From the NCBI GenBank assembly GCA_963834415.1, contig CAWIBP010000005.1, forward strand, positions 205,734-269,733: a stretch of DNA of 64,000 bases, written 5' to 3'. How positions within the stretch are numbered: position 1 is the first letter of the stretch; every line of letters starts with the position of its first letter. The notes beneath the pieces are model-generated. The model was not told the origin of the DNA, did no database searches, and saw only the letters and a program-made list of their open reading frames with translations. Made by a program: the position numbers and the translations under genes. The stretch comes from an uncultured Actinomycetes bacterium. GTDB taxonomy: Bacteria; Actinomycetota; Thermoleophilia; Gaiellales; JALYLC01. Below, one piece after another: positions 1 through 64,000 of this stretch.

Positions 1-652
1 GGAGCCGCATCACGAGCGCGCGCGTGATGCCGGCGAGCGCGCCGCCCGAGACCGCGGGCGTGAGCACGCGGCCGTCGCGGACGACGAAGAGGTTGTCGGC
101 GGTGCATTCGGCGATCAGGCCCTGCGCGTTCAGCAGCATCGCCTCGTCGGCGCCCTGCCGGCGCGCCTCGATCGATGCCAGCACGCTCGTGAGGTAGTTG
201 AGGGACTTGATCTGCGGCGGCAGCGCGTCGTGCGCGCTGCGGCGCAGGCTCGAGGTGATCAGCTTGAGGCCGTCGCGATAGCTCTCGGGCGGGTAGAGCG
301 CGATCGGCGCCGCGATCACGATCAGGCTGGGGCGCGAGCACGTGTGCGGCGAGACGCCGAGCGCGCCCGGGCCGCGCGTGACGACGAGGCGCATGTAGCC
401 GTCGTCGAGATCGCGGCGCGCCGCCGCCTCGCGGCAGATCGCAGCGATCTCGTCGAGGCCGGCCGGCAGCTCGAGCGCCAGCGCGCGCGCCGAGGTGGCG
501 AGCCGCGCGAGGTGCTCGTCGAGCAGGAACGGCTCGCCGCCGTAGATGCGGATGCCCTCGAAGACGCCGTCGCCGTAGAGCAGGCCGTGGTCGAGCACCG
601 AGACGCGGGCTTCCTCGGCCGGCGTCCACTCACCATCGACGTACGCGATCAC
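1..652 (-). CDS. ilvE: Branched-chain amino acid aminotransferase (class IV), 3' end outside window
   Basis: Manual translation from GTG at 652: MIAYVDGEWTPAEEARVSVLDHGLLYGDGVFEGIRIY ... QIKSLNYL ... GLIAECTADNLF ... GSLAGITR, all class IV aminotransferase motifs. Confidence 0.9.
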   Translation of the reverse strand, partial: MIAYVDGEWTPAEEARVSVLDHGLLYGDGVFEGIRIYGGEPFLLDEHLARLATSARALALELPAGLDEIAAICREAAARRDLDDGYMRLVVTRGPGALGVSPHTCSRPSLIVIAAPIALYPPESYRDGLKLITSSLRRSAHDALPPQIKSLNYLTSVLASIEARRQGADEAMLLNAQGLIAECTADNLFVVRDGRVLTPAVSGGALAGITRALVMRL

Positions 653-703
653 GCCCTCACCACCTTCATAGGATCTAGTGACTATACGATGTAAAGTGAC
701 CGC

Positions 704-1180
704 GTGTCCACCTACCCCGACGATTGCCCGGTTGCGGCGACGCTCGACGCGGTCGGCGATCGCTGGACGCTCTTGATCGTGCGCGACCTGCTGCGCGGGA
801 TCACGCGCTACGGCGACCTCGAGCGCTCGCTCGCGCCGATCGCGCCCAACCTGCTCGCCGACCGTCTGCGCCGGCTCGAGGATCTCGGCCTCGTGACGCG
901 CGAGCGCTACAGCGAGCGCCCGCTGCGCGCGAGCTACGCGCTGACCGAGCGCGGTCGCGCGCTCGCGCCGGTGATCGTCACGCTCGGGCGCTTCGGCATC
1001 GACCAGCTCGGCCGGGCCGAGCCCGACTACCTGGCCGCGCACGTCGGCTGCGGCGGCCGGGTGCCGCCGACCGCCTGGCGCTGCCTGCGCTGCGGCGACG
1101 ACGTGACGGCCGGCGATCTCGAGCTGCTCGCGCCGAGCGAGATCGCCCCGCCCGCGGTCGCCGCGAGCGCCGAGCCGTAG
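704..1180 (+). CDS. HxlR-family winged-helix transcriptional regulator
   Basis: CPVAATLDAVGDRWTLLIVRDL ... Y.LTERG; C-terminal HxxCG...CxxCG motif. Confidence 0.9.
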   Translation: MSTYPDDCPVAATLDAVGDRWTLLIVRDLLRGITRYGDLERSLAPIAPNLLADRLRRLEDLGLVTRERYSERPLRASYALTERGRALAPVIVTLGRFGIDQLGRAEPDYLAAHVGCGGRVPPTAWRCLRCGDDVTAGDLELLAPSEIAPPAVAASAEP

Positions 1181-1245
1181 AGCCGGGGTCAGGCGCTTGC
1201 TCCTCACGCCGCCTGGGGCGAGCACGGCTCAGTAGACTCGGCGCG

Positions 1246-2529
1246 ATGAGGATCCTGCTCGTCGGCTCGGGCGGGCGGGAGCACGCGCTTGCGCAGGCGC
1301 TCGCCGCGAGCCCCACCTGCTCCGCGTTGCACTGCGCGCCCGGCAATCCCGGCATCGCGCGCGTCGCGACCTGCCACGGCGTGGCCGTCGACGACCTCGG
1401 CGGGCTGGTCGCGCTGGCCCACCACCTCGAGGTCGCACTCGTCGTGATCGGTCCCGAGCTGCCGCTCGTGCTCGGGCTCGGCGATGCCCTGCGCCGAGCG
1501 CGCATCCCGGTCTTCGGCCCGTCCTCGGGTGCAGCGCTGCTCGAGGGCTCGAAGGCGTTCTCGAAGAAGCTGATGATCGCGGCCGGCGTGCCGACGGCCC
1601 GCTACTGGACGTGCACCGACAGCGCCGCCGCGCTGCGCGCGGTGGACGAGCTCGGCGGCGCGTGCGTCGTCAAGGCCGACGGCCTGGCCGCGGGCAAGGG
1701 CGTCGCCGTGTGCCCGGATCGCGCGAGCGCCGAGGCGGCGATCGAGGCGAGCCTCGTGGCCGGCGCGTTCGGCGAGGCGGGCCGCACGGTGGTCGTCGAG
1801 GAGCTGCTGGTCGGCGACGAGGTCTCGCTGCTCGCGCTCTGCTCCGGGCAGACCGCACGGCCGCTCGCGGCCGCCCAGGATTTCAAGCGCGTCGGCGACG
1901 GCGACAGCGGCCCGAACACAGGCGGCATGGGCGCCTACTCGCCGGTGCCGTGGTTCGGCGACGACGCCACGGCCGAGGCGGCGAAGCTCGTGCACGAGCC
2001 GCTGCTGGCCGAGCTCGCACGCCGCGGCATCCCGTTCTCGGGCTGCCTCTACGCCGGCCTGATGCTGACCGCCGACGGCCCGCGCGTGCTCGAGTACAAC
2101 GTCCGCTTCGGCGACCCGGAGACCCAGGCGCTCGTCGCGCGCTTCGACGGCGACCTCGCCGTCGCGCTCGCGGGGATCGCCCACGGCGCGCCTGACGAGG
2201 TCGAGCTCGGCGTCGGCGCCGATGCCGCCGTCACGCTCGTGCTGGCCGCTCCGGGCTACCCGGTCGAGACGCGCACCGGGCAGGCGATCGAAGGCATCGA
2301 GCGCGCCGAGGCGCTGGCCGGCGTGACGGTCCAGCACGCCGGCACCGTGGTGCGCGACGGGCGGCTGGTCGTCGCCGGCGGCCGCGTGCTCGGCGTCACC
2401 GCCACGGCGCCGACGTTGCACCTGGCGCGTGAGCGCGCCCGGGCAGGGGCGCAGGAGATCACATTCGAAGGCAAGCAGGTGCGCAGCGACATCGCGCTGC
2501 GCGCCGCCGAGGAGGAAGCACGTGTCTGA
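1246..2529 (+). CDS. purD: Phosphoribosylamine--glycine ligase
   Basis: MRILLVGSGGREHALA, KADGLAAGKGV, GPNTGGMGAYSP, LEYNVRFGDPETQ. Confidence 0.97.
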   Translation: MRILLVGSGGREHALAQALAASPTCSALHCAPGNPGIARVATCHGVAVDDLGGLVALAHHLEVALVVIGPELPLVLGLGDALRRARIPVFGPSSGAALLEGSKAFSKKLMIAAGVPTARYWTCTDSAAALRAVDELGGACVVKADGLAAGKGVAVCPDRASAEAAIEASLVAGAFGEAGRTVVVEELLVGDEVSLLALCSGQTARPLAAAQDFKRVGDGDSGPNTGGMGAYSPVPWFGDDATAEAAKLVHEPLLAELARRGIPFSGCLYAGLMLTADGPRVLEYNVRFGDPETQALVARFDGDLAVALAGIAHGAPDEVELGVGADAAVTLVLAAPGYPVETRTGQAIEGIERAEALAGVTVQHAGTVVRDGRLVVAGGRVLGVTATAPTLHLARERARAGAQEITFEGKQVRSDIALRAAEEEARV

Positions 2530-3049
2530 GCTCGAGACCGACACCGACGACGTCGACCCCGACGTCCCCAGCCCCACGCCGACGCCCGCCGAGATGGACG
2601 ACATGATCCCGGGGCTCGAGGCGACCGCGCCGCTGATCGGGATCCTGATGGGCTCCGAGTCCGATCGCCCGATCATGGAGAAGGCCTGCGCCGAGCTCGA
2701 CGATCGCGCGATCTCGTACGAGATCAACGTGATCTCGGCGCACCGCAACCCCAAGCAGGTCGCGGAGTACGCCGAGAGCGCCGCGGTGCGCGGCATCCGC
2801 GTGATCATCGCCGGGGCCGGCATGGCCGCGGCGCTGCCCGGTGTCGTCGCGGCCTACACCGAGCTCCCGGTGATCGGCGTGCCGATCTCCTCCGGCGGCC
2901 TCGGCGGCATGGACGCGCTGCTCGCGATCGCGCAGATGCCGCCGGGCGTGCCGGTCGGCTGCATGGCGATCGGCGGGGCGCGCAACGCGGCGATCTTCGC
3001 CTCGCGCATCCTCGCGCAGGGCGGGACCCCGATCGCGTACGGGGAATGA
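2522..3049 (+). CDS. purE: N5-CAIR mutase / AIR carboxylase PurE with acidic N-terminal extension
   Basis: GILMGSESD, SAHRNP, PVIGVP, QMPPGVPV; GTG start overlaps the end of purD. Confidence 0.95.
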   Translation: MSELETDTDDVDPDVPSPTPTPAEMDDMIPGLEATAPLIGILMGSESDRPIMEKACAELDDRAISYEINVISAHRNPKQVAEYAESAAVRGIRVIIAGAGMAAALPGVVAAYTELPVIGVPISSGGLGGMDALLAIAQMPPGVPVGCMAIGGARNAAIFASRILAQGGTPIAYGE

Positions 3050-4478
3050 GCGGATTCGGCACGCCCGAGGAGGCGGCGCGCGCGATCGTGCTCGCCGGCG
3101 AGCTCGCGGCGGCCTTCCGGCGCGACGTCGGCGACCTGCCTGCGGCGGGCATGATCAGCGACGAGGAGCGCGCGGTCTACCGCGTGCCGCTGCCGCGCGA
3201 CGGCGAGGGGCTCGAGGCCACGATCGAGCACGTCGCGAGCGACATCCTGCCGCGCTCGCACGCGCACTCCCACCCCCGCTCGTTCCCGTTCATCGACGGC
3301 GCGGGCCTCGAGGCCGGCATCGCTGCGGCGGTGCTCGGCGCGTCGCTCGACGCGAACCTCGGCGGCGGCGCGGGCCTGGCCTCCGAGATCGAGGACGTGA
3401 CCTGGCGCTGGCTCGCCGAGCTGATCGGCTTCCCGGCCGGCGGCGGGCACTTCACGAGCGGCGGCACGCTCGCCAACATGACCGGCCTCGCCTGCGCCCG
3501 CCACCGCGCCTTTCCCGAGGCGCGCGAGCACGGCATCGCCCCGGGCTCGGCCGCCGTCTACACCTCGGAGCACGCGCACAACTCGATCGCGCGCGCCTGC
3601 GACGTGCTCGGCCTCGGCCGGCGCGCGCTGCGCTCGATCCGCTGCGACGACCGCTTCCGCATCCGGCCCGACGAGCTCGCGCGCGCGATCGAGACCGATC
3701 GCGCCGCCGGCGTGACGGCCGTCGCCGTCGTCGGCGTCGCGGGCACGACCAGCACGGGCGCCGTCGACCCGCTCGACGCGCTCGCCGACCTCTGCGCCGA
3801 GCACGGCATCTGGCTGCACGTCGACGGGGCCTACGGCGCGCCGGCCGCCGCGGCGCCGACGAGCGCGCCGCTCTTCGCCGGCCTCGAGCGCGTCGACTCG
3901 CTCGGGCTGGATCCCGCACAAGTGGCTCTACCTGCCGAAGGCCGTCGGCTGCGTGCTCGTGCGCGATCCGGGCGCGCTCGGCGCGACGTTCGCGGGCGAG
4001 GCCGCGTATCTCGAGAACGTCGGCGACGGGCCGTTCTCCGGCCCGGTCTGGCCGGTCTGGGAGGGCATCGAGGTGACGCACCCGTTCCGCGGCCTCGGGC
4101 CGTGGATGGCGTTCCGCGCCTACGGCGCCGACGCCCTCGTCGCCGCGATCGAGAACGACCTGCGGCTCGCGCGCCTGCTCGCGCAGACCGTGCGCGACGC
4201 GCCCGACCTCGAGCTGCTCGACGAGCCGCAGCTCTCGGTCGTCGTCTACCGCCACCATCCGGCGGGCCTGGACGACCCCGCGGCGCTCGACGCGCACAAC
4301 CGCGCGCTGCTCGATGCGATGCAGCGCGACGGCCGCGTGCTGACCTCGGGCACGACGATCCGCGGCGCCTTCGCGCTGCGGCCGTGCATGACGCACCACC
4401 GCACGACCGACGCCGACGTCCTGGCTACTGGCGGCGGTCGCGCAGGAGCTCGGGGCCGGGTCGCTTCTATGCTGCCAC

Positions 4479-4482
<4 letters not shown>
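3046..4482 (+). CDS. Group II PLP-dependent amino acid decarboxylase (DDC/DABA-decarboxylase-like); frameshifts near 3915 and 4425, end approximate
   Basis: [33 protein letters not shown], and D-P-H-K-W PLP lysine reconstructed across the indel at gatcccgcacaagtgg. Confidence 0.88.
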
Positions 4483-5786
<1,304 letters not shown>

Positions 5787-5794
<8 letters not shown>

Positions 5795-6701
5795 CTCGCT
5801 CGCGCTCGACCACCTCGCCTCCGGCAAGGTGCGGGAGCTCTACGACGCCGGGGACGACCGGCTGCTGCTCGTCGCCTCCGACCGCATCTCGGCCTTCGAC
5901 GTCGTGCTGCCCGACGCCGATCCCCGACAAGGGCCGCGTGCTCACGGCGCTCTCGCTGCACTGGTTCGCGCTCACGGGCGACATCGTGCGCAACCACGTG
6001 ATCTCGGCCGAGCTCGACGACTTCCCCGAGGGCGCGCGCGATCCCGATCTCGCCGGCCGCGCGCTGCTCGTGCGCACGGCTCGAGATGCTGCCGCTCGAG
6101 TGCGTCGTGCGCGGCTACCTCGCCGGCTCGGGCTGGAAGGACTACGGCGCGCACCGGCGCCGTCTGCGGCATCCCGCTGCCCGCCGGGCTGCGGGAGGCC
6201 GACGGCTGCCGCGCAGCCGCTCTTCACGCCGTCGACCAAGGCCGACGACCGGCCACGACGAGAACATCACGCGAGCAGCAGGGCATCGAGCTCGTCGGCG
6301 AGCAGCGCTACCGCGAGGTCGAGCAGGCGTCGATCGCGCTCTACGAGCGCGCGGCCGGCCGCGGCGCTCGAGCGCGGCGTGCATCCTCGCCGACACGAAG
6401 TTCGAGTTCGGCATCGACAGCGACGGCGAGCTCGTCGTCGGCGACGAGGTGCTGACGCCCGACTCGTCGCGCTTCTGGCCCGCCGACGAGCTACGCGCCC
6501 GGCTCCTCGCCGCCGTCGTTCGACAAGCAGTTCGTGCGCGACTGGCTCGAGACGCAGACGTGGGACAAGACGCCGCCCGGCGCCCGAGCTGCCCGACGAG
6601 GTGCGCGACGGCACGGCGGCGCGCTACCGCGAGGCCTACGAGCGCCTCACCGGACGCACGTTCGGCGAGCTACCTGCGACGAGATGGGGGTGCGCACGTG
6701 A
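5787..6701 (+). CDS. purC: SAICAR synthetase (several frameshifts)
   Basis: [67 protein letters not shown]. Confidence 0.95.
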
Positions 6702-6970
6702 AGGTCACCGTGCTCGTCCGGCCCAAGGCAGGGCATCCTCGACCCGCAGGGCGAGGCCATCCGCCAGGCGCTGACGACGCTCGGCTATCCGGCGAGCTCG
6801 GTGCGCGCCGGCCGCGTGTTCGACGTCGAGCTCGACGTCAGCGACGCCGCCGAGGCCGAGTCGCGTCGGCCGCGAGGCCGCCGACCGCGTGCTCGCCAAC
6901 GGCCTGATCGAGGGCTTCGAGCGTCGTCGACGGTCGAGCCAGCGCCGCGGTCGCGAGCCGCAGCCGGTGA
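6698..6970 (+). CDS. purS: FGAM synthase subunit PurS (frameshifted)
   Basis: [20 protein letters not shown] ... [11 protein letters not shown] ... LANGLIE. Confidence 0.88.
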
Positions 6971-7680
6971 GCCGCCCGCCGCGCATCGGCGTGATCTCGT
7001 TCCCCGGCACGTGCGACGACCGCGACGCGCTGCGGGCCGTCGAGCTCGCCGGCGGCGAGGCCGTGGCGCTGTGGCACGACGACTCCGACCTCGACGGCTG
7101 CACGCGGCGTGATCGTGCCGGGCGGCTTCTCGTACGGCGACTACCTGCGCGCCGGCGCGATCGCCCGCTTCGCGCCGATGATGCGCGAGGTCGAGTCCTT
7201 CGCCGCCGCGGGCGGCCCGGTGCTCGGCATCTGCAACGGCTTCCAGGTGCTCTGCGAGGCCGGCCTGCTGCCCGGCGTCCTGCGGCCCAACCACCACGGC
7301 CGCTTCGTCTGCCGCGACGTCGATCTCGTCGTGCAGCACGCCGGCTCGCCGTGGCTCGGCGGCGCTCGCGGCGGGCACGGTGCTGCGCGTGCCCGTCAAG
7401 CACCACGACGGCGCCTGGTACGCGCCGCCCGGGAGCTACGAGCGCATCGACGGCCGCCGGGCAGGTCGCGCTGCGCTACGCCGAGAACCCGAACGGCGCC
7501 TACGCCGACGTCGCCTGCGTGACGAACGAGGCCGGCAACGTCTGCGGCCTGATGCCGCACCCCGAGCACGCGATGGACGCGCTGCTCGGCCCGGTCGGCG
7601 GCCGTCCGCTGCTCGCGGGCCTGGTTGCGCTGGCCACGGCGCATCGCAAGGCGACGCCGGTCGCGCCTCGGGCGTACGGC
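6967..7680 (+). CDS. purQ: FGAM synthase glutaminase subunit PurQ (frameshifted; end approximate)
   Basis: [44 protein letters not shown]. Confidence 0.93.
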
Positions 7681-8012
7681 TTGCGCGCGGGCGACGAGGT
7701 CGTAGGAGTCCTCGATCAGCTCCTCGATCATCGTCTGCGGCAGGCTGCCGTCGAGTGTGATCGTGATCCAGTGGCGCTTGTCGAGGTGGTAGCCGCGGCT
7801 CGATCGCAGCGTGCTCGGCGCGCAGCACCTCGCCGTGCTCGGGATCGCACTTGAGCGTGATGCGCACCGGCGAGCCGTTCCGCTCGACGACGAGCGCGAA
7901 GATCTTGCCGGCGACCTTGAAGACCGTGACCTCGGGCCGAACGGGATACTCGCGCTCGGCGCCCTCCTGCCGCTCGCAGGCGGCGAACACGGCGGCTCCG
8001 CTCGGCGCTCAC
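7620..8012 (-). CDS. MmcQ/YjbR family protein (frameshifted; end approximate)
   Basis: [15 protein letters not shown] ... LKCDPE ... [12 protein letters not shown] ... IEDSYDLV. Confidence 0.85.
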
Positions 8013-8969
8013 CGCCCGATGCGCGCAGGTAGGCGCGCACGATGCCGGCGGCGTCCTCGTCGCGCGGCAGCCCGAGCGCGTCGGCGCGCGCCGAGCTCCA
8101 GGTCGATCGGCCAGCCGCGCACCATCGCTCTCGACGACCGGGTCGACCGCGACCTCGAGCGGCGCGAGCGTCGGCCGGATCGACGAGCCGCGTGCAGCGG
8201 CCGCGAGCAGCTCGCCGGACGTGGTGACGAGGCCGGGCAGGTTGACGCGTGCGCCCGCTGCCGAGCGCGTCGCCGTCGACCTCGAGCAGCTGCGCGAGGC
8301 AGCCGACGGTGGTGTCGACGCCGATCACGACCGTCGGCAGGTCGAGGCTCACCGGCAGCGTCGACGCGGCGCCCCGCGAGCGGCTCGCGCACGACGGCGC
8401 TGGCGAAGCTCGAGGCGGCGGCGTTGGGCGCGCCCGGGACGCACGATCACGGTCGGCGGCCGCGCCGAGCGCGCGTCGAGGAAGCCCTTGCGCGTCGCGT
8501 CGGCGAAGAGCAGCTCGAGCATCGCCTTGGTCGCGCCGTAGGTCGTCGACGGCGTCGGCGCGCGTGTCGTCGTCGACCGGCCCGAGCGCGAGCTCGCCGC
8601 CGAACACCGCCAGCGAGCTCGTGAACACGAGACGCGGCGCCGTCCCGTGTGCGCGGCAGGCCTGGACGAGCGCGCGGCCGCCGTCGATGTTGACCTCGAG
8701 CGCCGCGTCGAAGTCGCGCTCGGCTCCGCCGCTGACGACGGAGGCGAGGTGCACGATCGCCACCTCGGGGCTGTCGAGCGCCTCGCGCAGCAGCTTCTCG
8801 TCGCGGATGTCGCCGCGCAGCACCGTCACGTCGGCGAGGTCGTCGGGCGGCGCCAGGGCGGCGGGCATGTCCAGGAGGACGAGCTCGTCCTCGGGCCGCG
8901 TTCGGCGCGCAGCCGGCGGGCGAGCTCGGTGCCGAGCATGCCGAGACCACCCGTGATCACGATTCTCAT
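8009..8969 (-). CDS. NAD-dependent epimerase/dehydratase, D-erythronate dehydrogenase (DenD)-like (frameshifted)
   Basis: MRIVITGGLGMLG, HLASVVSGGAERDFD, VFTSSLAVFGG, YGATK, PNAAASSFA, LGLPRDED. Confidence 0.8.
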
Positions 8970-8988
8970 CGCCCTATGATCGCGGCTG

Positions 8989-9853
8989 ATGGACGTCGTC
9001 GTCGTAGGTGCCGGGCTGATGGGCTCGCAGATCGCCGCCGAGTACGCGCTCGGAGGCCATCGCGTGCACTGCTATGCGCGGCGACCCGGAGGACGACGCG
9101 CACGCGCGTCGAGGAGACGTTCGCGACGGTGCTGCGGCTCGAGCTGCGCGACGAGCGCTGACGGCATGGAGGCCGCCGAGGGCGTCGACGTGACGGACGC
9201 GCTGGACGCGATCGAGCGCTGCGACCTCGTCGTCGAGTCGGTGCCGGAGGACCTCGCGCTGAAGGGCGAGGTGCTGGCGCCGATCGCCGCGCGCTTCGCC
9301 GACGCGGTGATCGCGAGCAACACCTCGTCGCTCTCGATCGGCGCGATCGGCGAGGCCTGCGGCGCGCCCGAGCGCACGGTCGGCACGCACTACTGGAACC
9401 CGCCGCTGCTGATGCCGCTGGTCGAGGTGATCGCGGGCGCGCAGAGCCGGCCCGAGGCCGTCGAGCTGGCCCGCTCGGCCGTCGCGAGCTGCGGCAAGCG
9501 CCCGGTGCTCGTGCAGCGCGACGTGCCCGGCTTCATCTGGAACCGGCTGCAGCACGCGCTCCTGCGCGAGGCGCTCTGGATCGTCGACAACGGCGTCGCC
9601 ACGCCCGAGGCGGTGGACGAGGTCGTGCGCTACGGCAACGCGCGCCGCTGGGAGCACGTCGGGCCGTTCGCGGCGGCCGCGCTCGGCGGCATCGGCACCT
9701 GGCAGCGCGTCGCCGGCGAGCTCTTCCCCGTGCTCTCGAACGCCGGCGACGCAGGCGACCTCGAGCGCGCGCAGTGGGCCGACGCCGGAGCAGCTGGCGG
9801 CGATCGCGCGGCCCGCGACGCCGAGCTCGCGCGCGACCTGCCGCCAGCCCTGA
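8989..9853 (+). CDS. 3-hydroxyacyl-CoA dehydrogenase family protein (frameshifted; end approximate)
   Basis: VVGAGLMGSQIA, VESVPEDLALK, ASNTSS, GTHYWNPP, PGFIWNRLQ. Confidence 0.88.
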
Positions 9854-9875
9854 ACCGCCCCGGCGCGCGCGGGCG

Positions 9876-10151
9876 TCACTTGCCGAGCCCCGCGACGAGC
9901 TTGCGCAGCTCGGGCTGCTTGCGCAGCTCGAGCGCGAGCGCCGCGACCTCCGCCGGCCGCAGCGTCAGCGGGCCCGCGCATCGTGCGCCCGTCGGCGCGG
10001 TAGAAGAACCGCAGCAGCTGCTCGCCGTCGGCTCCGCTGAGCCGCGCGACGCCGAGCTCCAGTCGCCCGCTCGCCCTCGTTGCCCGCGACCGTCGCCTCC
10101 TCCTCGACCGTCGCCTTGCCCCACGGCAGCTGCACCTGTCTTGCCTGTCAT
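9876..10151 (-). CDS. Small hypothetical protein (frameshifted)
   Basis: ATG at 10151 follows a gaggaag SD-like site; reconstructed C-terminal half reads [43 protein letters not shown]. Confidence 0.5.
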
Positions 10152-10283
10152 GCGCACTTCCTCTCGCCTCGTCGCCGGAGATCCAGGCTGGCAGGGGCGA
10201 GGTGACGCGGAGCGTGCGGGGCGTGCCGGAAGTGCACCAAGATGCGGGGCGCGGAGGAGGGTTCGATAGCATCGGTCGAACGC

Positions 10284-12508
10284 GTGACACAGGCGACCCA
10301 ACAGCCGCTCCATCGTGCCCTCGGGCTCACGGACGCCGAGTACACGCAGATCGAGAAGGCACTCGAGCGCGTCGCCGAACGACTTCGAGCTCGCCGTCTT
10401 CTCGCTGCTTGTGGTCGGAGCATTGCGGCTACAAGCATTCCCGCCTCGAGCTGCGCCGGCTGCCCACGCACAGCGCGCGCGTCCTGCAGGGGCCCGGTGA
10501 GAACGCGGGCGTGATCGACGTCGGCGACGGCCTCGCGATCGCCTTCAAGGTCGAGAGCCACAACCACCCCTCGGCGGTCGAGCCGTACCAGGGCGCGGCC
10601 ACGGGCGTGGGCGGGATCCTGCGCGACATCTTCGCGATGGGCGCGCGGCCGATCGCGCTCGGCGACTCGCTCCGGCTCGGCCCGCTCGACGAGGAGCGCC
10701 CGCGCGAGCTGTTCCGCGGGATCGTGCGCGGCATCGGCGGCTACGGCAACTGCGTCGGCGTCCCGAACGTCGCCGGCGAGACCGTCTTCGACGCCGCCTA
10801 TCGCCAGAATCCGCTCGTCAACGCGCTCTGCATCGGCCTCCTGCGCGCCGACGAGCTCGTGCGCGCGAGCGCCGGCGGGCCCCGGCAACCTCGTCGTCCT
10901 GTTCGGCGCGACGACGGGCCGCGACGGGATCGGCGGCGCGAGCGTCCTGGCCTCGCAGGATCTCGACGAGAGCGACGAGGACAAGCGCCCGACCGTGCAG
11001 GTGGGCGATCCGTTCACGGGCAAGAAGCTGATCGAGTGCACGCTCGAGCTCGCCGCGCCTCGGGCTGGTCGTCTCCGTGCAGGACCTGGGCGCCGCGGGC
11101 CTCGCGTCGTCCACCTCCGAGATGGCCGCGAGCGGCGGCGTCGGCATCGAGCTCGAGCTCGAGCGCGTGCCGCTGCGCGAGCAGGACATGCAGCCGTTCG
11201 AGGTGATGATCTCGGAGTCGCAGGAGCGCATGGCGCGATCGTCGAGCCGGCGCGCCTGGCCGAGGTCGAGGCCGTGTGCGCGCGCTGGCAGCTGCCCTGC
11301 ACGGCGATCGGCAAGGTCACCGACGACGGTCAGCTGCGCTGCCGCTGGGACGGCGAGGTCGTCGGCGACATGCCGGCCGACGTGCTCACCGACGCTCCCC
11401 GCTATCCGCTGCACGCCGAGCGCCCGGCCGCGCTCGCCGAGCAGTCCATCGCCGCCGCCGACGTCCCTGCCGTCGACGACGGCGCGGCGCTGCTGCTGCG
11501 CCTGCTGGCTGCGCCCAACATCTGCGCCAAGACGTGGGTCTACGAGCAGTACGACCAGGTCGTCGGCTCGGGCACCGTCGCCCGCCCGGGCAGCGATGCC
11601 GGCGTCGTGCGCCTGACGCCGTCCGATCGCGCGATCGCCGTGGCGCTCGACGGCGACGGCGCGCGCGTGGCGCTCGACCCGCGCCGCGGCGGCGCCGAGG
11701 CGGTCGCGCAGGCCGCGCTCAACGTCGCCTGCAGCGGCGCCGAGCCGGCGGCGATCACGAACTGCCTCAACTTCGGCAATCCCGAGCGCCCCGGCACGGC
11801 CTACGCGCTGCGCGAGGCGATCACCGGCATGGCCGAGGCCTGCGAGGTGCTCGGCACGCCCGTCGTCTCGGGCAACGTCTCGCTCTACAACGAGAGCGGC
11901 GGCCGGCCGATCCACCCGACGCCGGTGGTCGGCTGCGTCGGCGTGCTCGAGCGCGCCGACGCCGCGGTGCGCATCGGCGCCCGCCGACGCGAGCGGCACG
12001 CTGCTCCTGCTGGGCGACGCCGGTGCCCGTCTACGACGGCTCGGAGTGGCAGGCGCTGGTCGCGGGCGAGGCTTCCGGGCGCATACCCGAGGTCGATCTG
12101 CCCGCGCTGCGCTGGCTCACGCGATCTGCTCTCCGGCCTCGCGCGCGAGGGCGGTCTCCTGCGCTCCGCCCACGATGCCTCCGACGGCGGCCTGGCCGTC
12201 GCGCTGGCCGAGCTCGCGCTCGCCGCCGGCACCGGCGTCGAGGTCACCCTCGAGCCGCGCGGAGAGCGCCGTCGACGACGCTCTTCGGCGAGTGCTGCGG
12301 GCTCGTCGTCGCAAGCTGCGCGGCCCGAGGATGAGGCGAATCTGATCGAGGCGTGCGACGTCTGCAGGCGTGCCAGTCGAGAGAATCGGCGCCCTGGGCG
12401 GTGCGGCGATCGCGCTGCGCTGTGGCGAGCTGACGCTTCGACGTGCCGCTGGAGGAGGCGCGCGCGGCGTACGAGGGCGCGCTCCCGCAGGCCATGGCGG
12501 CCGTCTGA
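10284..12508 (+). CDS. purL: FGAM synthase subunit PurL (several frameshifts)
   Basis: [79 protein letters not shown]. Confidence 0.95.
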
Positions 12509-13903
12509 TGTGCGGCGTCTTCGGCATCCACGCGCCCGGGCGCGACGTCGCGCGGCTCGCGTACTTCGCGCTCTACGCGCTCCAGCACCGCGGCCAGGAG
12601 AGCGCGGGCATCGCCGTCTCCGACGGCCGCCGGGTGCTCACGGTGCGCGACATGGGGCTCGTCGCGCAGGTCTTCGACGAGGGCAAGCTGCAGGCGCTAC
12701 CCGGCCGCGCGGCGATCGGCCACGCGCGCTACTCGACGACCGGATCGGCGCACTGGATGAACTCGCAGCCGATCGTCGCCCACCGGCCCGGACGCACGGT
12801 TGCGCTGGGGCACAACGGCAACCTCACCAACACGACCGAGCTGCGCGCGGAGCTGATGGAGCAGGGCGTGAAGCTCGGCTCGACCTCCGACACCGAGGTC
12901 ATCTGCGCGCTCATCGCGCATCACCCGGGGTCGCTCGCCGAGGGCGCGGTGCACGCCATGGAGCGCATCCGCGGCGCGTTCTCCGCGGTCGTGCTGAGCG
13001 AGGACACGCTGCTCGCCTTCCGCGATCCCGACGGCATCCGCCCGCTCGTGCTCGGCGACCTCGACGGCTCGCCGGTCGTGGCCTCCGAGACCCCGGCGCT
13101 CGACATCATCGGCGCGACCGTGACCCGCGAGCTGCGGCCCGGCGAGCTCCTGATCTGCGACACGGAGGGCTCGCGCGTGATCCAGGCGGTGCCGCCGCGC
13201 CGCAGCGAGACGATGTGCGTGTTCGAGCACATCTACTTCGCGCGGCCCGACGCCAAGATGGACGGCCAGACGCTGCTACGCCGAGCGCGAGCGCATGGGC
13301 GAGCGGCTCGCGGTCGAGGCACCCGTCGCGGCCGACGTCGTGATCCCGGTGCCCGACTCGGGCACGCCTGCCGCACAGGGCTACGCGCGGGCCTCGGGCC
13401 TGCACTTCGCCGACGGCCTGATCAAGAACCGCTACGTCGGGCGCACGTTCATCCAGCCCGACCAGGCGTTGCGCGACCACGGCGTGCGGCTCAAGTTCAA
13501 CCCGCTGCCGCACGTGATCGCGGGGCAGCGCCTCGTCGTCGTCGACGACTCGATCGTGCGCGGCTCGACGACCCGCAAGATCGTGCAGATGCTGCGCGAT
13601 GCGGGCGCGCTCGAGGTGCACCTGCGCATCTCGGCGCCGCCGATCGTCTCGCCCTGCTACTACGGCATCGACATGGCGGCCAAGGACGAGCTGATCGCCG
13701 CCGGGCGGACGCTCGAGGAGATCCGCGACCACCTCGGCGCCGACTCGCTGGCCTACCTCTCGCTCGAGGGGCTGCAGCTTGCGATCGAGCGTCCCGCCGA
13801 CCGCTTCTGCCGCGCCTGCCTCACGGGCAACTACCCGGTCCCGGTGCCCGAGGCGATCGGCGCCGGCAAGCTGCGCTTCGAGCGCGAGCCCGCGCGGGCA
13901 TGA
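12508..13903 (+). CDS. purF: Amidophosphoribosyltransferase (frameshift near 13275)
   Basis: MCGVFG, LQHRGQESAG, HNGNLTN, CVFEHIYFARPD, VDDSIVRGST, CYYGID, CRAC. Confidence 0.97.
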
Positions 13904-14910
13904 GCGGCGGCCCCGAGCCGCTCTCGTACGAGCAGGCCGGCGTCTCCCTGCACGCGGCCGACGCGATCGTCGAGCGCGTGCGCCGCGCCGTCTCGTCGAC
14001 GCGCACGCCGCGCGTGATCGGCGAGCTCGGCGGCTTCGCCGGCCTGGTCTCGGCCGGCGGCTACCGCGATCCGGTGCTCGTCGCCGGCACCGACGGCGTC
14101 GGCACGAAGCTGATGCTGCAGCGTGACGCCGGTCGCCTGCGCGACTCGGGCATCGACCTCGTCGCGATGTGCGTCAACGACGTGCTCACGTGCGGCGCCG
14201 ACCCGGTGCTGTTCCTCGACTACATCGCCGTCGGCCGGCTCGATCCCGAACGCGTCGCCGACGTCGTCGAGGGCGTCGCGGACGGCTGCCGCCAGGCCGG
14301 CTGTGCGCTGCTCGGTGGCGAGACGGCCGAGCTGCCCGACATGTACGGCGAGGACGATCTCGATCTCGCCGGCTTCGCGCTCGGCATCGTCGAGCGCGAC
14401 GGGCTCGTCGACAGCGCCCGCGTCGCCGAGGGCGACGCGGTGATCGGGCTCGGGGCGAGCGGCGTGCACTCCAACGGCTTCACGCTCGTGCGCCGGCTGC
14501 TCGAGCGCGCCGGGCTCACGCCCGGTGCCGCGCCCGGCGACCTGCTCGCGCCCACGCGCATCTACGCGGCGGCCTCGGCCGCGCTGCGCGCCGCCTGCGA
14601 CGTCCGTGCGATGGCGCACATCACGGGCGGCGGGCTGCCCGGCAACCTCCCGCGTGCGCTGCCCGAGGGCCTCGGCGCGCGCGTCGACGAGGCGCTGTGG
14701 GAGCCGTCCCCCGTGTTCGCCTGGCTCGCGGAGCTGGGCGTCGAGCGCGACGAGATGCGACGCGTCTTCAACGGCGGCCTCGGCTACGTCGCGATCGTGC
14801 CGCCGGCCGAGGCGCCCGCAGCGCTGGCCGCGTGTGCGGCCGCCGGCTATGCGGCCTGGCACGTAGGCGACGTCGTCCCGGGCGAGGGCGTCACCTACAC
14901 GGATCGCTAG
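13900..14910 (+). CDS. purM: AIR synthase
   Basis: YEQAGV, TDGVGTKL, GGETAELP, GVHSNGF, HITGGG, VFNGG. Confidence 0.96.
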   Translation: MSGGPEPLSYEQAGVSLHAADAIVERVRRAVSSTRTPRVIGELGGFAGLVSAGGYRDPVLVAGTDGVGTKLMLQRDAGRLRDSGIDLVAMCVNDVLTCGADPVLFLDYIAVGRLDPERVADVVEGVADGCRQAGCALLGGETAELPDMYGEDDLDLAGFALGIVERDGLVDSARVAEGDAVIGLGASGVHSNGFTLVRRLLERAGLTPGAAPGDLLAPTRIYAAASAALRAACDVRAMAHITGGGLPGNLPRALPEGLGARVDEALWEPSPVFAWLAELGVERDEMRRVFNGGLGYVAIVPPAEAPAALAACAAAGYAAWHVGDVVPGEGVTYTDR

Positions 14911-15509
14911 TGCGGCTCGGCGTGCTCGTCTCGGGCTCGGGCTCGAACCTGGCCGCGCTGATCGAGCAGGTGCACGGGCGCGCGGCGACGATCGCCGCGG
15001 TCTGCTCCAGCAACGCCGCTGCGTATGCACTCGAGCACGCGCGGGCGGCCGGCATCGAGACGGGCGTCTTCGCGCTCGCCGAGCACGGCGGCGAGCGCGC
15101 GCGCCGCGACCGCGCGATGGCCGGCTGGCTCGCCGAGCGTGACGTCGAGCTGGTCGTCTGCGCCGGCTTCATGGGGGTGTTGACGCGCGATTTCCTGGCG
15201 CGTTTCCCCGAGCGCGTGCTCAATCTGCACCCCTCGCTGCTGCCCGCATTCCCGGGCGCGCACGCGATCGACGACGCCCACGCGGCGGGCGTCGCCGAGA
15301 CGGGGGTGACGGTGCATCTCGTGGACGAGGTGCTCGACGGCGGGCCGATCGTCGCCCAGACCCGGGTATCCGTCCACTACGATGAGTCTCCGGAGGGTCT
15401 GCGGGCTCGCATTCATGCGGCTGAGCACCAGCTTCTACCGGCCGTCGTCGAGGACGTCGCCCGTGGCGCCCTCGATCTCGACGACATCGCCAGGAAGGCC
15501 CGCACGTGA
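14910..15509 (+). CDS. purN: GAR formyltransferase
   Basis: VLVSGSGSNL, AGFM, NLHPSLLPAFPG, GVTVHLVDEVLDGGPI. Confidence 0.96.
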   Translation: MRLGVLVSGSGSNLAALIEQVHGRAATIAAVCSSNAAAYALEHARAAGIETGVFALAEHGGERARRDRAMAGWLAERDVELVVCAGFMGVLTRDFLARFPERVLNLHPSLLPAFPGAHAIDDAHAAGVAETGVTVHLVDEVLDGGPIVAQTRVSVHYDESPEGLRARIHAAEHQLLPAVVEDVARGALDLDDIARKART

Positions 15510-17047
15510 CGGTCAAGCGAGCGCTCATCTCGGTCTCGGACAAGACGGGCCTGCTCGAGCTTGCCCAGGGACTGGCGGAGATCGGCGTGGAGCTGATCGC
15601 CACCAGCGGCACCGCGGCGTATCTCGAGGAGCACGATCTCCGCTCGACGCGCGTCGAGGATCTGACCGGCGTCGCGGAGATGCTGGGCGGCCGCGTCAAG
15701 ACGCTGCACCCGAGCGTGCACGGCGCCCTGCTCGCGCGCCCGGACAACGCGAGCGATCAGGCGTCGCTCGCCGAGCACGGGATCGAGCCGATCGACCTCG
15801 TGATCGTCAACCTGTATCCGTTCCGGCACGTCGCGGCCAAGCGCGAGTCGAGCGAGGGCGACATCGTCGAGTCGATCGACGTCGGCGGGCCCGCCATGAT
15901 CCGCGCGGCCGCCAAGAACTTCGCCGCCGTCGCGGTGCTGGTCGACCCCGAGCGCTACGGCTTCGTGCTCGACGAGCTGCGCGAGTCGGCGGGCGACCTC
16001 AGCCTCGACACGCGCCGCGAGCTGGCCGCCGAGGCGTTCGCGCACACCGCGGGCTACGACATCGCGATCGCGAACTGGTTCTCCGACACCGAGTCGTTCC
16101 CCGAGCGGCATCTCGGCGAGCTCGTCAAGGTGACCGACCTCGCCTACGGCGAGAACCCGCACCAGCGCGCGGCCTACTACATGGACGCGGGCGCGCGCCG
16201 CCACCTGCTCTCGATGGTGACGCAGCACGGCGGCAAGCAGCTCTCGTTCAACAACCTGCTCGACCTCGACGCCGCGACCACGCTCGTGCAGGAGTTCACG
16301 GTGCCGGCCTGCGTGATCGTCAAGCACGGGAATCCGTGCGGCTGCGCGCTCGCGGCCTCGCCCGAGGAGGCCTATCGCAAGGCCCTCGCGGCCGACCCGA
16401 TGTCGGCCTTCGGCGGCGTGGTGGCCTTCAACCGCCCGCTCTCGCGCGAGCTCGCAGAGCTCGTCGCGGAGCAGTTCGTCGAGGTGCTGCATGCGCCCGG
16501 CTACGGCGAGGGCGCGATCGAGCTGCTGCGCGAGAAGCTCAAGAACCTGCGGCTGCTGGAGTCCGACGAGCGCCGCCGCCCGACGCCGGGCGAGCGCGAC
16601 TTCCACCGCGTGCTCGGCGGCCTCCTGATCCAGGATCGCGACACGGAGTCGGAGGACCGCGACACGATGCAGGTCGTCGCCGGCCCCGCCCCCACGGAGC
16701 GCGAGTGGGGCGACCTGCTGTTCGCCTGGCGCGTCGTCAAGCACGTGCGCTCGAACGCGATCGTGATCGCGCGCGACACCGCCACGATCGGCGTCGGCGC
16801 CGGGCAGATGTCGCGCGTCGACTCGACCAGGCTCGCGCTCGGCAAGGCGCTCGCGCCGGTCGCCGGCGCGGTGCTCGCGTCCGACGCCTACTTCCCGTTC
16901 GCCGACGGCGTGCAGCTCGCGCTCGAGGCGGGCGCGCGCGTGATCATCGAGCCCGGCGGCTCGAAGGGCGACGCCGATGTGATCGCGGCCGTCGAGGCCG
17001 CGGGCGGCACGCTCGTGTTCACGGGCCGCCGGCACTTCTCGCACTAG
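15506..17047 (+). CDS. purH: Bifunctional AICAR transformylase/IMP cyclohydrolase
   Basis: RALISVSDKTG, GRVKTLHP, YGENPHQ, KHGNPCG, GAGQMSRVDS, TGRRHFSH. Confidence 0.97.
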   Translation: MTVKRALISVSDKTGLLELAQGLAEIGVELIATSGTAAYLEEHDLRSTRVEDLTGVAEMLGGRVKTLHPSVHGALLARPDNASDQASLAEHGIEPIDLVIVNLYPFRHVAAKRESSEGDIVESIDVGGPAMIRAAAKNFAAVAVLVDPERYGFVLDELRESAGDLSLDTRRELAAEAFAHTAGYDIAIANWFSDTESFPERHLGELVKVTDLAYGENPHQRAAYYMDAGARRHLLSMVTQHGGKQLSFNNLLDLDAATTLVQEFTVPACVIVKHGNPCGCALAASPEEAYRKALAADPMSAFGGVVAFNRPLSRELAELVAEQFVEVLHAPGYGEGAIELLREKLKNLRLLESDERRRPTPGERDFHRVLGGLLIQDRDTESEDRDTMQVVAGPAPTEREWGDLLFAWRVVKHVRSNAIVIARDTATIGVGAGQMSRVDSTRLALGKALAPVAGAVLASDAYFPFADGVQLALEAGARVIIEPGGSKGDADVIAAVEAAGGTLVFTGRRHFSH

Positions 17048-17077
17048 ATCAGGACCGGCCGGGATACGATCCCCGCC

Positions 17078-18430
17078 GTGCGCGAGTTCCCTTCGATCCT
17101 CGACCTGGTCGGGCACACGCCGATCATCCGGCTGCCGCAGATGCAGCCCTCCGGCGCGGCCCGCGTGCTCGCGAAGCTCGAGTACCTCAACCCGGGTGGC
17201 TCGATCAAGGACCGCATCGGCCTGCCGATGATCCAGGAGGCCGAGCGCGATGGCCGCCTCAAGCCCGGCGGCACGATCATCGAGGCGACCTCCGGCAACA
17301 CCGGCGTGGGTCTCGCGATGGTCGCGGCCCAGCGCGGCTACCGCTGCGTCTTCGTGATGCCCGACAAGATGTCGCGCGAGAAGATCGCGCTGCTGCGCGC
17401 GTTCGGCGCCGAGGTCGTGGTCTGCCCGACCGAGGTCGAGCCGGAAGATCCGCGCTCCTACTACTCCGTCTCTGCGCGCCTGGCGGCGGAGACCCCGGGC
17501 GCCTTCAACCCGAACCAGTACGCCAACGCGGGCAACCCGCAGGCGCACTACGACAGCACGGGGCCCGAGATCTGGGAGCAGCTCGGCGACGAGCTCGACG
17601 TGCTCGTCGTCGGCGTCGGCACGGGCGGGACGGTGACCGGCACCGGACGCTATCTCAAGGAGCGCAAGCCGGCCCTCGAGATCGTCGGCGCCGACCCGGT
17701 CGGCTCGATCTACTCGACGCCCGAGCCGCACTCCTACCTCGTCGAGGGCGTCGGCGAGGACTTCTGGCCGACGACGTTCGACCGCGACATCGTGGATCGC
17801 TGGTTCCGGGTGTCCGATCGCGAGGCGTTCGCAGCGACGAGGCGCATCGCGCGCCTCGAGGGCATCCTGATCGGCGCGTCCGGCGGCATGGCGCTGCACG
17901 CCGCGCTGCGCGTCGCCCAGGAGCTGCCGCCCGACAAGACCGTGCTCGTCGTGCTGCCCGACGGCGGCCGCGCGTACCTGTCGAAGGTCTTCAACGACGA
18001 CTGGATGCTCGTGCACGGCATGTTCGACGACGCTGCGCGCCCGCCGACCGCCGGCGAGCTCGTGGCCGCGCGCACGGGCGACGTCCCGGCGCTCGTGAGC
18101 GTCGGCTCGCAGCAGCCCGTGGCCGACGCGATCGCGCTGCTGCAGCGCTATGCGGTCTCGCAGCTGCCGGTGATCGACGACGGCGCGGTGCTCGGCTGCG
18201 TGCACGAGCGCACGCTGCTCGACCGCGCGATGCGCGACGGGCGCGGCGCGCTGGAGGCGCCGACCTCCGAGCTGATGAGCGACTCGCTGCCGGTGGTGCA
18301 GGCGATGCGCCGGCTCGACGACGTCTACCACGACCTGCAGTCGAGCCCGGCCGTGCTCGTCTCCGACGGCGCCACGCCGATCGGGGTCCTGACTCGGGCC
18401 GACGTGCTCGAGTGGCTCGCTCACGCCTAG
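17078..18430 (+). CDS. cbs: Cystathionine beta-synthase with C-terminal CBS domains
   Basis: KLEYLNPGGSIKDR, EATSGNTG, GVGTGGT, YLVEGVGEDFWP, PDGGRAYLSKVFND, CBS pair. Confidence 0.93.
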   Translation: MREFPSILDLVGHTPIIRLPQMQPSGAARVLAKLEYLNPGGSIKDRIGLPMIQEAERDGRLKPGGTIIEATSGNTGVGLAMVAAQRGYRCVFVMPDKMSREKIALLRAFGAEVVVCPTEVEPEDPRSYYSVSARLAAETPGAFNPNQYANAGNPQAHYDSTGPEIWEQLGDELDVLVVGVGTGGTVTGTGRYLKERKPALEIVGADPVGSIYSTPEPHSYLVEGVGEDFWPTTFDRDIVDRWFRVSDREAFAATRRIARLEGILIGASGGMALHAALRVAQELPPDKTVLVVLPDGGRAYLSKVFNDDWMLVHGMFDDAARPPTAGELVAARTGDVPALVSVGSQQPVADAIALLQRYAVSQLPVIDDGAVLGCVHERTLLDRAMRDGRGALEAPTSELMSDSLPVVQAMRRLDDVYHDLQSSPAVLVSDGATPIGVLTRADVLEWLAHA

Positions 18431-18432
18431 AT

Positions 18433-19578
18433 ATGCGTGAGATCGCGCTCGTCGCCGCGCGGCGCCACGCCGTCGCGACCCAGCGCTTCGCCGCACGCAG
18501 GCGGCGGGCGAGCATGGACGAGATGGTGGGGACGGTCGAGCGCCTCGGCTGCGTGCAGATCGACTCCATCTCGGTCGTCGACCGCTCGCAGCGGCTCGTG
18601 CTCGCCGCCCGCTGCGGCCGCATTCCGGCGGGCGCGCACGACGCGCTCCTGCGCTCGCGGCGCGTGTTCGAGTACTGGGCGCACGAGGCGTGCCTGCTGC
18701 CGATGCGCGACGAGCCGTACTTCCGGCTCGGCAAGCGCGCCGGCGGCCGCTTCCACCGCTGGTTCGGGCCGATCCTCGCCGAGCATGCCGAGCTCGCGGC
18801 GGAGGTGCTCGCGGTCGCCCGCGAGCGCGGCGAGATCGCCTCGCGCGACTTCGGCGGCGCGGGCAGCGGCTACTGGGAGTGGACGCCGGCCAAGCGCGTG
18901 CTCGACGCGCTGTGGACGTCCGGGCAGCTCGCGATCGCGGGCCGCAAGGGCGTCGAGCGCCGCTATGCGCTGCCCGAGCGCGTCATCCCCGATGCGATCC
19001 TGGGCCTGCCCGACCCGAGCGAGCGGGAGACGCATCGCTGGCAGGTCGAGTCTGCGGTGCGCGCGCGCGGCATCGCGGGCGAGCTGCGCCTGTCCGATTA
19101 CTGGCGCGTTCCCGGCAAGCGCAGGACGATCGCGCCCGCGATCGAGGAGCTCGTCGCCGAAGGCGTGCTCGAGCGGCTGCGCGTGCAGGAGCTCGACGAG
19201 GTCTGGCTCGTGCCCGCCGAGGATGCCGAGCGCGCGCTCGCGGGAGATGCGCGTCCGCGCGGGGCCTTCCTGCTCTCGCCGTTCGACAACGTGCTCTGGG
19301 ATCGCTTCGAGGCCGAGCGGCTGTTCGGCTTCGAGCACCGGCTCGAGATCTACAAGCGCCCGCCGGAGCGGATCTACGGCTACTACGTGCTGCCGCTGCT
19401 CGACGGCGCGGAGATCGTGGGCCGCATCGACCTCAAGACCGACCGCAAGGCGGGTACCCTGCGTGCGCTTGCGGTGCACTGGCAGGGGCGGCCGCGCCCC
19501 CGCGCGCTGCGCGAGGCTCTCGCGCGGCTCGTCCACGTGCTCGGGCTCGAGAGGAGCGAGATCAACGGTGGAGTTTGA
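18433..19578 (+). CDS. YcaQ/AlkZ-like (HTH_42, DUF1006) crosslink DNA glycosylase
   Basis: CVQIDSISVVDRSQ (QxD motif), FEYWAHEAC, LLSPFDN, HRLEIY..P..R.YGYYVLP, GRIDLKTDR. Confidence 0.88.
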   Translation: MREIALVAARRHAVATQRFAARRRRASMDEMVGTVERLGCVQIDSISVVDRSQRLVLAARCGRIPAGAHDALLRSRRVFEYWAHEACLLPMRDEPYFRLGKRAGGRFHRWFGPILAEHAELAAEVLAVARERGEIASRDFGGAGSGYWEWTPAKRVLDALWTSGQLAIAGRKGVERRYALPERVIPDAILGLPDPSERETHRWQVESAVRARGIAGELRLSDYWRVPGKRRTIAPAIEELVAEGVLERLRVQELDEVWLVPAEDAERALAGDARPRGAFLLSPFDNVLWDRFEAERLFGFEHRLEIYKRPPERIYGYYVLPLLDGAEIVGRIDLKTDRKAGTLRALAVHWQGRPRPRALREALARLVHVLGLERSEINGGV

Positions 19579-20711
19579 GACGCGCGCGATCCATGCCGGG
19601 CAGGAGCCCGACCCGCTGACCGGGTCGGTCAACGTCCCGATCTACCAGACCAGCACCTACGCGCAGGACGGCGTGCTGCAGATGCGCGGCGGGCACGACT
19701 ACGCGCGCACGATCAACCCGACGCGCACGGCGCTCGAGGCCTGCCTGGCCGCACTCGAGGGCGCCGAGCACGGCATCTGCTTCTCGTCGGGCATGGGCGC
19801 GACGACGGCGATCATGGAGCTCTTCGCGCCCGGCTCGCGCACCGTCGCGATCAACGACGTGTACGGCGGCACCTATCGCCTCTTCTCGAAGATGTACGCC
19901 CCGAAGGGCTACGGCTACGAGTTCGCCGACCTGACCGACGAGGGCGTCGCGCGCGTCGCGTTCGAGCAGCCCGCGGCGCTGGTCTGGCTGGAGACGCCGT
20001 CGAATCCGCTGCTCAAGGTCGTCGACATCGCAGGCGATCGCCGAGCGCGCGCACGCGGCCGGCGCGCTCGTCGTCGTCGACAACACGTTCGCGAGCCCGT
20101 ACCTGCAGCAGCCGCTCGCGCTCGGCGCCGACATCGTGGTGCACTCGACGACGAAGTACGTGGGCGGCCACTCCGACTCGGTCGGCGGCGCGGTGCTCGT
20201 GAACGACGACGAGCTCGCCGAGCGGCTGCACTTCGTGCAGAACTCGATGGGCGCGGTGCCCGGGCCGTTCGACTGCTTCCTGACGCTGCGCGGCGCGAAG
20301 ACGCTCGCGGTGCGCATGGAGCGCCACTGCGACAACGCCGTCGAGATCGCGCGCTGGCTCGAGCAATCGCCGGCCGTCAGCGAGGTCTTCTACCCTGGCC
20401 TCGAGTCGCACCCCGGCCACGAGACGGCGAAGCGCCAGATGCGGCGCTTCGGCGGCATGATCGCGTTCCGCGTGCACGGCGGCCGGGCGGCGGTGGATGC
20501 CGCGCTCGCGGAGACCGGCGTGTGGACGCTCGGCGAGAGCCTGGGCGGCGTCGAGAGCCTCGTCGAGCACCCGGGCGCGATGACCCACGCCTCGCTGGCG
20601 GGGTCCGGGTTCGAGGTGCCGGACGACCTCATTCGCCTCTCGGTGGGCATCGAGCACCGCGACGACCTCATGCGCGATCTGGCGCAGATGCTCGCGAACG
20701 CGACGCTGTAG
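19568..20711 (+). CDS. metB: Cystathionine gamma-lyase/gamma-synthase (frameshift near 20032)
   Basis: FETRAIHAGQEPD, PIYQTSTY, WLETPSNP, VDNTFASP, HSTTKYVGGHSD, ESLGGVESL. Confidence 0.9.
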
Positions 20712-20717
20712 CTCGGG

Positions 20718-20754
20718 CGCCGTGCAATTGGGGCCAGGCCCCAATTGCACGGCG
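20718..20754. repeat. Perfect 18-bp inverted repeat, REP-like with GGGGCCAGGCCCC core
   Basis: cgccgtgcaattggggcc-a-ggccccaattgcacggcg, 7 nt after the metB stop. Confidence 0.85.
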
Positions 20755-20770
20755 TGGCATCGCCGGCCGG

Positions 20771-20799
20771 CTCAGGCCGCGCGGCCTTCCTGCCGATAC
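20771..20799 (+). promoter_or_regulatory. Putative sigma28/FliA-WhiG-type promoter
   Basis: CTCA-N17-GCCGATAC, 7 nt before the GTG of the GT87 gene. Confidence 0.4.
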
Positions 20800-20806
20800 G
20801 GGGTAC

Positions 20807-21907
20807 GTGGCGCAGGTTGCCCATCCGCGGCCCCTGGCCGGCTCGCTCGCGGCGCTCCGGCGCACCGGCGCACTCGGCGTGCTCGGGCTCGCGCCCGTGC
20901 TGCTCGCGCTGGCCGTGATCGGCGGGGCGATCGGCAACCGCTACGCGTTCGACTTCCATGGGGCGCTCTGGCAGGGCGCGCGCGACGTGCTCGCCGGGCA
21001 CAACCCGTACCCGCCGCCGACCGTCGCCGGCGTCGCCCCGGGCGATCGCTTCGTCTACCCGCCGCCGGTCGCGATCCTCTTCATCCCGCTCGGCGTCCTG
21101 CCGTTCCCGCTCGCGGCCGGGCTGATCACCGTCGTCCTGATCGCGGCGATCGCGGCGACGCTCGCCGTGCTCGGCGTGCGCGACTGGCGGTGCTACGGCG
21201 CCGCATACCTCTCGATCGCCGTGCTGCACGACATCCGCCTCGGCGCGATCACGCCGCTGCTCGCGCTCGGGCTCGCGCTCGTCTGGCGCTGGCGCGGACA
21301 GGTCCGTGCGGCGATCCCGTTCGGGCTGATCGTGATGGCCAAGCTGTTCCTGTGGCCGCTCGGGGTCTGGCTCCTCGCCACGGGGCGGCTGCGCGCCGCC
21401 TGGCGCGGCGCCGCCCTGGCCATCGGGGCCAGCGCGCTCGGCTGGGCCGCGATCGGCTTCGCCGGGCTGGCCGACTACCCGCGGCTGCTCAGCGTGCTGG
21501 CCGAAGAGGAGCAGCACCGCGGCTACTCGCCGGTCGCGGCCGGCATGGCGCTCGGACTCGACGCCACGCTCGCGCGCGCCGCCGCGGTCGCGCTCGGCGC
21601 GGGCCTCGTCGCGCTCTGCTGGCGCGAGGGCCGGCGCGGTTTCGACGAGCGCTCGCTGGCGCTCGCGCTCGCCGCGGCGCTCGTGCTCTCGCCGATCGTC
21701 TGGCTGCACTACTTCGTGCTCCTGCTCGTGCCGATCGCGCTGGCACGGCGGACGTTCGGTGCCGTCTGGCTCGTGCCCGCCCTGTTCTGGATCACGCCCT
21801 ACGAGGAGAACTTCGGGGCGCACTGGCGCATCGCGGTCGGCATCGCGCTCGCCGCGGTGGCGCTCGGCGCGGCCGTGCGCTCACCCACATACGATCCAGC
21901 GCCATGA
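20807..21907 (+). CDS. Glycosyltransferase family 87 (DUF2029) membrane protein
   Basis: DF...W.GA..V..GHNPY, FVYPP, AKLFLWP, SPIVWLHYF; polytopic hydrophobicity. Confidence 0.85.
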   Translation: MAQVAHPRPLAGSLAALRRTGALGVLGLAPVLLALAVIGGAIGNRYAFDFHGALWQGARDVLAGHNPYPPPTVAGVAPGDRFVYPPPVAILFIPLGVLPFPLAAGLITVVLIAAIAATLAVLGVRDWRCYGAAYLSIAVLHDIRLGAITPLLALGLALVWRWRGQVRAAIPFGLIVMAKLFLWPLGVWLLATGRLRAAWRGAALAIGASALGWAAIGFAGLADYPRLLSVLAEEEQHRGYSPVAAGMALGLDATLARAAAVALGAGLVALCWREGRRGFDERSLALALAAALVLSPIVWLHYFVLLLVPIALARRTFGAVWLVPALFWITPYEENFGAHWRIAVGIALAAVALGAAVRSPTYDPAP

Positions 21908-22293
21908 CGCGCTCCTGGAACCCCGCGAGCCCCGCCGGTGCGGGCCTCGACATCCCGTACTCCCCGGCCGCCGTGACGGACGACTTCGTGCACGTCGCCG
22001 GCGTGATCTCGAGCGACGCGAACGGCGAGCTCATCGCCGACGACTTCGCGAGCCAGGCGAAGCGCGCGTTCGGGAATCTCGAGACGATCCTCGCGGCCGC
22101 CGGCTGCACGGCCGCGGACGTCGTGCACATCACGACCTACCTGACGGATCGCGACGACTTCGACGCCTTCAACGAGGCCTTCAGGCAGACGTTCGCGGAT
22201 CCGTTCCCCGCGCGCGTGACGATCCTCGCGCAGCTCATCGCCCCCGGGCTCTCGATCGAGCTGACCGCTGTCGCCGCGCGCCCCCGCGCGTAG
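21904..22293 (+). CDS. RidA/YjgF family protein
   Basis: PYSPA, HVAG, FPARVT, IEL.AVA. Confidence 0.9.
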   Translation: MTRSWNPASPAGAGLDIPYSPAAVTDDFVHVAGVISSDANGELIADDFASQAKRAFGNLETILAAAGCTAADVVHITTYLTDRDDFDAFNEAFRQTFADPFPARVTILAQLIAPGLSIELTAVAARPRA

Positions 22294-22297
22294 GCTC

Positions 22298-23257
22298 CTA
22301 GGCGCCCACGTGCTCGCGCCCGTGCGGCGCGGTCTGGTCGAAGGCCGGCCCGAGCGGCACGATGCGCGACGGGTTGAGATCGGGGAGCGTGCGGTAGTAG
22401 TGCCGCTTGATCTGGTCGAGGCTCACCGTCTCGGCGACGCCGGGCACCTGGTAGAGGTCGCGCAGATAGCCCGAAAGGTGCGGGTAGTCGGCGATGCGGC
22501 GGAGGTTGGCCTTGAAGATCCCGACGTACACCGGGTCGAAGCGGACGAGCGTCGGGAAGAGACGCCAGTCGGCCTCGGTGATCGCGCTGCCGAGCAGGTA
22601 GCGCCGCGTCGCGACCCGCTCGTCGAGTGCGTCGAGCGCGGCGAAGAGATTCGCGAAGGCGCGCTCGTAGGCCGCCTGGGTGCTGGCGAAGCCCGTTCTG
22701 TAGACGCCGTTGTTGACGTTGGCGTAGATGCTCTCGTTGAGCGCGTCGATCTCCGCGCGCAGCGGCTCGGGGACGAAGTGGGGCTCGGGGCGCTCGGCGA
22801 ACGCGTCGAACGCGCCGTCGAGCATGCGGATGATGTCGGCCGACTCGTTGTTGACGATGCGCCGGTGCTCGCGATCCCAGAGCACCGGCACCGTGATGCG
22901 GCCATCGAACTCCGGGTCGGTGAGCGCGTAGGCCTCGCTCAGGAACGTGAAGTGGTTGACCGGGTCGCCGGTCGTCCCGGGGGCGCCGGTGATGGCCCAC
23001 CCGTCCTCGCCGCGCTCGGGGTCGACGACGGTCATCGAAATCGCGTCCTCGAGCCCCTTGAGCATCCGGTAGATGATCGTGCGGTGCGCCCACGGGCAGG
23101 CGTAGGAGACGTAGAGGTGATAGCGGCCCGCCTCGGCGCGGTAGCCGGAGCTGCCGTCGGCGGTCACCCAGTCGCGGAAACGCGAGTCCTGGCGCTTGAA
23201 CGCCCCGGAGCCGGTCTCCTCGTCGGGGAACGCGGCCTTGGTGTCGGTGGATGTCAT
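22298..23257 (-). CDS. Glutathionyl-hydroquinone reductase (YqjG, omega/Xi GST)
   Basis: RYHLYVSYACPWAHR, TVPVLWD, NNESADI, NNGVYRTGFA, TEADWRLFPTLVRFD. Confidence 0.93.
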   Translation of the reverse strand: MTSTDTKAAFPDEETGSGAFKRQDSRFRDWVTADGSSGYRAEAGRYHLYVSYACPWAHRTIIYRMLKGLEDAISMTVVDPERGEDGWAITGAPGTTGDPVNHFTFLSEAYALTDPEFDGRITVPVLWDREHRRIVNNESADIIRMLDGAFDAFAERPEPHFVPEPLRAEIDALNESIYANVNNGVYRTGFASTQAAYERAFANLFAALDALDERVATRRYLLGSAITEADWRLFPTLVRFDPVYVGIFKANLRRIADYPHLSGYLRDLYQVPGVAETVSLDQIKRHYYRTLPDLNPSRIVPLGPAFDQTAPHGREHVGA

Positions 23258-23324
23258 CGCGGGCAACCTACCCGTCTGTGCGCTCGCGAGTCCCCGCTGT
23301 CCGCCGTGTAACGTCGCTTCGCCG

Positions 23325-23951
23325 ATGACGACTGCACACGATGAGGCTGCGTTGCTGGCTGCCCTGCGGGCAGGAGACGAGCGCGCGTTCGCGCGGCTCG
23401 TCGACTGCCACCACGCCGCGCTCGTCCGCGTCGCCCGCCAGTACGTGCCGACGCCGGAGCTCGCCGAGGACGTCGCCCAGGAAGCATGGCTCGGCCTGCT
23501 GCGCGGCCTCGACGGCTTCGAGGGCCGCTCGTCGCTGCGCACCTATCTCTTCCGCATCGTGATCAACCTCGCCCGCACACGGGGCGTCCGCGAGGCTCGC
23601 TCCGCCCCGTTCTCGTCGCTCGCCCGCGACGGCGAGGACGGGCCGGCGGTCGACCCCGAGCGCTTCGTGGGCGCGCCGAGCCCGGGTGCGGGCCACTGGG
23701 TCTCGCCGATCCGCCCGTGGGGCGGCAGCGCGGAGCAGGTCGCGCTCTCGGCCGAAGCGCTCGCGCAGGTGGAGCGGGCGATCGATCAGCTGCCGGAGAT
23801 GCAGCGGCGGGTCGTCACGCTGCGCGACGTCGAGGGCTTCCCGTCCGACGAGGTGGCCGCTCTGCTCGGGATCAGCGACGGCAACCAGCGCGTGCTCCTG
23901 CACCGCGCGCGCACGAAGCTGCGCGAGGCGCTCGCGGAGTACTACGCATGA
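23325..23951 (+). CDS. ECF RNA polymerase sigma factor
   Basis: AEDVAQEAW, FEGRSSLRTYLFRI, LRDVEG ... NQRVLLHRAR. Confidence 0.92.
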   Translation: MTTAHDEAALLAALRAGDERAFARLVDCHHAALVRVARQYVPTPELAEDVAQEAWLGLLRGLDGFEGRSSLRTYLFRIVINLARTRGVREARSAPFSSLARDGEDGPAVDPERFVGAPSPGAGHWVSPIRPWGGSAEQVALSAEALAQVERAIDQLPEMQRRVVTLRDVEGFPSDEVAALLGISDGNQRVLLHRARTKLREALAEYYA

Positions 23952-24202
23952 GAGCGCCCGCGCCCTTCGACCTCACCTGCCAGGAGCTGGCCGAGCTCGT
24001 CAGCGACTACCTCGAGGGTGCGCTCCCGCGCTGGGAGCGCACGCGCTTCCGGCTGCACATCACCGGCTGCCGCAGCTGCCGCCGCTACGTCGCGCAGATG
24101 CGCACGACCGTCGCCGTCACCGGGCGGATCGAGGCCGGCGAGATTCCGGCGGCCGTGCGCGACGAGCTGCTCGAGGCCTTCCGCGGCTGGAAGGCCGGGT
24201 AG
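23948..24202 (+). CDS. Zinc-finger (zf-HC2) anti-sigma factor
   Basis: LTCQELAELVSDYLEG ... HITGCRSC (HxxxCxxC); coupled to the sigma gene. Confidence 0.9.
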   Translation: MRAPAPFDLTCQELAELVSDYLEGALPRWERTRFRLHITGCRSCRRYVAQMRTTVAVTGRIEAGEIPAAVRDELLEAFRGWKAG

Positions 24203-24212
24203 GCGCTCGCCT

Positions 24213-24917
24213 TCAACGCCCGAGGTAGGCCTTGCGCAGCCCTTCGTCGTCGAGCAGGTCGCCGGCTTTGCCCTCGAGCACGAGGCGGCCGGTCGAGAGC
24301 ACGTAGCCGCGATCGGCGATCGAGAGCGAGACGTTGGCGTTCTGCTCCACCACGAGGACCGCGACGCCCGACTCGTGCACCTGCTTGATGATCTCGAAGC
24401 TGCGCTCGACGAGGATCGGCGCGAGGCCCATCGAGGGCTCGTCCATGAGCATCAGCTTGGGACGCGACATCAGCGCGCGGGCCATCGCGACCATCTGCTG
24501 CTCGCCGCCCGAGAGCGTGCCCGCGAGCTGCCCGCGGCGCTCGTACACGAGCGGGAAGAGCGAGTAGACCCGCTCGTAGTCCTCCTTGGTGCCGCCGTTG
24601 TGGAGGTAGGCGCCGAGCTCGAGGTTCTCCTGCACCGTCATCGGCCCGAACAGCCGCCGGTTCTCCGGGACGATCGCCATGCCGCGGCTGATGCGGTGGC
24701 TCGTCGAGCGCGTCGTCACGTCCTCGCCGGCGAGCGTGATCGTGCCGGTGCGGGAGCGCACGATGCCGAGGATCGTCTTCAGCGTCGTCGACTTGCCGGA
24801 GGCGTTGCCGCCGAGCAGGCACACGAGCTCGCCCTCGTTGACCTCGAGGTTCAGGTCCTGGAGGATGTGGATCTGCCCGTAGTAGGTGTTGATGCCTTCG
24901 AGCTTGAGCAAGCTCAT
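24213..24917 (-). CDS. livF: Branched-chain amino acid ABC transporter ATPase (LivF-like)
   Basis: GGNASGKST, LSGGEQQM, MDEPSMGL, VEQN. Confidence 0.9.
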   Translation of the reverse strand: MSLLKLEGINTYYGQIHILQDLNLEVNEGELVCLLGGNASGKSTTLKTILGIVRSRTGTITLAGEDVTTRSTSHRISRGMAIVPENRRLFGPMTVQENLELGAYLHNGGTKEDYERVYSLFPLVYERRGQLAGTLSGGEQQMVAMARALMSRPKLMLMDEPSMGLAPILVERSFEIIKQVHESGVAVLVVEQNANVSLSIADRGYVLSTGRLVLEGKAGDLLDDEGLRKAYLGR

Positions 24918-25705
24918 TTGGTCGCCGCCGCCTTCGTGCCGAGGTAGGCCTCGACGACCCGCGGGTCGGTTGCGACCTGCACGAACGTGCCCTCGACGAT
25001 CTTGACGCCGTGGTCGAGCGCGATCACGCGGTCGGAGATGCCCTCGACGACGTGCATGTCGTGCTCGATCACGAGGATCGTGTACCCGGCCTCGCTGCGC
25101 AGCCGCGCGATCAGCTCGGTGATCTCGTGGGTCTCGACGGGGTTCATGCCGGCGGCAGGCTCGTCGAGCAGCAGGATCTTGGGTCCGGTCGCCATCGCGC
25201 GGGCGATCTCGAGCCGACGGCGGTTGGCGTACGAGAGGCTGTAGGCGGGCTGATCCCAGCGGTAGCCCTTGAGCCGCTCGCCGAAGAACGAGAGGTTCTC
25301 CTCGGCGATCCTGCGGATCTCGGCCTCCTCGGCGCGCATTCCCGGCGTGCGCAGCATCGAGCGCAGCACTCCGGCCTTGGTGCGCCCGTAGGCGGCGGCC
25401 ATGACGTTCTCGCGCACCGACATGTTGAGGAACAGCCGCAGCGTCTGGAACGTGCGCGCGACGCCGAGGCGCGAGATCTGGTGCGGCTCGAGACCGAGGA
25501 TGCTCTTCCCGTCGAAGACGATGTCGCCGTCGTCGGGCTGGTAGATGCCGGTGATCAGGTTGAAGAGCGTCGTCTTGCCCGCGCCGTTCGGGCCGATCAC
25601 GCTCACGATCTCGCCCTGGTCGACGTGCAGCTCGAGCCCCGAGACGACCTTCAGCCCGCCGAACGCGAGCGAGACGCCGCGCAGATGCAGCAGGGGCTCC
25701 GTCAT
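24914..25705 (-). CDS. livG: Branched-chain amino acid ABC transporter ATPase (LivG-like)
   Basis: GPNGAGKTT, ARTFQ, LSYANRRRLEIAR, LDEPAAG, IEHDM. Confidence 0.9.
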   Translation of the reverse strand: MTEPLLHLRGVSLAFGGLKVVSGLELHVDQGEIVSVIGPNGAGKTTLFNLITGIYQPDDGDIVFDGKSILGLEPHQISRLGVARTFQTLRLFLNMSVRENVMAAAYGRTKAGVLRSMLRTPGMRAEEAEIRRIAEENLSFFGERLKGYRWDQPAYSLSYANRRRLEIARAMATGPKILLLDEPAAGMNPVETHEITELIARLRSEAGYTILVIEHDMHVVEGISDRVIALDHGVKIVEGTFVQVATDPRVVEAYLGTKAAATK

Positions 25706-27171
25706 CAGATGATCTCCATGCGGCGCTCGCCGAAGAGCCCGTTCGGCCGCAGCACCATGAGCACGATCAGCATCATGCCGAGCACGATGTAGCGCGTCGC
25801 GTCCGGCTGCGCGAGCAGGACGTTCTCCCACACGAACGCGGCCAGGTAGAGCGTCGGGATCAGGAGGATCGTGCGCGCCCAGCCGTGCAGCAGGGTGAGC
25901 CCGAGCGCGATCACGATCAGCGTCATGTAGCTGACCGGCCCGAGCCAGTTGACCATCTGCTCGGGCACGATCACCCAGTTCGAGACCAGCGAGCTGAGCC
26001 CGCTCTCCCGGGTGCCGCCGGTCCAGCCGCCATCGATCGCCGTCGCGACGATGTGCGCGACGAAGCCGAAGACGATGGTGCCGCCGAGCACGACCGCGAG
26101 CTTGCGCGAGCGGCCGAAGACCAAGATCAGCGCCGCGAGCACGAAGGCGTAGAGCAGCGGGCGGGCGTCGCTCGCGTCGCGCAGCAGCTCGAGCAGCACG
26201 CTGACCAGCACGGCGCCGACCGTGACGCCCGCGAGGTTTCCCTGACCGCCGAGGATGACCATCGTGTAGACGGTGATCAGCAGCGGGAACGAGAACGTCA
26301 GCGGGAACGTGCTGGCGTTGAGGGCCGAGAAGAGCGTGCCGCTGAGCGCCGCGACGGCCGCGCCGAAGCTGAACGCGAGCAGCTTGAGCAGGTTGACCGG
26401 CATGCCCATGGCCTCGGCGGCGAGCGAGTCCTCGCGCAGCGAGCGCCAGGCCCGGCCCGTGCGCGAGTGGTTGACGAAGTGCAGCGCGGCGTAGACGACC
26501 GCGAACACCGCGAGCCCGACGTAGAGGTAGCCGACCGCGAACGCGCCGTCGTGCTGCACCTCGAGCGTCTGCCCGACCAGATGCAGCGGATCGATGTTGA
26601 GGATGCCGTTCGCGCCGCCGGTGATGTCGTGGCCGAAGAGCTGGTCGCCGTTCGTCGCCACGGTCAGGAACAGCTGCAGGAAGAACAGCGTGACGATCGC
26701 GAGGTAGTCGCCGACGAGGCGCCGCGAGGGCAGCCCGACGAGGAAGCCCGCGACCGCGCCGATCACGACGACCAGCGGAATCGAGATGAACGTCGGCAGG
26801 TGCACGCCGAGCTTGTCCGAGCTGAGCAGCGCGTACGAGTACGCACCGATCCCGTAGAACGCGACGTAGCCCAGATCGAGCAGGCCGCCCCAGCCGACGA
26901 CGACGTTGAGCCCGAGCGCGAGCAGCATGTAGAGCACGGTGTCGAACGCGACGCGCTGGATGTAGCTGCTGCTCGAGACGGCGGGCAGCAGCGCGATCAA
27001 GCCGACGAAGAGCACGAGCCAGCCCCACCAGGGCACGCGCAGGAAGCGCTCCTCGAGCTCGCCCTTCCACCCGCTGCGCCGCGAGCGCCGCTCGCCGTGG
27101 CGCGCGACCCACTCGTCCTTGCCGATCGCGGGCCCCGAGGGCCCCTCATCGGGTCGCGTCGGCTCGCTCAT
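25705..27171 (-). CDS. livM: ABC transporter permease (LivM-like, extended)
   Basis: GLNVVVGWGGLLDLGY, GDYLAIVTL, LRPNGL; about 488 aa with extra transmembrane segments. Confidence 0.88.
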   Translation of the reverse strand: MSEPTRPDEGPSGPAIGKDEWVARHGERRSRRSGWKGELEERFLRVPWWGWLVLFVGLIALLPAVSSSSYIQRVAFDTVLYMLLALGLNVVVGWGGLLDLGYVAFYGIGAYSYALLSSDKLGVHLPTFISIPLVVVIGAVAGFLVGLPSRRLVGDYLAIVTLFFLQLFLTVATNGDQLFGHDITGGANGILNIDPLHLVGQTLEVQHDGAFAVGYLYVGLAVFAVVYAALHFVNHSRTGRAWRSLREDSLAAEAMGMPVNLLKLLAFSFGAAVAALSGTLFSALNASTFPLTFSFPLLITVYTMVILGGQGNLAGVTVGAVLVSVLLELLRDASDARPLLYAFVLAALILVFGRSRKLAVVLGGTIVFGFVAHIVATAIDGGWTGGTRESGLSSLVSNWVIVPEQMVNWLGPVSYMTLIVIALGLTLLHGWARTILLIPTLYLAAFVWENVLLAQPDATRYIVLGMMLIVLMVLRPNGLFGERRMEII

Positions 27172-28097
27172 ACCTTCTTGATCCCCGCCTGGCCGAGCAG
27201 CCCGCTCGGACGGAAGAGCATGAAGCCGATGAGCAGCGAGAAGATCACGAGATCGGACCAGCGCGTCGTCCAGTAGCCCGCGGTGTAGGCCTCGGCGAAG
27301 CCGAGGATGAGGCCGCCGGCCATCGCCCCCGGGATCGAGCCGATGCCGCCGATCACGGCCGCCGTAAAGCCCTTGAGGCCGATGATGAAGCCGATCGAGG
27401 CCGCGGTGGGCACGCGCAGGGCGAACATCACGCCGGCTGCACCGGCGAGCGCCGATCCGATCACGAACGTGAAGACGATGACCTTGTCGATGTTGATGCC
27501 CATCATCGCCGCGGCCTCGCGATCGAACGAGGTGGCGCGCATCGCCTTGCCCGTGCGCGTGCGCGTGACGAGCATCCAGAGCACGATCATCAGCGCGAAG
27601 GCCGCGAGGATCGTGATGATCCGGATCAGCGGCACGTGCACGTTGCCGATGTCGAAACCGTCGGTGTAGAGCGAGCCGTTGTCCAGGTCGAAGAGGCCGT
27701 AGTCGTACTGCTGCGCGCCGAACATCAGCTGGAACGAGCTCGCGAGCACGAAGCTCACGCCGAGCGCGCTGATCAGCGGGGCGATGCGTGGCGCCTCGCG
27801 CAGCGGCCGGTAGGCGAAGCGCTCGATCGCGACGCCGAGGATCGCGCAGCCCGCCATCGACCCGAGCAGCATCAGCGTGATCAAAAGCCACACCGGGACG
27901 GCCGGGTCGCTCGTCCCGCCGAGCACCTTGAGGACGCCGAAGCCGATGAACGAGCCGACCATGAAGACGTCGCCGTGGGCGAAGTTGAGGAGCTTGAGGA
28001 CGCCGTAGACGAGCGTGTACCCGAGGGCGATGAGGGCGTACGTGCTGCCCGCGGTCAGCCCGTTGAGGGTCAGCTGAGTGAAGGTGTCCCAGTCCAT
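27168..28097 (-). CDS. livH: ABC transporter permease (LivH-like)
   Basis: YALIALGYTLVYG, NFAHGD, AAVIGGIGS. Confidence 0.92.
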   Translation of the reverse strand: MDWDTFTQLTLNGLTAGSTYALIALGYTLVYGVLKLLNFAHGDVFMVGSFIGFGVLKVLGGTSDPAVPVWLLITLMLLGSMAGCAILGVAIERFAYRPLREAPRIAPLISALGVSFVLASSFQLMFGAQQYDYGLFDLDNGSLYTDGFDIGNVHVPLIRIITILAAFALMIVLWMLVTRTRTGKAMRATSFDREAAAMMGINIDKVIVFTFVIGSALAGAAGVMFALRVPTAASIGFIIGLKGFTAAVIGGIGSIPGAMAGGLILGFAEAYTAGYWTTRWSDLVIFSLLIGFMLFRPSGLLGQAGIKKV

Positions 28098-28164
28098 GGC
28101 AGCGCGGCGAGTTTAGCCTGATTCCGGCACTGGCGCGTGTCGGGCGAAATCAGGCCCGAACGCA

Positions 28165-28199
28165 CGAGGGCGGCCCGGTATGAGACCGGACCGCCCTCG
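28165..28199 (-). terminator. Stem-loop between substrate-binding and permease genes
   Basis: cgagggcggcccggt-atgag-accggaccgccctcg, 15-bp stem with one mismatch. Confidence 0.65.
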
Positions 28200-28220
28200 C
28201 GTCGCGCACGTATCGGGGAG

Positions 28221-29417
28221 CTAGTTGACGACCTTGTACGAGCCGTCGGACTGGATCTCCATGATGTAGAACTTCTCGGTGTTCGGGTCGTTGGTGTTGA
28301 CCTTCGACCAGGCGAACTTGCCGCCCAGGATCCAGCCCTTGTCGACCTTCACCTTGCGGACGTGCGAGATCACCGCGGCGCGCTTGGCGAGCGAGCCCTT
28401 GCCCTTGTCGCAGGCCGACTTGATGGCCAGCAGCATCACCTGCACGGCGCCGTAGGTCGGCGGGCCGAACGAGCCGACGGTCTTGCCGCGGTTGTCCTTC
28501 TTCCACGCGGCGATCAGCGCCTTGTCGGCGGCGATGCTCGTGATCTGCGGGGCGAAGTTCGAGACCAGCGAGCCGGCCTTCTTGAACGCCGAGGGGTCGT
28601 TCACGCCGTCGCCGCCGAAGACCTTGGCCTTCTTGCCCTGCTCGGCGAGCTGGCTGGCGAGCGTCTGCGCGTCGCCCGGCTTCTGCGAGGGGAAGAACAC
28701 GACGTCGGCGTCGCTCGGCACCTTGGTGACGTACGACGAGAAGTCGGTCACGGTGTTCGCGACGGACTGGCGCGAGACGGTCACGTTGGCGGCCTTGAGC
28801 GCCTTCTCGACCTCACCCGCGAGGCCCTGGGAGTAGGGCTCCTGGAAGTCGAAGACCACGACGTTCTTGACCTTCATGACGTCGATCATGTACTTCGCAT
28901 CCGTCGGACCCTGGAAGTCGTCGGCGGGGATCACGCGGAAGAAGGCCTTGGTGGCCTCCTGGTTGTCGCCCTTGGTCAGCGTCGTGCGCGTCGCGGACGA
29001 CGAGATCTGCACGAGGCCGGCCTGCTGGAACGCCTTGCTCGTCGCGGCGACCGAGCCGGAGGTCGAGCCGCCGATGATGCCGACCATGCTCTTGTTGGCG
29101 ATGAACTTCTGCGCCACCGTCTGTGCGGCGGACGGGCCCTGCTCGGCCGGTGCATCACCGGGGACGAGCTTGACCTTCAGGCCCAGCGTCTTGGGCAGCG
29201 TCTTGACCGCGAGCTTGGCCCACGAGAGCTGCTCCTGGCCGATGAACCCGGCGCCGCCCGTGAGCGGTGCGAGCATGCCGATCGAGAGCGTGCCCTTGCA
29301 ACTGATTGCGCTCGCGCGCTGGGACGAGGCGCTGGCCGGCGCTGCCGACACGGTCGCTGCCAGGGCAGTGGCCGTGGCGACCGCTGCGAGCAGCGGGAAC
29401 GTCTTGGCTTTCTTCAT
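28221..29417 (-). CDS. Liv-type ABC transporter substrate-binding protein
   Basis: Signal peptide MKKAK..., IGMLAPLTG, periplasmic binding protein type 1 pattern; aaggag RBS. Confidence 0.9.
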   Translation of the reverse strand: MKKAKTFPLLAAVATATALAATVSAAPASASSQRASAISCKGTLSIGMLAPLTGGAGFIGQEQLSWAKLAVKTLPKTLGLKVKLVPGDAPAEQGPSAAQTVAQKFIANKSMVGIIGGSTSGSVAATSKAFQQAGLVQISSSATRTTLTKGDNQEATKAFFRVIPADDFQGPTDAKYMIDVMKVKNVVVFDFQEPYSQGLAGEVEKALKAANVTVSRQSVANTVTDFSSYVTKVPSDADVVFFPSQKPGDAQTLASQLAEQGKKAKVFGGDGVNDPSAFKKAGSLVSNFAPQITSIAADKALIAAWKKDNRGKTVGSFGPPTYGAVQVMLLAIKSACDKGKGSLAKRAAVISHVRKVKVDKGWILGGKFAWSKVNTNDPNTEKFYIMEIQSDGSYKVVN

Positions 29418-29516
29418 GTACGACTCCTTCTGGTTGGAACGGGGCTTACGAAGCCTCAGGCGAATAGGACGGGACAGCAGCACGATTTGTTGGCGCCGCG
29501 GCTCCCGCGAGGGTGC

Positions 29517-29924
29517 TCAGGAAGGGGTGAGTGCATCCACCCAGCTGCGCGTGTCGGTGAACTGGTGAAAGCGCACGGCCTTGCCGTCCGCGAACCTCCA
29601 GACGTGGGCGAACGGCACGTCGAGCGGCTTGCCCGTCGCCTTGGAGCTGCCGCTGTAGCGACCGAGCGCGACGACGTGGTCGTCACCGCCGAGCAGCTCG
29701 GACGGCAACGCGTCGAAATCGTCCCACCACGACTCGCCGATCGGGTCGAAGATCGCGGCACGCACGGCGGGGAGGCCGTGGTAGACGCCGCCGTGCTCGA
29801 GGCCCTGGGCCTGGTGCCAGACGATCGACTCGTCCATCATGGCCAGCGCGCCGTCGAGATCGCCGCGGGAGAAGGCCTCGTAGGACGTGCGGACCGCGGC
29901 GAGATTCTGTGCGTGCGCGGACAA
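29517..29924 (-). CDS. SnoaL/NTF2-like (ketosteroid isomerase-like) protein
   Basis: YEAFSRGD, GGVYHG, FAHVW...DGKAVRFHQFTDT; TTG start lies 8 nt after TACAAT. Confidence 0.85.
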   Translation of the reverse strand: MSAHAQNLAAVRTSYEAFSRGDLDGALAMMDESIVWHQAQGLEHGGVYHGLPAVRAAIFDPIGESWWDDFDALPSELLGGDDHVVALGRYSGSSKATGKPLDVPFAHVWRFADGKAVRFHQFTDTRSWVDALTPS

Positions 29925-29984
29925 GGTCGCCGATTGTACGGGCCTCGTGATCAACTATCAACACGCGCGGCGCGGTGCCCGTCG

Positions 29985-30285
29985 CGACACCCCAGATGGC
30001 CGCCGAACCGCTTGCGCATGGCCGAGGACAGCTTGTCGGCGAGTCGGCGTGCTCGCGCAGCCCGGCGTCGGCCCTGCTTGTGCACCGCAAGGCCCTCGGC
30101 GTTCGCGACGAAGTGCCCCGCGCCGTGACCGCCGCAGTGGAGGTAGCGGGGCTCGCCGGCCCGCTGCGCCCGGGCGTGCGCTCGGCGGCCTCGACGCCCG
30201 GCGCGAGCGAGCGGAAGATGGGCCGAGCTGCGCCACCACCGGGGCCTCGCCGCCGATCATGAGGTAGCCGCACGAAGTCCCCGGT
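29985..30285 (-). pseudogene. gnd: Internally deleted relic of 6-phosphogluconate dehydrogenase (short YqeC-type gnd)
   Basis: Fragments GY.LMIGGE.PVV, PIFRSLAPGVEAAERTPGR and YLHCG..GAGHFV, followed closely by the C-terminal ADKLSSAMRKRFGGH. Confidence 0.72.
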
Positions 30286-30358
30286 GCGACACCTCGCGGC
30301 AGCGGAGCTTCTAACGTGCGGTGTGATCGCGTCCCCGACGCGAGGCTGAGGAGCAGAT

Positions 30359-31119
30359 GTGAAGATGATCGGCATCGACGTGGGCGGGTCCGGCATCAAG
30401 GCCGCCATCGTCGAGACCGCGACCGGCGAGCTCATGACTCCGCGCATCCGCGTGGAGACGCCGCAGCCCGCGACGCCGAAGGCGGTCGCGAAGGCGACGG
30501 CGAAGCTGATCGCCGATCTGCCGCCCGAGCTCCCCGCGGGCATCGGCTTCCCCGCCGTGATCCTGGGCGGCGTCGCGAAGTCGGCTGCCAACATCGACTC
30601 CGCGTGGATCGGCACGGCGGCCGACAGGCTCTTCGCCGAGGCGCTCGGCCGTCCGCTGATCGTCGGCAACGACGCCGATGCGGCGGGCCTCGCGGAGATG
30701 CGCTTCGGCGCCGGCCGCGATGAGCGCGGCACCGTGTTGATGCTGACGCTCGGCACGGGCATCGGCTCGGCGCTCTTCCGCGATGGCGTGCTCGTCCCGA
30801 ACACCGAGCTCGGGCACCTGCAGGTGCGCGGCAAGGACGCCGAGCACCGCGCCGCTGCCTCGGTCAAGGAGCGCAAGGACCTCAGCTGGCACGACTGGGC
30901 CAAGCTTTTGTCGGAGTACATCGAGGTCATCGACGGGCTGCTCTGGCCCGATCTCCTGATCCTCGGCGGTGGCATCAGCAAGGATGCCGACCACTTCATC
31001 CACGAGCTGCCGGAGCGCGTGCGCTGCGTGCCCGCCGCGCTGCTGAACCGCGCGGGCATCGTCGGCGCCGCCATGCTCGCCGCCGAGGCCGTGCACCTGA
31101 CGGATCCGGGCGTGCCTGC

Positions 31120-31123
<4 letters not shown>
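30359..31123 (+). CDS. ppgK: Polyphosphate/ATP glucokinase (ROK family)
   Basis: GIDVGGSGIK, TPQPATP, NDADAAGLAE, TLGTGIGSA, PNTELGH. Confidence 0.93.
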
Positions 31124-32941
<1,818 letters not shown>

Positions 32942-33301
32942 TCAGAGCGTCGCGGCGACGGCCCAGCCGAGCGCCACTGCGCCGAGGCCGAGCACCAGGC
33001 TGATCGCCACGTTGGCGAGCGCGAGGCCCCGCCGGCCCTCCCCGGCCAGGCGCTCGCTCTCGAGCATCCAGGTCGAGAAGGTCGTGAACGAGCCGAGGAA
33101 GGCCGTGCTCGCGAGCAGCGCCGCGTCGCCCGTCACGCCGGCCCCGTGGAGGACGCCGAGCGCGAGCGAGCCGAGCAGGTTGACCGCGAGCGTCCCGTAC
33201 GGGAACGCGCTCGCGCTGTGCCGCTGCATCGCCCCGTGGAGCGCGAAGCGGGCGAGGGCCCCGAGGCCGCTCAGGCCGGCGACGCCGAGCCAGATGGTCA
33301 T
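32942..33301 (-). CDS. crcB: Fluoride channel FluC/CrcB, copy 2
   Basis: [28 protein letters not shown]. Confidence 0.92.
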
Positions 33302-33657
33302 GCGACCGGACGCGCAAGCGCGCTCACGGCCCAGGCGATCAGGAGTCCGGCGCCGATGCTGCCGAGTGCGTAGGCGGCGCCGAGCGCCGCGTGGCCGCCG
33401 TCGGCCAGCTGGAGCGCCTCGAGCTGCAGCGTCGAGAACGTCGTCAGCGCACCGCAGAAGCCGATGCCGACGAGCGGGCGCGCGAGCGGCCGCTCGCCGT
33501 GGCGGGTGACGACGTAGGCGAGTACGGCCGTCCCGGCGACGTTGACGGCGAACGTCACCCACGGCCAGCCGGTGCCGTCGGCCGGCGAGGCGCGCTCGAG
33601 GCCGGCGCGCGCCAGCCCGCCGGCCGCGCCGCCGAGCAGGATCGCCAGGAGGCGCAT
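33298..33657 (-). CDS. crcB: Fluoride channel FluC/CrcB, copy 1
   Basis: [32 protein letters not shown]. Confidence 0.92.
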
Positions 33658-33828
33658 GGCGTCAGCGCGGCGCATGCGGAACGTGACGGATGTGTGATTT
33701 GCCTGCAAATGCGGCGTGACCGGTGAGAAATGCAGCCTTACGGAAAGATGACCTTCAGGCGTGGGTTCTGCTTGCAACTGCGCGCAACCGTATGGGAGCA
33801 CCGTCCCGTCGAGTCCTCGGAGGTTCCC

Positions 33829-34915
33829 ATGAAGGTACGACGACATGCCCGTCCCGCCGCTCTTGTGCTCACCGCTGCAATCGTGGCCATCGCGGCCTTC
33901 AGCGCGAGCGCGACCGGCGCCGGCGGCCCGGCACCGGCCACCCCGCCGACGATCGCGGGCACGGCCAAGTCGGGTGAGACCCTGACGGTCACGCCGGGCA
34001 CCTGGGCGACGCCACCGACGAGCGTGGCCTACCAGTGGCAGCGCTGCAGCGACGCCGGCACGGCCTGCGCACCGATCGCGGGCGCCACCGCGACGACCTA
34101 CGTGCCCACCTCGGCCGATGTCGGCAACACCGATCGCGTCGTCGCGACGGCCACCGACGCGGGCGGCACCTCGGACAGCCCGTCCGCGGTGACGGCCGTG
34201 ATCGTCTCGGGCGCCGCGCCGCAGACGCTTACCGCGCCGACCGTGACGGGGACGTTCACCGAGGGCCAGACGCTCGTCGCCACCGACGGCACCTGGTCGG
34301 GTGCCGCGCCGATCGCCTTCACGTACGCGTGGTCGCGCTGCGACGCGACCGGCGGTGCCTGCACCCCGATCACGGGCGCGACGGCCAAGACCTACGTGCT
34401 CGTCGCGGCCGACATCGACAAGACGCTCCGCGTCGCCGTCACGGCCAAGAACACGCCGGGCACCACGACGCAGACCACGGTGCCGACCGCGCCGATCCAG
34501 GCGCTCGCGCCGGCCAGCGCCGTCGCGCTCCCGTCGGGTCGGCAAGTCGATCGAGGCAGCCGACGTCAAGCTGCCGGCCCGGCTCGTGATCGACAAGGTC
34601 TCGTTCTCGCCGAACCCGCTGCGCTCGCGCGCCGCGTTCACCGCCAAGATCCACGTCTCGGACACGCGCGGCTTCGCGGTGCGCAACGTGCTCGTCTTCG
34701 TGCAGGGGCTGCCGTTCGGCCGCGCCTCGACGCCCGCCGAGGCCAAGACCGGCACCGACGGCACGGCGACGCTCACGCTCCAGCCGACGCGCAAGCTGCC
34801 GCTCCAGCAGGGCGCCACGCTCGTCATGTTCGTCCGCGCACGCGTCGCGGACGACAAGCTGATCGCGGGCGTCTCGACCCGCAGGCTCGTGAACCTGCGC
34901 GTCAGCCCCGCCTGA
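33829..34915 (+). CDS. Secreted protein with two Ig-like beta repeats (frameshift near 34540)
   Basis: Signal peptide; two repeats of PTI.GT...G.TL..T.GTW......Y.W.RC...G.AC.PI.GAT..TY....D....RV.VTA; separate basic C-terminal domain. Confidence 0.8.
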
Positions 34916-34920
34916 GCATG

Positions 34921-34956
34921 CGGGGCGCGGCCGATGGCGACATCGGCCGCGCCCCG
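34921..34956. terminator. Probable bidirectional terminator hairpin
   Basis: Perfect 16-bp stem cggggcgcggccgatg-GCGA-catcggccgcgccccg between convergent genes. Confidence 0.8.
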
Positions 34957-34958
34957 GC

Positions 34959-36123
<1,165 letters not shown>

Positions 36124-36127
<4 letters not shown>

Positions 36128-36877
36128 CTCTCGGCCGCAAGCTCGAGCGAGCGCAGCGCCGCCAGCTCGTCGGCGCTCGGCGGCTCGCCGACGGCGAGGC
36201 GCGCGGCGCACGCGAGCGGCCAGCCCGTGGCCTCGCGGGCCCCCTCGGCGGTCACGCCGGGGTGCAGCTCCATCAGCGTCAGCTCCTCGCTCGCGGGGTC
36301 CGGCGCGAGCACGCCGAGGTCGGTGACGACGGCGCTGATGCCGCCGCCGCGCATGCCCAGGCGCGCGCGCGAGCCGGGGCCGTCGCCCTGCCCCACGGTC
36401 GAGCGGAAGTCGAGCTGCGCGACGAACGAGCGGGGGGTCTGGCGAAGCATCACGATCGTCTCGCCGCAGGCGGCGGCGATCTCGGGTGCGCCGCCGGCGC
36501 CGGGCAGGCGCACCGACGGCTGCTCGTAGGGGCCGATCACGGTGCTGTTGAGGTTGCCGTGGCGGTCGATCTGCGCAGCGCCGAGGAAGCCCACGTCGAT
36601 GCGCCCGGCCTGCAGCCAGTAGCTGAAGATCTCCGGCACGGAGACGACGGCGTCGGCGGTCTCGGCGAGCTCGCCGTCGCCGATCGAGAGCGGGAGGTGC
36701 GTCCGGCTTCGCGCCGATCGTGCCGCTCTCGTAGACGAGCACGCAGCGCGGCGCGTGGGTGCGGCGCGCGAGGTTGGCCGCGCGGCTCGGCAGGCCGATG
36801 CCGACGAAGCAGACCGCCCCGTCGCGCAGCCGGCGGGCCGCGGCGACGGCCATCATCTCGTCGCTCGTGTAGCTCAC
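36124..36877 (-). CDS. pcaJ: 3-oxoadipate CoA-transferase beta subunit (CatJ/GctB type; frameshift near 36695)
   Basis: [42 protein letters not shown]. Confidence 0.88.
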
Positions 36878-37722
36878 GATCGCCCTGCGCGCAGGCTCTG
36901 GCGGTAGCCCTCGTGGTCGCCGGTCTCGAGCACGTGGCGGCGCATCCACGCGGCGAAGGCCTCGCGCTCGCGGCTGATCGCGTCCCAGGCGACGTAGAAG
37001 GCGTTGTCGCGATCGTAGAAGCCGTGCGCGTAGGACGGGTGCGCGCCGTTCGGGACGAGTGAGACCGCGGTCACCACCTGCGCGGGGAGCACCATGCCGC
37101 CCGGCCGCAGCACGAGCTCGGGCACGATCTCCTCGACCGTCACGAGCGAGCGACGGGCGGCCAGCACGGCCTCCTTCTGCACGCCGGTGATGCCCCAGAT
37201 CTGGACGTTGCCGGCCTCGTCGGCCTGCTGCGCGTGGATGATCCCGACGTCCGGGCGCAGCGCGCGCACCGCGGCCAGCCGCTCGCCCGTGAACGGGCAG
37301 GTGACTGCGGCGATCGCGCCGCCCGGCGGCAGCCGGCTGCCCTGGTAGCCGCGCAGGACGCCGAATGGCAGACCCGAGGCGCCGGCCGCGTAGGCCGCGG
37401 CCATGCCGGCGTGCGAGTGCTCCTCGAGCTCGAGCGGGGCGGGCCAGCCGTGCTCGACGGCGTCGCGGAAGCGGTGCAGCGAGCCGACGCCGGGGTTGCC
37501 GCCCCAGGCGAACACGAGCTTGCGCGCGCAGCCCATGCCGATCAGCTGGTCGTAGACGACGTCGGGAGTCATGCGCATGAGCGTGAGGTCGCGGCGGCCC
37601 TGCCGCGCGATCTCGTGGCCGGCGGCGTGGGGGATGAGGTGCGTGAAGCCCTCGAGCGCGACGCTGTCGCCGTCGTGTACGAGGCGGGCGACGGCGTCGG
37701 CCAGGGGGAGCGGCTCGGCCAC
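36874..37722 (-). CDS. pcaI: 3-oxoadipate CoA-transferase alpha subunit (CatI/GctA type)
   Basis: [40 protein letters not shown]. Confidence 0.9.
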
Positions 37723-37724
37723 GG

Positions 37725-38543
37725 TCAGGCCCGCTTCTCGGCCAGGTAGGCGAAGCGCGAGACGCGTCGCTCGCGCGCCAGGATCGCGACCATGTCGAGG
37801 AACCGCTGGCGGTGCGCGAAGGCCTCGGCGCCCTCGATCTCGATCAGCTCGCGGGCGCGTCGCGCGCGGATGCCGACGCGCGCGCGGGCCACGGCGGCCA
37901 CCGTCGCGGTGAGATCGTCGGCCGCGAGCACGTGCAGGCCGGCCGCGGTCAGCAGCCGCTCGTCCTCGCCCGGCGGCGAGTACTCGAAGTAGCCGATGGA
38001 GCTGCGGATCGCGAGCTCGTCGCTCGCCACGATGCCCGTCACCGTGACCGGATCGGTCACGAGCAGGCGGCCGCCGGGGGCGAGCAGGCGCGCCCAGTCG
38101 GCGAACACGCCGGCGCGGCCGGGCAGGTGGTTGAGGGCGTCGAGGCAGAGGATCGCGTCGAAGGAGGCCTCGGCGAACGGCAGCGGCTGCGAGGCGTCGG
38201 CCTGCACGAAGCGCACCTGCGTGGCGAAGCCCGCGGATCTGGCGGCCTCACGCCCGTAAGCCAGGCCGGGGCGCTCGCGGTCGACGCCCGTGACCTCGCA
38301 GCCGCTCGTGCGTGCGAGGTGCAGGCCGGGGCCGCCGGCGCCGCAGGCGACGTCGAGCAGGCGGATGCGCGGCGCGAGCCGGAGCTGGGCGGCGAAGCCC
38401 TCGAGCTCGTCGCGCGTCTGCCAGTTGTTCTGGCCGAGGTCGTCGCCGAACTCCTCGCGGCGGATCGCCGAGTACACCTCGGCCGCGAACTCACCGTAGT
38501 AGGACGCGTAGTGGCCTGCGGCCCGTGGGCTTTCGTCGCTCAC
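37725..38543 (-). CDS. Class I SAM-dependent methyltransferase
   Basis: [34 protein letters not shown]. Confidence 0.88.
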
Positions 38544-39133
38544 GTGGAGCCCGCGAACCCCGCGAGCAGCCAACGCGCGGCCGTCTCGAATCGCCGGCTG
38601 TCTCCGTAGGGCCGCGCCACGAGCATCGCGCCCTCGAGCGCGCTGACGACCAGCTGGGCGGCCTCGCGTGGCGCGCCCGCGAATGCGAGCGTTCCGGCGT
38701 CGCGGCCGTCCGCGAGCACGCGCTCGACCCAGCTCTCGTTCTCGTCGAAGAACCCGAGCACCGCTGCGCGCATCGGCTCCGGCAGCGTCTGGTACTCGGC
38801 GGCGAGCATGCCGCACAGGCACATGCGGTGCTCGCGCAGGACGCCTGCATAGAGCTGCGCGTAGGCCTCGAGCTTGGCCGGCGCGTGGCCGGTCGCCGCG
38901 TCGATGCCGGCGAGCGAGGCCGTGAAACGGGTCGAATAGCGCCTGATCAGCGCGCGTCCGAGCTCAGCCTTGCCGGGAAAGTGGTAGTGCAGGCTCGCCG
39001 TCGTGACCGCGAGCTCTGCGGCAACGTCGGCGTAGCTGAAGCCGTTGAAGCCGCGTGTCTGGACGAGCGTCTCGGCGCTGTCGAGGATGCGCGTCGCGGT
39101 GTCGCCGTCGTCCCGTACGCGCGCGCTCGCCAT
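38540..39133 (-). CDS. TetR-family regulator (NemR/LmrA-like)
   Basis: ILDSAETLVQTRGFNGFSYAD, YHFPGK, MCLCGML. Confidence 0.92.
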   Translation of the reverse strand: MASARVRDDGDTATRILDSAETLVQTRGFNGFSYADVAAELAVTTASLHYHFPGKAELGRALIRRYSTRFTASLAGIDAATGHAPAKLEAYAQLYAGVLREHRMCLCGMLAAEYQTLPEPMRAAVLGFFDENESWVERVLADGRDAGTLAFAGAPREAAQLVVSALEGAMLVARPYGDSRRFETAARWLLAGFAGST

Positions 39134-39162
39134 CGCCTCATCCTCCCATACCGGCCGGGCGG

Positions 39163-39191
39163 TTGACACGCTACTTACTAGTAGATAAGAA
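39163..39191 (+). promoter_or_regulatory. Promoter with imperfect palindromic operator, probable site of the adjacent TetR
   Basis: TTGACA at 39163 followed by ctacttACTAGTagataag (TACTAGTA core) between divergent tetR and cupin genes. Confidence 0.6.
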
Positions 39192-39229
39192 TCCGCGGCG
39201 TCAGCCTTCCCGTAAAGGAGTGGCACGCC

Positions 39230-39586
39230 ATGCAGGTGACCGAGCACAAGAGCTTCGAGGCACCCGAGGAGACGCGGCAATTTCCGAACGGCCGCGCCGA
39301 GATCGTGCAGATCGGCGGCGGGGAGGTGGGGCGGCTGATCTTCGCGCCGGGCTGGCGCTGGTCGAACGACGTGCAACCGATTGCGAACACCGCAAGCTGC
39401 GAGGCGCCGCACCTCCAGTACCACGTCAGTGGGCGCCTGGCGATCCGCATGGACGACGGCACCGAGTTCATAGCGGGGCCCGGCGACGTCACCTCGCTGC
39501 CGAGCGGGCATGACGCGTGGGTGGTCGGCGATGAGCCGGTGGTGGTCGTCGACTGGTTCGGCGCCAGCAGCTATGCCCGGGCGTAG
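39230..39586 (+). CDS. Small cupin-domain protein
   Basis: PGWRWS..V.P...T.SC..PH..Y..SG, PGD...LP.GHDAWVVG. Confidence 0.85.
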   Translation: MQVTEHKSFEAPEETRQFPNGRAEIVQIGGGEVGRLIFAPGWRWSNDVQPIANTASCEAPHLQYHVSGRLAIRMDDGTEFIAGPGDVTSLPSGHDAWVVGDEPVVVVDWFGASSYARA

Positions 39587-39619
39587 CGCGGCGAGCGGCG
39601 GTCGGCGGCGCCTCCCGGC

Positions 39620-40783
39620 TCAGGCCAGCAAGGCGCGGTGGCGCGCGAGGCCCGCGAGCAGGGCCTCGATGTCGGCGTGCGTGTTGTAGCAGTGCGCGGA
39701 GACGCGCAGGTTGCCGTCGCGCGATGAGGTGAGGATGCCGTCGGCCGCGAGCGCGGCGACGATCGCGTGCTCGTCGGTGGAGCGGATGGCGACCATCGCG
39801 CCGCGCGACGCGGGGTCGCGCGGGGTGGCGATCTGGCCGCCGAGCCCGTCGACGCCCGCGATCAGTGCCTCGTTGAGCTCGGCGACGTGCACGCGGGTCT
39901 CGGCGATGCCGATCTCGCGCATCAGCTCGATGCCGGCGATCGCGGCGTAGATGCTCGGGATCGGCGGCGTGCCGGCCTGGAAGCGGCGGGCGTCCGGTGC
40001 CGGCGAGTAGTCCTGGATGTCCATCGCGAAGACGTTCTCGTCGGCGAACCAGCCCGTGGCCGTCGGCCGCAGCTGCTCGACGAGGTCGCGGCGGCAGTAC
40101 AGGAAGCCCACGCCCGCGGAGGCGAGCAGGTACTTCAGGGCGCCGGCGACGAGCAGGTCGGCGCCGAGCGCGCGGACGTCGATGGGCATGGTGCCGATCG
40201 CCTGGTACGAGTCGAGCAGCACGAGCGCGCCGCGCTCGTGGGCGAGCTTGATCACGCCTTCGATGTCGATGCAGGCGCCGTTGCGATAGCAGACCTGGGT
40301 GACTGCGACGAGCGCCGTCTGGTCATCGATCGAGGCGTCGAAGGCCTCGAGCGGCACGACGGGCGCGTCGCCCTGTGGCACGTGGCTGATGGTGAAGCCG
40401 CGGTCCTCCTGGGCGTGCCAGATCTGGCCGACGGTGGGGAACTCGAAGTCGGAGACGACGATGCGGTTGCGGCCCTCGCTCGCGCGCAGGCTGCTGGCGA
40501 CGGCGTTGACGCCCGCCGAGACCGAGGCCGTGACGGCGATCTCGTCGTCGTCGGCGCCGATCAGGCCGGCGAAGCTCGCGCGGGCCGTCTCGGTGCGCTC
40601 CATCCAGAACTCCCAGGGAGCGCCCTTCTCGTCCCAGTCGCGCAGGTAGTGCGCATAGGCGTCGCGGACGGCGTCGGAGAGCACGCCCTGCGAGCAGCTG
40701 TTGAGGTAGACCTGGTGCTCGAGCAGGGGGAAGCGGTGCCGGATCGCGTGCGGCAGCGTGTCGCGGCCGGTGGCCGTGGCCAT
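39620..40783 (-). CDS. Class V PLP-dependent enzyme, kynureninase-like
   Basis: YLNSCSQG, EFPT, LLDSYQAIG, GALKYL (PLP Lys), TGWFA, RRFQAGTPP. Confidence 0.8.
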   Translation of the reverse strand: MATATGRDTLPHAIRHRFPLLEHQVYLNSCSQGVLSDAVRDAYAHYLRDWDEKGAPWEFWMERTETARASFAGLIGADDDEIAVTASVSAGVNAVASSLRASEGRNRIVVSDFEFPTVGQIWHAQEDRGFTISHVPQGDAPVVPLEAFDASIDDQTALVAVTQVCYRNGACIDIEGVIKLAHERGALVLLDSYQAIGTMPIDVRALGADLLVAGALKYLLASAGVGFLYCRRDLVEQLRPTATGWFADENVFAMDIQDYSPAPDARRFQAGTPPIPSIYAAIAGIELMREIGIAETRVHVAELNEALIAGVDGLGGQIATPRDPASRGAMVAIRSTDEHAIVAALAADGILTSSRDGNLRVSAHCYNTHADIEALLAGLARHRALLA

Positions 40784-41508
40784 CAGGACTCCTCGGCGTA
40801 GCGGGCGGCGGGGCTGCCCGCCGGCTGGAAGACGCCGAGCACGCGCATGCGCTCGGAGCCCGTGTTCTCGAGGCAATGGACGTGCAGCGGCGGCAGGTAG
40901 ATGCAGGAGCCGGCGCTGATCGGGCGTGTCTCGCCAGCCATGTGCAGGAAGCCCTCGCCGGCGACGACGTAGACGACCTCGTCGTAGGTGTGGCTGTGGT
41001 CGGGGGCGCGGCCGGTGGGGATCTCGCCCAGGAACTGCGTGAAGCCCGCGCAGCCGATCTCGGGGTCGACGAGCAGCCGGAAGGTGCGGCCGACGCCGGC
41101 CTCCTGGTCGGGCTGGGTCGCGAAGTTGACGGTGAACTCGCGGCTGCCGAGCTCCGGCGTGTCGACGGGGGGCGGGGTCGGCGCGTCGACGACGACGGCG
41201 ACGAGCGGGCCCGGGCCGTCGTTCTCGATCGAGTAGGACTCGCCGGAGGCGATGTAGGCGGCCGTATCGGGTGTGAGCTCGTGGTGTCCGAGGCCGTCGA
41301 GGTAGAGCGTGGCTGTACCCGAGAGCACGAACAGGGACTGCTCGTAGCCTCCGCGCGCGGACCCCTGAGAGCGGCCGATGGGAAAGCTCACGATGCTCTG
41401 CACGAGGGCCTTGCAGCCGCACGAGCCGTCGATGGCGGTCCGTGTCTCGACGCCGTCGTTGTCGATGGTCGGTGCCACGTCGGCCTGGTGCACGAGGTGG
41501 CCCGGCAT
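40783..41508 (-). CDS. Bicupin protein
   Basis: Two cupin barrels; the second has HSHTYDE...GEG...H metal motif, the first lacks the His ligands. Confidence 0.8.
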   Translation of the reverse strand: MPGHLVHQADVAPTIDNDGVETRTAIDGSCGCKALVQSIVSFPIGRSQGSARGGYEQSLFVLSGTATLYLDGLGHHELTPDTAAYIASGESYSIENDGPGPLVAVVVDAPTPPPVDTPELGSREFTVNFATQPDQEAGVGRTFRLLVDPEIGCAGFTQFLGEIPTGRAPDHSHTYDEVVYVVAGEGFLHMAGETRPISAGSCIYLPPLHVHCLENTGSERMRVLGVFQPAGSPAARYAEES

Positions 41509-41981
41509 CAGCTCGCCTCGAGCGCCCGGGCCGCAGCGAGCACCTGGCCCGGGTGATCGACGAGATCCTGCTCGCCGGGCGACCAGGTCGCGCGTACGAT
41601 CGCGTCGCGGTCGAGCAGCAGCGTGACGCGGCCGGAGAGCTTGCCGTGCTCGCCGTAGTCCTTGATCAGGCCGAGCCGCTCGGTCAGTGCGCCGTCGGTG
41701 TCGGAGATCAGGGGGAAGCGGAGACCTTCGTCGGCGGTGAAGCAGCGGTGGCTCTCGTCGTCGTCGACGCTGACGCCGACGAGTGCGACGTTGGCTGCGG
41801 CGTACTCGTCGATGCGGCGGTTGAACTCGACCGCCTGGAGGGTGCACACCGGGCTGCCGTCCGACGGATAGAAGTAGACGACAGCGGGCCCCTGCAGCGA
41901 CTCGAGGTCGAGGCTCTGCCCATCGCTCGCTACGAGCTGGCCGACCGGGAACTGTTCCCCGACCTTCACGGAATCCGGCAC
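41508..41981 (-). CDS. bcp: Peroxiredoxin, BCP/PrxQ family
   Basis: VVYFYPSDGSPVCT (PxxxSxxC), GVSVD, FPLISD, RVTLLLD. Confidence 0.85.
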   Translation of the reverse strand: MPDSVKVGEQFPVGQLVASDGQSLDLESLQGPAVVYFYPSDGSPVCTLQAVEFNRRIDEYAAANVALVGVSVDDDESHRCFTADEGLRFPLISDTDGALTERLGLIKDYGEHGKLSGRVTLLLDRDAIVRATWSPGEQDLVDHPGQVLAAARALEAS

Positions 41982-41994
41982 GAAGTACTCCCTT

Positions 41995-42030
41995 TTGATC
42001 AAACCTGTGTCGTCCCGATCGTACTTGCAA
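41995..42030 (-). promoter_or_regulatory. Promoter with TTTGATCAAA palindrome abutting the -10
   Basis: Minus strand TTGCAA-N17-CAGGTT-TGATCAAA, then aagggag RBS. Confidence 0.55.
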
Positions 42031-42053
42031 GCCGGTTTCCCACGGTCCCGCCG

Positions 42054-43193
42054 CTAGCTGGGCGGTGCGTGTGGCTGGTTCGACGTGACCGCGCGGCCGC
42101 CGGCGTCGTTGAATGTGGGGTTCTCGGCCGGTCCGTGGGCGTGGATGTGGTGGTCGTGGAGGTGCTTGTGGTGGCGGTGGCAGAGCAGGATCAGGTTGGC
42201 GAGCACGGTCTCGCCGCCGAGCTCGGCGGGGACGAGGTGGTGGGCGTCGAGCTTGCGCGTGGACGTGCAGCCGGGGTACTGGCAGTGACCTGAGCGCTTG
42301 AGCGTTGCGCGTCGCTGCGCGTAGCTCGCGCAGCGTCCGACGCGTGAGTGGATGAGGTCGCTGCCGTGGGGCTTGATCGTGAGCCGGCGGGCGTCGCAGG
42401 TGAGCAGCGCGGCGGTCTCGGGGCTGATCGGGCCGGCGCCTTCGAGCAGCGGCGGGGTGCCGTCGTCGCTGAGGTGCACGATCACGGTGGTCTGGCTGCG
42501 CCGCGCGCCGTCTCCGCCCGCGCCCGCGCCCGCGCCGGCGCGGTCGGCGAGCGTGACGAGTGCGTCGGCGGCGGACTGCTGCCAGCCGAGCACGACGCCG
42601 GACTGCTTGTCGTCAGCGCGCTGCGTGCACGCGATACTCCAGATCGCCTGTTCGAACGCGAGGCCTTGCTCGAGCGGGAGGCGGCCGTTGATCGCGAGCT
42701 CGCGATTGCCGTTCGTCCAGGTCGTGCTCAGCGAGCGCCGCGCGTACAGCTCGGCGTCGTCATCGCGCTCGGGCGGCGCGAGCGTGCGCGCGACGAGCGC
42801 GATCTGCGATGGTGCCTTCCCGACCGCGACCCGCGCGAGCTCGGCGTCGGTCGCGGGGGTCGCGAAGCGGGTGGCGGCGGCGACCTGATCGAGCGTCAGC
42901 GCGCCGGTGCTGAGCGCCTCGTCGAGCGCCGGCAACGCGCGCAACGCCTCGGCCGTCTTCGTGATCCGCGCCGCGGTGCGGAACTCGCTGCGCGCGGTCT
43001 GCGCGAGCCAGGCCGCGCCCGAGGCGCAGCCGGCGGCCTGCCAGTCACCGGCATCACCGGCCGCACGCGCGATCTCGGTCAGCTCGTGATCGATCCGCGC
43101 ACGCTCCGCAGAGAGCGCCCGCACCCGCCGCACACGCGCATCGCGCGCACGCGACAACACCAGGTCGACCGTCTCATCATGCAAAGCGAACAT
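42054..43193 (-). CDS. DUF222 + HNH endonuclease protein (13E12/Rv1128c-like)
   Basis: C-terminal CQYPGC...DAHH.....GGET.LANL.LLC.RHH.H.H; N-terminal DUF222-like region with ADAL and CDA motifs. Confidence 0.88.
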   Translation of the reverse strand: MFALHDETVDLVLSRARDARVRRVRALSAERARIDHELTEIARAAGDAGDWQAAGCASGAAWLAQTARSEFRTAARITKTAEALRALPALDEALSTGALTLDQVAAATRFATPATDAELARVAVGKAPSQIALVARTLAPPERDDDAELYARRSLSTTWTNGNRELAINGRLPLEQGLAFEQAIWSIACTQRADDKQSGVVLGWQQSAADALVTLADRAGAGAGAGGDGARRSQTTVIVHLSDDGTPPLLEGAGPISPETAALLTCDARRLTIKPHGSDLIHSRVGRCASYAQRRATLKRSGHCQYPGCTSTRKLDAHHLVPAELGGETVLANLILLCHRHHKHLHDHHIHAHGPAENPTFNDAGGRAVTSNQPHAPPS

Positions 43194-43200
43194 TTGTTCG
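43187..43200. promoter_or_regulatory. LexA (SOS) box overlapping the HNH gene start
   Basis: CGAAC-ATTT-GTTCG; TACATT -10 on the minus strand 8 nt upstream of the ATG. Confidence 0.8.
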
Positions 43201-43531
43201 TAATGTACCCGACGAGGACCCGCAACATGTGCCGAGATTGTGCCGATATGCGGGGCTTTCGACCCCCACATCCGTCACGCGGAGCACACCACCCGCCCGC
43301 ACCAACCACCCTCCCAGCCGATGCCCGGAGACGCCGACACCCACCGACCCGCAACGCGGGAGCACCACGAAGACCCCGCTTCACAGGATCCAGCCACAAG
43401 CCACGCCGCCGACCCAGCCAGATACAAGAATCAGAGACCCCTCATCCAGCGGCGCCGCGCCCGCACCAGCCCTCAACCCCGCCGCGCAACCAGCTCTGCA
43501 TCGGCGGCGGCACGCAATGTCAGGTTCTCGG

Positions 43532-43668
43532 CCCCGCGAACGCGCCGCGATGCACGCTCGGGCGTCAGACCCCAAACGCGCACCGCCTCAGGCGACCGCC
43601 ACCCCGCGAACGCGCCGCGATGCACCCTCGGCGTCCGACCCCCGAACGCCCACCGCCTCGGACGGCCG
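43532..43668. repeat. Imperfect 70-bp tandem duplication in intergenic DNA
   Basis: ccccgcgaacgcgccgcgatgcac at 43532 and 43602, each followed by ggcgtc(a/c)gacccc...caccgcctc. Confidence 0.8.
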
Positions 43669-43735
43669 TGCTCCCCTGACCGACTGCCCAAGAGCCAGCC
43701 ACCCTCCGAGCAGCCACCCCCCCGGGCGCCAGCGC

Positions 43736-44688
43736 CTACTCCGGAGTCCCACCCTCCAGGATCCGCACCAGCCGCCCCGCGTCGATGTTCCCGCCGGAGA
43801 CGATGCAGACGACCTTCCCGCCGCCACCCTTCCCGGCCAGCGCGGCCGCGAGCGAGAGCGCGCCCGCGCCCTCCGGCGTGACCCGCGCGCGCTCGATCAT
43901 GAGGCGCACCGCGGCGGCGGTCTCGTCGAGCGTCACGGAGACGGCGCCGTCCACCAGCTCCTGCGCGAGACCCCACATCTTCGGCAGCAGCGCGCGGCTG
44001 CCCGAGCCGTCGACGAACGAGGGCGCGAAGTCGACCGCGAGCGACTCGCTGCGCGGGCAGCGAGGCGGTCAGGGGCGCGCCCGTGGCGGGCTCCACCGCG
44101 ATCACCTTCGTGCCCGGCTTGGCCTGACGCAGCGCGCTGGCGATGCCGCAGGTCAGGCCGCCGCCGCCCCACGGGACGAGCACGGCGTCGACGTCGGGCA
44201 GGTCCTCGAGGATCTCGAGGCCGATCGTGCCGTTGCCGGCCATCACGCCGTCGTCGAGCACCGGATGCACGAAGTAGCCCTCGGCGCCGGGGTGCTCGGA
44301 GGTCATGATCGCGTTCCACCAGGCCTCGAAGGGCACGCGCAGCGACGCTGCCGCCGAGCCGCTCGATCGCGTCGATCTTGGTCTGCGGCGCGGTCTCCGG
44401 CACCACGACGGTGCAGGGGATGCCGCGCTCGCGCGCGCCCCACGCGACGCCCTGGGCCATGTTGCCCGCGCTCGCAGTCACGACGCCCGCCGCGAGCGCG
44501 CCGGGCGGCGCCTCGGCCATCGCGTTGAGCGCGCCGCGGATCTTGAACGAGCCGATCGGCTGCAGGCACTCGAGCTTGAGCCAGATCTCGGCCGGCGCGT
44601 CGTCGAGGCGCAGCCGCACGAGCGGCGTGCGCACCGCCGAGCCCGCGAGCGTCTCGCGCGCGCGGGCGATCGAAGCGAGCGGGATCAC
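43736..44688 (-). CDS. Threonine/serine dehydratase family, PLP fold II (frameshifted)
   Basis: LKLECLQPIGSFKIRGA, SAGNMAQG, PWGGGGL, EGAGA, VSGGNID. Confidence 0.9.
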
Positions 44689-45671
44689 AGCTCCACCTCC
44701 GTGCCGATGCCGGATTGCTCGGCCACGAGCAGGGCGAGCTCGACCGCCGCCAGATCCTCCACCGCGAGGCCGAGCGAGACGAACACGGTCAGCTCCTCGG
44801 CGCTCGCGCGCCCCGGCGCGGAGCCGGTCAGCACCTCGCCGAGCTCGGCGAGGGCGACGTCCTCCGCGAGCAGACCCTCGCGCATCGCGAGCAGCACGTC
44901 GCCCGACTCGTTGAGCGCCGACTCGCGCGCGTCGACCACGATGCGCGCGGCGGCCATCGTCGCGCCGTCGAGCTCGCGCGTCGTCGGGATGCTCGAGCCC
45001 ACGGCATTGACGTGCGTTCCAGGCTGCAGCCAGGCGCGCTCGACGATCGGCTCGCGCGCCGTCGTGGTGGCGCAGACGACGTCGGCATCGCGCAGCGCCT
45101 CCTCGACCGAGGCGACGGCGCTCGCATCCCAGGCATGGCGCTCGGCGGTCGTGGCGGCCAGCGCGGCCGCGGGCTCCGGGCGGCGCGAATAGATGCGCAC
45201 GCGCTCGAGCGGCAGCACGCAGGCCATCGCCTCGATGTGCGCCCGTGCCTGGGTGCCCGCGCCGAGCACGGCGAGCGAGACGGCGCCCTCCCGCGCGAGC
45301 GCGCGGGTTGCGACGGCGCTCACCGCGGCCGTGCGGATCTCGGTCACGGCCGAGCCGTCGACGATCCCGCGCACCCGGCCGTTCTCGCCGTCGAAGACGA
45401 CGACGATGCCTTGGTGGGCGTCGAGGCCGATCTTCGGGTTCTCGGGGAAGATCGCGACGGCCTTGAGCCCGAAGGCCGGCGCGCTGCCGGCGCGGTGCGC
45501 GGTCATCAGCCCCATCAGCCCCTGCGACTTCGGCGGCCGCACCACCGAGCGCAGCGGCAGGTAGAGGTCGTCGCCCGCGAGCTCGCGCAGGACCGCGTCC
45601 ATGGCCTCGATGCAGTCGGCCATCGTGAGCGCGGCGCGCACGTCGTCGCCGCTGAGGATGCGGACGCTCAT
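44685..45671 (-). CDS. Ornithine cyclodeaminase / mu-crystallin family protein
   Basis: GLKAV...PEN...GL..HQG, RTAAVSA, LGAGTQA, HVNAVGS, SLGLAVED. Confidence 0.9.
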   Translation of the reverse strand: MSVRILSGDDVRAALTMADCIEAMDAVLRELAGDDLYLPLRSVVRPPKSQGLMGLMTAHRAGSAPAFGLKAVAIFPENPKIGLDAHQGIVVVFDGENGRVRGIVDGSAVTEIRTAAVSAVATRALAREGAVSLAVLGAGTQARAHIEAMACVLPLERVRIYSRRPEPAAALAATTAERHAWDASAVASVEEALRDADVVCATTTAREPIVERAWLQPGTHVNAVGSSIPTTRELDGATMAAARIVVDARESALNESGDVLLAMREGLLAEDVALAELGEVLTGSAPGRASAEELTVFVSLGLAVEDLAAVELALLVAEQSGIGTEVEL

Positions 45672-46667
45672 GCCGGCGTCCCGAGCGCGCGCGGGAAGAG
45701 CTCCGAGATCTCGAAGATGTCGGCGTCGCTGAGCGTCAGCTCGAGCGCCGCGCGCGCGGGCTCCAGATGCTCGGGCCGGCGCGGGCCGACGACGATCGGG
45801 TTGACGAGCGGCGAGGCCATCAGCCAGGCCAGCGCGAGCGCCGACATCTCGACCCCGCGCTGGCTCGCCATCTGCTCGAGCCGCTCGAGCGCGTCGAAGA
45901 CCTCGTCGCGCTGGAGGTGCTCGTAGGGCCCGGAGCGGAGCGTCATGCGCGAGCCCTCGGGCGCATCCTCGTCGCGCTTGTACTTGCCGGTCAGCCAGCC
46001 GCCGGTGAGCGGCGAGAAGGGCGAGAAGCCGAGGCCCAGCTCGGCGCACAGCGGCAGGACGTCGGCCTCGGCCGAGCGGTCGAGCAGGCTGTACGACGAC
46101 TGCACCCACTCGAAGCGCGCGAGGCCCCGCACGTCGCTGATCCAGAGCGCGCGCGCGAGCCGCCAGGCCTCGATGTTGCTGGCGCCGATGTACAGCAGCT
46201 TGCCCGCGCCGCGCAGATCGTCGAGCGCCGAGAGCGTCTCCTCGAGCGGCGTCAGCGGGTCGGGCTCGTGGATCAGGAAGAGATCGAGGCGCTCGGCGCC
46301 GAGCCGCTGGAGGCTCGCGTCCACCTGGCGCACGAGGTGGCGGCGCGAGAGCCCGCGGTCGTTCGGCCCGTCGCCGACCGGGTTGAACGCCTTGCGTGCT
46401 GAGCAGCACCTGGTCGCGCACGGCCGGGCCCTTGGTCGCGAGCCACTTGCCGATCGCCGTCTCGCTGCGGCCGCCGCCGTAGGCATCGGCGGTGTCGAAG
46501 ACGTTGATGCCCAGCTCGAAGGCCGCGTCCATGATCGCGAACGCCTCCTCGTCGCTCTCGCCCTGGCCGAAGAACTCGGGCGCCGAGCCGATGCCCCCGA
46601 AGTTGCCGCAGCCGAGCGCGATGCGCGAGACCTGGAGTCCGGTGCTGCCGAGGGAGCGATAGTCCAT
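45668..46667 (-). CDS. Aldo/keto reductase (frameshift near 46395)
   Basis: LGSTGLQVS, FDTADAYG, SLQRLG...DL..IH, YIGASN, FSPL.GG.LTGKY. Confidence 0.92.
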
Positions 46668-46715
46668 GGCGCCCATGATTGCGCGATCAGCGAGCGCGGG
46701 GCGGCGGGCGCACGC

Positions 46716-48397
46716 TCACGAGAAGAAGCGCCGGGGCGACATGACGGCGTCGAGGATGCCGAGCCGGCCGAGCACCTCGTCGCGCTTCGTCGCGAGCTTG
46801 CCGGGCAGGAGCTGCTTGGCGACCAGGTACCCGGAGCCCGCGCCGAGGCCGGGGCCCGGGTGGGTCGAGGCGCCGATCTGCCAGAGGCTGTCGATCGCCC
46901 TCGGCCTTGTGGCCCGGGCTCTGGCCGTTCGGGCGCCACAGGAGGTTCTGGTCGAGCGCGCACGAGCCGGAGTAGATGTCGCCGCCGACGAGGTTGCAGT
47001 TGAGGCCCTCGAGGTCGGCCGGCGAGAGCGCGACGCGCTTGATCGTGGCGCTGCCGAGGTTCGTGATCTGCTCGCCGAGGCGCGCGACGATGCGGTCGGC
47101 GTAGGCCTCGCGCAGCTCCTCGGTCCAGGTGCCGTCGCCGACGTCGAGCTCGCCGAGGGCGTCGCCGGTCGGCCGCTGCGGCAGCTCCTGCAGCTGGATC
47201 CAGATCACCGACTTGCCCTCGGGCGCGCGGCTCGGGTCGACCGCGCACGGCTGGCCGCAGACGATCGTGGCCTCGGCCGGCAGCAGCCCGCGCTCGGCCT
47301 CGTTGACCGCGCGCGAGACGCCGTTCAGGCCCGGCGTGACGTGCACCATGGCGCTGCGCGCGAGCCGCTCGGCCTCGGGCGAGGCCCACTGCGGCAGCTC
47401 GTCGAGCGCGAGGTGGATCTGCATGCCCGCGCGGCCGTAGCGGAAGCCCTGCGCGGCCTCCCAGACCTTCGGCTCGCGCCTCCTCCTTGCGCAGCAGGCG
47501 CCCGTACAGCTGGGTCGGGGTGACGCTCGCGATCACGGCCCGGGCGGCGTCGATGCGCTCGCCGTCGGCCAGCCGCACGCCGTGCGCGCCTGGCCCTTCG
47601 AGACGAGCACGCGGTCGACGTCGGCGTTCGTGCGCAGCTCGCCGCCGTGCTCGCGCACGATCGCCGCGAGCGCCTCGACCAGGCGGATGCCGCCGCCGCG
47701 CGGCACGGGCATGCCGCCGAGCTGCACCGCGCAGCCGATCACCTGCGTCATGAAGCCCGCGACCGCCTGCTCCGGGCCGAGCCCGGTGTGCAGCACCCAG
47801 GGCGCGAGCAGGCCGTGCGCGCGCTCGGATTCGAACGTCGCCTCGAGCCAGTCGCGCGCGCTGATCAGCGAGCTGCCGGCGAACGCGAGCAGGCCCTTGC
47901 GGCCCATGCTGCCGTAGGCCTTGCGCGCGAGGCCGAGGCCCTGCAGCGACCAGAGCTCGGCCGAGAGCACGCCGAAGCTGTGCTCCGCGGTCGCCATGAA
48001 CTCGCCGAACTGGCGCGCCCAGGCGGCGCCGTCGCCGGCGGCGTGGCGGTCGAACTCGGCGATGTTGTCGTCGAGCGAGGTCGTCAGGAACGCGGCCCCG
48101 CCGTCGGGGAAGAGCGTCGCCGTCGGCAGGTCGGTGTTGAGGTACTCGAGGCCGTGGCGGCGCGAGGTCGTCGCCCAGCTCGGCGAAGGCCGCCGAGCCG
48201 GCGAAGAGCGGGTGCCACGAGGCCATCAGCTCGTGCGTGAAGCCCGGCGCGGTGAGCTCGTCGCTCGTGCGGATCGCGCCGCCGAGCACGTCGTTGCGCT
48301 CGAGCACGCAGACGTTCCAGCCGCCGCGCGCGAGCAGGGCGGCGCCGGTCAGGGAGTTGATCCCGGAGCCCACGAAGATCGCGTCGAAGGGCGCCAC
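46716..48397 (-). CDS. Phytoene-dehydrogenase-like FAD oxidoreductase (COG1233); several frameshifts
   Basis: DAIFVGSGINSL, VLER...GGA, PWVLHTGLGP, DPSRAPEG, NLVGGDIYSG, GASTHPGPGLG. Confidence 0.85.
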
Positions 48398-48404
48398 GGC
48401 GCGG

Positions 48405-48440
48405 AACATACCAGCCGCAAGAGGTTGTGTATATGATCAA
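48405..48440. promoter_or_regulatory. Back-to-back leaderless promoters with TGATCAAA motif
   Basis: Minus strand TATGTT-7nt-GTG(48397); plus strand TATGAT-7nt-ATG(48445), overlapped by tgatcaaa. Confidence 0.6.
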
Positions 48441-48444
48441 ACGC

Positions 48445-49298
48445 ATGCTGCTGCGAGAGGTCGAGTACGCCCGCCCCGGAAGTGTCGAGGAGGCGGTTCG
48501 TCTCCTCGGTGCCCACGACGGCGCGCGGGCTCTGGCGGGCGGACAGACGCTCGTCAACGTGATGAAAGCGCGTGCCGCGTCGCCCGACGTGCTCGTCGAT
48601 CTGGCCGACCTGACCGAGCTCAAGGGCATCGGGCGCGGGGACGGCGGGTCGCTCGAGCTGGGCGCGATGGTCACCTACAGCGAGCTCGTGCGCTCGCCCG
48701 ACGTCGCAGGCGGCGAGGCCGATCCTGGCCGAGGTCGCCGCGACGATCGCCGACCGCCAGGTGCAGAACCGCGGCACCGTCGGCGGCAACGTCTGCGTCA
48801 ACGATCCCGACGAACCACCTCCCGCCGCTGTTCGCGGCCATGGAGGCGACGTTCACGATCCTCGGCCCCGGGGGCGAGCGGACGGTCTCCTCCGCCGACT
48901 TCTTCCTGGGCGTCTACATGACCGCCGTCGAGGAAGGCGAGCTGCTCACGCGCATCTCGGTGCCCGCGCTGCCCGCGGGCGGCGGCGACGCGCTCGAGGG
49001 CATCACCCTCGGCGCGCACGGCACCTACATCGTGAGCGCGGCCGCGACGGTCGCGCCCGGCAGCGTGCGCGTCGCGCTCGGCTGCGTCTCGGCCGTGCCC
49101 GAGCGCATGGGCGCGCTCGAGGCGGCGCTGTCCGGCGCCGAGCTCACCAAGGAGACGGTGCACGCGGCCGTCGCAGGGCTCGGCGACGAGCTCGATCCGC
49201 CCTCGGACGTGCACGCGCCGGCCGAGTACCGCCGCCGGCTCGCCGAGGTCTGCTGCGAGCGCGCCGTGCTGGCCGCCGCGAAGCGAGCGAAGGGATGA
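48445..49298 (+). CDS. Molybdenum hydroxylase FAD subunit (CoxM-like; frameshifted)
   Basis: ALAGGQTL, QVQNRGTVGGN, SDVHAPAEYRR. Confidence 0.9.
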
Positions 49299-49792
49299 GC
49301 GTGAGCGAGCCGAGCGACAGCCGGTCGATCTCCGTCGAGGTCAACGGCACCACCTACGACCGCGAGGTCGCCGCGCGGCGGCTGCTCGTGCACTTCATCC
49401 GCGACGATCTCGACCTCACGGGCACGCACGTCGGCTGCGACACCGGCAACTGCGGCGCCTGCACCGTGCAGCTCGAGGGCCAGGCGGTGAAGAGCTGCAT
49501 GATGCTCGCCGTGCAGGCCGACGGCGCGCACATCCGCACCGTCGAGGGCCTCGCGAGCGACGACGGCGAGCTGACCCCGCTGCAGCGCGCGTTCACCGAT
49601 CACCACGCGCTCCAGTGCGGCTACTGCACGCCCGGCATGCTGGTCAGCGCGACGGCGCTGCTGGAGCAGAACCCGAGCCCGTCCGAGCACGAGGTCAAGG
49701 CCGCGCTGCAGGGCAACATCTGCCGCTGCACCGGCTACTGGAACATCATCGAGGCCGTCCAGGCCGCCGCGAAGGAGGTGCCTGCCTCGTGA
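49295..49792 (+). CDS. Molybdenum hydroxylase 2Fe-2S subunit (CoxS-like)
   Basis: GCDTGNCGACTV, QCGYCTPG, GNICRCTGY. Confidence 0.95.
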   Translation: MSVSEPSDSRSISVEVNGTTYDREVAARRLLVHFIRDDLDLTGTHVGCDTGNCGACTVQLEGQAVKSCMMLAVQADGAHIRTVEGLASDDGELTPLQRAFTDHHALQCGYCTPGMLVSATALLEQNPSPSEHEVKAALQGNICRCTGYWNIIEAVQAAAKEVPAS

Positions 49793-52243
49793 GCAGCGTC
49801 GCGCCCGAGGTCACCGAGACCGGGACCTACGTCGGCCAGAGCGTCCCGCGCAAGGAGGACGGCCGCCTCGTCCAGGGGCAGGGCGTCTTCGTCGACGACA
49901 TCAAGCGCCACAACCAGGGCTACATCCACTTCGTGCGCTCGCCCTACGCGCACGCGCGCATCCTCTCGGTCGACGTCAGCGCCGCGCTCGAGGCGCCCGG
50001 CGTCTTCGGCACGCTGACCGGCGACGAGGTCGCGATCCTGACCGAGCCGTTCTTCCAGATCGCGCCGCAGCCCGGGCGGCAACATCAAGGACTACGCGCT
50101 GGCCGTCGGCCGCGCGCGCTTCGTCGGCGACCCGGTGGCCGCCGTCGTCGCCGCGACGCGCGAGCTGGCCCGCGACGCCGCCGAGCTGATCGAGGTCGAC
50201 TACGACGTGCTCGACCCGGTCGTGGACGCGCGCATCGCGCGCGACCCGCGCTCGCCGCTCCTGCACGAGGAGATCGGCAGCAACGAGAGCTGGAGCGGGG
50301 TCTACGACTGGGGCGACGTCGAGGGCGCGTTCGCCGAGGCCGATCACGTCGTCTCGATCGGCGAGCTCCACTTCGACCGCTTCAACTCCACGCCGCTCGA
50401 GCTCGACGCGGCGCTCGTCGAGTACAACCGCGGCACCGGGCAGTGGACGATCCACTGCAACAACCAGTTCCCGGGCTTCGCGGTGATCATGATGGGCCCG
50501 GCGCTCGGCGTCGGTCTCGACAAGCTGCGCATGGTCACGCAGGACATCGGCGGCGGCTTCGGCAACAAGATCACGACGCACCCGCAGCTCGTCGCCTGCT
50601 GCCTGCTCGCCCGCAAGCTCAACCGCCCGGTGCAGTGGACCGAGGCGCGCACCGACTTCCACCAGTCGATGTCGCACGGCAACGAGCGCTGGTTCCACGA
50701 CATCGAGGTCGCGGTCAAGGCCGACGGCGAGATGCTCGGCTTCCGCTGCAAGGCGCTCGACGACGCCGGCGCGTACCTGCGCTACGAGCCGCTCGGCGGC
50801 GCGATCTGGGTGCAGGTCGCGCCCGGCATGTACCGCTGGCGCAACATCCGCGTCGAGTACTCGCAGGTCGTCACCAACAAGGCGCCCGTCTCGCCCAACC
50901 GCGGCTACTCGCGCATGCAGCACCTGTGGCTGACCGAGCGCATCATCGACATCGTCGCGCACGAGCTCGAGCTCGATCCGGTCGCCGTGCGCAAGCTCAA
51001 CTACGTGCAGCCCGAGCAGATGCCGTACCAGACGCCGAGCGGCTGCGTCTACGACTCCGGCGACTACCCGCGCGCGCTCGACGCGCTGCTCGAGCTGATC
51101 GGGCACGACGAGCTCGAGGCGCGCCGCGCCGACGCCAAGGCGCGCGGCAAGCTGCTCGGCTTCGGCATCGGCTCGACGCTCGACTCCGGCACGAACAACT
51201 TCGCGCAGTCGACCTACCTCAACCCGGATCTGCAGTTCTCGGGCAACAGCGAGGTCTGCACGATCAAGCTCGACATCTTCGGCGAGGTCGTGGTCACGCT
51301 CGGCACGACGCCGCAGGGCCAGGGCCACGAGACGACCACGGCCCAGGTCGTCGCCGACATCATCGGCTGCACGACCGACATGGTCACGGTGCGCGTCGGC
51401 CACGACTCGTACTGGAACTCGCACGCGGGCTTCTCGGGGACCTACGCGAGCCAGTTCGCGGTCTCGGGCCTCGGCGCGGTCAAGGGCGCGGCCGACGGGC
51501 TCGCGGCGCAGATGCGCGAGCTCGCCGCGCTCGTGCTCGGGGCCCAGCCCGTCGACATCGAGCTGGCCGGCGGGTTCGCCCGCCTGCGCGAGAACCACGA
51601 GGTCGCCCTGCCGTTCATGGCGCTCGGCGCGATCGTCAACGTCAACAACGCCAACCTGCCCGAGGACTTCGAGCCGACGATGAACGTGCGGTACGTCTAC
51701 CGCCCGCACTTCGAGCCGCTCGACCTCGAGAAGAAGTTCGGCAACCTGACGCTCACGTACTCGATGCAGATCCACGGCTGCATCCTCGAGATCGACCCGG
51801 AGACGGGCGTCTACGAGGTCGTCGAGTACGCCGTGATCGACGACTGCGGCAACCGCATCAACCCGCAGATCGTCGAGGGCCAGGTGATGGGCGCCACGGC
51901 GCACGCGCTCGGCGCGGCGACCTGGGAGACGTTCGCCTACGACGAGGACGGCAACCTGCTGACGCCGAACTTCTACGACTACCACGTGCCCCACGCGCTC
52001 GACATGCCGCCCCTCAAGACGGGCGCGATCGAGTCGCCGTCGCCGTTCTCGGCGCTCGGCACCAAGGGCATGGGGGAGGGCGGCGGCGCCGGCATCCACG
52101 CCGTCTGCGCCGCCCTGCAGGACGCGCTCAGGGATGCGGGCGGCGCGATCATCCATGACAGCCACAACCCCTACCACCGTGTCTTCTCGATGTTGAGCGA
52201 CCCGGCTGCGACGCGGGCCGACGTGAAGGTGGAGAAACGATGA
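49789..52243 (+). CDS. Molybdenum hydroxylase large subunit (xanthine dehydrogenase family, not CODH; frameshift near 50075)
   Basis: RSPYAHA, IGGGFGNK, QGQGHETT, DCG..INP.IVEGQ..G, KGMGEGG; loop reads PNRGYSR rather than AYxCSFR. Confidence 0.92.
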
Positions 52244-52686
52244 GGGTCGAGGGAACCAGGGACTTCGAGGCGTCGCGCGAGCGCGTCTGGGCGGTCATCA
52301 GCGATCCCGCGGGCATGGCCGGCCTGATGCCGGGCGTCGAGGGCTTCGAGGTCATCGACGACACCCACTGGCGCGCCAAGGTCAAGGTGCCGCTCGGGCT
52401 CGGCGGGCTCAAGATGACGATGGACTTCGAGCAGCTCGAGGAGCGCCCGCTCGAGTACGCCGCGATGCGCGGCAAGGGCAAGGGCATGGGCGCGATGATG
52501 GACATGACGACGTCCTTCACGCTCAGCGGCGAGGGCGACTCCACGCACATGGAGTGGGGCGCCGACGTCAAGCTCGCCGGCGTGCTCGGCTCGATGGGCC
52601 AGCGCGTGCTGCAGCCGATCATCAACCAGCAGGTCGAGGGCATCATGAGCGCGCTCGAGACCCAGCTCGCGGCGGGTGCGGCGTGA
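52240..52686 (+). CDS. CoxG/SRPBCC family protein
   Basis: VW..ISDP....LMPG, G.LGSMGQR. Confidence 0.88.
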   Translation: MRVEGTRDFEASRERVWAVISDPAGMAGLMPGVEGFEVIDDTHWRAKVKVPLGLGGLKMTMDFEQLEERPLEYAAMRGKGKGMGAMMDMTTSFTLSGEGDSTHMEWGADVKLAGVLGSMGQRVLQPIINQQVEGIMSALETQLAAGAA

Positions 52687-53761
52687 GCGTCCCCTTCCGC
52701 GTCGGCGTGATGCAGCTGACGATGGAGCCGCTCGAGGAGATGCTCGAGTCGGCCCGCGTCATGGACGAGGCCGGGCTCGACACGATCTGGCTCGCCGAGG
52801 CCTACCCGTGGTGGCGCAAGCACGGCATGGAGGCCAAGTCCTCGACCGTGCTCGCCGGCATGATCGCCCGCGAGACCAAGCGGCTCACGGTCGGCTGGGG
52901 GATCATCTCGCCGTACACGCGCCATCCGGTGCAGGTCGCCATGGACGCGCGGCTCGTGCAGGAGGCCGCCGGCCCGGACCGCTTCATCGCCGGCTTCGGC
53001 ACGTCGAAGATCTTCCTCAACAACACCAAGCAGGGCGGGCCGCCCAAGGTCACGAAGCCGCTCGCGACGATGCGCGACTCGGTCGAGATCCTGCGCGGCG
53101 TGCTCGGCGGCGAGCGCTTCGAGTACGACGGCAAGGTCTTCTCGGCCGACATCCCGGCGCTCGCCGAGGATGCGCACGTGCCGCGCTGGAACGTCCCGGT
53201 CTACGTCGCCGGCACCGCGCCGCTGATGCAGCAGCTCGGCGGCGAGATCGGCGACGGCCTGCTGACGCCGTCGATCACGACGCCCGACTTCGTGCGCTAC
53301 ACGCTCGGCAACGTCAGGATCGGCGCCGAGAAGGCGGGCCGCGACCCGGCCTCGGTCGACGTCGGCTGCACCGTGGTCGCCTCGATCCACGCCACCGATC
53401 GCGACAAGGGCCGCGACGGCGCGCGCGAGATCGCCGGCATGTACCTGGCCAACAAGGTGCAGAACATCCAGGGCTCGGCCGACACGCTGCTCGACCTCGC
53501 GCAGATCGACCCCGAGGAGATCCGCCCGGTCGCCGTGGCGATGGAGGAGGGCGGCCGCCTGGCCGCCAAGGCCAAGGTCACCGACTCGATCCTCGACCGC
53601 TGCAAGCCGATCGCGGGCACGCCCGACGACTGCGTCGCCGCGATCGAGGAGTACAAGGCAGCCGGCTGCACGCACGTCATGCTGGAGCTCTGGGGCGCCG
53701 ACCGGCACGAGCAGATCCGGCTGTTCGGCGAGCAGGTGCTCCCGCGCGTGCGCGAGCGTGA
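52683..53761 (+). CDS. Luciferase-like (LLM) flavin/F420-dependent oxidoreductase; stop obscured by an indel
   Basis: IWLAE, GIISPYTRHP...AM, VYVAG..P.M..L.GEIGDG, IAGTPDDC. Confidence 0.87.
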
Positions 53762-55002
53762 GCGCAGCGCTCCGGATCGACCGCGACCGCCTCGTCGAGT
53801 GGGCCGGCCGCGCGATCGACACCCCGAGCTTCACGGGCGACGAGCAGGCGATGGCCGAGCTCATGCGCGAGACGTTCACCGAGATGGGCCTGAGCGTGCA
53901 GTGGCAGCAGGTCGAGGACGGCCGCGCCAACGTGCTCGGCATCCGCGAGGGCTCGGGCGGCGGCCCGAGCCTGATGTTCAACGGCCACATGGACACCTCG
54001 TACTCGGGCCGCGAGCCCTGGCTGACGGGCGTGCCCGGCTTCCAGCCGGCGCACTTCATCGAGGACGGCAGCCTCTACGGGCTCGGCATCTCGAACATGA
54101 AGGGCGCGCTCGCCTGCTACGTCGAGGCGCTGCGCGCGCTCGCCGACGCGGGCCTGCATCTGCGCGGCGACTGCATGATCGCGGCCGTCAGCGGCGAGAT
54201 CGAGAAGACGCAGTACGGCGACGCGCAGGGCGCGCAGTACCGCGGCTACGCCGCCGGCTCGCGCTACCTCGTGAGCCACGGCGGCGTGGCCGACATGTGC
54301 ATCCTCGGCGAGCCGACCGAGGGCAAGGTCGTGCTCGGCCACTTCGGCTCGCTCTGGCTGCGCATCGGCACGCAGGGCAACTTCATCCACACCGCGTTCT
54401 CCGAGGGCAAGGAGCACCTCAACTCGATCCGGCGGATGCACGAGGTCATGGCCGCCGTGCTCGAGTGGATCCCGACCTGGGAGGGCGACCCCGAGAACGC
54501 CTACCGCGGCTCCTCGGCGCTCGTCAACGTCGGCGCGATCTCGGGCGGCTTCGGCTGGCGCGTCTCGCGCACGCCGCACCACACCGACCTCTTCCTCGAC
54601 GTGCGCGTGCCGCCGACCAAGTCGATGGCGGTCGCGCGCGGCCAGGTGCTCGACATGGTGCGCGACCTGCGCCGGCGGTTCCCCGACTACGGCGTCGACG
54701 GCGAGGTCTACGTGACCGCGCCGGGCGCCGAGATCGAGGAGAGCCACCCGATGATCGCGGCGATCGACGAGAGCCACGCCGAGGTCTTCGGCGGCGTGCC
54801 GGAACGCGCCGTGACGCGCTGGTTCTCGGACGCCTCGGCGCTCACGCGCTACGGCGTGCCGACGGTCAACTACGGCACATCGACGGGCCTGATGGACACC
54901 TCCAAGGGCGAGAACCTGACGATCGACGGTCTGGCACAGACCGCCGAGGTCTACGCACGCGCAGCGCTGCGCATCTGCGGACAGGACGGAGACAGCACGT
55001 GA
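53758..55002 (+). CDS. M20/ArgE-like amidohydrolase with non-canonical metal ligands
   Basis: LMFNGHMDT, YGLG.SNMKG, GEPT, NVGAISGG. Confidence 0.85.
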   Translation: MSAALRIDRDRLVEWAGRAIDTPSFTGDEQAMAELMRETFTEMGLSVQWQQVEDGRANVLGIREGSGGGPSLMFNGHMDTSYSGREPWLTGVPGFQPAHFIEDGSLYGLGISNMKGALACYVEALRALADAGLHLRGDCMIAAVSGEIEKTQYGDAQGAQYRGYAAGSRYLVSHGGVADMCILGEPTEGKVVLGHFGSLWLRIGTQGNFIHTAFSEGKEHLNSIRRMHEVMAAVLEWIPTWEGDPENAYRGSSALVNVGAISGGFGWRVSRTPHHTDLFLDVRVPPTKSMAVARGQVLDMVRDLRRRFPDYGVDGEVYVTAPGAEIEESHPMIAAIDESHAEVFGGVPERAVTRWFSDASALTRYGVPTVNYGTSTGLMDTSKGENLTIDGLAQTAEVYARAALRICGQDGDST

Positions 55003-55880
55003 AGCTTGTGACCTTCGAGCACGCCGGGGACGGCGGTGCGGTGGGGCATGTCGTCGGCGACGAGATCGCCGAGCTCGGCGTCCCCACGATGCGCGAGTAC
55101 TTCGAGCGCGGCGGGGCCGACGAGACGGGACGCCGCGTGCCGCTCGCCGAGGCCAGGCTGCTGCCGCCGATCGTGCCGAAGAAGTTCTTCCACACCGCGG
55201 GCAACTTCCGCGAGCACGAGGAGGAGAGCAAGCAGGTCGACTGGGATCACGAGATCGCGCCCTGGATCGTCTTCTTCCAGAACGTCGACGCGCTCGTCGG
55301 CCAGGACGACCCGGTGATCTACCCCGAGCACATGACCGAGGAGCTCGACTACGAGCTCGAGCTCGCCGTGATCGTGCGAAGAAGGCCGGCAAGTGGTTCT
55401 CGCCGGAGGAGGCCGCCGACTACATCGGCGGCTACGTGATCTTCAACGACATCACCGCGCGCGACATCCAGCGCCGCGAGATGCGCTCGGGCGTGTTCTC
55501 GTTCTGCAAGGCGATCGACACGTTCTGCCCGCTCGGGCCGTGGATCGTGACGCCGGACGAGATCGCCGATCCCGCACGACCTCAAGATGGAGCTGCGGGT
55601 CAACGGCAAGCCGCGCCAGGAGTCGCACTCCTCGCGCATGTCGGTGACGATCCCCGAGATCCTCAGCCATTACTCGGCGCTCGGCTACTCGGCCGGCGAC
55701 ATCGTCTCGACCGGCACCGTCTCGGGCGTCGCCGGCTTCTCGCCCGACGCCGCGTCGCTGTATCTCAAGCCGGGCGACGTGATGGAGTGCGAGATCGAGG
55801 GCATCGGCACCCTGCGCAACCCCGTGATCTCGTGGCAGGAGGGCCACGGGGAGCCCGCACCCCCGCGGGTGCGCTGGTGA
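54999..55880 (+). CDS. Fumarylacetoacetate hydrolase family protein (frameshifted)
   Basis: LDYELELAV, FNDITARDIQ, KAIDTFCPLGPW, GDIVSTGT. Confidence 0.9.
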
Positions 55881-57036
55881 CCTGGGCGCGCGACGAGGCG
55901 AAGCTCGAGCGCGTCCGCGCGCTGATGGCCGAGCGCGAGCTCGATGCGCTCGTCGTGCGCGCGCCGGACAACATCGTCTACCTGACGAACTTCTGGGGCA
56001 TGAAGGGCTACGACGCGTGCGTCTTCCCGCGCGAGGGCGAGCCCGTCCTGATCTGTCTCGAGGCCTCTGAGGCCGACGCCGCCCGCACCGCCTGGACGGC
56101 GGACGTGCGGCTCTTCTCGGGCTACGAGGCGAGCGACCCGCGACCGCCCGGCCTGCGCGCCCAGGCGCTGGCAGCGGAGGTCGCGGCCGGCTACGGGCGC
56201 GTCGCGATCGAGCTGAGCGGCGGCACGCAGGCGGCCGACCGCATGGTCGGCGAGCCGACGACGTTCGGCCGCGCGTGGTTCGACGCCTTCCCCGACGCCG
56301 GGGATGCGACGCCCCTGCTCGTGGCTGCGCGCGCGATCAAGAGCGCGCAGGAGGTCGAGCGCCTGCGCCTCGCCAACGAGATCGCCGCGGCCTCGATGGA
56401 GCACATGCGCGGCGTGCTGCGGCCCGGCATGACGTGCGCGCAGGCGGCCGCCGCGTGGCAGGGCTACGTGCACGGCGAGGGCACGGGCTGGCAGGGCAAG
56501 GTCGATCTCGCCCTCCCGTTCTCGCTGATCTGGTCGGGCCCGTCGATCCGCACCTTCACCGCCACTTCCGCCGCGCCGGTGCAGGAGGGCGAGCCGACGC
56601 TCTTCGAGATCTGGGTCTGCGCCGACGGCTACTGGGCCGATCACACGAAGAACCTCGTGTGCGGCGAGCTGAAGCCGCGCTATCGCGAGCTCGAGCTCGG
56701 CCTCATGCACGTCTACGGCGAGGCGGTCGACTCGCTGCGGCCCGGCGGCGAGCTCTCGCCGCGCTCGACCGCACGATCCGCGAGGGCATCGCGGCGCTCG
56801 GTTTTCCCGGCCAGCCGTCGCACCCGATCCTGCACGGCATCGGCGCCCGCGCGCACGAGCCGCCCTACGCCCACCAGGCCGTCGAGGCCGAGGTTCGCGA
56901 GGGCATGGTGCTGGCGGTCGAGCCCGGCTGCTACTGGCCCGAGGGCGGCGGGCTCCGCGTCGAGGACAACTTCCACGTCACCGCCGCTGGGCCGGAGAAG
57001 CTCAGCCCCTTCCCGGATGGGATCGTGAATGTCTGA
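55877..57036 (+). CDS. M24 family (Xaa-Pro peptidase/creatinase/EutD-like) hydrolase; frameshift near 56755
   Basis: NIVYLTNF, RAIKS..E, HGIG, HEPP, AVEPG, RVED. Confidence 0.87.
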
Positions 57037-57779
57037 CTCCGAAGACCCGACCGTCGAGGACTCGACCGCCAAGGAGGTGCTCGGGCACGGCGATCTGCAG
57101 CCGATCCTGCCCGGGCCCGGAGGCGAGCGACTACGAGCGCTACCTGCGCACCGACGAGCTGCTCGTGCTGCAGAAGACGCCCGAGGAGATGATCCACCGC
57201 GACGAGGCGCTGTTCCAGACGGTGCACCAGTCGTCCGAGCTGTGGCTGAAGCTCGCGGTCTTCGAGACGGAGGAGGCGATCGCCCGCATCGGTGCGGGCG
57301 ACCTCGTGCTCGCCGTGCGCCTGCTCGGGCGCGCGAACCACTGCGTGATCCTCGTCACGGACGCCCTGCACGTGCTCGAGCGGCTCTCGCCCTGGGAGTA
57401 CCACGAGCTGCGCAAGGCGCTCGGTCATGGCAGCGGCTTCGACTCGCCGGGCTGGAAGCAGCTACGTCGGCTCGCCCACCCGCTCTGGGACGCGTTCACG
57501 GGGCTGCTCGCTCGCACGGGCCTCGAGCTCAGCGACGTCTACGTGCACGAGCCGCGGCACCCGTCGGTCTACGACCTCGCCGAGGCGCTGATCGAGCTCG
57601 ACGAGCGCATCGCGATCTGGCGCTCGGTGCACGTCAAGATGGTGCAGCGGGTGATCGGCGGCGGCGCCGTCGGCACCCAGGGCACGCCGGTCGCCGTGCT
57701 TGCCGGCATGACCACGAAGGAGCTCTTTCCCGAGCTCTGGCGCGTGCGCAACCGGCTCACGGAGATCGCCAACGGCTGA
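57029..57779 (+). CDS. Tryptophan 2,3-dioxygenase family heme enzyme (frameshift near 57122)
   Basis: DYERYLRTDELL.LQ, DE.LFQTVHQSSELWLKL, GSGFDSPG, WR..H..MV.RVIG, GTQG. Confidence 0.85.
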
Positions 57780-57803
57780 GCGCGTGGCGCGCCGGGGGCC
57801 GCG

Positions 57804-57840
57804 TTGACGCGCGTCCCCGCAGTCGCGATACTTGATCAAA
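57804..57840 (+). promoter_or_regulatory. Sigma70-type promoter followed by TGATCAAA
   Basis: TTGACG-N17-GATACT-TGATCAAA upstream of the first PanE-like gene. Confidence 0.6.
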
Positions 57841-57871
57841 TCACGGGGCGGCCGAGGGGGAAACGGCACGG

Positions 57872-58804
57872 ATGAAGCGGGTGTGCGTGATAGGCGCAGG
57901 TGCGATCGGCAGCCTCTTTGCCGGGCACCTGGCCGCGGTCGCCGACGTCTCGATCCTGACCCGGCGCGACGAGCACGCCTCGGCGCTGCGCCGCGACGGG
58001 CTGCGCATCAGCGGCCGCAGCGAGCGCCAGGCGAGCGTGCACGCCTCCGCCGATCCGGCCGAGATCGAGCCGTTCGACCTCGGCATCGTCGCGACCAAGG
58101 CGGCGGGGCTCGAGGGCGCCGTCGCGTCGCTGCGCGGGCGTTTCCCCGAGGCCACGATCATGACCGTGCTGAACGGCCTCGGCGCCGAGCAGGCGGTGCG
58201 CTCGGCCGGTGACTGGCCGATCATCTCGGGCGTGACGTTCATGAGCGGCACGCGCCACTCCGACACGCACATCGAGTACGTGCTCGACACCGAGACCTGG
58301 ATCGGCCCCTACGAGGACACGCCGTTCAGCGCCGTGCAGGAGGCCGCGGCGCTGATCGCGAGCGCCGGCCTCAAGGTCGAGGCGCTGCCCGACCTGCTGC
58401 CCGCGCAGTGGTCGAAGCTGATCTTCAACGCGACCGTCAACGCCGTCGCGGCGCTCACGGGTCTGCCCCACGATCCGCACTTCGCCGCGCGCGAGCACCC
58501 GACCGACCTCGGCTCGCTCGTCTACGACCTCGTCGCCGAGGGCAAGGCCGTGGCGGCGGCTGCCGGCATCGAGCTCCACGACGACCCCTGGGAGATGAAT
58601 GTGCTCGCGACCCGGCGCGGCAGCGCCCACTATCCATCGATGCTGGAGGACGTCCAAGCTCGCAGGCGCACCGAGGTCGATCTGATCACCGGCGCGCTCG
58701 TCCGCGAGGCCGCCCGCAACGGCGTCGAGGCCCCGCTCCACACCGCGCTCTACCGGCTGATCAAGGCCAAAGAGGAGTCGTACGCGACTCCGCCCCGCAC
58801 GTGA
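57872..58804 (+). CDS. Ketopantoate reductase (PanE/ApbA) family, copy 1
   Basis: VIGAGAIGS, ATKA, LNGLG, WSKLIFNA..N, SMLED..ARRRTEVD.ITG. Confidence 0.9.
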   Translation: MKRVCVIGAGAIGSLFAGHLAAVADVSILTRRDEHASALRRDGLRISGRSERQASVHASADPAEIEPFDLGIVATKAAGLEGAVASLRGRFPEATIMTVLNGLGAEQAVRSAGDWPIISGVTFMSGTRHSDTHIEYVLDTETWIGPYEDTPFSAVQEAAALIASAGLKVEALPDLLPAQWSKLIFNATVNAVAALTGLPHDPHFAAREHPTDLGSLVYDLVAEGKAVAAAAGIELHDDPWEMNVLATRRGSAHYPSMLEDVQARRRTEVDLITGALVREAARNGVEAPLHTALYRLIKAKEESYATPPRT

Positions 58805-58827
58805 ATGCAAACGCACAGGAGGACGTC

Positions 58828-60001
58828 GTGAAGGTGAAGAGGAGAGGGGCGCTCGGAGCGCTCCTGGCAGTGGTCGCGGCGCTCGGCGTCGGGGTCTCCG
58901 TGACCGGCACCGCAGCTGCTGCGACGAAGGGCGCGATCACGATCGGCTGGGCCTTCGACAGCAAGGGCAACATGGCGCCCTTCGACAACCCGGCGCTGGC
59001 AGCCGCCAACGTCCGCGTCAAGCAGATCAACGCCCGCGGCGGCGTGCAGGTGAAGATCATCACCTGCGACACCCAGAACAACAACCCGGCCAAGGCCAAG
59101 TCGTGTGCGCTCAGCCTGCTCGACAAGGGCGCCAACGTGATCTTCACGACCTGCGACGTCGACTTCGCGACGCCCGTCGTGCAGGAGGCGATCAACCGCG
59201 GCATCCTCGCGATCGCGCCGTGCATCGGCACCGATCAGATGGGCCCGAAGCGCTTCGGCGCGAAGGGCGCGCTCGCGTTCAGCTTCGGCAACGTCGCGCA
59301 GGACGAGGGCTCGGCCATGGCCGAGTGGGCGTACAAGAAGGGCTGGCGCACCGCCGGCACCGGCCACGAACACGCTGCTCGCCTACTTCAAGGTCACCGT
59401 GCAGGCGTTCGAGGCCCGCTTCAAGCAGCTCGGCGGCAAGATCGTCGCGCACGAGAGCTACGCGACCGGCGCCAACAACGTCAGCGCGGCGATCAGCCGG
59501 CTGAACGGCAAGGAGGCCGACGTCTACGTGACCGTCACCTCCTTCGGCGAGCTCCCGGCGTTCGTCTCGGGCATGCGCGCGCTCGGCAACGAGACGCCGA
59601 TCCTCAACTCGTGGGCCGGCGACGGCACCTACTGGGTGCCGAAGGACGGGGTCACGAACTACTACGCCGTGACCTACGCCTCGGCCTTCGGCGACGACCC
59701 GAACCCGGCCGTCAACAAGCTCGCCAAGGCCGTCAAGGCCGGCACCGGCGGCTTCGTGACCGGCGCCGCGGCGATCGACGGGCTCGTCACCGCTTATGCC
59801 CGCGCGGGCAACACCACGAGCGGCAAGGCGCTCGCCGCCGAGATGGTGAAGTTCAAGAAGGTGCCGACGCTGTCGGGCCTCGTGAGTTTCTCGGCCACGC
59901 AGCACAGCGTCTTCGGGCGCCAGTACCGCGTCGTCCGCATCGAGGGCAAGACGGAGAAGGTCGTCGGCTCGGTCGTCGCCAAGGTCGTGCCGAAGGTCTG
60001 A
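58828..60001 (+). CDS. Liv-type ABC transporter substrate-binding protein (frameshift near 59362)
   Basis: Signal peptide, IGW.....G.MAPFD, INARGG, CDT; aggagg RBS. Confidence 0.87.
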
Positions 60002-60006
60002 GCGAC

Positions 60007-60837
60007 GTGACACGATCCGCGGTGGCCCGACAGCGGGCCACCGCGGACCGCGTCGTGAGAGAGCAACCCCTGCCAGAGCATCCCGAAAGCCCGAGTGCGC
60101 AGGGCACGCTGCGCGCCGGCGCGGTCTCGCGCGCGTTCGAGGGCGTGCAGGCGCTGAGCGACGTGACGCTCGAGCTGCACCGGCACGAGGTCGTCGGTCT
60201 GATCGGCCCGAACGGCGCGGGCAAGTCGACGCTCGTCAATCTCATGACCGGCTTCGACTTCCCGACCTCCGGGACGATCGAGCTCGGCGGGCAGCCGATC
60301 ACGGGGTGGAGCCCGCACCGGCGCGGGCGCGCCGGGCTGGCGCGCACGTTCCAGCATTCGAAGTCGTTCCGCGATCTCACGGTGCGCGAGAACGTCGAGG
60401 TCGCCGCGCTCGGCGTGGGCGCCGCGCCGCGCGCGGCGCGCCGGCGCGCCGACGAGCTGCTGCCCCTGCTCAACCTGACCGCCCAGCAGCACCTGCCGGC
60501 GGGCTCGCTCGCGCACGGCGACGAGCGCCGCCTCGGCGTCGCGCGCGCGCTCGCGATGGAGCCGGGCTTCGTGCTGATGGACGAGCCCGCCGCCGGCCTG
60601 CCCGAGGCGGAGGTGCCCGAGTTCGCCGCGGTCGTGCGCGCCGTGCGCGACGATCACGGCGCGGGCGTGCTCCTGATCGACCACAACATGGCGCTGATCA
60701 TGGACGTCTGCGACCGCATCCACGTGCTCGACCAGGGCACGACCCTGGCCGAGGGCGCGCCCGGCGAGATCCGCGCCAACCTCGACGTGGCCGCCGCCTA
60801 CCTCGGCGAGAGCGCCGTCCACGAGGACGGCGCGTGA
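60007..60837 (+). CDS. ABC transporter ATPase (LivG-like)
   Basis: GPNGAGKST, ARTFQ, MDEPAAG, IDHNM. Confidence 0.9.
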   Translation: MTRSAVARQRATADRVVREQPLPEHPESPSAQGTLRAGAVSRAFEGVQALSDVTLELHRHEVVGLIGPNGAGKSTLVNLMTGFDFPTSGTIELGGQPITGWSPHRRGRAGLARTFQHSKSFRDLTVRENVEVAALGVGAAPRAARRRADELLPLLNLTAQQHLPAGSLAHGDERRLGVARALAMEPGFVLMDEPAAGLPEAEVPEFAAVVRAVRDDHGAGVLLIDHNMALIMDVCDRIHVLDQGTTLAEGAPGEIRANLDVAAAYLGESAVHEDGA

Positions 60838-61548
60838 GCGCCGCGATGCTCGCGATCGATGGCGCTCGACGTCAGCTACGGCGGCGTCGCCGCCGTGCGC
60901 CGCGTCTCGCTCGAGGTCGCGAGGGGCGAGATCGTCGGCCTGATCGGCCCGAACGGTGCCGGCAAGTCGACGACGCTGCACGCGGTGATGGGCCTCGTGG
61001 GCACGCGCGCCGGGGACATCCGGCTCGACGGCGCGTCGCTGCGCGGCCGCTCCCCCGAGCAGGTCACGCGCGCGGGCGTCTCGCTCGTGCCCGAGGGACG
61101 GCGCATCTTCGCCGACCTGACGGTCGAGGAGAACCTCCGCCTCGGCCTCTCCGGCCGCCGCACCCGCACGGGCTCGGCCGAGGACATCGAGGCCGTCTAC
61201 GCGCAGTTCCCGATCGTCAAGGAGTTCGGCCGCCGGCGCGCCGGCGCGCTCTCGGGCGGCCAGCAGCAGCAGCTCGCGATCGCGCGCGCGCTCGTGGCGA
61301 AGCCCGACGTGCTGCTGCTCGACGAGCCCTCGCTCGGGCTCGCGCCCAAGATCGTCGACGTCGTCTTCGAGGCGCTCGCCGAGATCCGCGAGCGCGGCAT
61401 CACGGTGCTGCTCGTCGAGCAGCGCGCGCAGCGCACCGTCGCCTTCGCCGACCGCACGTACCTGATGGCGAACGGGGAGATCCGGATGACGCTGACGCCC
61501 GCCGACGCGGGCGACACCGAGAAGATGGTGGCGGCCTACCTCTCGTGA
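60834..61548 (+). CDS. ABC transporter ATPase (LivF-like; frameshift near the 5' end)
   Basis: GPNGAGKST, LSGGQQQQL, LDEPSLGLAP. Confidence 0.9.
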
Positions 61549-62471
61549 ACCTCCTCGGCCCGCTTCCGCTCGCCTCGATCGACGCCCAGGTGGTCGTCGA
61601 CGCCATCGGCCTGGGCGCGACCTACGCGCTCATGGCGGTCGGCATCGGCCTCGTCTTCGGCGTGCTGCGGCTCGTCAACTTCGCCTACGGCCAGCTGATC
61701 ATGGCCGGCGCGTACACGCTCGCCTACACCTCGGACTGGCCCGTGGTCTGGAGCATCGTCGCCTGCTTCGCCGTGGTGATCGCACTCTCGCTGGCGATGG
61801 AGCGCGCGGTCTTCAGGCCGCTGCGCGAGCAATCGCCGACCGTGATGCTCGTGACGACGTTCGCGATCGCGTTCGTCCTGCAGGCCGTTGCGCTCTTCTT
61901 CGACATCCGCGACGACACGATCGGCGAGCCGGCCTCGTCGCTCTCCTCGCTCAACCGCTCGGTCGACATCCTCGGCGTCGACGTGCGCAAGGTGACGATC
62001 GTCGCGGTGCTCGTGGCGCTCGGCGCGCTCGGAGCGCTCGCGCTGCTGCTCGGCCGCACCGAGATCGGCCTGCGCACCCGCGCGGCCGCCGCCGACTTCC
62101 GCACGGCGCGGATGCTCGGCGTGAAGGCCAACCAGGTGATCGGCCTCGCCGTCGTGCTGTCCGGCGCCCTGGCCGCCGCGGTCGCCGTGATCCTGACCGT
62201 GCAGTCGCCGCTCGTGTCGCCCGACTTCGCGCTCAAGGACACGATCATCGTGCTCGTCGGGGTGGTGGTGGGCGGCATCGACAAGCTCTGGACGGCCACG
62301 CTCGGCGGCTTCCTGATCGGCTTCACGACGGGCATCGTGAACGGCGCGCTGCCGACCGAGAACACGGTCTTCCTGCCGTCGTACGTGTTCGCGCTCGTGA
62401 TCCTCGTGCTGCTGCTGCGCCCGGCGGGCCTGTTCGTGCGCGGGCGCTCGTCGGTGGTCGATCGCGTATGA
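61545..62471 (+). CDS. ABC transporter permease (LivH-like)
   Basis: YALMAVGIGLVFG..RLVNFAYG, VVVGG, LRPAGL. Confidence 0.88.
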   Translation: MNLLGPLPLASIDAQVVVDAIGLGATYALMAVGIGLVFGVLRLVNFAYGQLIMAGAYTLAYTSDWPVVWSIVACFAVVIALSLAMERAVFRPLREQSPTVMLVTTFAIAFVLQAVALFFDIRDDTIGEPASSLSSLNRSVDILGVDVRKVTIVAVLVALGALGALALLLGRTEIGLRTRAAAADFRTARMLGVKANQVIGLAVVLSGALAAAVAVILTVQSPLVSPDFALKDTIIVLVGVVVGGIDKLWTATLGGFLIGFTTGIVNGALPTENTVFLPSYVFALVILVLLLRPAGLFVRGRSSVVDRV

Positions 62472-63514
62472 GCCGCCGTCTCAGCGCCATCGAGGTGCTC
62501 GGCCCGATGCTGCTCGTCGTGATCGCCGGTCTCCTCAGCACGCAGGTCTCGCGCTCGAACGAGGTCTACTTCCTGAGCGCGCTGGTCTCGGTTGCGATGG
62601 TCGTCTCGGTCTACGTCTTCGTCGGCAACTCCGGGGTGCTGTCGTTCGGGCAGATCAGCTTCGTCGCCGTCGGCGCGTTCGCCTCGGGCGTGATGACGAT
62701 CCCGGTCGAGTCCAAGACCGGCGTGCTGCCCGAGCTGTTCCCGATCCTGCGCGACCACACGCTCGGCAACGTGCCGTCGCTGCTGCTCGCCGCGCTCGTC
62801 GGCGCCGTGCTCGCGCTGATCGTCGGGCTGCCGCTGATGCGCCTCTCTGGGCTCGCCGCCGGCATCGCCACGTTCGCGGTGCTCGAGATCACGCACAACC
62901 TGCTGCGCGAGTGGAACAAGATCGGCCCGGGGGCGACGACGCTCTCGCTGGTGCCCGAGTCGACCGACGCCCTGCAGGCGGTGATCGGCGTGCTGATCGT
63001 GATCGCGATCGCCTTCGCCTACCAGCGCAGCCGCCTGGGGCGCATGCTGCGCGCATCGCGCGAGGACGCGGCGGCCGCCGAGGCCGTCGGCGTCAACGTC
63101 CATCGCCAGCGGCTCTGGGCGTTCACGCTCTCGGGCGCGCTCGCGGGCTTCGCGGGCGGGCTCTACGTGCACATGCTCGGCTCGCTCACGGCCGACTCCG
63201 TGTACCTCGAGCTGACGTTCCTGACGCTCGCGATGCTCGTCGTCGGCGGCGCGACGAGCCTCTGGGGCGCCGTGCTCGGCGCGCTCGCGGTGAGCGCGCT
63301 CGACTCGTTCCTGAGCCAGGCCGAGCAGGGCGTGAACGTGGGGTTCACGTTCGACCTGCCGCAGGGCACCCGCCTCATCATCCTGGGGGTGGTCATGGCT
63401 ACGATGCTGATCCTGCGGCCGTCGGGCATCACGGGCGGTCGCGAGTTCTCCTTGCCCCGAGCGCCGCGGAAGCCCGGCAGCCCGCGGCCCACCCCGGAAG
63501 GCAACGCCCCATGA
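62468..63514 (+). CDS. ABC transporter permease (LivM-like)
   Basis: GNSGVLSFGQ, RLSG...IAT, RASRED..AA..VG, LRPSGI. Confidence 0.88.
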   Translation: MSRRLSAIEVLGPMLLVVIAGLLSTQVSRSNEVYFLSALVSVAMVVSVYVFVGNSGVLSFGQISFVAVGAFASGVMTIPVESKTGVLPELFPILRDHTLGNVPSLLLAALVGAVLALIVGLPLMRLSGLAAGIATFAVLEITHNLLREWNKIGPGATTLSLVPESTDALQAVIGVLIVIAIAFAYQRSRLGRMLRASREDAAAAEAVGVNVHRQRLWAFTLSGALAGFAGGLYVHMLGSLTADSVYLELTFLTLAMLVVGGATSLWGAVLGALAVSALDSFLSQAEQGVNVGFTFDLPQGTRLIILGVVMATMLILRPSGITGGREFSLPRAPRKPGSPRPTPEGNAP

Positions 63515-64000
63515 GGATCTGCATCGTCGGCTGCGGCGCGGTCGGTTCGCTGTTCGCGGCCAATCTCGCGACGCTCGACGACGTCGAGGTGTGGGCCTTC
63601 GACCTCTCGCAGGCGCACGTCGAGCAGATCAACGCCGCCGGCCTGCGGCTGACGGGCGCGGGCGACGTGCACGCCCGCCTGCACGCCACGAGCGACCCCG
63701 CCGAGCTGCCGCAGTGCGAGCTCGGCATCGTCGCGACGAAGGCCATGCACGCGGAGTCCGCGATCGCGGCGACCGCGCACGCCTTCGCCGACGGCGCGGT
63801 CGCCTCGGTGATGAACGGGGTCGGCAACGAGGAGACGCTCGCGAAGCACGTCGGCCGCGTGATCCGCGGCACGACGTTCCCCGCCGGGCAAGGTGCTCGA
63901 GCCGGGCGTCGTGCAGTGGGACGTGAAGGGCGACACGACGTTCGCGCCGTTCGAGCCGCAGCCTGCGACGGCCGCCGAGGTCGAGGCGCTGGCGGATGCC
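63511..64000 (+). CDS. Ketopantoate reductase family, copy 2 (runs off window)
   Basis: MRICIVGCGAVGSLFAA, ATKA, MNGVGNEE. Confidence 0.87.
   Translation, partial: MRICIVGCGAVGSLFAANLATLDDVEVWAFDLSQAHVEQINAAGLRLTGAGDVHARLHATSDPAELPQCELGIVATKAMHAESAIAATAHAFADGAVASVMNGVGNEETLAKHVGRVIRGTTFPAGQGARAGRRAVGREGRHDVRAVRAAACDGRRGRGAGGC

Follow-up and report, generated by a model that had tools for sequence, protein, structure and literature searches.

A strongly conserved uptake, oxidation and hydrolysis gene island in uncultured soil actinobacteria that probably serves the breakdown of an imported nitrogen-containing organic acid

Clusters for the degradation of N-heterocycles by molybdenum hydroxylases (nicotinate nic, picolinate pic, nicotine ndh/kdh, quinoline qor and quinaldine qox) are headed by a three-subunit hydroxylase of the xanthine oxidase family (FAD, 2x[2Fe-2S] and Moco subunits), whose operon also encodes amidohydrolases and an importer. 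Reductive pyridone routes have been described at the biochemical level only, for nicotinate fermentation in Eubacterium barkeri and for isonicotinate/citrazinate in Mycobacterium sp. INA1; they combine molybdenum-dependent hydroxylation, ring reduction and hydrolytic ring opening with deamidation, and dispense with a ring dioxygenase. Ectoine and hydroxyectoine are degraded with an M24 hydrolase (DoeA/EutD), a deacylase (DoeB/EutE), a PALP-family dehydratase (EutB) and an OCD-family reductase (EutC), and the kynurenine pathway uses tryptophan dioxygenase (KynA), formamidase (KynB) and kynureninase (KynU). In a riboflavin/lumichrome operon (PMC12746152), a xanthine-oxidase-type hydroxylase and amidohydrolases act on an N-heterocycle and the route ends in hydrolysis, hydration and retro-aldol cleavage to small oxo-acids; a P450, a thiamin-dependent decarboxylase, a Rieske dioxygenase and a catechol dioxygenase are also required.

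The island described here occupies the right-hand part of the window, the whole 64,000-nucleotide stretch of DNA that was analysed. It too is headed by a three-subunit molybdenum hydroxylase, but its annotated genes include none of the 2,5-dihydroxypyridine-type ring dioxygenase, flavin ring monooxygenase, N-formylmaleamate deformylase or maleamate amidase of the nic-type clusters; in their place are an F420-type luciferase-like oxidoreductase (LLM), an M20 hydrolase, two M24 hydrolases, an FAH-family hydrolase and two PanE reductases. The logic of the reductive pyridone routes is common to the route proposed below, although those routes use a ferredoxin- or CoA-dependent reductase rather than an LLM, and an enamidase and imidase rather than M24 and M20 enzymes. 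Moreover, nicotinate dehydrogenase (3hrd) matches the large hydroxylase subunit with only 94.8 bits, and the carrier organisms appear to be aerobic and F420-capable, with FbiC/CofH scoring over the cut-off in all five carrier genomes tested. With ectoine catabolism the island has in common an M24 ring-opening hydrolase, a deacylase, an ABC importer, a GntR-type regulator and, in this genus, a PALP dehydratase and an OCD-family reductase, but its deacylase is of the M20 rather than the DoeB type, all scores fall far below equivalog cut-offs, and the aminotransferase/semialdehyde dehydrogenase pair is missing from it; ectoine catabolism in turn has no counterpart to the molybdenum hydroxylase, LLM, FAH or PanE. 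Like the kynurenine pathway, the island has a haem dioxygenase with a full set of tryptophan-binding residues, and its class-V PLP enzyme gives a match to the KYNU_C domain, yet the dioxygenase is about 50 residues shorter than KynA and below the TIGR03036 cut-off (138.5 versus 390.7 bits), and a KynB-type formamidase is lacking. A xanthine-oxidase-type hydroxylase and amidohydrolases are also common to the island and the riboflavin/lumichrome operon, whereas none of the four further enzymes that the latter requires was found among the annotated genes of the island. The features, assigned by Pfam, are as follows.

34959..37743, minus strand: two CoA-transferase subunits and a thiolase, frame-broken
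39620-40819, minus: class-V PLP enzyme
40783-41538, minus: bicupin
41538-42002, minus: Bcp peroxiredoxin
42054..43271, minus: HNH-domain gene (HNH)
43736-44694, minus: PALP, threonine-dehydratase-like, three frames
44685-45701, minus: OCD/mu-crystallin, intact
45668-46685, minus: AKR, two frames
46716..48421, minus: COG1233 CrtI/CrtO-like FAD oxidoreductase, five frame pieces (NAD_binding_8/Amino_oxidase on the N-terminal piece)
48544..49298, plus: CoxM-like FAD subunit of molybdenum hydroxylase, three pieces (FAD_binding_5, CO_deh_flav_C)
49268..49792, plus: CoxS-like 2x[2Fe-2S] subunit, intact (Fer2_2, Fer2)
49762..52243, plus: CoxL-like molybdopterin subunit, frame break at 50073 (Ald_Xan_dh_C, MoCoBD_1, MoCoBD_2)
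52234..52686, plus: CoxG/SRPBCC accessory protein, intact (COXG)
52656..53777, plus: LLM, intact (Bac_luciferase)
53743..55002, plus: M20 (ArgE/DapE-type) metallo-amidohydrolase, intact (Peptidase_M20)
54993..55880, plus: FAH-family C-C hydrolase/decarboxylase with Rv2993c-like N domain, three frames
55844..57036, plus: M24a, creatinase/prolidase-fold M24 hydrolase, frame break near 56750-56776 (Creatinase_N, Peptidase_M24)
57029..57779, plus: short tryptophan-2,3-dioxygenase-like haem protein (TDO), frame break at 57116 (Trp_dioxygenase)
57872..58804, plus: PanE/ApbA-family 2-oxo-acid reductase 1, intact (ApbA, ApbA_C)
58816..63514, plus: whole Liv-type ABC importer (Peripla_BP_6, ABC_tran, BPD_transp_2)
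58816-60001, plus: its binding protein (SBP), frame break at 59360
60076-60837 and 60838-61548, plus: its ATPases
61530-62471 and 62462-63514, plus: its permeases
63499..64000, plus, running past the window: PanE-family reductase 2, frame break at 63886 (ApbA)
G000:C5:270147-271274, after PanE2: second M24 gene, M24b (frame analysis of locus L029 and Pfam)

Every enzyme family named in the original prediction was thus found in the window, with some corrections, and the short overlaps it described between adjacent reading frames were observed. Its gene set omitted the HNH gene, which is carried by an insertion of about 1.75 kb (about 42029-43780) that splits the leftward operon. This gene was absent from the corresponding site of the same-genus genome G001 and has related copies at more than ten places in G000, two of them 92% and 98% identical; it lies outside the pathway. 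The genes of the predicted region, 39620..64000, are real, but the island does not stop at base 64000: the window end cuts it, because the remainder of PanE2, M24b and a GntR/FCD regulator follow. The CoA-transferase/thiolase pair lies 3.5 kb to the left of the island, outside the predicted range. The PLP enzyme had been labelled kynureninase-like and scores better as SufS-like (155.7 versus 96.4 bits, the kynureninase cut-off being 246.4), both values being under cut-off.

Conservation was assessed in 48 species-level loci with full flanks and in eight Gaiellales relatives that were fetched. CoxM-S-L-G, LLM, M20, FAH and M24a form a contiguous block in 47-48 of the 48 loci: CoxS, CoxG, M20 and FAH were found in all, M24a in 47, and CoxM lies upstream of CoxS in 47, whereas CoxS, CoxL, CoxG and LLM are adjacent in every one. 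The Cox, LLM, M20 and FAH genes are contiguous in 8/8 of the fetched relatives, and the core block recurs in G204, a genome of another class, for whose LLM an identical protein is listed by NCBI under Egibacter rhizosphaerae. Because this core order recurs so widely, the grouping of the genes is far beyond chance. LLM is the best conserved gene of the island (93-95% identity within the genus, 64% to the other-class copy). The Liv-type importer is syntenic in seven of the eight relatives and in G204, where a GntR/FCD regulator also adjoins the island; the importer, the molybdenum hydroxylase with CoxG, LLM, the three enzymes of metallo-amidohydrolase fold (M20, M24a and M24b), FAH and two PanE genes are kept together across many species and across classes. 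The region had been proposed as a single unit of about 24 kb; instead, a core of eight genes is invariant and the remainder consists of exchangeable modules.

Among the latter, the COG1233 flavoprotein, oriented divergently from CoxM, lies within 10 kb of LLM in 39/48 loci, and its G001 copy scores 200 bits against the CrtO-like NCBIfam model (cut-off 1000). In 13 loci the gene immediately upstream of the Cox set is a homologue of the class-V PLP enzyme (AT5). TDO occurs in eight of the 48. Loci L062, L065, L066 and L067 have the order M24b-TDO-AKR-OCD on one strand, and in L065, where the flank is long enough to show it, PALP comes after OCD; TDO-AKR-OCD-PALP is a recurrent accessory module. 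Bcp, bicupin and the AKR/OCD/PALP set are found in a minority of relatives only, homologues of both bicupin and Bcp (identity >=35%) in a single locus; an unrelated peroxiredoxin recurs in five loci, and RidA recurs too. In three loci the core operon itself contains a thiolase orthologue (76-85% identical) near FAH: in L061 and L069 it separates FAH from M24a, and in L049 it separates M20 from FAH. The CoA-transferase/thiolase set is a possible downstream module of the island.

None of the core proteins reached the cut-off of an NCBIfam equivalog model, and their best solved structures are distant; none of them is closely orthologous to a characterised enzyme, which would have spoken against the prediction. 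LLM matches F420 families, each below cut-off, and the structures of Mer and FGD; it resembles these F420-dependent enzymes most closely, and its cofactor use would follow from this family resemblance. The best structure for M20 is 5-nitroanthranilate aminohydrolase (5k8m, E 6.9e-44), although by this comparison its relation to NaaA is only distant. FAH matches 8sky, 6iym and 8gsr. Intact orthologues of M24a carry E, D, H, E, E at the metal-ligand positions, and those of M24b are non-canonical (E, E, H, H, Q). PanE reductase 1 exceeds the cut-off of the TIGR00745 subfamily (217.3 versus 141 bits). For CoxL, 8uem (a CoxL) and then quinoline 2-oxidoreductase (1t3q) are the best structures, and 6-hydroxypseudooxynicotine dehydrogenase (7dqx) is also among the best matches of the hydroxylase. 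Its highest NCBIfam scores are to aldehyde-type (glyceraldehyde) dehydrogenase and CO dehydrogenase models, so a heterocyclic substrate is not required.

Ten of the 24 genes (PALP, AKR, flavoprotein, CoxM, CoxL, FAH, M24, TDO, SBP and PanE2), given earlier without frame breaks, do not keep to a single reading frame and together contain at least 16 breaks; the length of 58828-60001, within the binding protein, is not divisible by three. That these frameshifts are real and the island is decaying into pseudogenes is highly improbable. Extra bases in the window explain every break (e.g. 48708 and 48808 in CoxM, 55376 and 55570 in FAH), and in comparison with G001 all unpaired breaks are insertions; neither in-frame stops nor deletions were found, and the versions in relatives, CoxM included, occupy one frame. 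Other parts of the window are broken to an equal degree, the rpoB gene of this MAG (2.5 Mb, 51% complete) falls into six matched pieces in several frames, and short-read contigs from three runs lack one base at 50069/50071 in CoxL. Since all are insertions, rpoB is also split and relatives have single frames, we regard the breaks as assembly artefacts and the island as functional, broken only on paper. The most improbable reading of all is that the Cox genes encode a CO dehydrogenase for energy gain from trace gas, unrelated to their neighbours. The group-5 CO dehydrogenase model is indeed the top NCBIfam match, as a CoxL is the best structure, but its 494.3 bits are about half of the cut-off of 950 and the linkage to the hydrolases is invariant. 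Judged by its residues, CoxL lacks the CO dehydrogenase loop: the active-site loop, PNRGYSRMQ, has no cysteine and fits neither of what we take to be the CO dehydrogenase motifs, while the catalytic Glu motif KGMGEGG is retained.

A known pathway in disguise is very unlikely, be it purine/xanthine (puc-like XDH, M20, class-V aminotransferase and bicupin), ectoine/hydroxyectoine (M24, deacylase and EutB/EutC-like proteins) or nicotinate/picolinate breakdown. There are matches to PucCDE/Xdh models for CoxLMS, to EutB models for PALP (218.3 and 194.2 bits), to EutC for OCD (186.3), to DoeA for M24 (57.8) and to ureidoglycine aminohydrolase for the bicupin (47.1), but every one falls far short of the curated cut-offs (413, 471.65, 613 and 200; for pucD, 239 versus 783.65). 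The matches of AKR, OCD and PALP lie below the cut-offs of EutB, EutC and Pyr2C reductase, and no uricase, allantoinase, DoeB-type, NicX/PicD-type or maleamate amidase gene is among those annotated. It is also unlikely that unrelated operons merely lie side by side, namely a generic molybdenum aldehyde/heterocycle oxidoreductase, an LLM-M20-FAH-M24-PanE set with the importer for peptide or amino-acid use, and a hydroxy-amino-acid/tryptophan module. The FP, TIM barrel, AT5, HMGL-like, LLM2 and TDO modules do vary in arrangement between loci, and CoxG and LLM are 0.6-0.9 kb apart in G019 and G027; against this, the CoxS-to-LLM adjacency is universal, the genes are linked again in another class, and in the window the end of CoxG overlaps the start of LLM. 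Equally doubtful is the core as a degrader of a tryptophan-derived (kynurenine-branch or indolic) compound, in which TDO would open tryptophan in this genus, the flavoprotein or PLP enzyme would deaminate a kynurenine-like amino acid, FAH would cleave the 2,4-dioxo acid so formed, M20 would be a deformylase or aryl-amine aminohydrolase, and the substrate of the molybdenum enzyme would be an aldehyde or a side product of quinoline type. In its favour, the G001 copy of TDO, aligned to 2nw7, retains Y24, F51, H55, Y113, R117, S124-G125-F126, H240 and T254, as do seven loci, positions that we take to be the tryptophan- and haem-binding residues; TDO stands in the operon in two arrangements (that of the window and that of L062/65/66/67); G204 instead has two StyA-like monooxygenase and SDR pairs with flavin reductases beside the core; and the nearest structure to M20 is 5-nitroanthranilate aminohydrolase, the second-best for CoxL quinoline 2-oxidoreductase. 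However, TDO is confined to few loci, both it and the kynureninase match are below cut-off, the StyA-like proteins fall below the StyA cut-off with no indole-specific model matched, and M20 is remote from NaaA.

On balance we lean towards a functional catabolic island for an imported, carboxylate-bearing nitrogen compound. The proposed undescribed catabolic pathway holds, because the genes co-occur elsewhere and no core enzyme is near a characterised one; the best reading is an uncharacterised pathway for an amino-acid-like nitrogen compound or heterocycle, possibly tryptophan-derived. The order of steps, deduced from enzyme families, would begin with uptake, followed by a molybdenum-dependent step that either hydroxylates the carbon adjoining a ring nitrogen or oxidises an aldehyde. 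LLM may then carry out an F420(H2)-linked hydride transfer, either onto the oxidised ring or carbonyl or away from it, and hydrolytic C-N cleavage would follow, with M24a as putative ring or amide opener and M20 as deacylase or aminohydrolase. FAH would split the 1,3-dicarbonyl so formed, giving a 3-oxo-acid that could pass through the CoA-transferase and thiolase in some genomes, and the PanE enzymes, with a LeuA-like lyase in most relatives, would finally process 2-oxo or 2-hydroxy acids. The flavoprotein and peroxiredoxin suggest an H2O2-forming oxidation step. Exchangeable modules would supply the core, in this genus the haem dioxygenase with its intact tryptophan site together with AKR, OCD and PALP.

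The island is a strongly conserved uptake, oxidation and hydrolysis gene set of uncultured soil actinobacteria, in which an imported nitrogen-containing organic acid is probably broken down by a route matching no described pathway. As the accessory modules vary by lineage, the substrates may differ between lineages too.

Genes were called by third-position G+C in the window, which has a G+C content of 72%, and were annotated with Pfam. The candidate island for catabolism of a nitrogen compound begins at position 39620 and continues past base 64000, with its genes arranged as follows.

Genes of the island (window coordinates, strand and Pfam annotation)
39620-40819, minus strand: class-V PLP enzyme
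40783-41538, minus strand: bicupin
41538-42002, minus strand: Bcp
42054-43271, minus strand: HNH-domain gene, intact, 405 aa
43736-44694, minus strand: PALP, threonine-dehydratase-like
44685-45701, minus strand: OCD
45668-46685, minus strand: AKR
46716-48421, minus strand: FP, COG1233 CrtI/CrtO-like flavoprotein, divergent from CoxM
48544-49298, plus strand: CoxM, FAD subunit (FAD_binding_5, CO_deh_flav_C)
49268-49792, plus strand: CoxS, 2x[2Fe-2S] subunit (Fer2, Fer2_2)
49762-52243, plus strand: CoxL, Moco subunit (Ald_Xan_dh_C, MoCoBD_1/2)
52234-52686, plus strand: CoxG
52656-53777, plus strand: LLM, luciferase-like oxidoreductase (Bac_luciferase, 166 bits)
53743-55002, plus strand: M20
54993-55880, plus strand: FAH
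55844-57036, plus strand: M24 (M24a)
57029-57779, plus strand: short TDO-like protein
57872-58804, plus strand: PanE (PanE1)
58816-60001, plus strand: Liv-type binding protein, then two ATPases and two permeases
from 63499, plus strand: second PanE (PanE2), running off the window

Past base 64000, the remainder of PanE2 is followed by M24b (G000:C5:270147-271274, in the assembly from which the window derives) and by a GntR/FCD regulator on the opposite strand. The enzyme families named in the original prediction were correct, but the HNH gene, the frame breaks and the extension past the window end had all been missed. Left of the island, the minus strand carries a thiolase, two CoA-transferase subunits, a methyltransferase and a TetR regulator (34959-39586), and a small single-cupin ORF lies on the plus strand at 39215-39586. 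Another complete Liv-type ABC importer, made up of a binding protein, two permeases and two ATPases, adjoins a SnoaL-like protein at 24216-29321 on the minus strand; in many relatives, a second Liv system is found directly upstream of the Cox genes. Positions 1225-17047 hold a purine-biosynthesis run (purD, purE, purL-type AIRS repeats, purF, purM, purN and purH) split by a PLP-dependent decarboxylase gene.

The reading frame changes in 10 of the 24 island genes. In alignment with G001, a genome of the same genus, all of the unpaired differences that break the frame are insertions in the window (at 44051, 44343, 46394, 46899 (4 nt), 47477, 47590 (2 nt), 48160, 48708, 48808, 50073, 55376 (2 nt), 55570, a patch at 56750-56776, 57116, 59360 and 63886), and the corresponding genes are in one frame in all eight relatives fetched. 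The assembly, G000, has 6 contigs totalling 2.5 Mb and a completeness of 51%. Its rpoB (G000:C1:820881-824174) was matched as six pieces in several frames, and within the window the purL/purF-like genes, the PLP decarboxylase at 3034-4429, a Cys/Met PLP enzyme at 19562-20711 and the thiolase at 34959-36145 are also split. Frame-breaking single-base insertions were found throughout the assembly and may partly account for its completeness figure. A read check over 46000-55999 took in 10 break sites, of which the CoxL site alone was covered, by short-read contigs of 90-330 bases from close relatives in three soil runs; these have one base fewer at the break. In no public run were half or more of the sampled words present (best, 0.23), and read cover in one RNA run (X15) does not amount to a demonstration of transcription. 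Together, the insertions relative to G001, the single frame in relatives, the split rpoB and other genes, and the CoxL-site contigs lead to the conclusion that the frame breaks are assembly artefacts and the organism's own genes are intact. The breaks also warn against relying on gene calls or "pseudogene" counts made from this assembly.

The HNH gene rides on an insertion of ~1.75 kb (42029-43780) between Bcp and PALP, and the same site is empty in G001. More than 10 places in G000 are related to this element, with the copies on contigs C2 and C6 being 92% and 98% identical, and the IscB model matched the protein weakly, in the HNH region only (34 bits; cut-off, 175). The element is a mobile-type repeat that breaks up the leftward operon.

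LLM orthologues (E <= 1e-138) were present in 9 of 9 genomes of the genus, including the unpublished G003. Within the family they were also present in three of four other genera, and in a second family 6 of 7 genomes had one; at the same threshold, none was found in 20 genomes from three further families of the order. FP, CoxM, CoxS, CoxL, CoxG, LLM, M20 and FAH occur in all eight fetched relatives, which span three families, with M24a matched in 7 of 8 and the importer and both PanE genes in 7-8 of 8. At least 591 stretches of the species-level genome collection matched as LLM relatives, and the best 80 of these all belong to MAGs whose titles read Gaiellales, Gaiellaceae, Thermoleophilia or Actinomycetes. 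Gene linkage was counted across 48 species-level loci with full 10 kb flanks, CoxM being counted with five queries and downstream genes being under-counted because the flank ends.

Occurrence of genes at the 48 loci
CoxS, CoxL, CoxG, LLM, M20 and FAH: each 48
M24a and CoxM: each 47
LeuA/HMGL-like enzyme: 41
FP: 39
Xylose-isomerase-like TIM barrel: 23
Class-V PLP enzyme, directly upstream of the Cox genes: 13
Second LLM: 11
GntR: 10
TDO: 8
AKR and OCD: each 6
XdhC, RidA and peroxiredoxin: each 5

At least 47 species-level genomes keep the eight-gene core, CoxM to M24a, in order. When 400 genomes were sampled evenly across the phylum, an LLM orthologue was found only in two relatives (G015 and G019) and in G204, a single 4.6 Mb contig from another class. 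G204 carries CoxMSLG, FP, a second LLM, GntR, LLM, M20, FAH, M24a, both PanE genes, M24b, the importer and a second FP, flanked by two pairs of StyA-like monooxygenase and SDR, flavin reductases, an acyl-CoA-dehydrogenase-fold protein, a class-V PLP enzyme and RidA. NCBI lists a protein identical to its LLM under Egibacter rhizosphaerae and, under Acidimicrobiia MAGs, homologues sharing 70-75% identity. In a further relative, G035, a tandem pair of M32 (Taq-type) carboxypeptidase genes separates the importer from PanE1 (L026:7584-10540).

Around the core, gene content varies by lineage. This genus has a TDO-like gene in place of a LeuA-like gene, and AKR-OCD-PALP in place of a TIM-barrel gene. 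The LeuA/homocitrate-synthase-like HMGL protein is found between M24a and PanE1 (L015:13171-14349, with equivalents in G015, G023 and G027) and lacks the LeuA C-terminal regulatory domain. At four loci of another lineage (L062, L065, L066 and L067), M24b is followed by TDO-AKR-OCD on one strand with small gaps, with PALP next in L065, where the flank reaches. Having been found in two lineage arrangements, TDO-AKR-OCD-PALP is therefore a four-gene module that accompanies the core. The G001 copy of the TDO-like protein has a deletion of ~50 residues relative to Xanthomonas campestris TDO, with Y24, F51, H55, Y113, R117, S124-G125-F126, H240 and T254 identical; seven loci with intact frames retain this residue set, which includes the TDO catalytic and substrate residues His55, Tyr113, Arg117, His240 and Thr254 (X. 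campestris numbering). Orthologues of the window's thiolase (34959-36145) lie between FAH and M24a in L061 and L069, and L049 has such an orthologue and a CoA-transferase between M20 and FAH. This proximity to FAH hints at a 3-oxo-acid as the FAH product, and the presence of thiolase orthologues inside the core operon of three other genomes suggests that the thiolase/CoA-transferase block left of the island may be part of the pathway.

The molybdenum hydroxylase is of the three-subunit CoxLMS type of the xanthine oxidase family, with all expected Pfam domains present and in order. KGMGEGG, the catalytic-glutamate motif near the large-subunit C terminus, is conserved in the four CoxL orthologues examined; among solved structures, the protein comes closest to a CoxL and to quinoline 2-oxidoreductase. 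CO dehydrogenase models are the best-scoring for CoxL, as would be expected if the Cox genes encoded that enzyme, but the scores are about half of the NCBIfam cut-offs (NF040766, 494.3 versus 950 bits; TIGR02416, 438.4 versus 991 bits). The active-site loops of CO dehydrogenases read AYxCSFR, with the Cu-binding Cys (form I), or AYRGAGR (form II), whereas the loop is PNRGYSRMQ in 6 of 6 orthologues here, without the CO dehydrogenase cysteine. Loop and score thus place CoxL outside aerobic CO dehydrogenase forms I and II, and with the locus counts also against it, a role in CO oxidation is the less likely reading. Because these models score best, surveys of metagenomes could wrongly count CoxL as a marker of CO oxidation.

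No NCBIfam equivalog cut-off was reached by any of 19 window and G001 proteins or 14 accessory proteins, and the core enzymes are in this respect as undescribed as originally proposed. Ectoine/hydroxyectoine degradation (DoeA/EutD, 57.8 versus 613 bits; EutB, 218.3 versus 413 and 194.2 versus 413.35; EutC, 186.3 versus 471.65) and purine catabolism (pucD, 239 versus 783.65; XdhA, 272.9 versus 780; the ura-cupin ureidoglycine aminohydrolase, 47.1 versus 200) both failed. The kynurenine pathway also failed at KynA (TIGR03036, 138.5 versus 390.7 bits) and KynU (TIGR01814, 96.4 versus 246.4 bits), although the TDO catalytic and substrate residues are all kept in the TDO-like protein; "kynureninase-like" proved a loose label for the class-V PLP enzyme, which scored higher as SufS-like (155.7 bits), likewise below cut-off. 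Among the annotated genes, no Pfam family typical of the nicotinate/picolinate enzymes 2,5-dihydroxypyridine dioxygenase, N-formylmaleamate deformylase or maleamate amidase was found. Pantothenate/pantoate breakdown, considered for the two PanE genes, the LeuA-like gene and a possible aldehyde oxidoreductase, leaves the two M24 genes, LLM and the TDO module unexplained. The enzyme set of the riboflavin/lumichrome pathway (PMC12746152) does not fit the island. Searches of openly accessible literature turned up no description of this gene set. With equivalog scores far below cut-offs for all tested pathways, a known pathway in disguise is less likely. The same holds for adjacent but unrelated operons, against which the linkage counts speak: the genes grouped in the original prediction do co-occur elsewhere, the core being linked in 47-48 of 48 loci, in all eight relatives (M24a in seven) and in G204. 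Real pseudogenisation would also break frames, but the direction of the differences from G001, the split rpoB and the single frame in relatives make it less likely than assembly error.

All F420 models fell below cut-off for LLM (best, Mer, 129.4 versus 348.7 bits; NCBIfam); the solved structures closest to it are without exception those of F420 enzymes (Mer and FGD), and CofH/FbiC of F420 synthesis exceeded cut-off in all five carriers tested, G001, G015, G019, G023 and G204. The best solved relatives were 5-nitroanthranilate aminohydrolase for M20, diketo-acid hydrolases and decarboxylases for FAH, and prolidases and ectoine hydrolase for M24a; structure searches with the binding protein, the flavoprotein and the M24, HMGL-like and FAH proteins turned up generic or distant matches only. 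M24B metallopeptidases (prolidase/aminopeptidase P) have five metal ligands, D, D, H, E and E. In an alignment made without a reference structure, these positions read E, D, H, E, E in M24a and E, E, H, H, Q in M24b, suggesting that M24a retains the metal-ligand positions and M24b does not.

The reading with the best support is a catabolic pathway, so far uncharacterised, that acts on a nitrogen compound which is imported and bears a carboxylate. It would comprise Mo-dependent oxidation, F420-type hydride transfer by LLM, hydrolytic C-N cleavage by the M24 and M20 enzymes, cleavage of a dicarbonyl by FAH and 2-oxo-acid handling, in an order suggested solely by enzyme families. The most specific lead, a substrate derived from tryptophan, is rated improbable because TDO is found in a minority of loci. 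A long shot, too, is the novel Mo- and F420-dependent route it would entail, in which the indole ring would be opened by the minimal TDO, or by StyA-like oxygenases in other lineages, the carbon chain would be cut by an FAH-type acylpyruvate/diketo-acid hydrolase in place of kynureninase, and the aryl or heteroaryl amine would be removed hydrolytically by an M20 aminohydrolase. If true, this route would be widespread in abundant soil Actinomycetota (Gaiellales, Acidimicrobiia and Nitriliruptoria).

Because the G204 LLM is identical to a protein listed under a cultured species, growth, induction and knockout work on such a carrier may be possible. In soil, Gaiellales rank among the most common uncultured actinobacteria, and their diet is little known; core order kept across so many genomes, together with the wide occurrence of LLM relatives, points to a substrate that is common in soil and has a route of degradation missing from databases.
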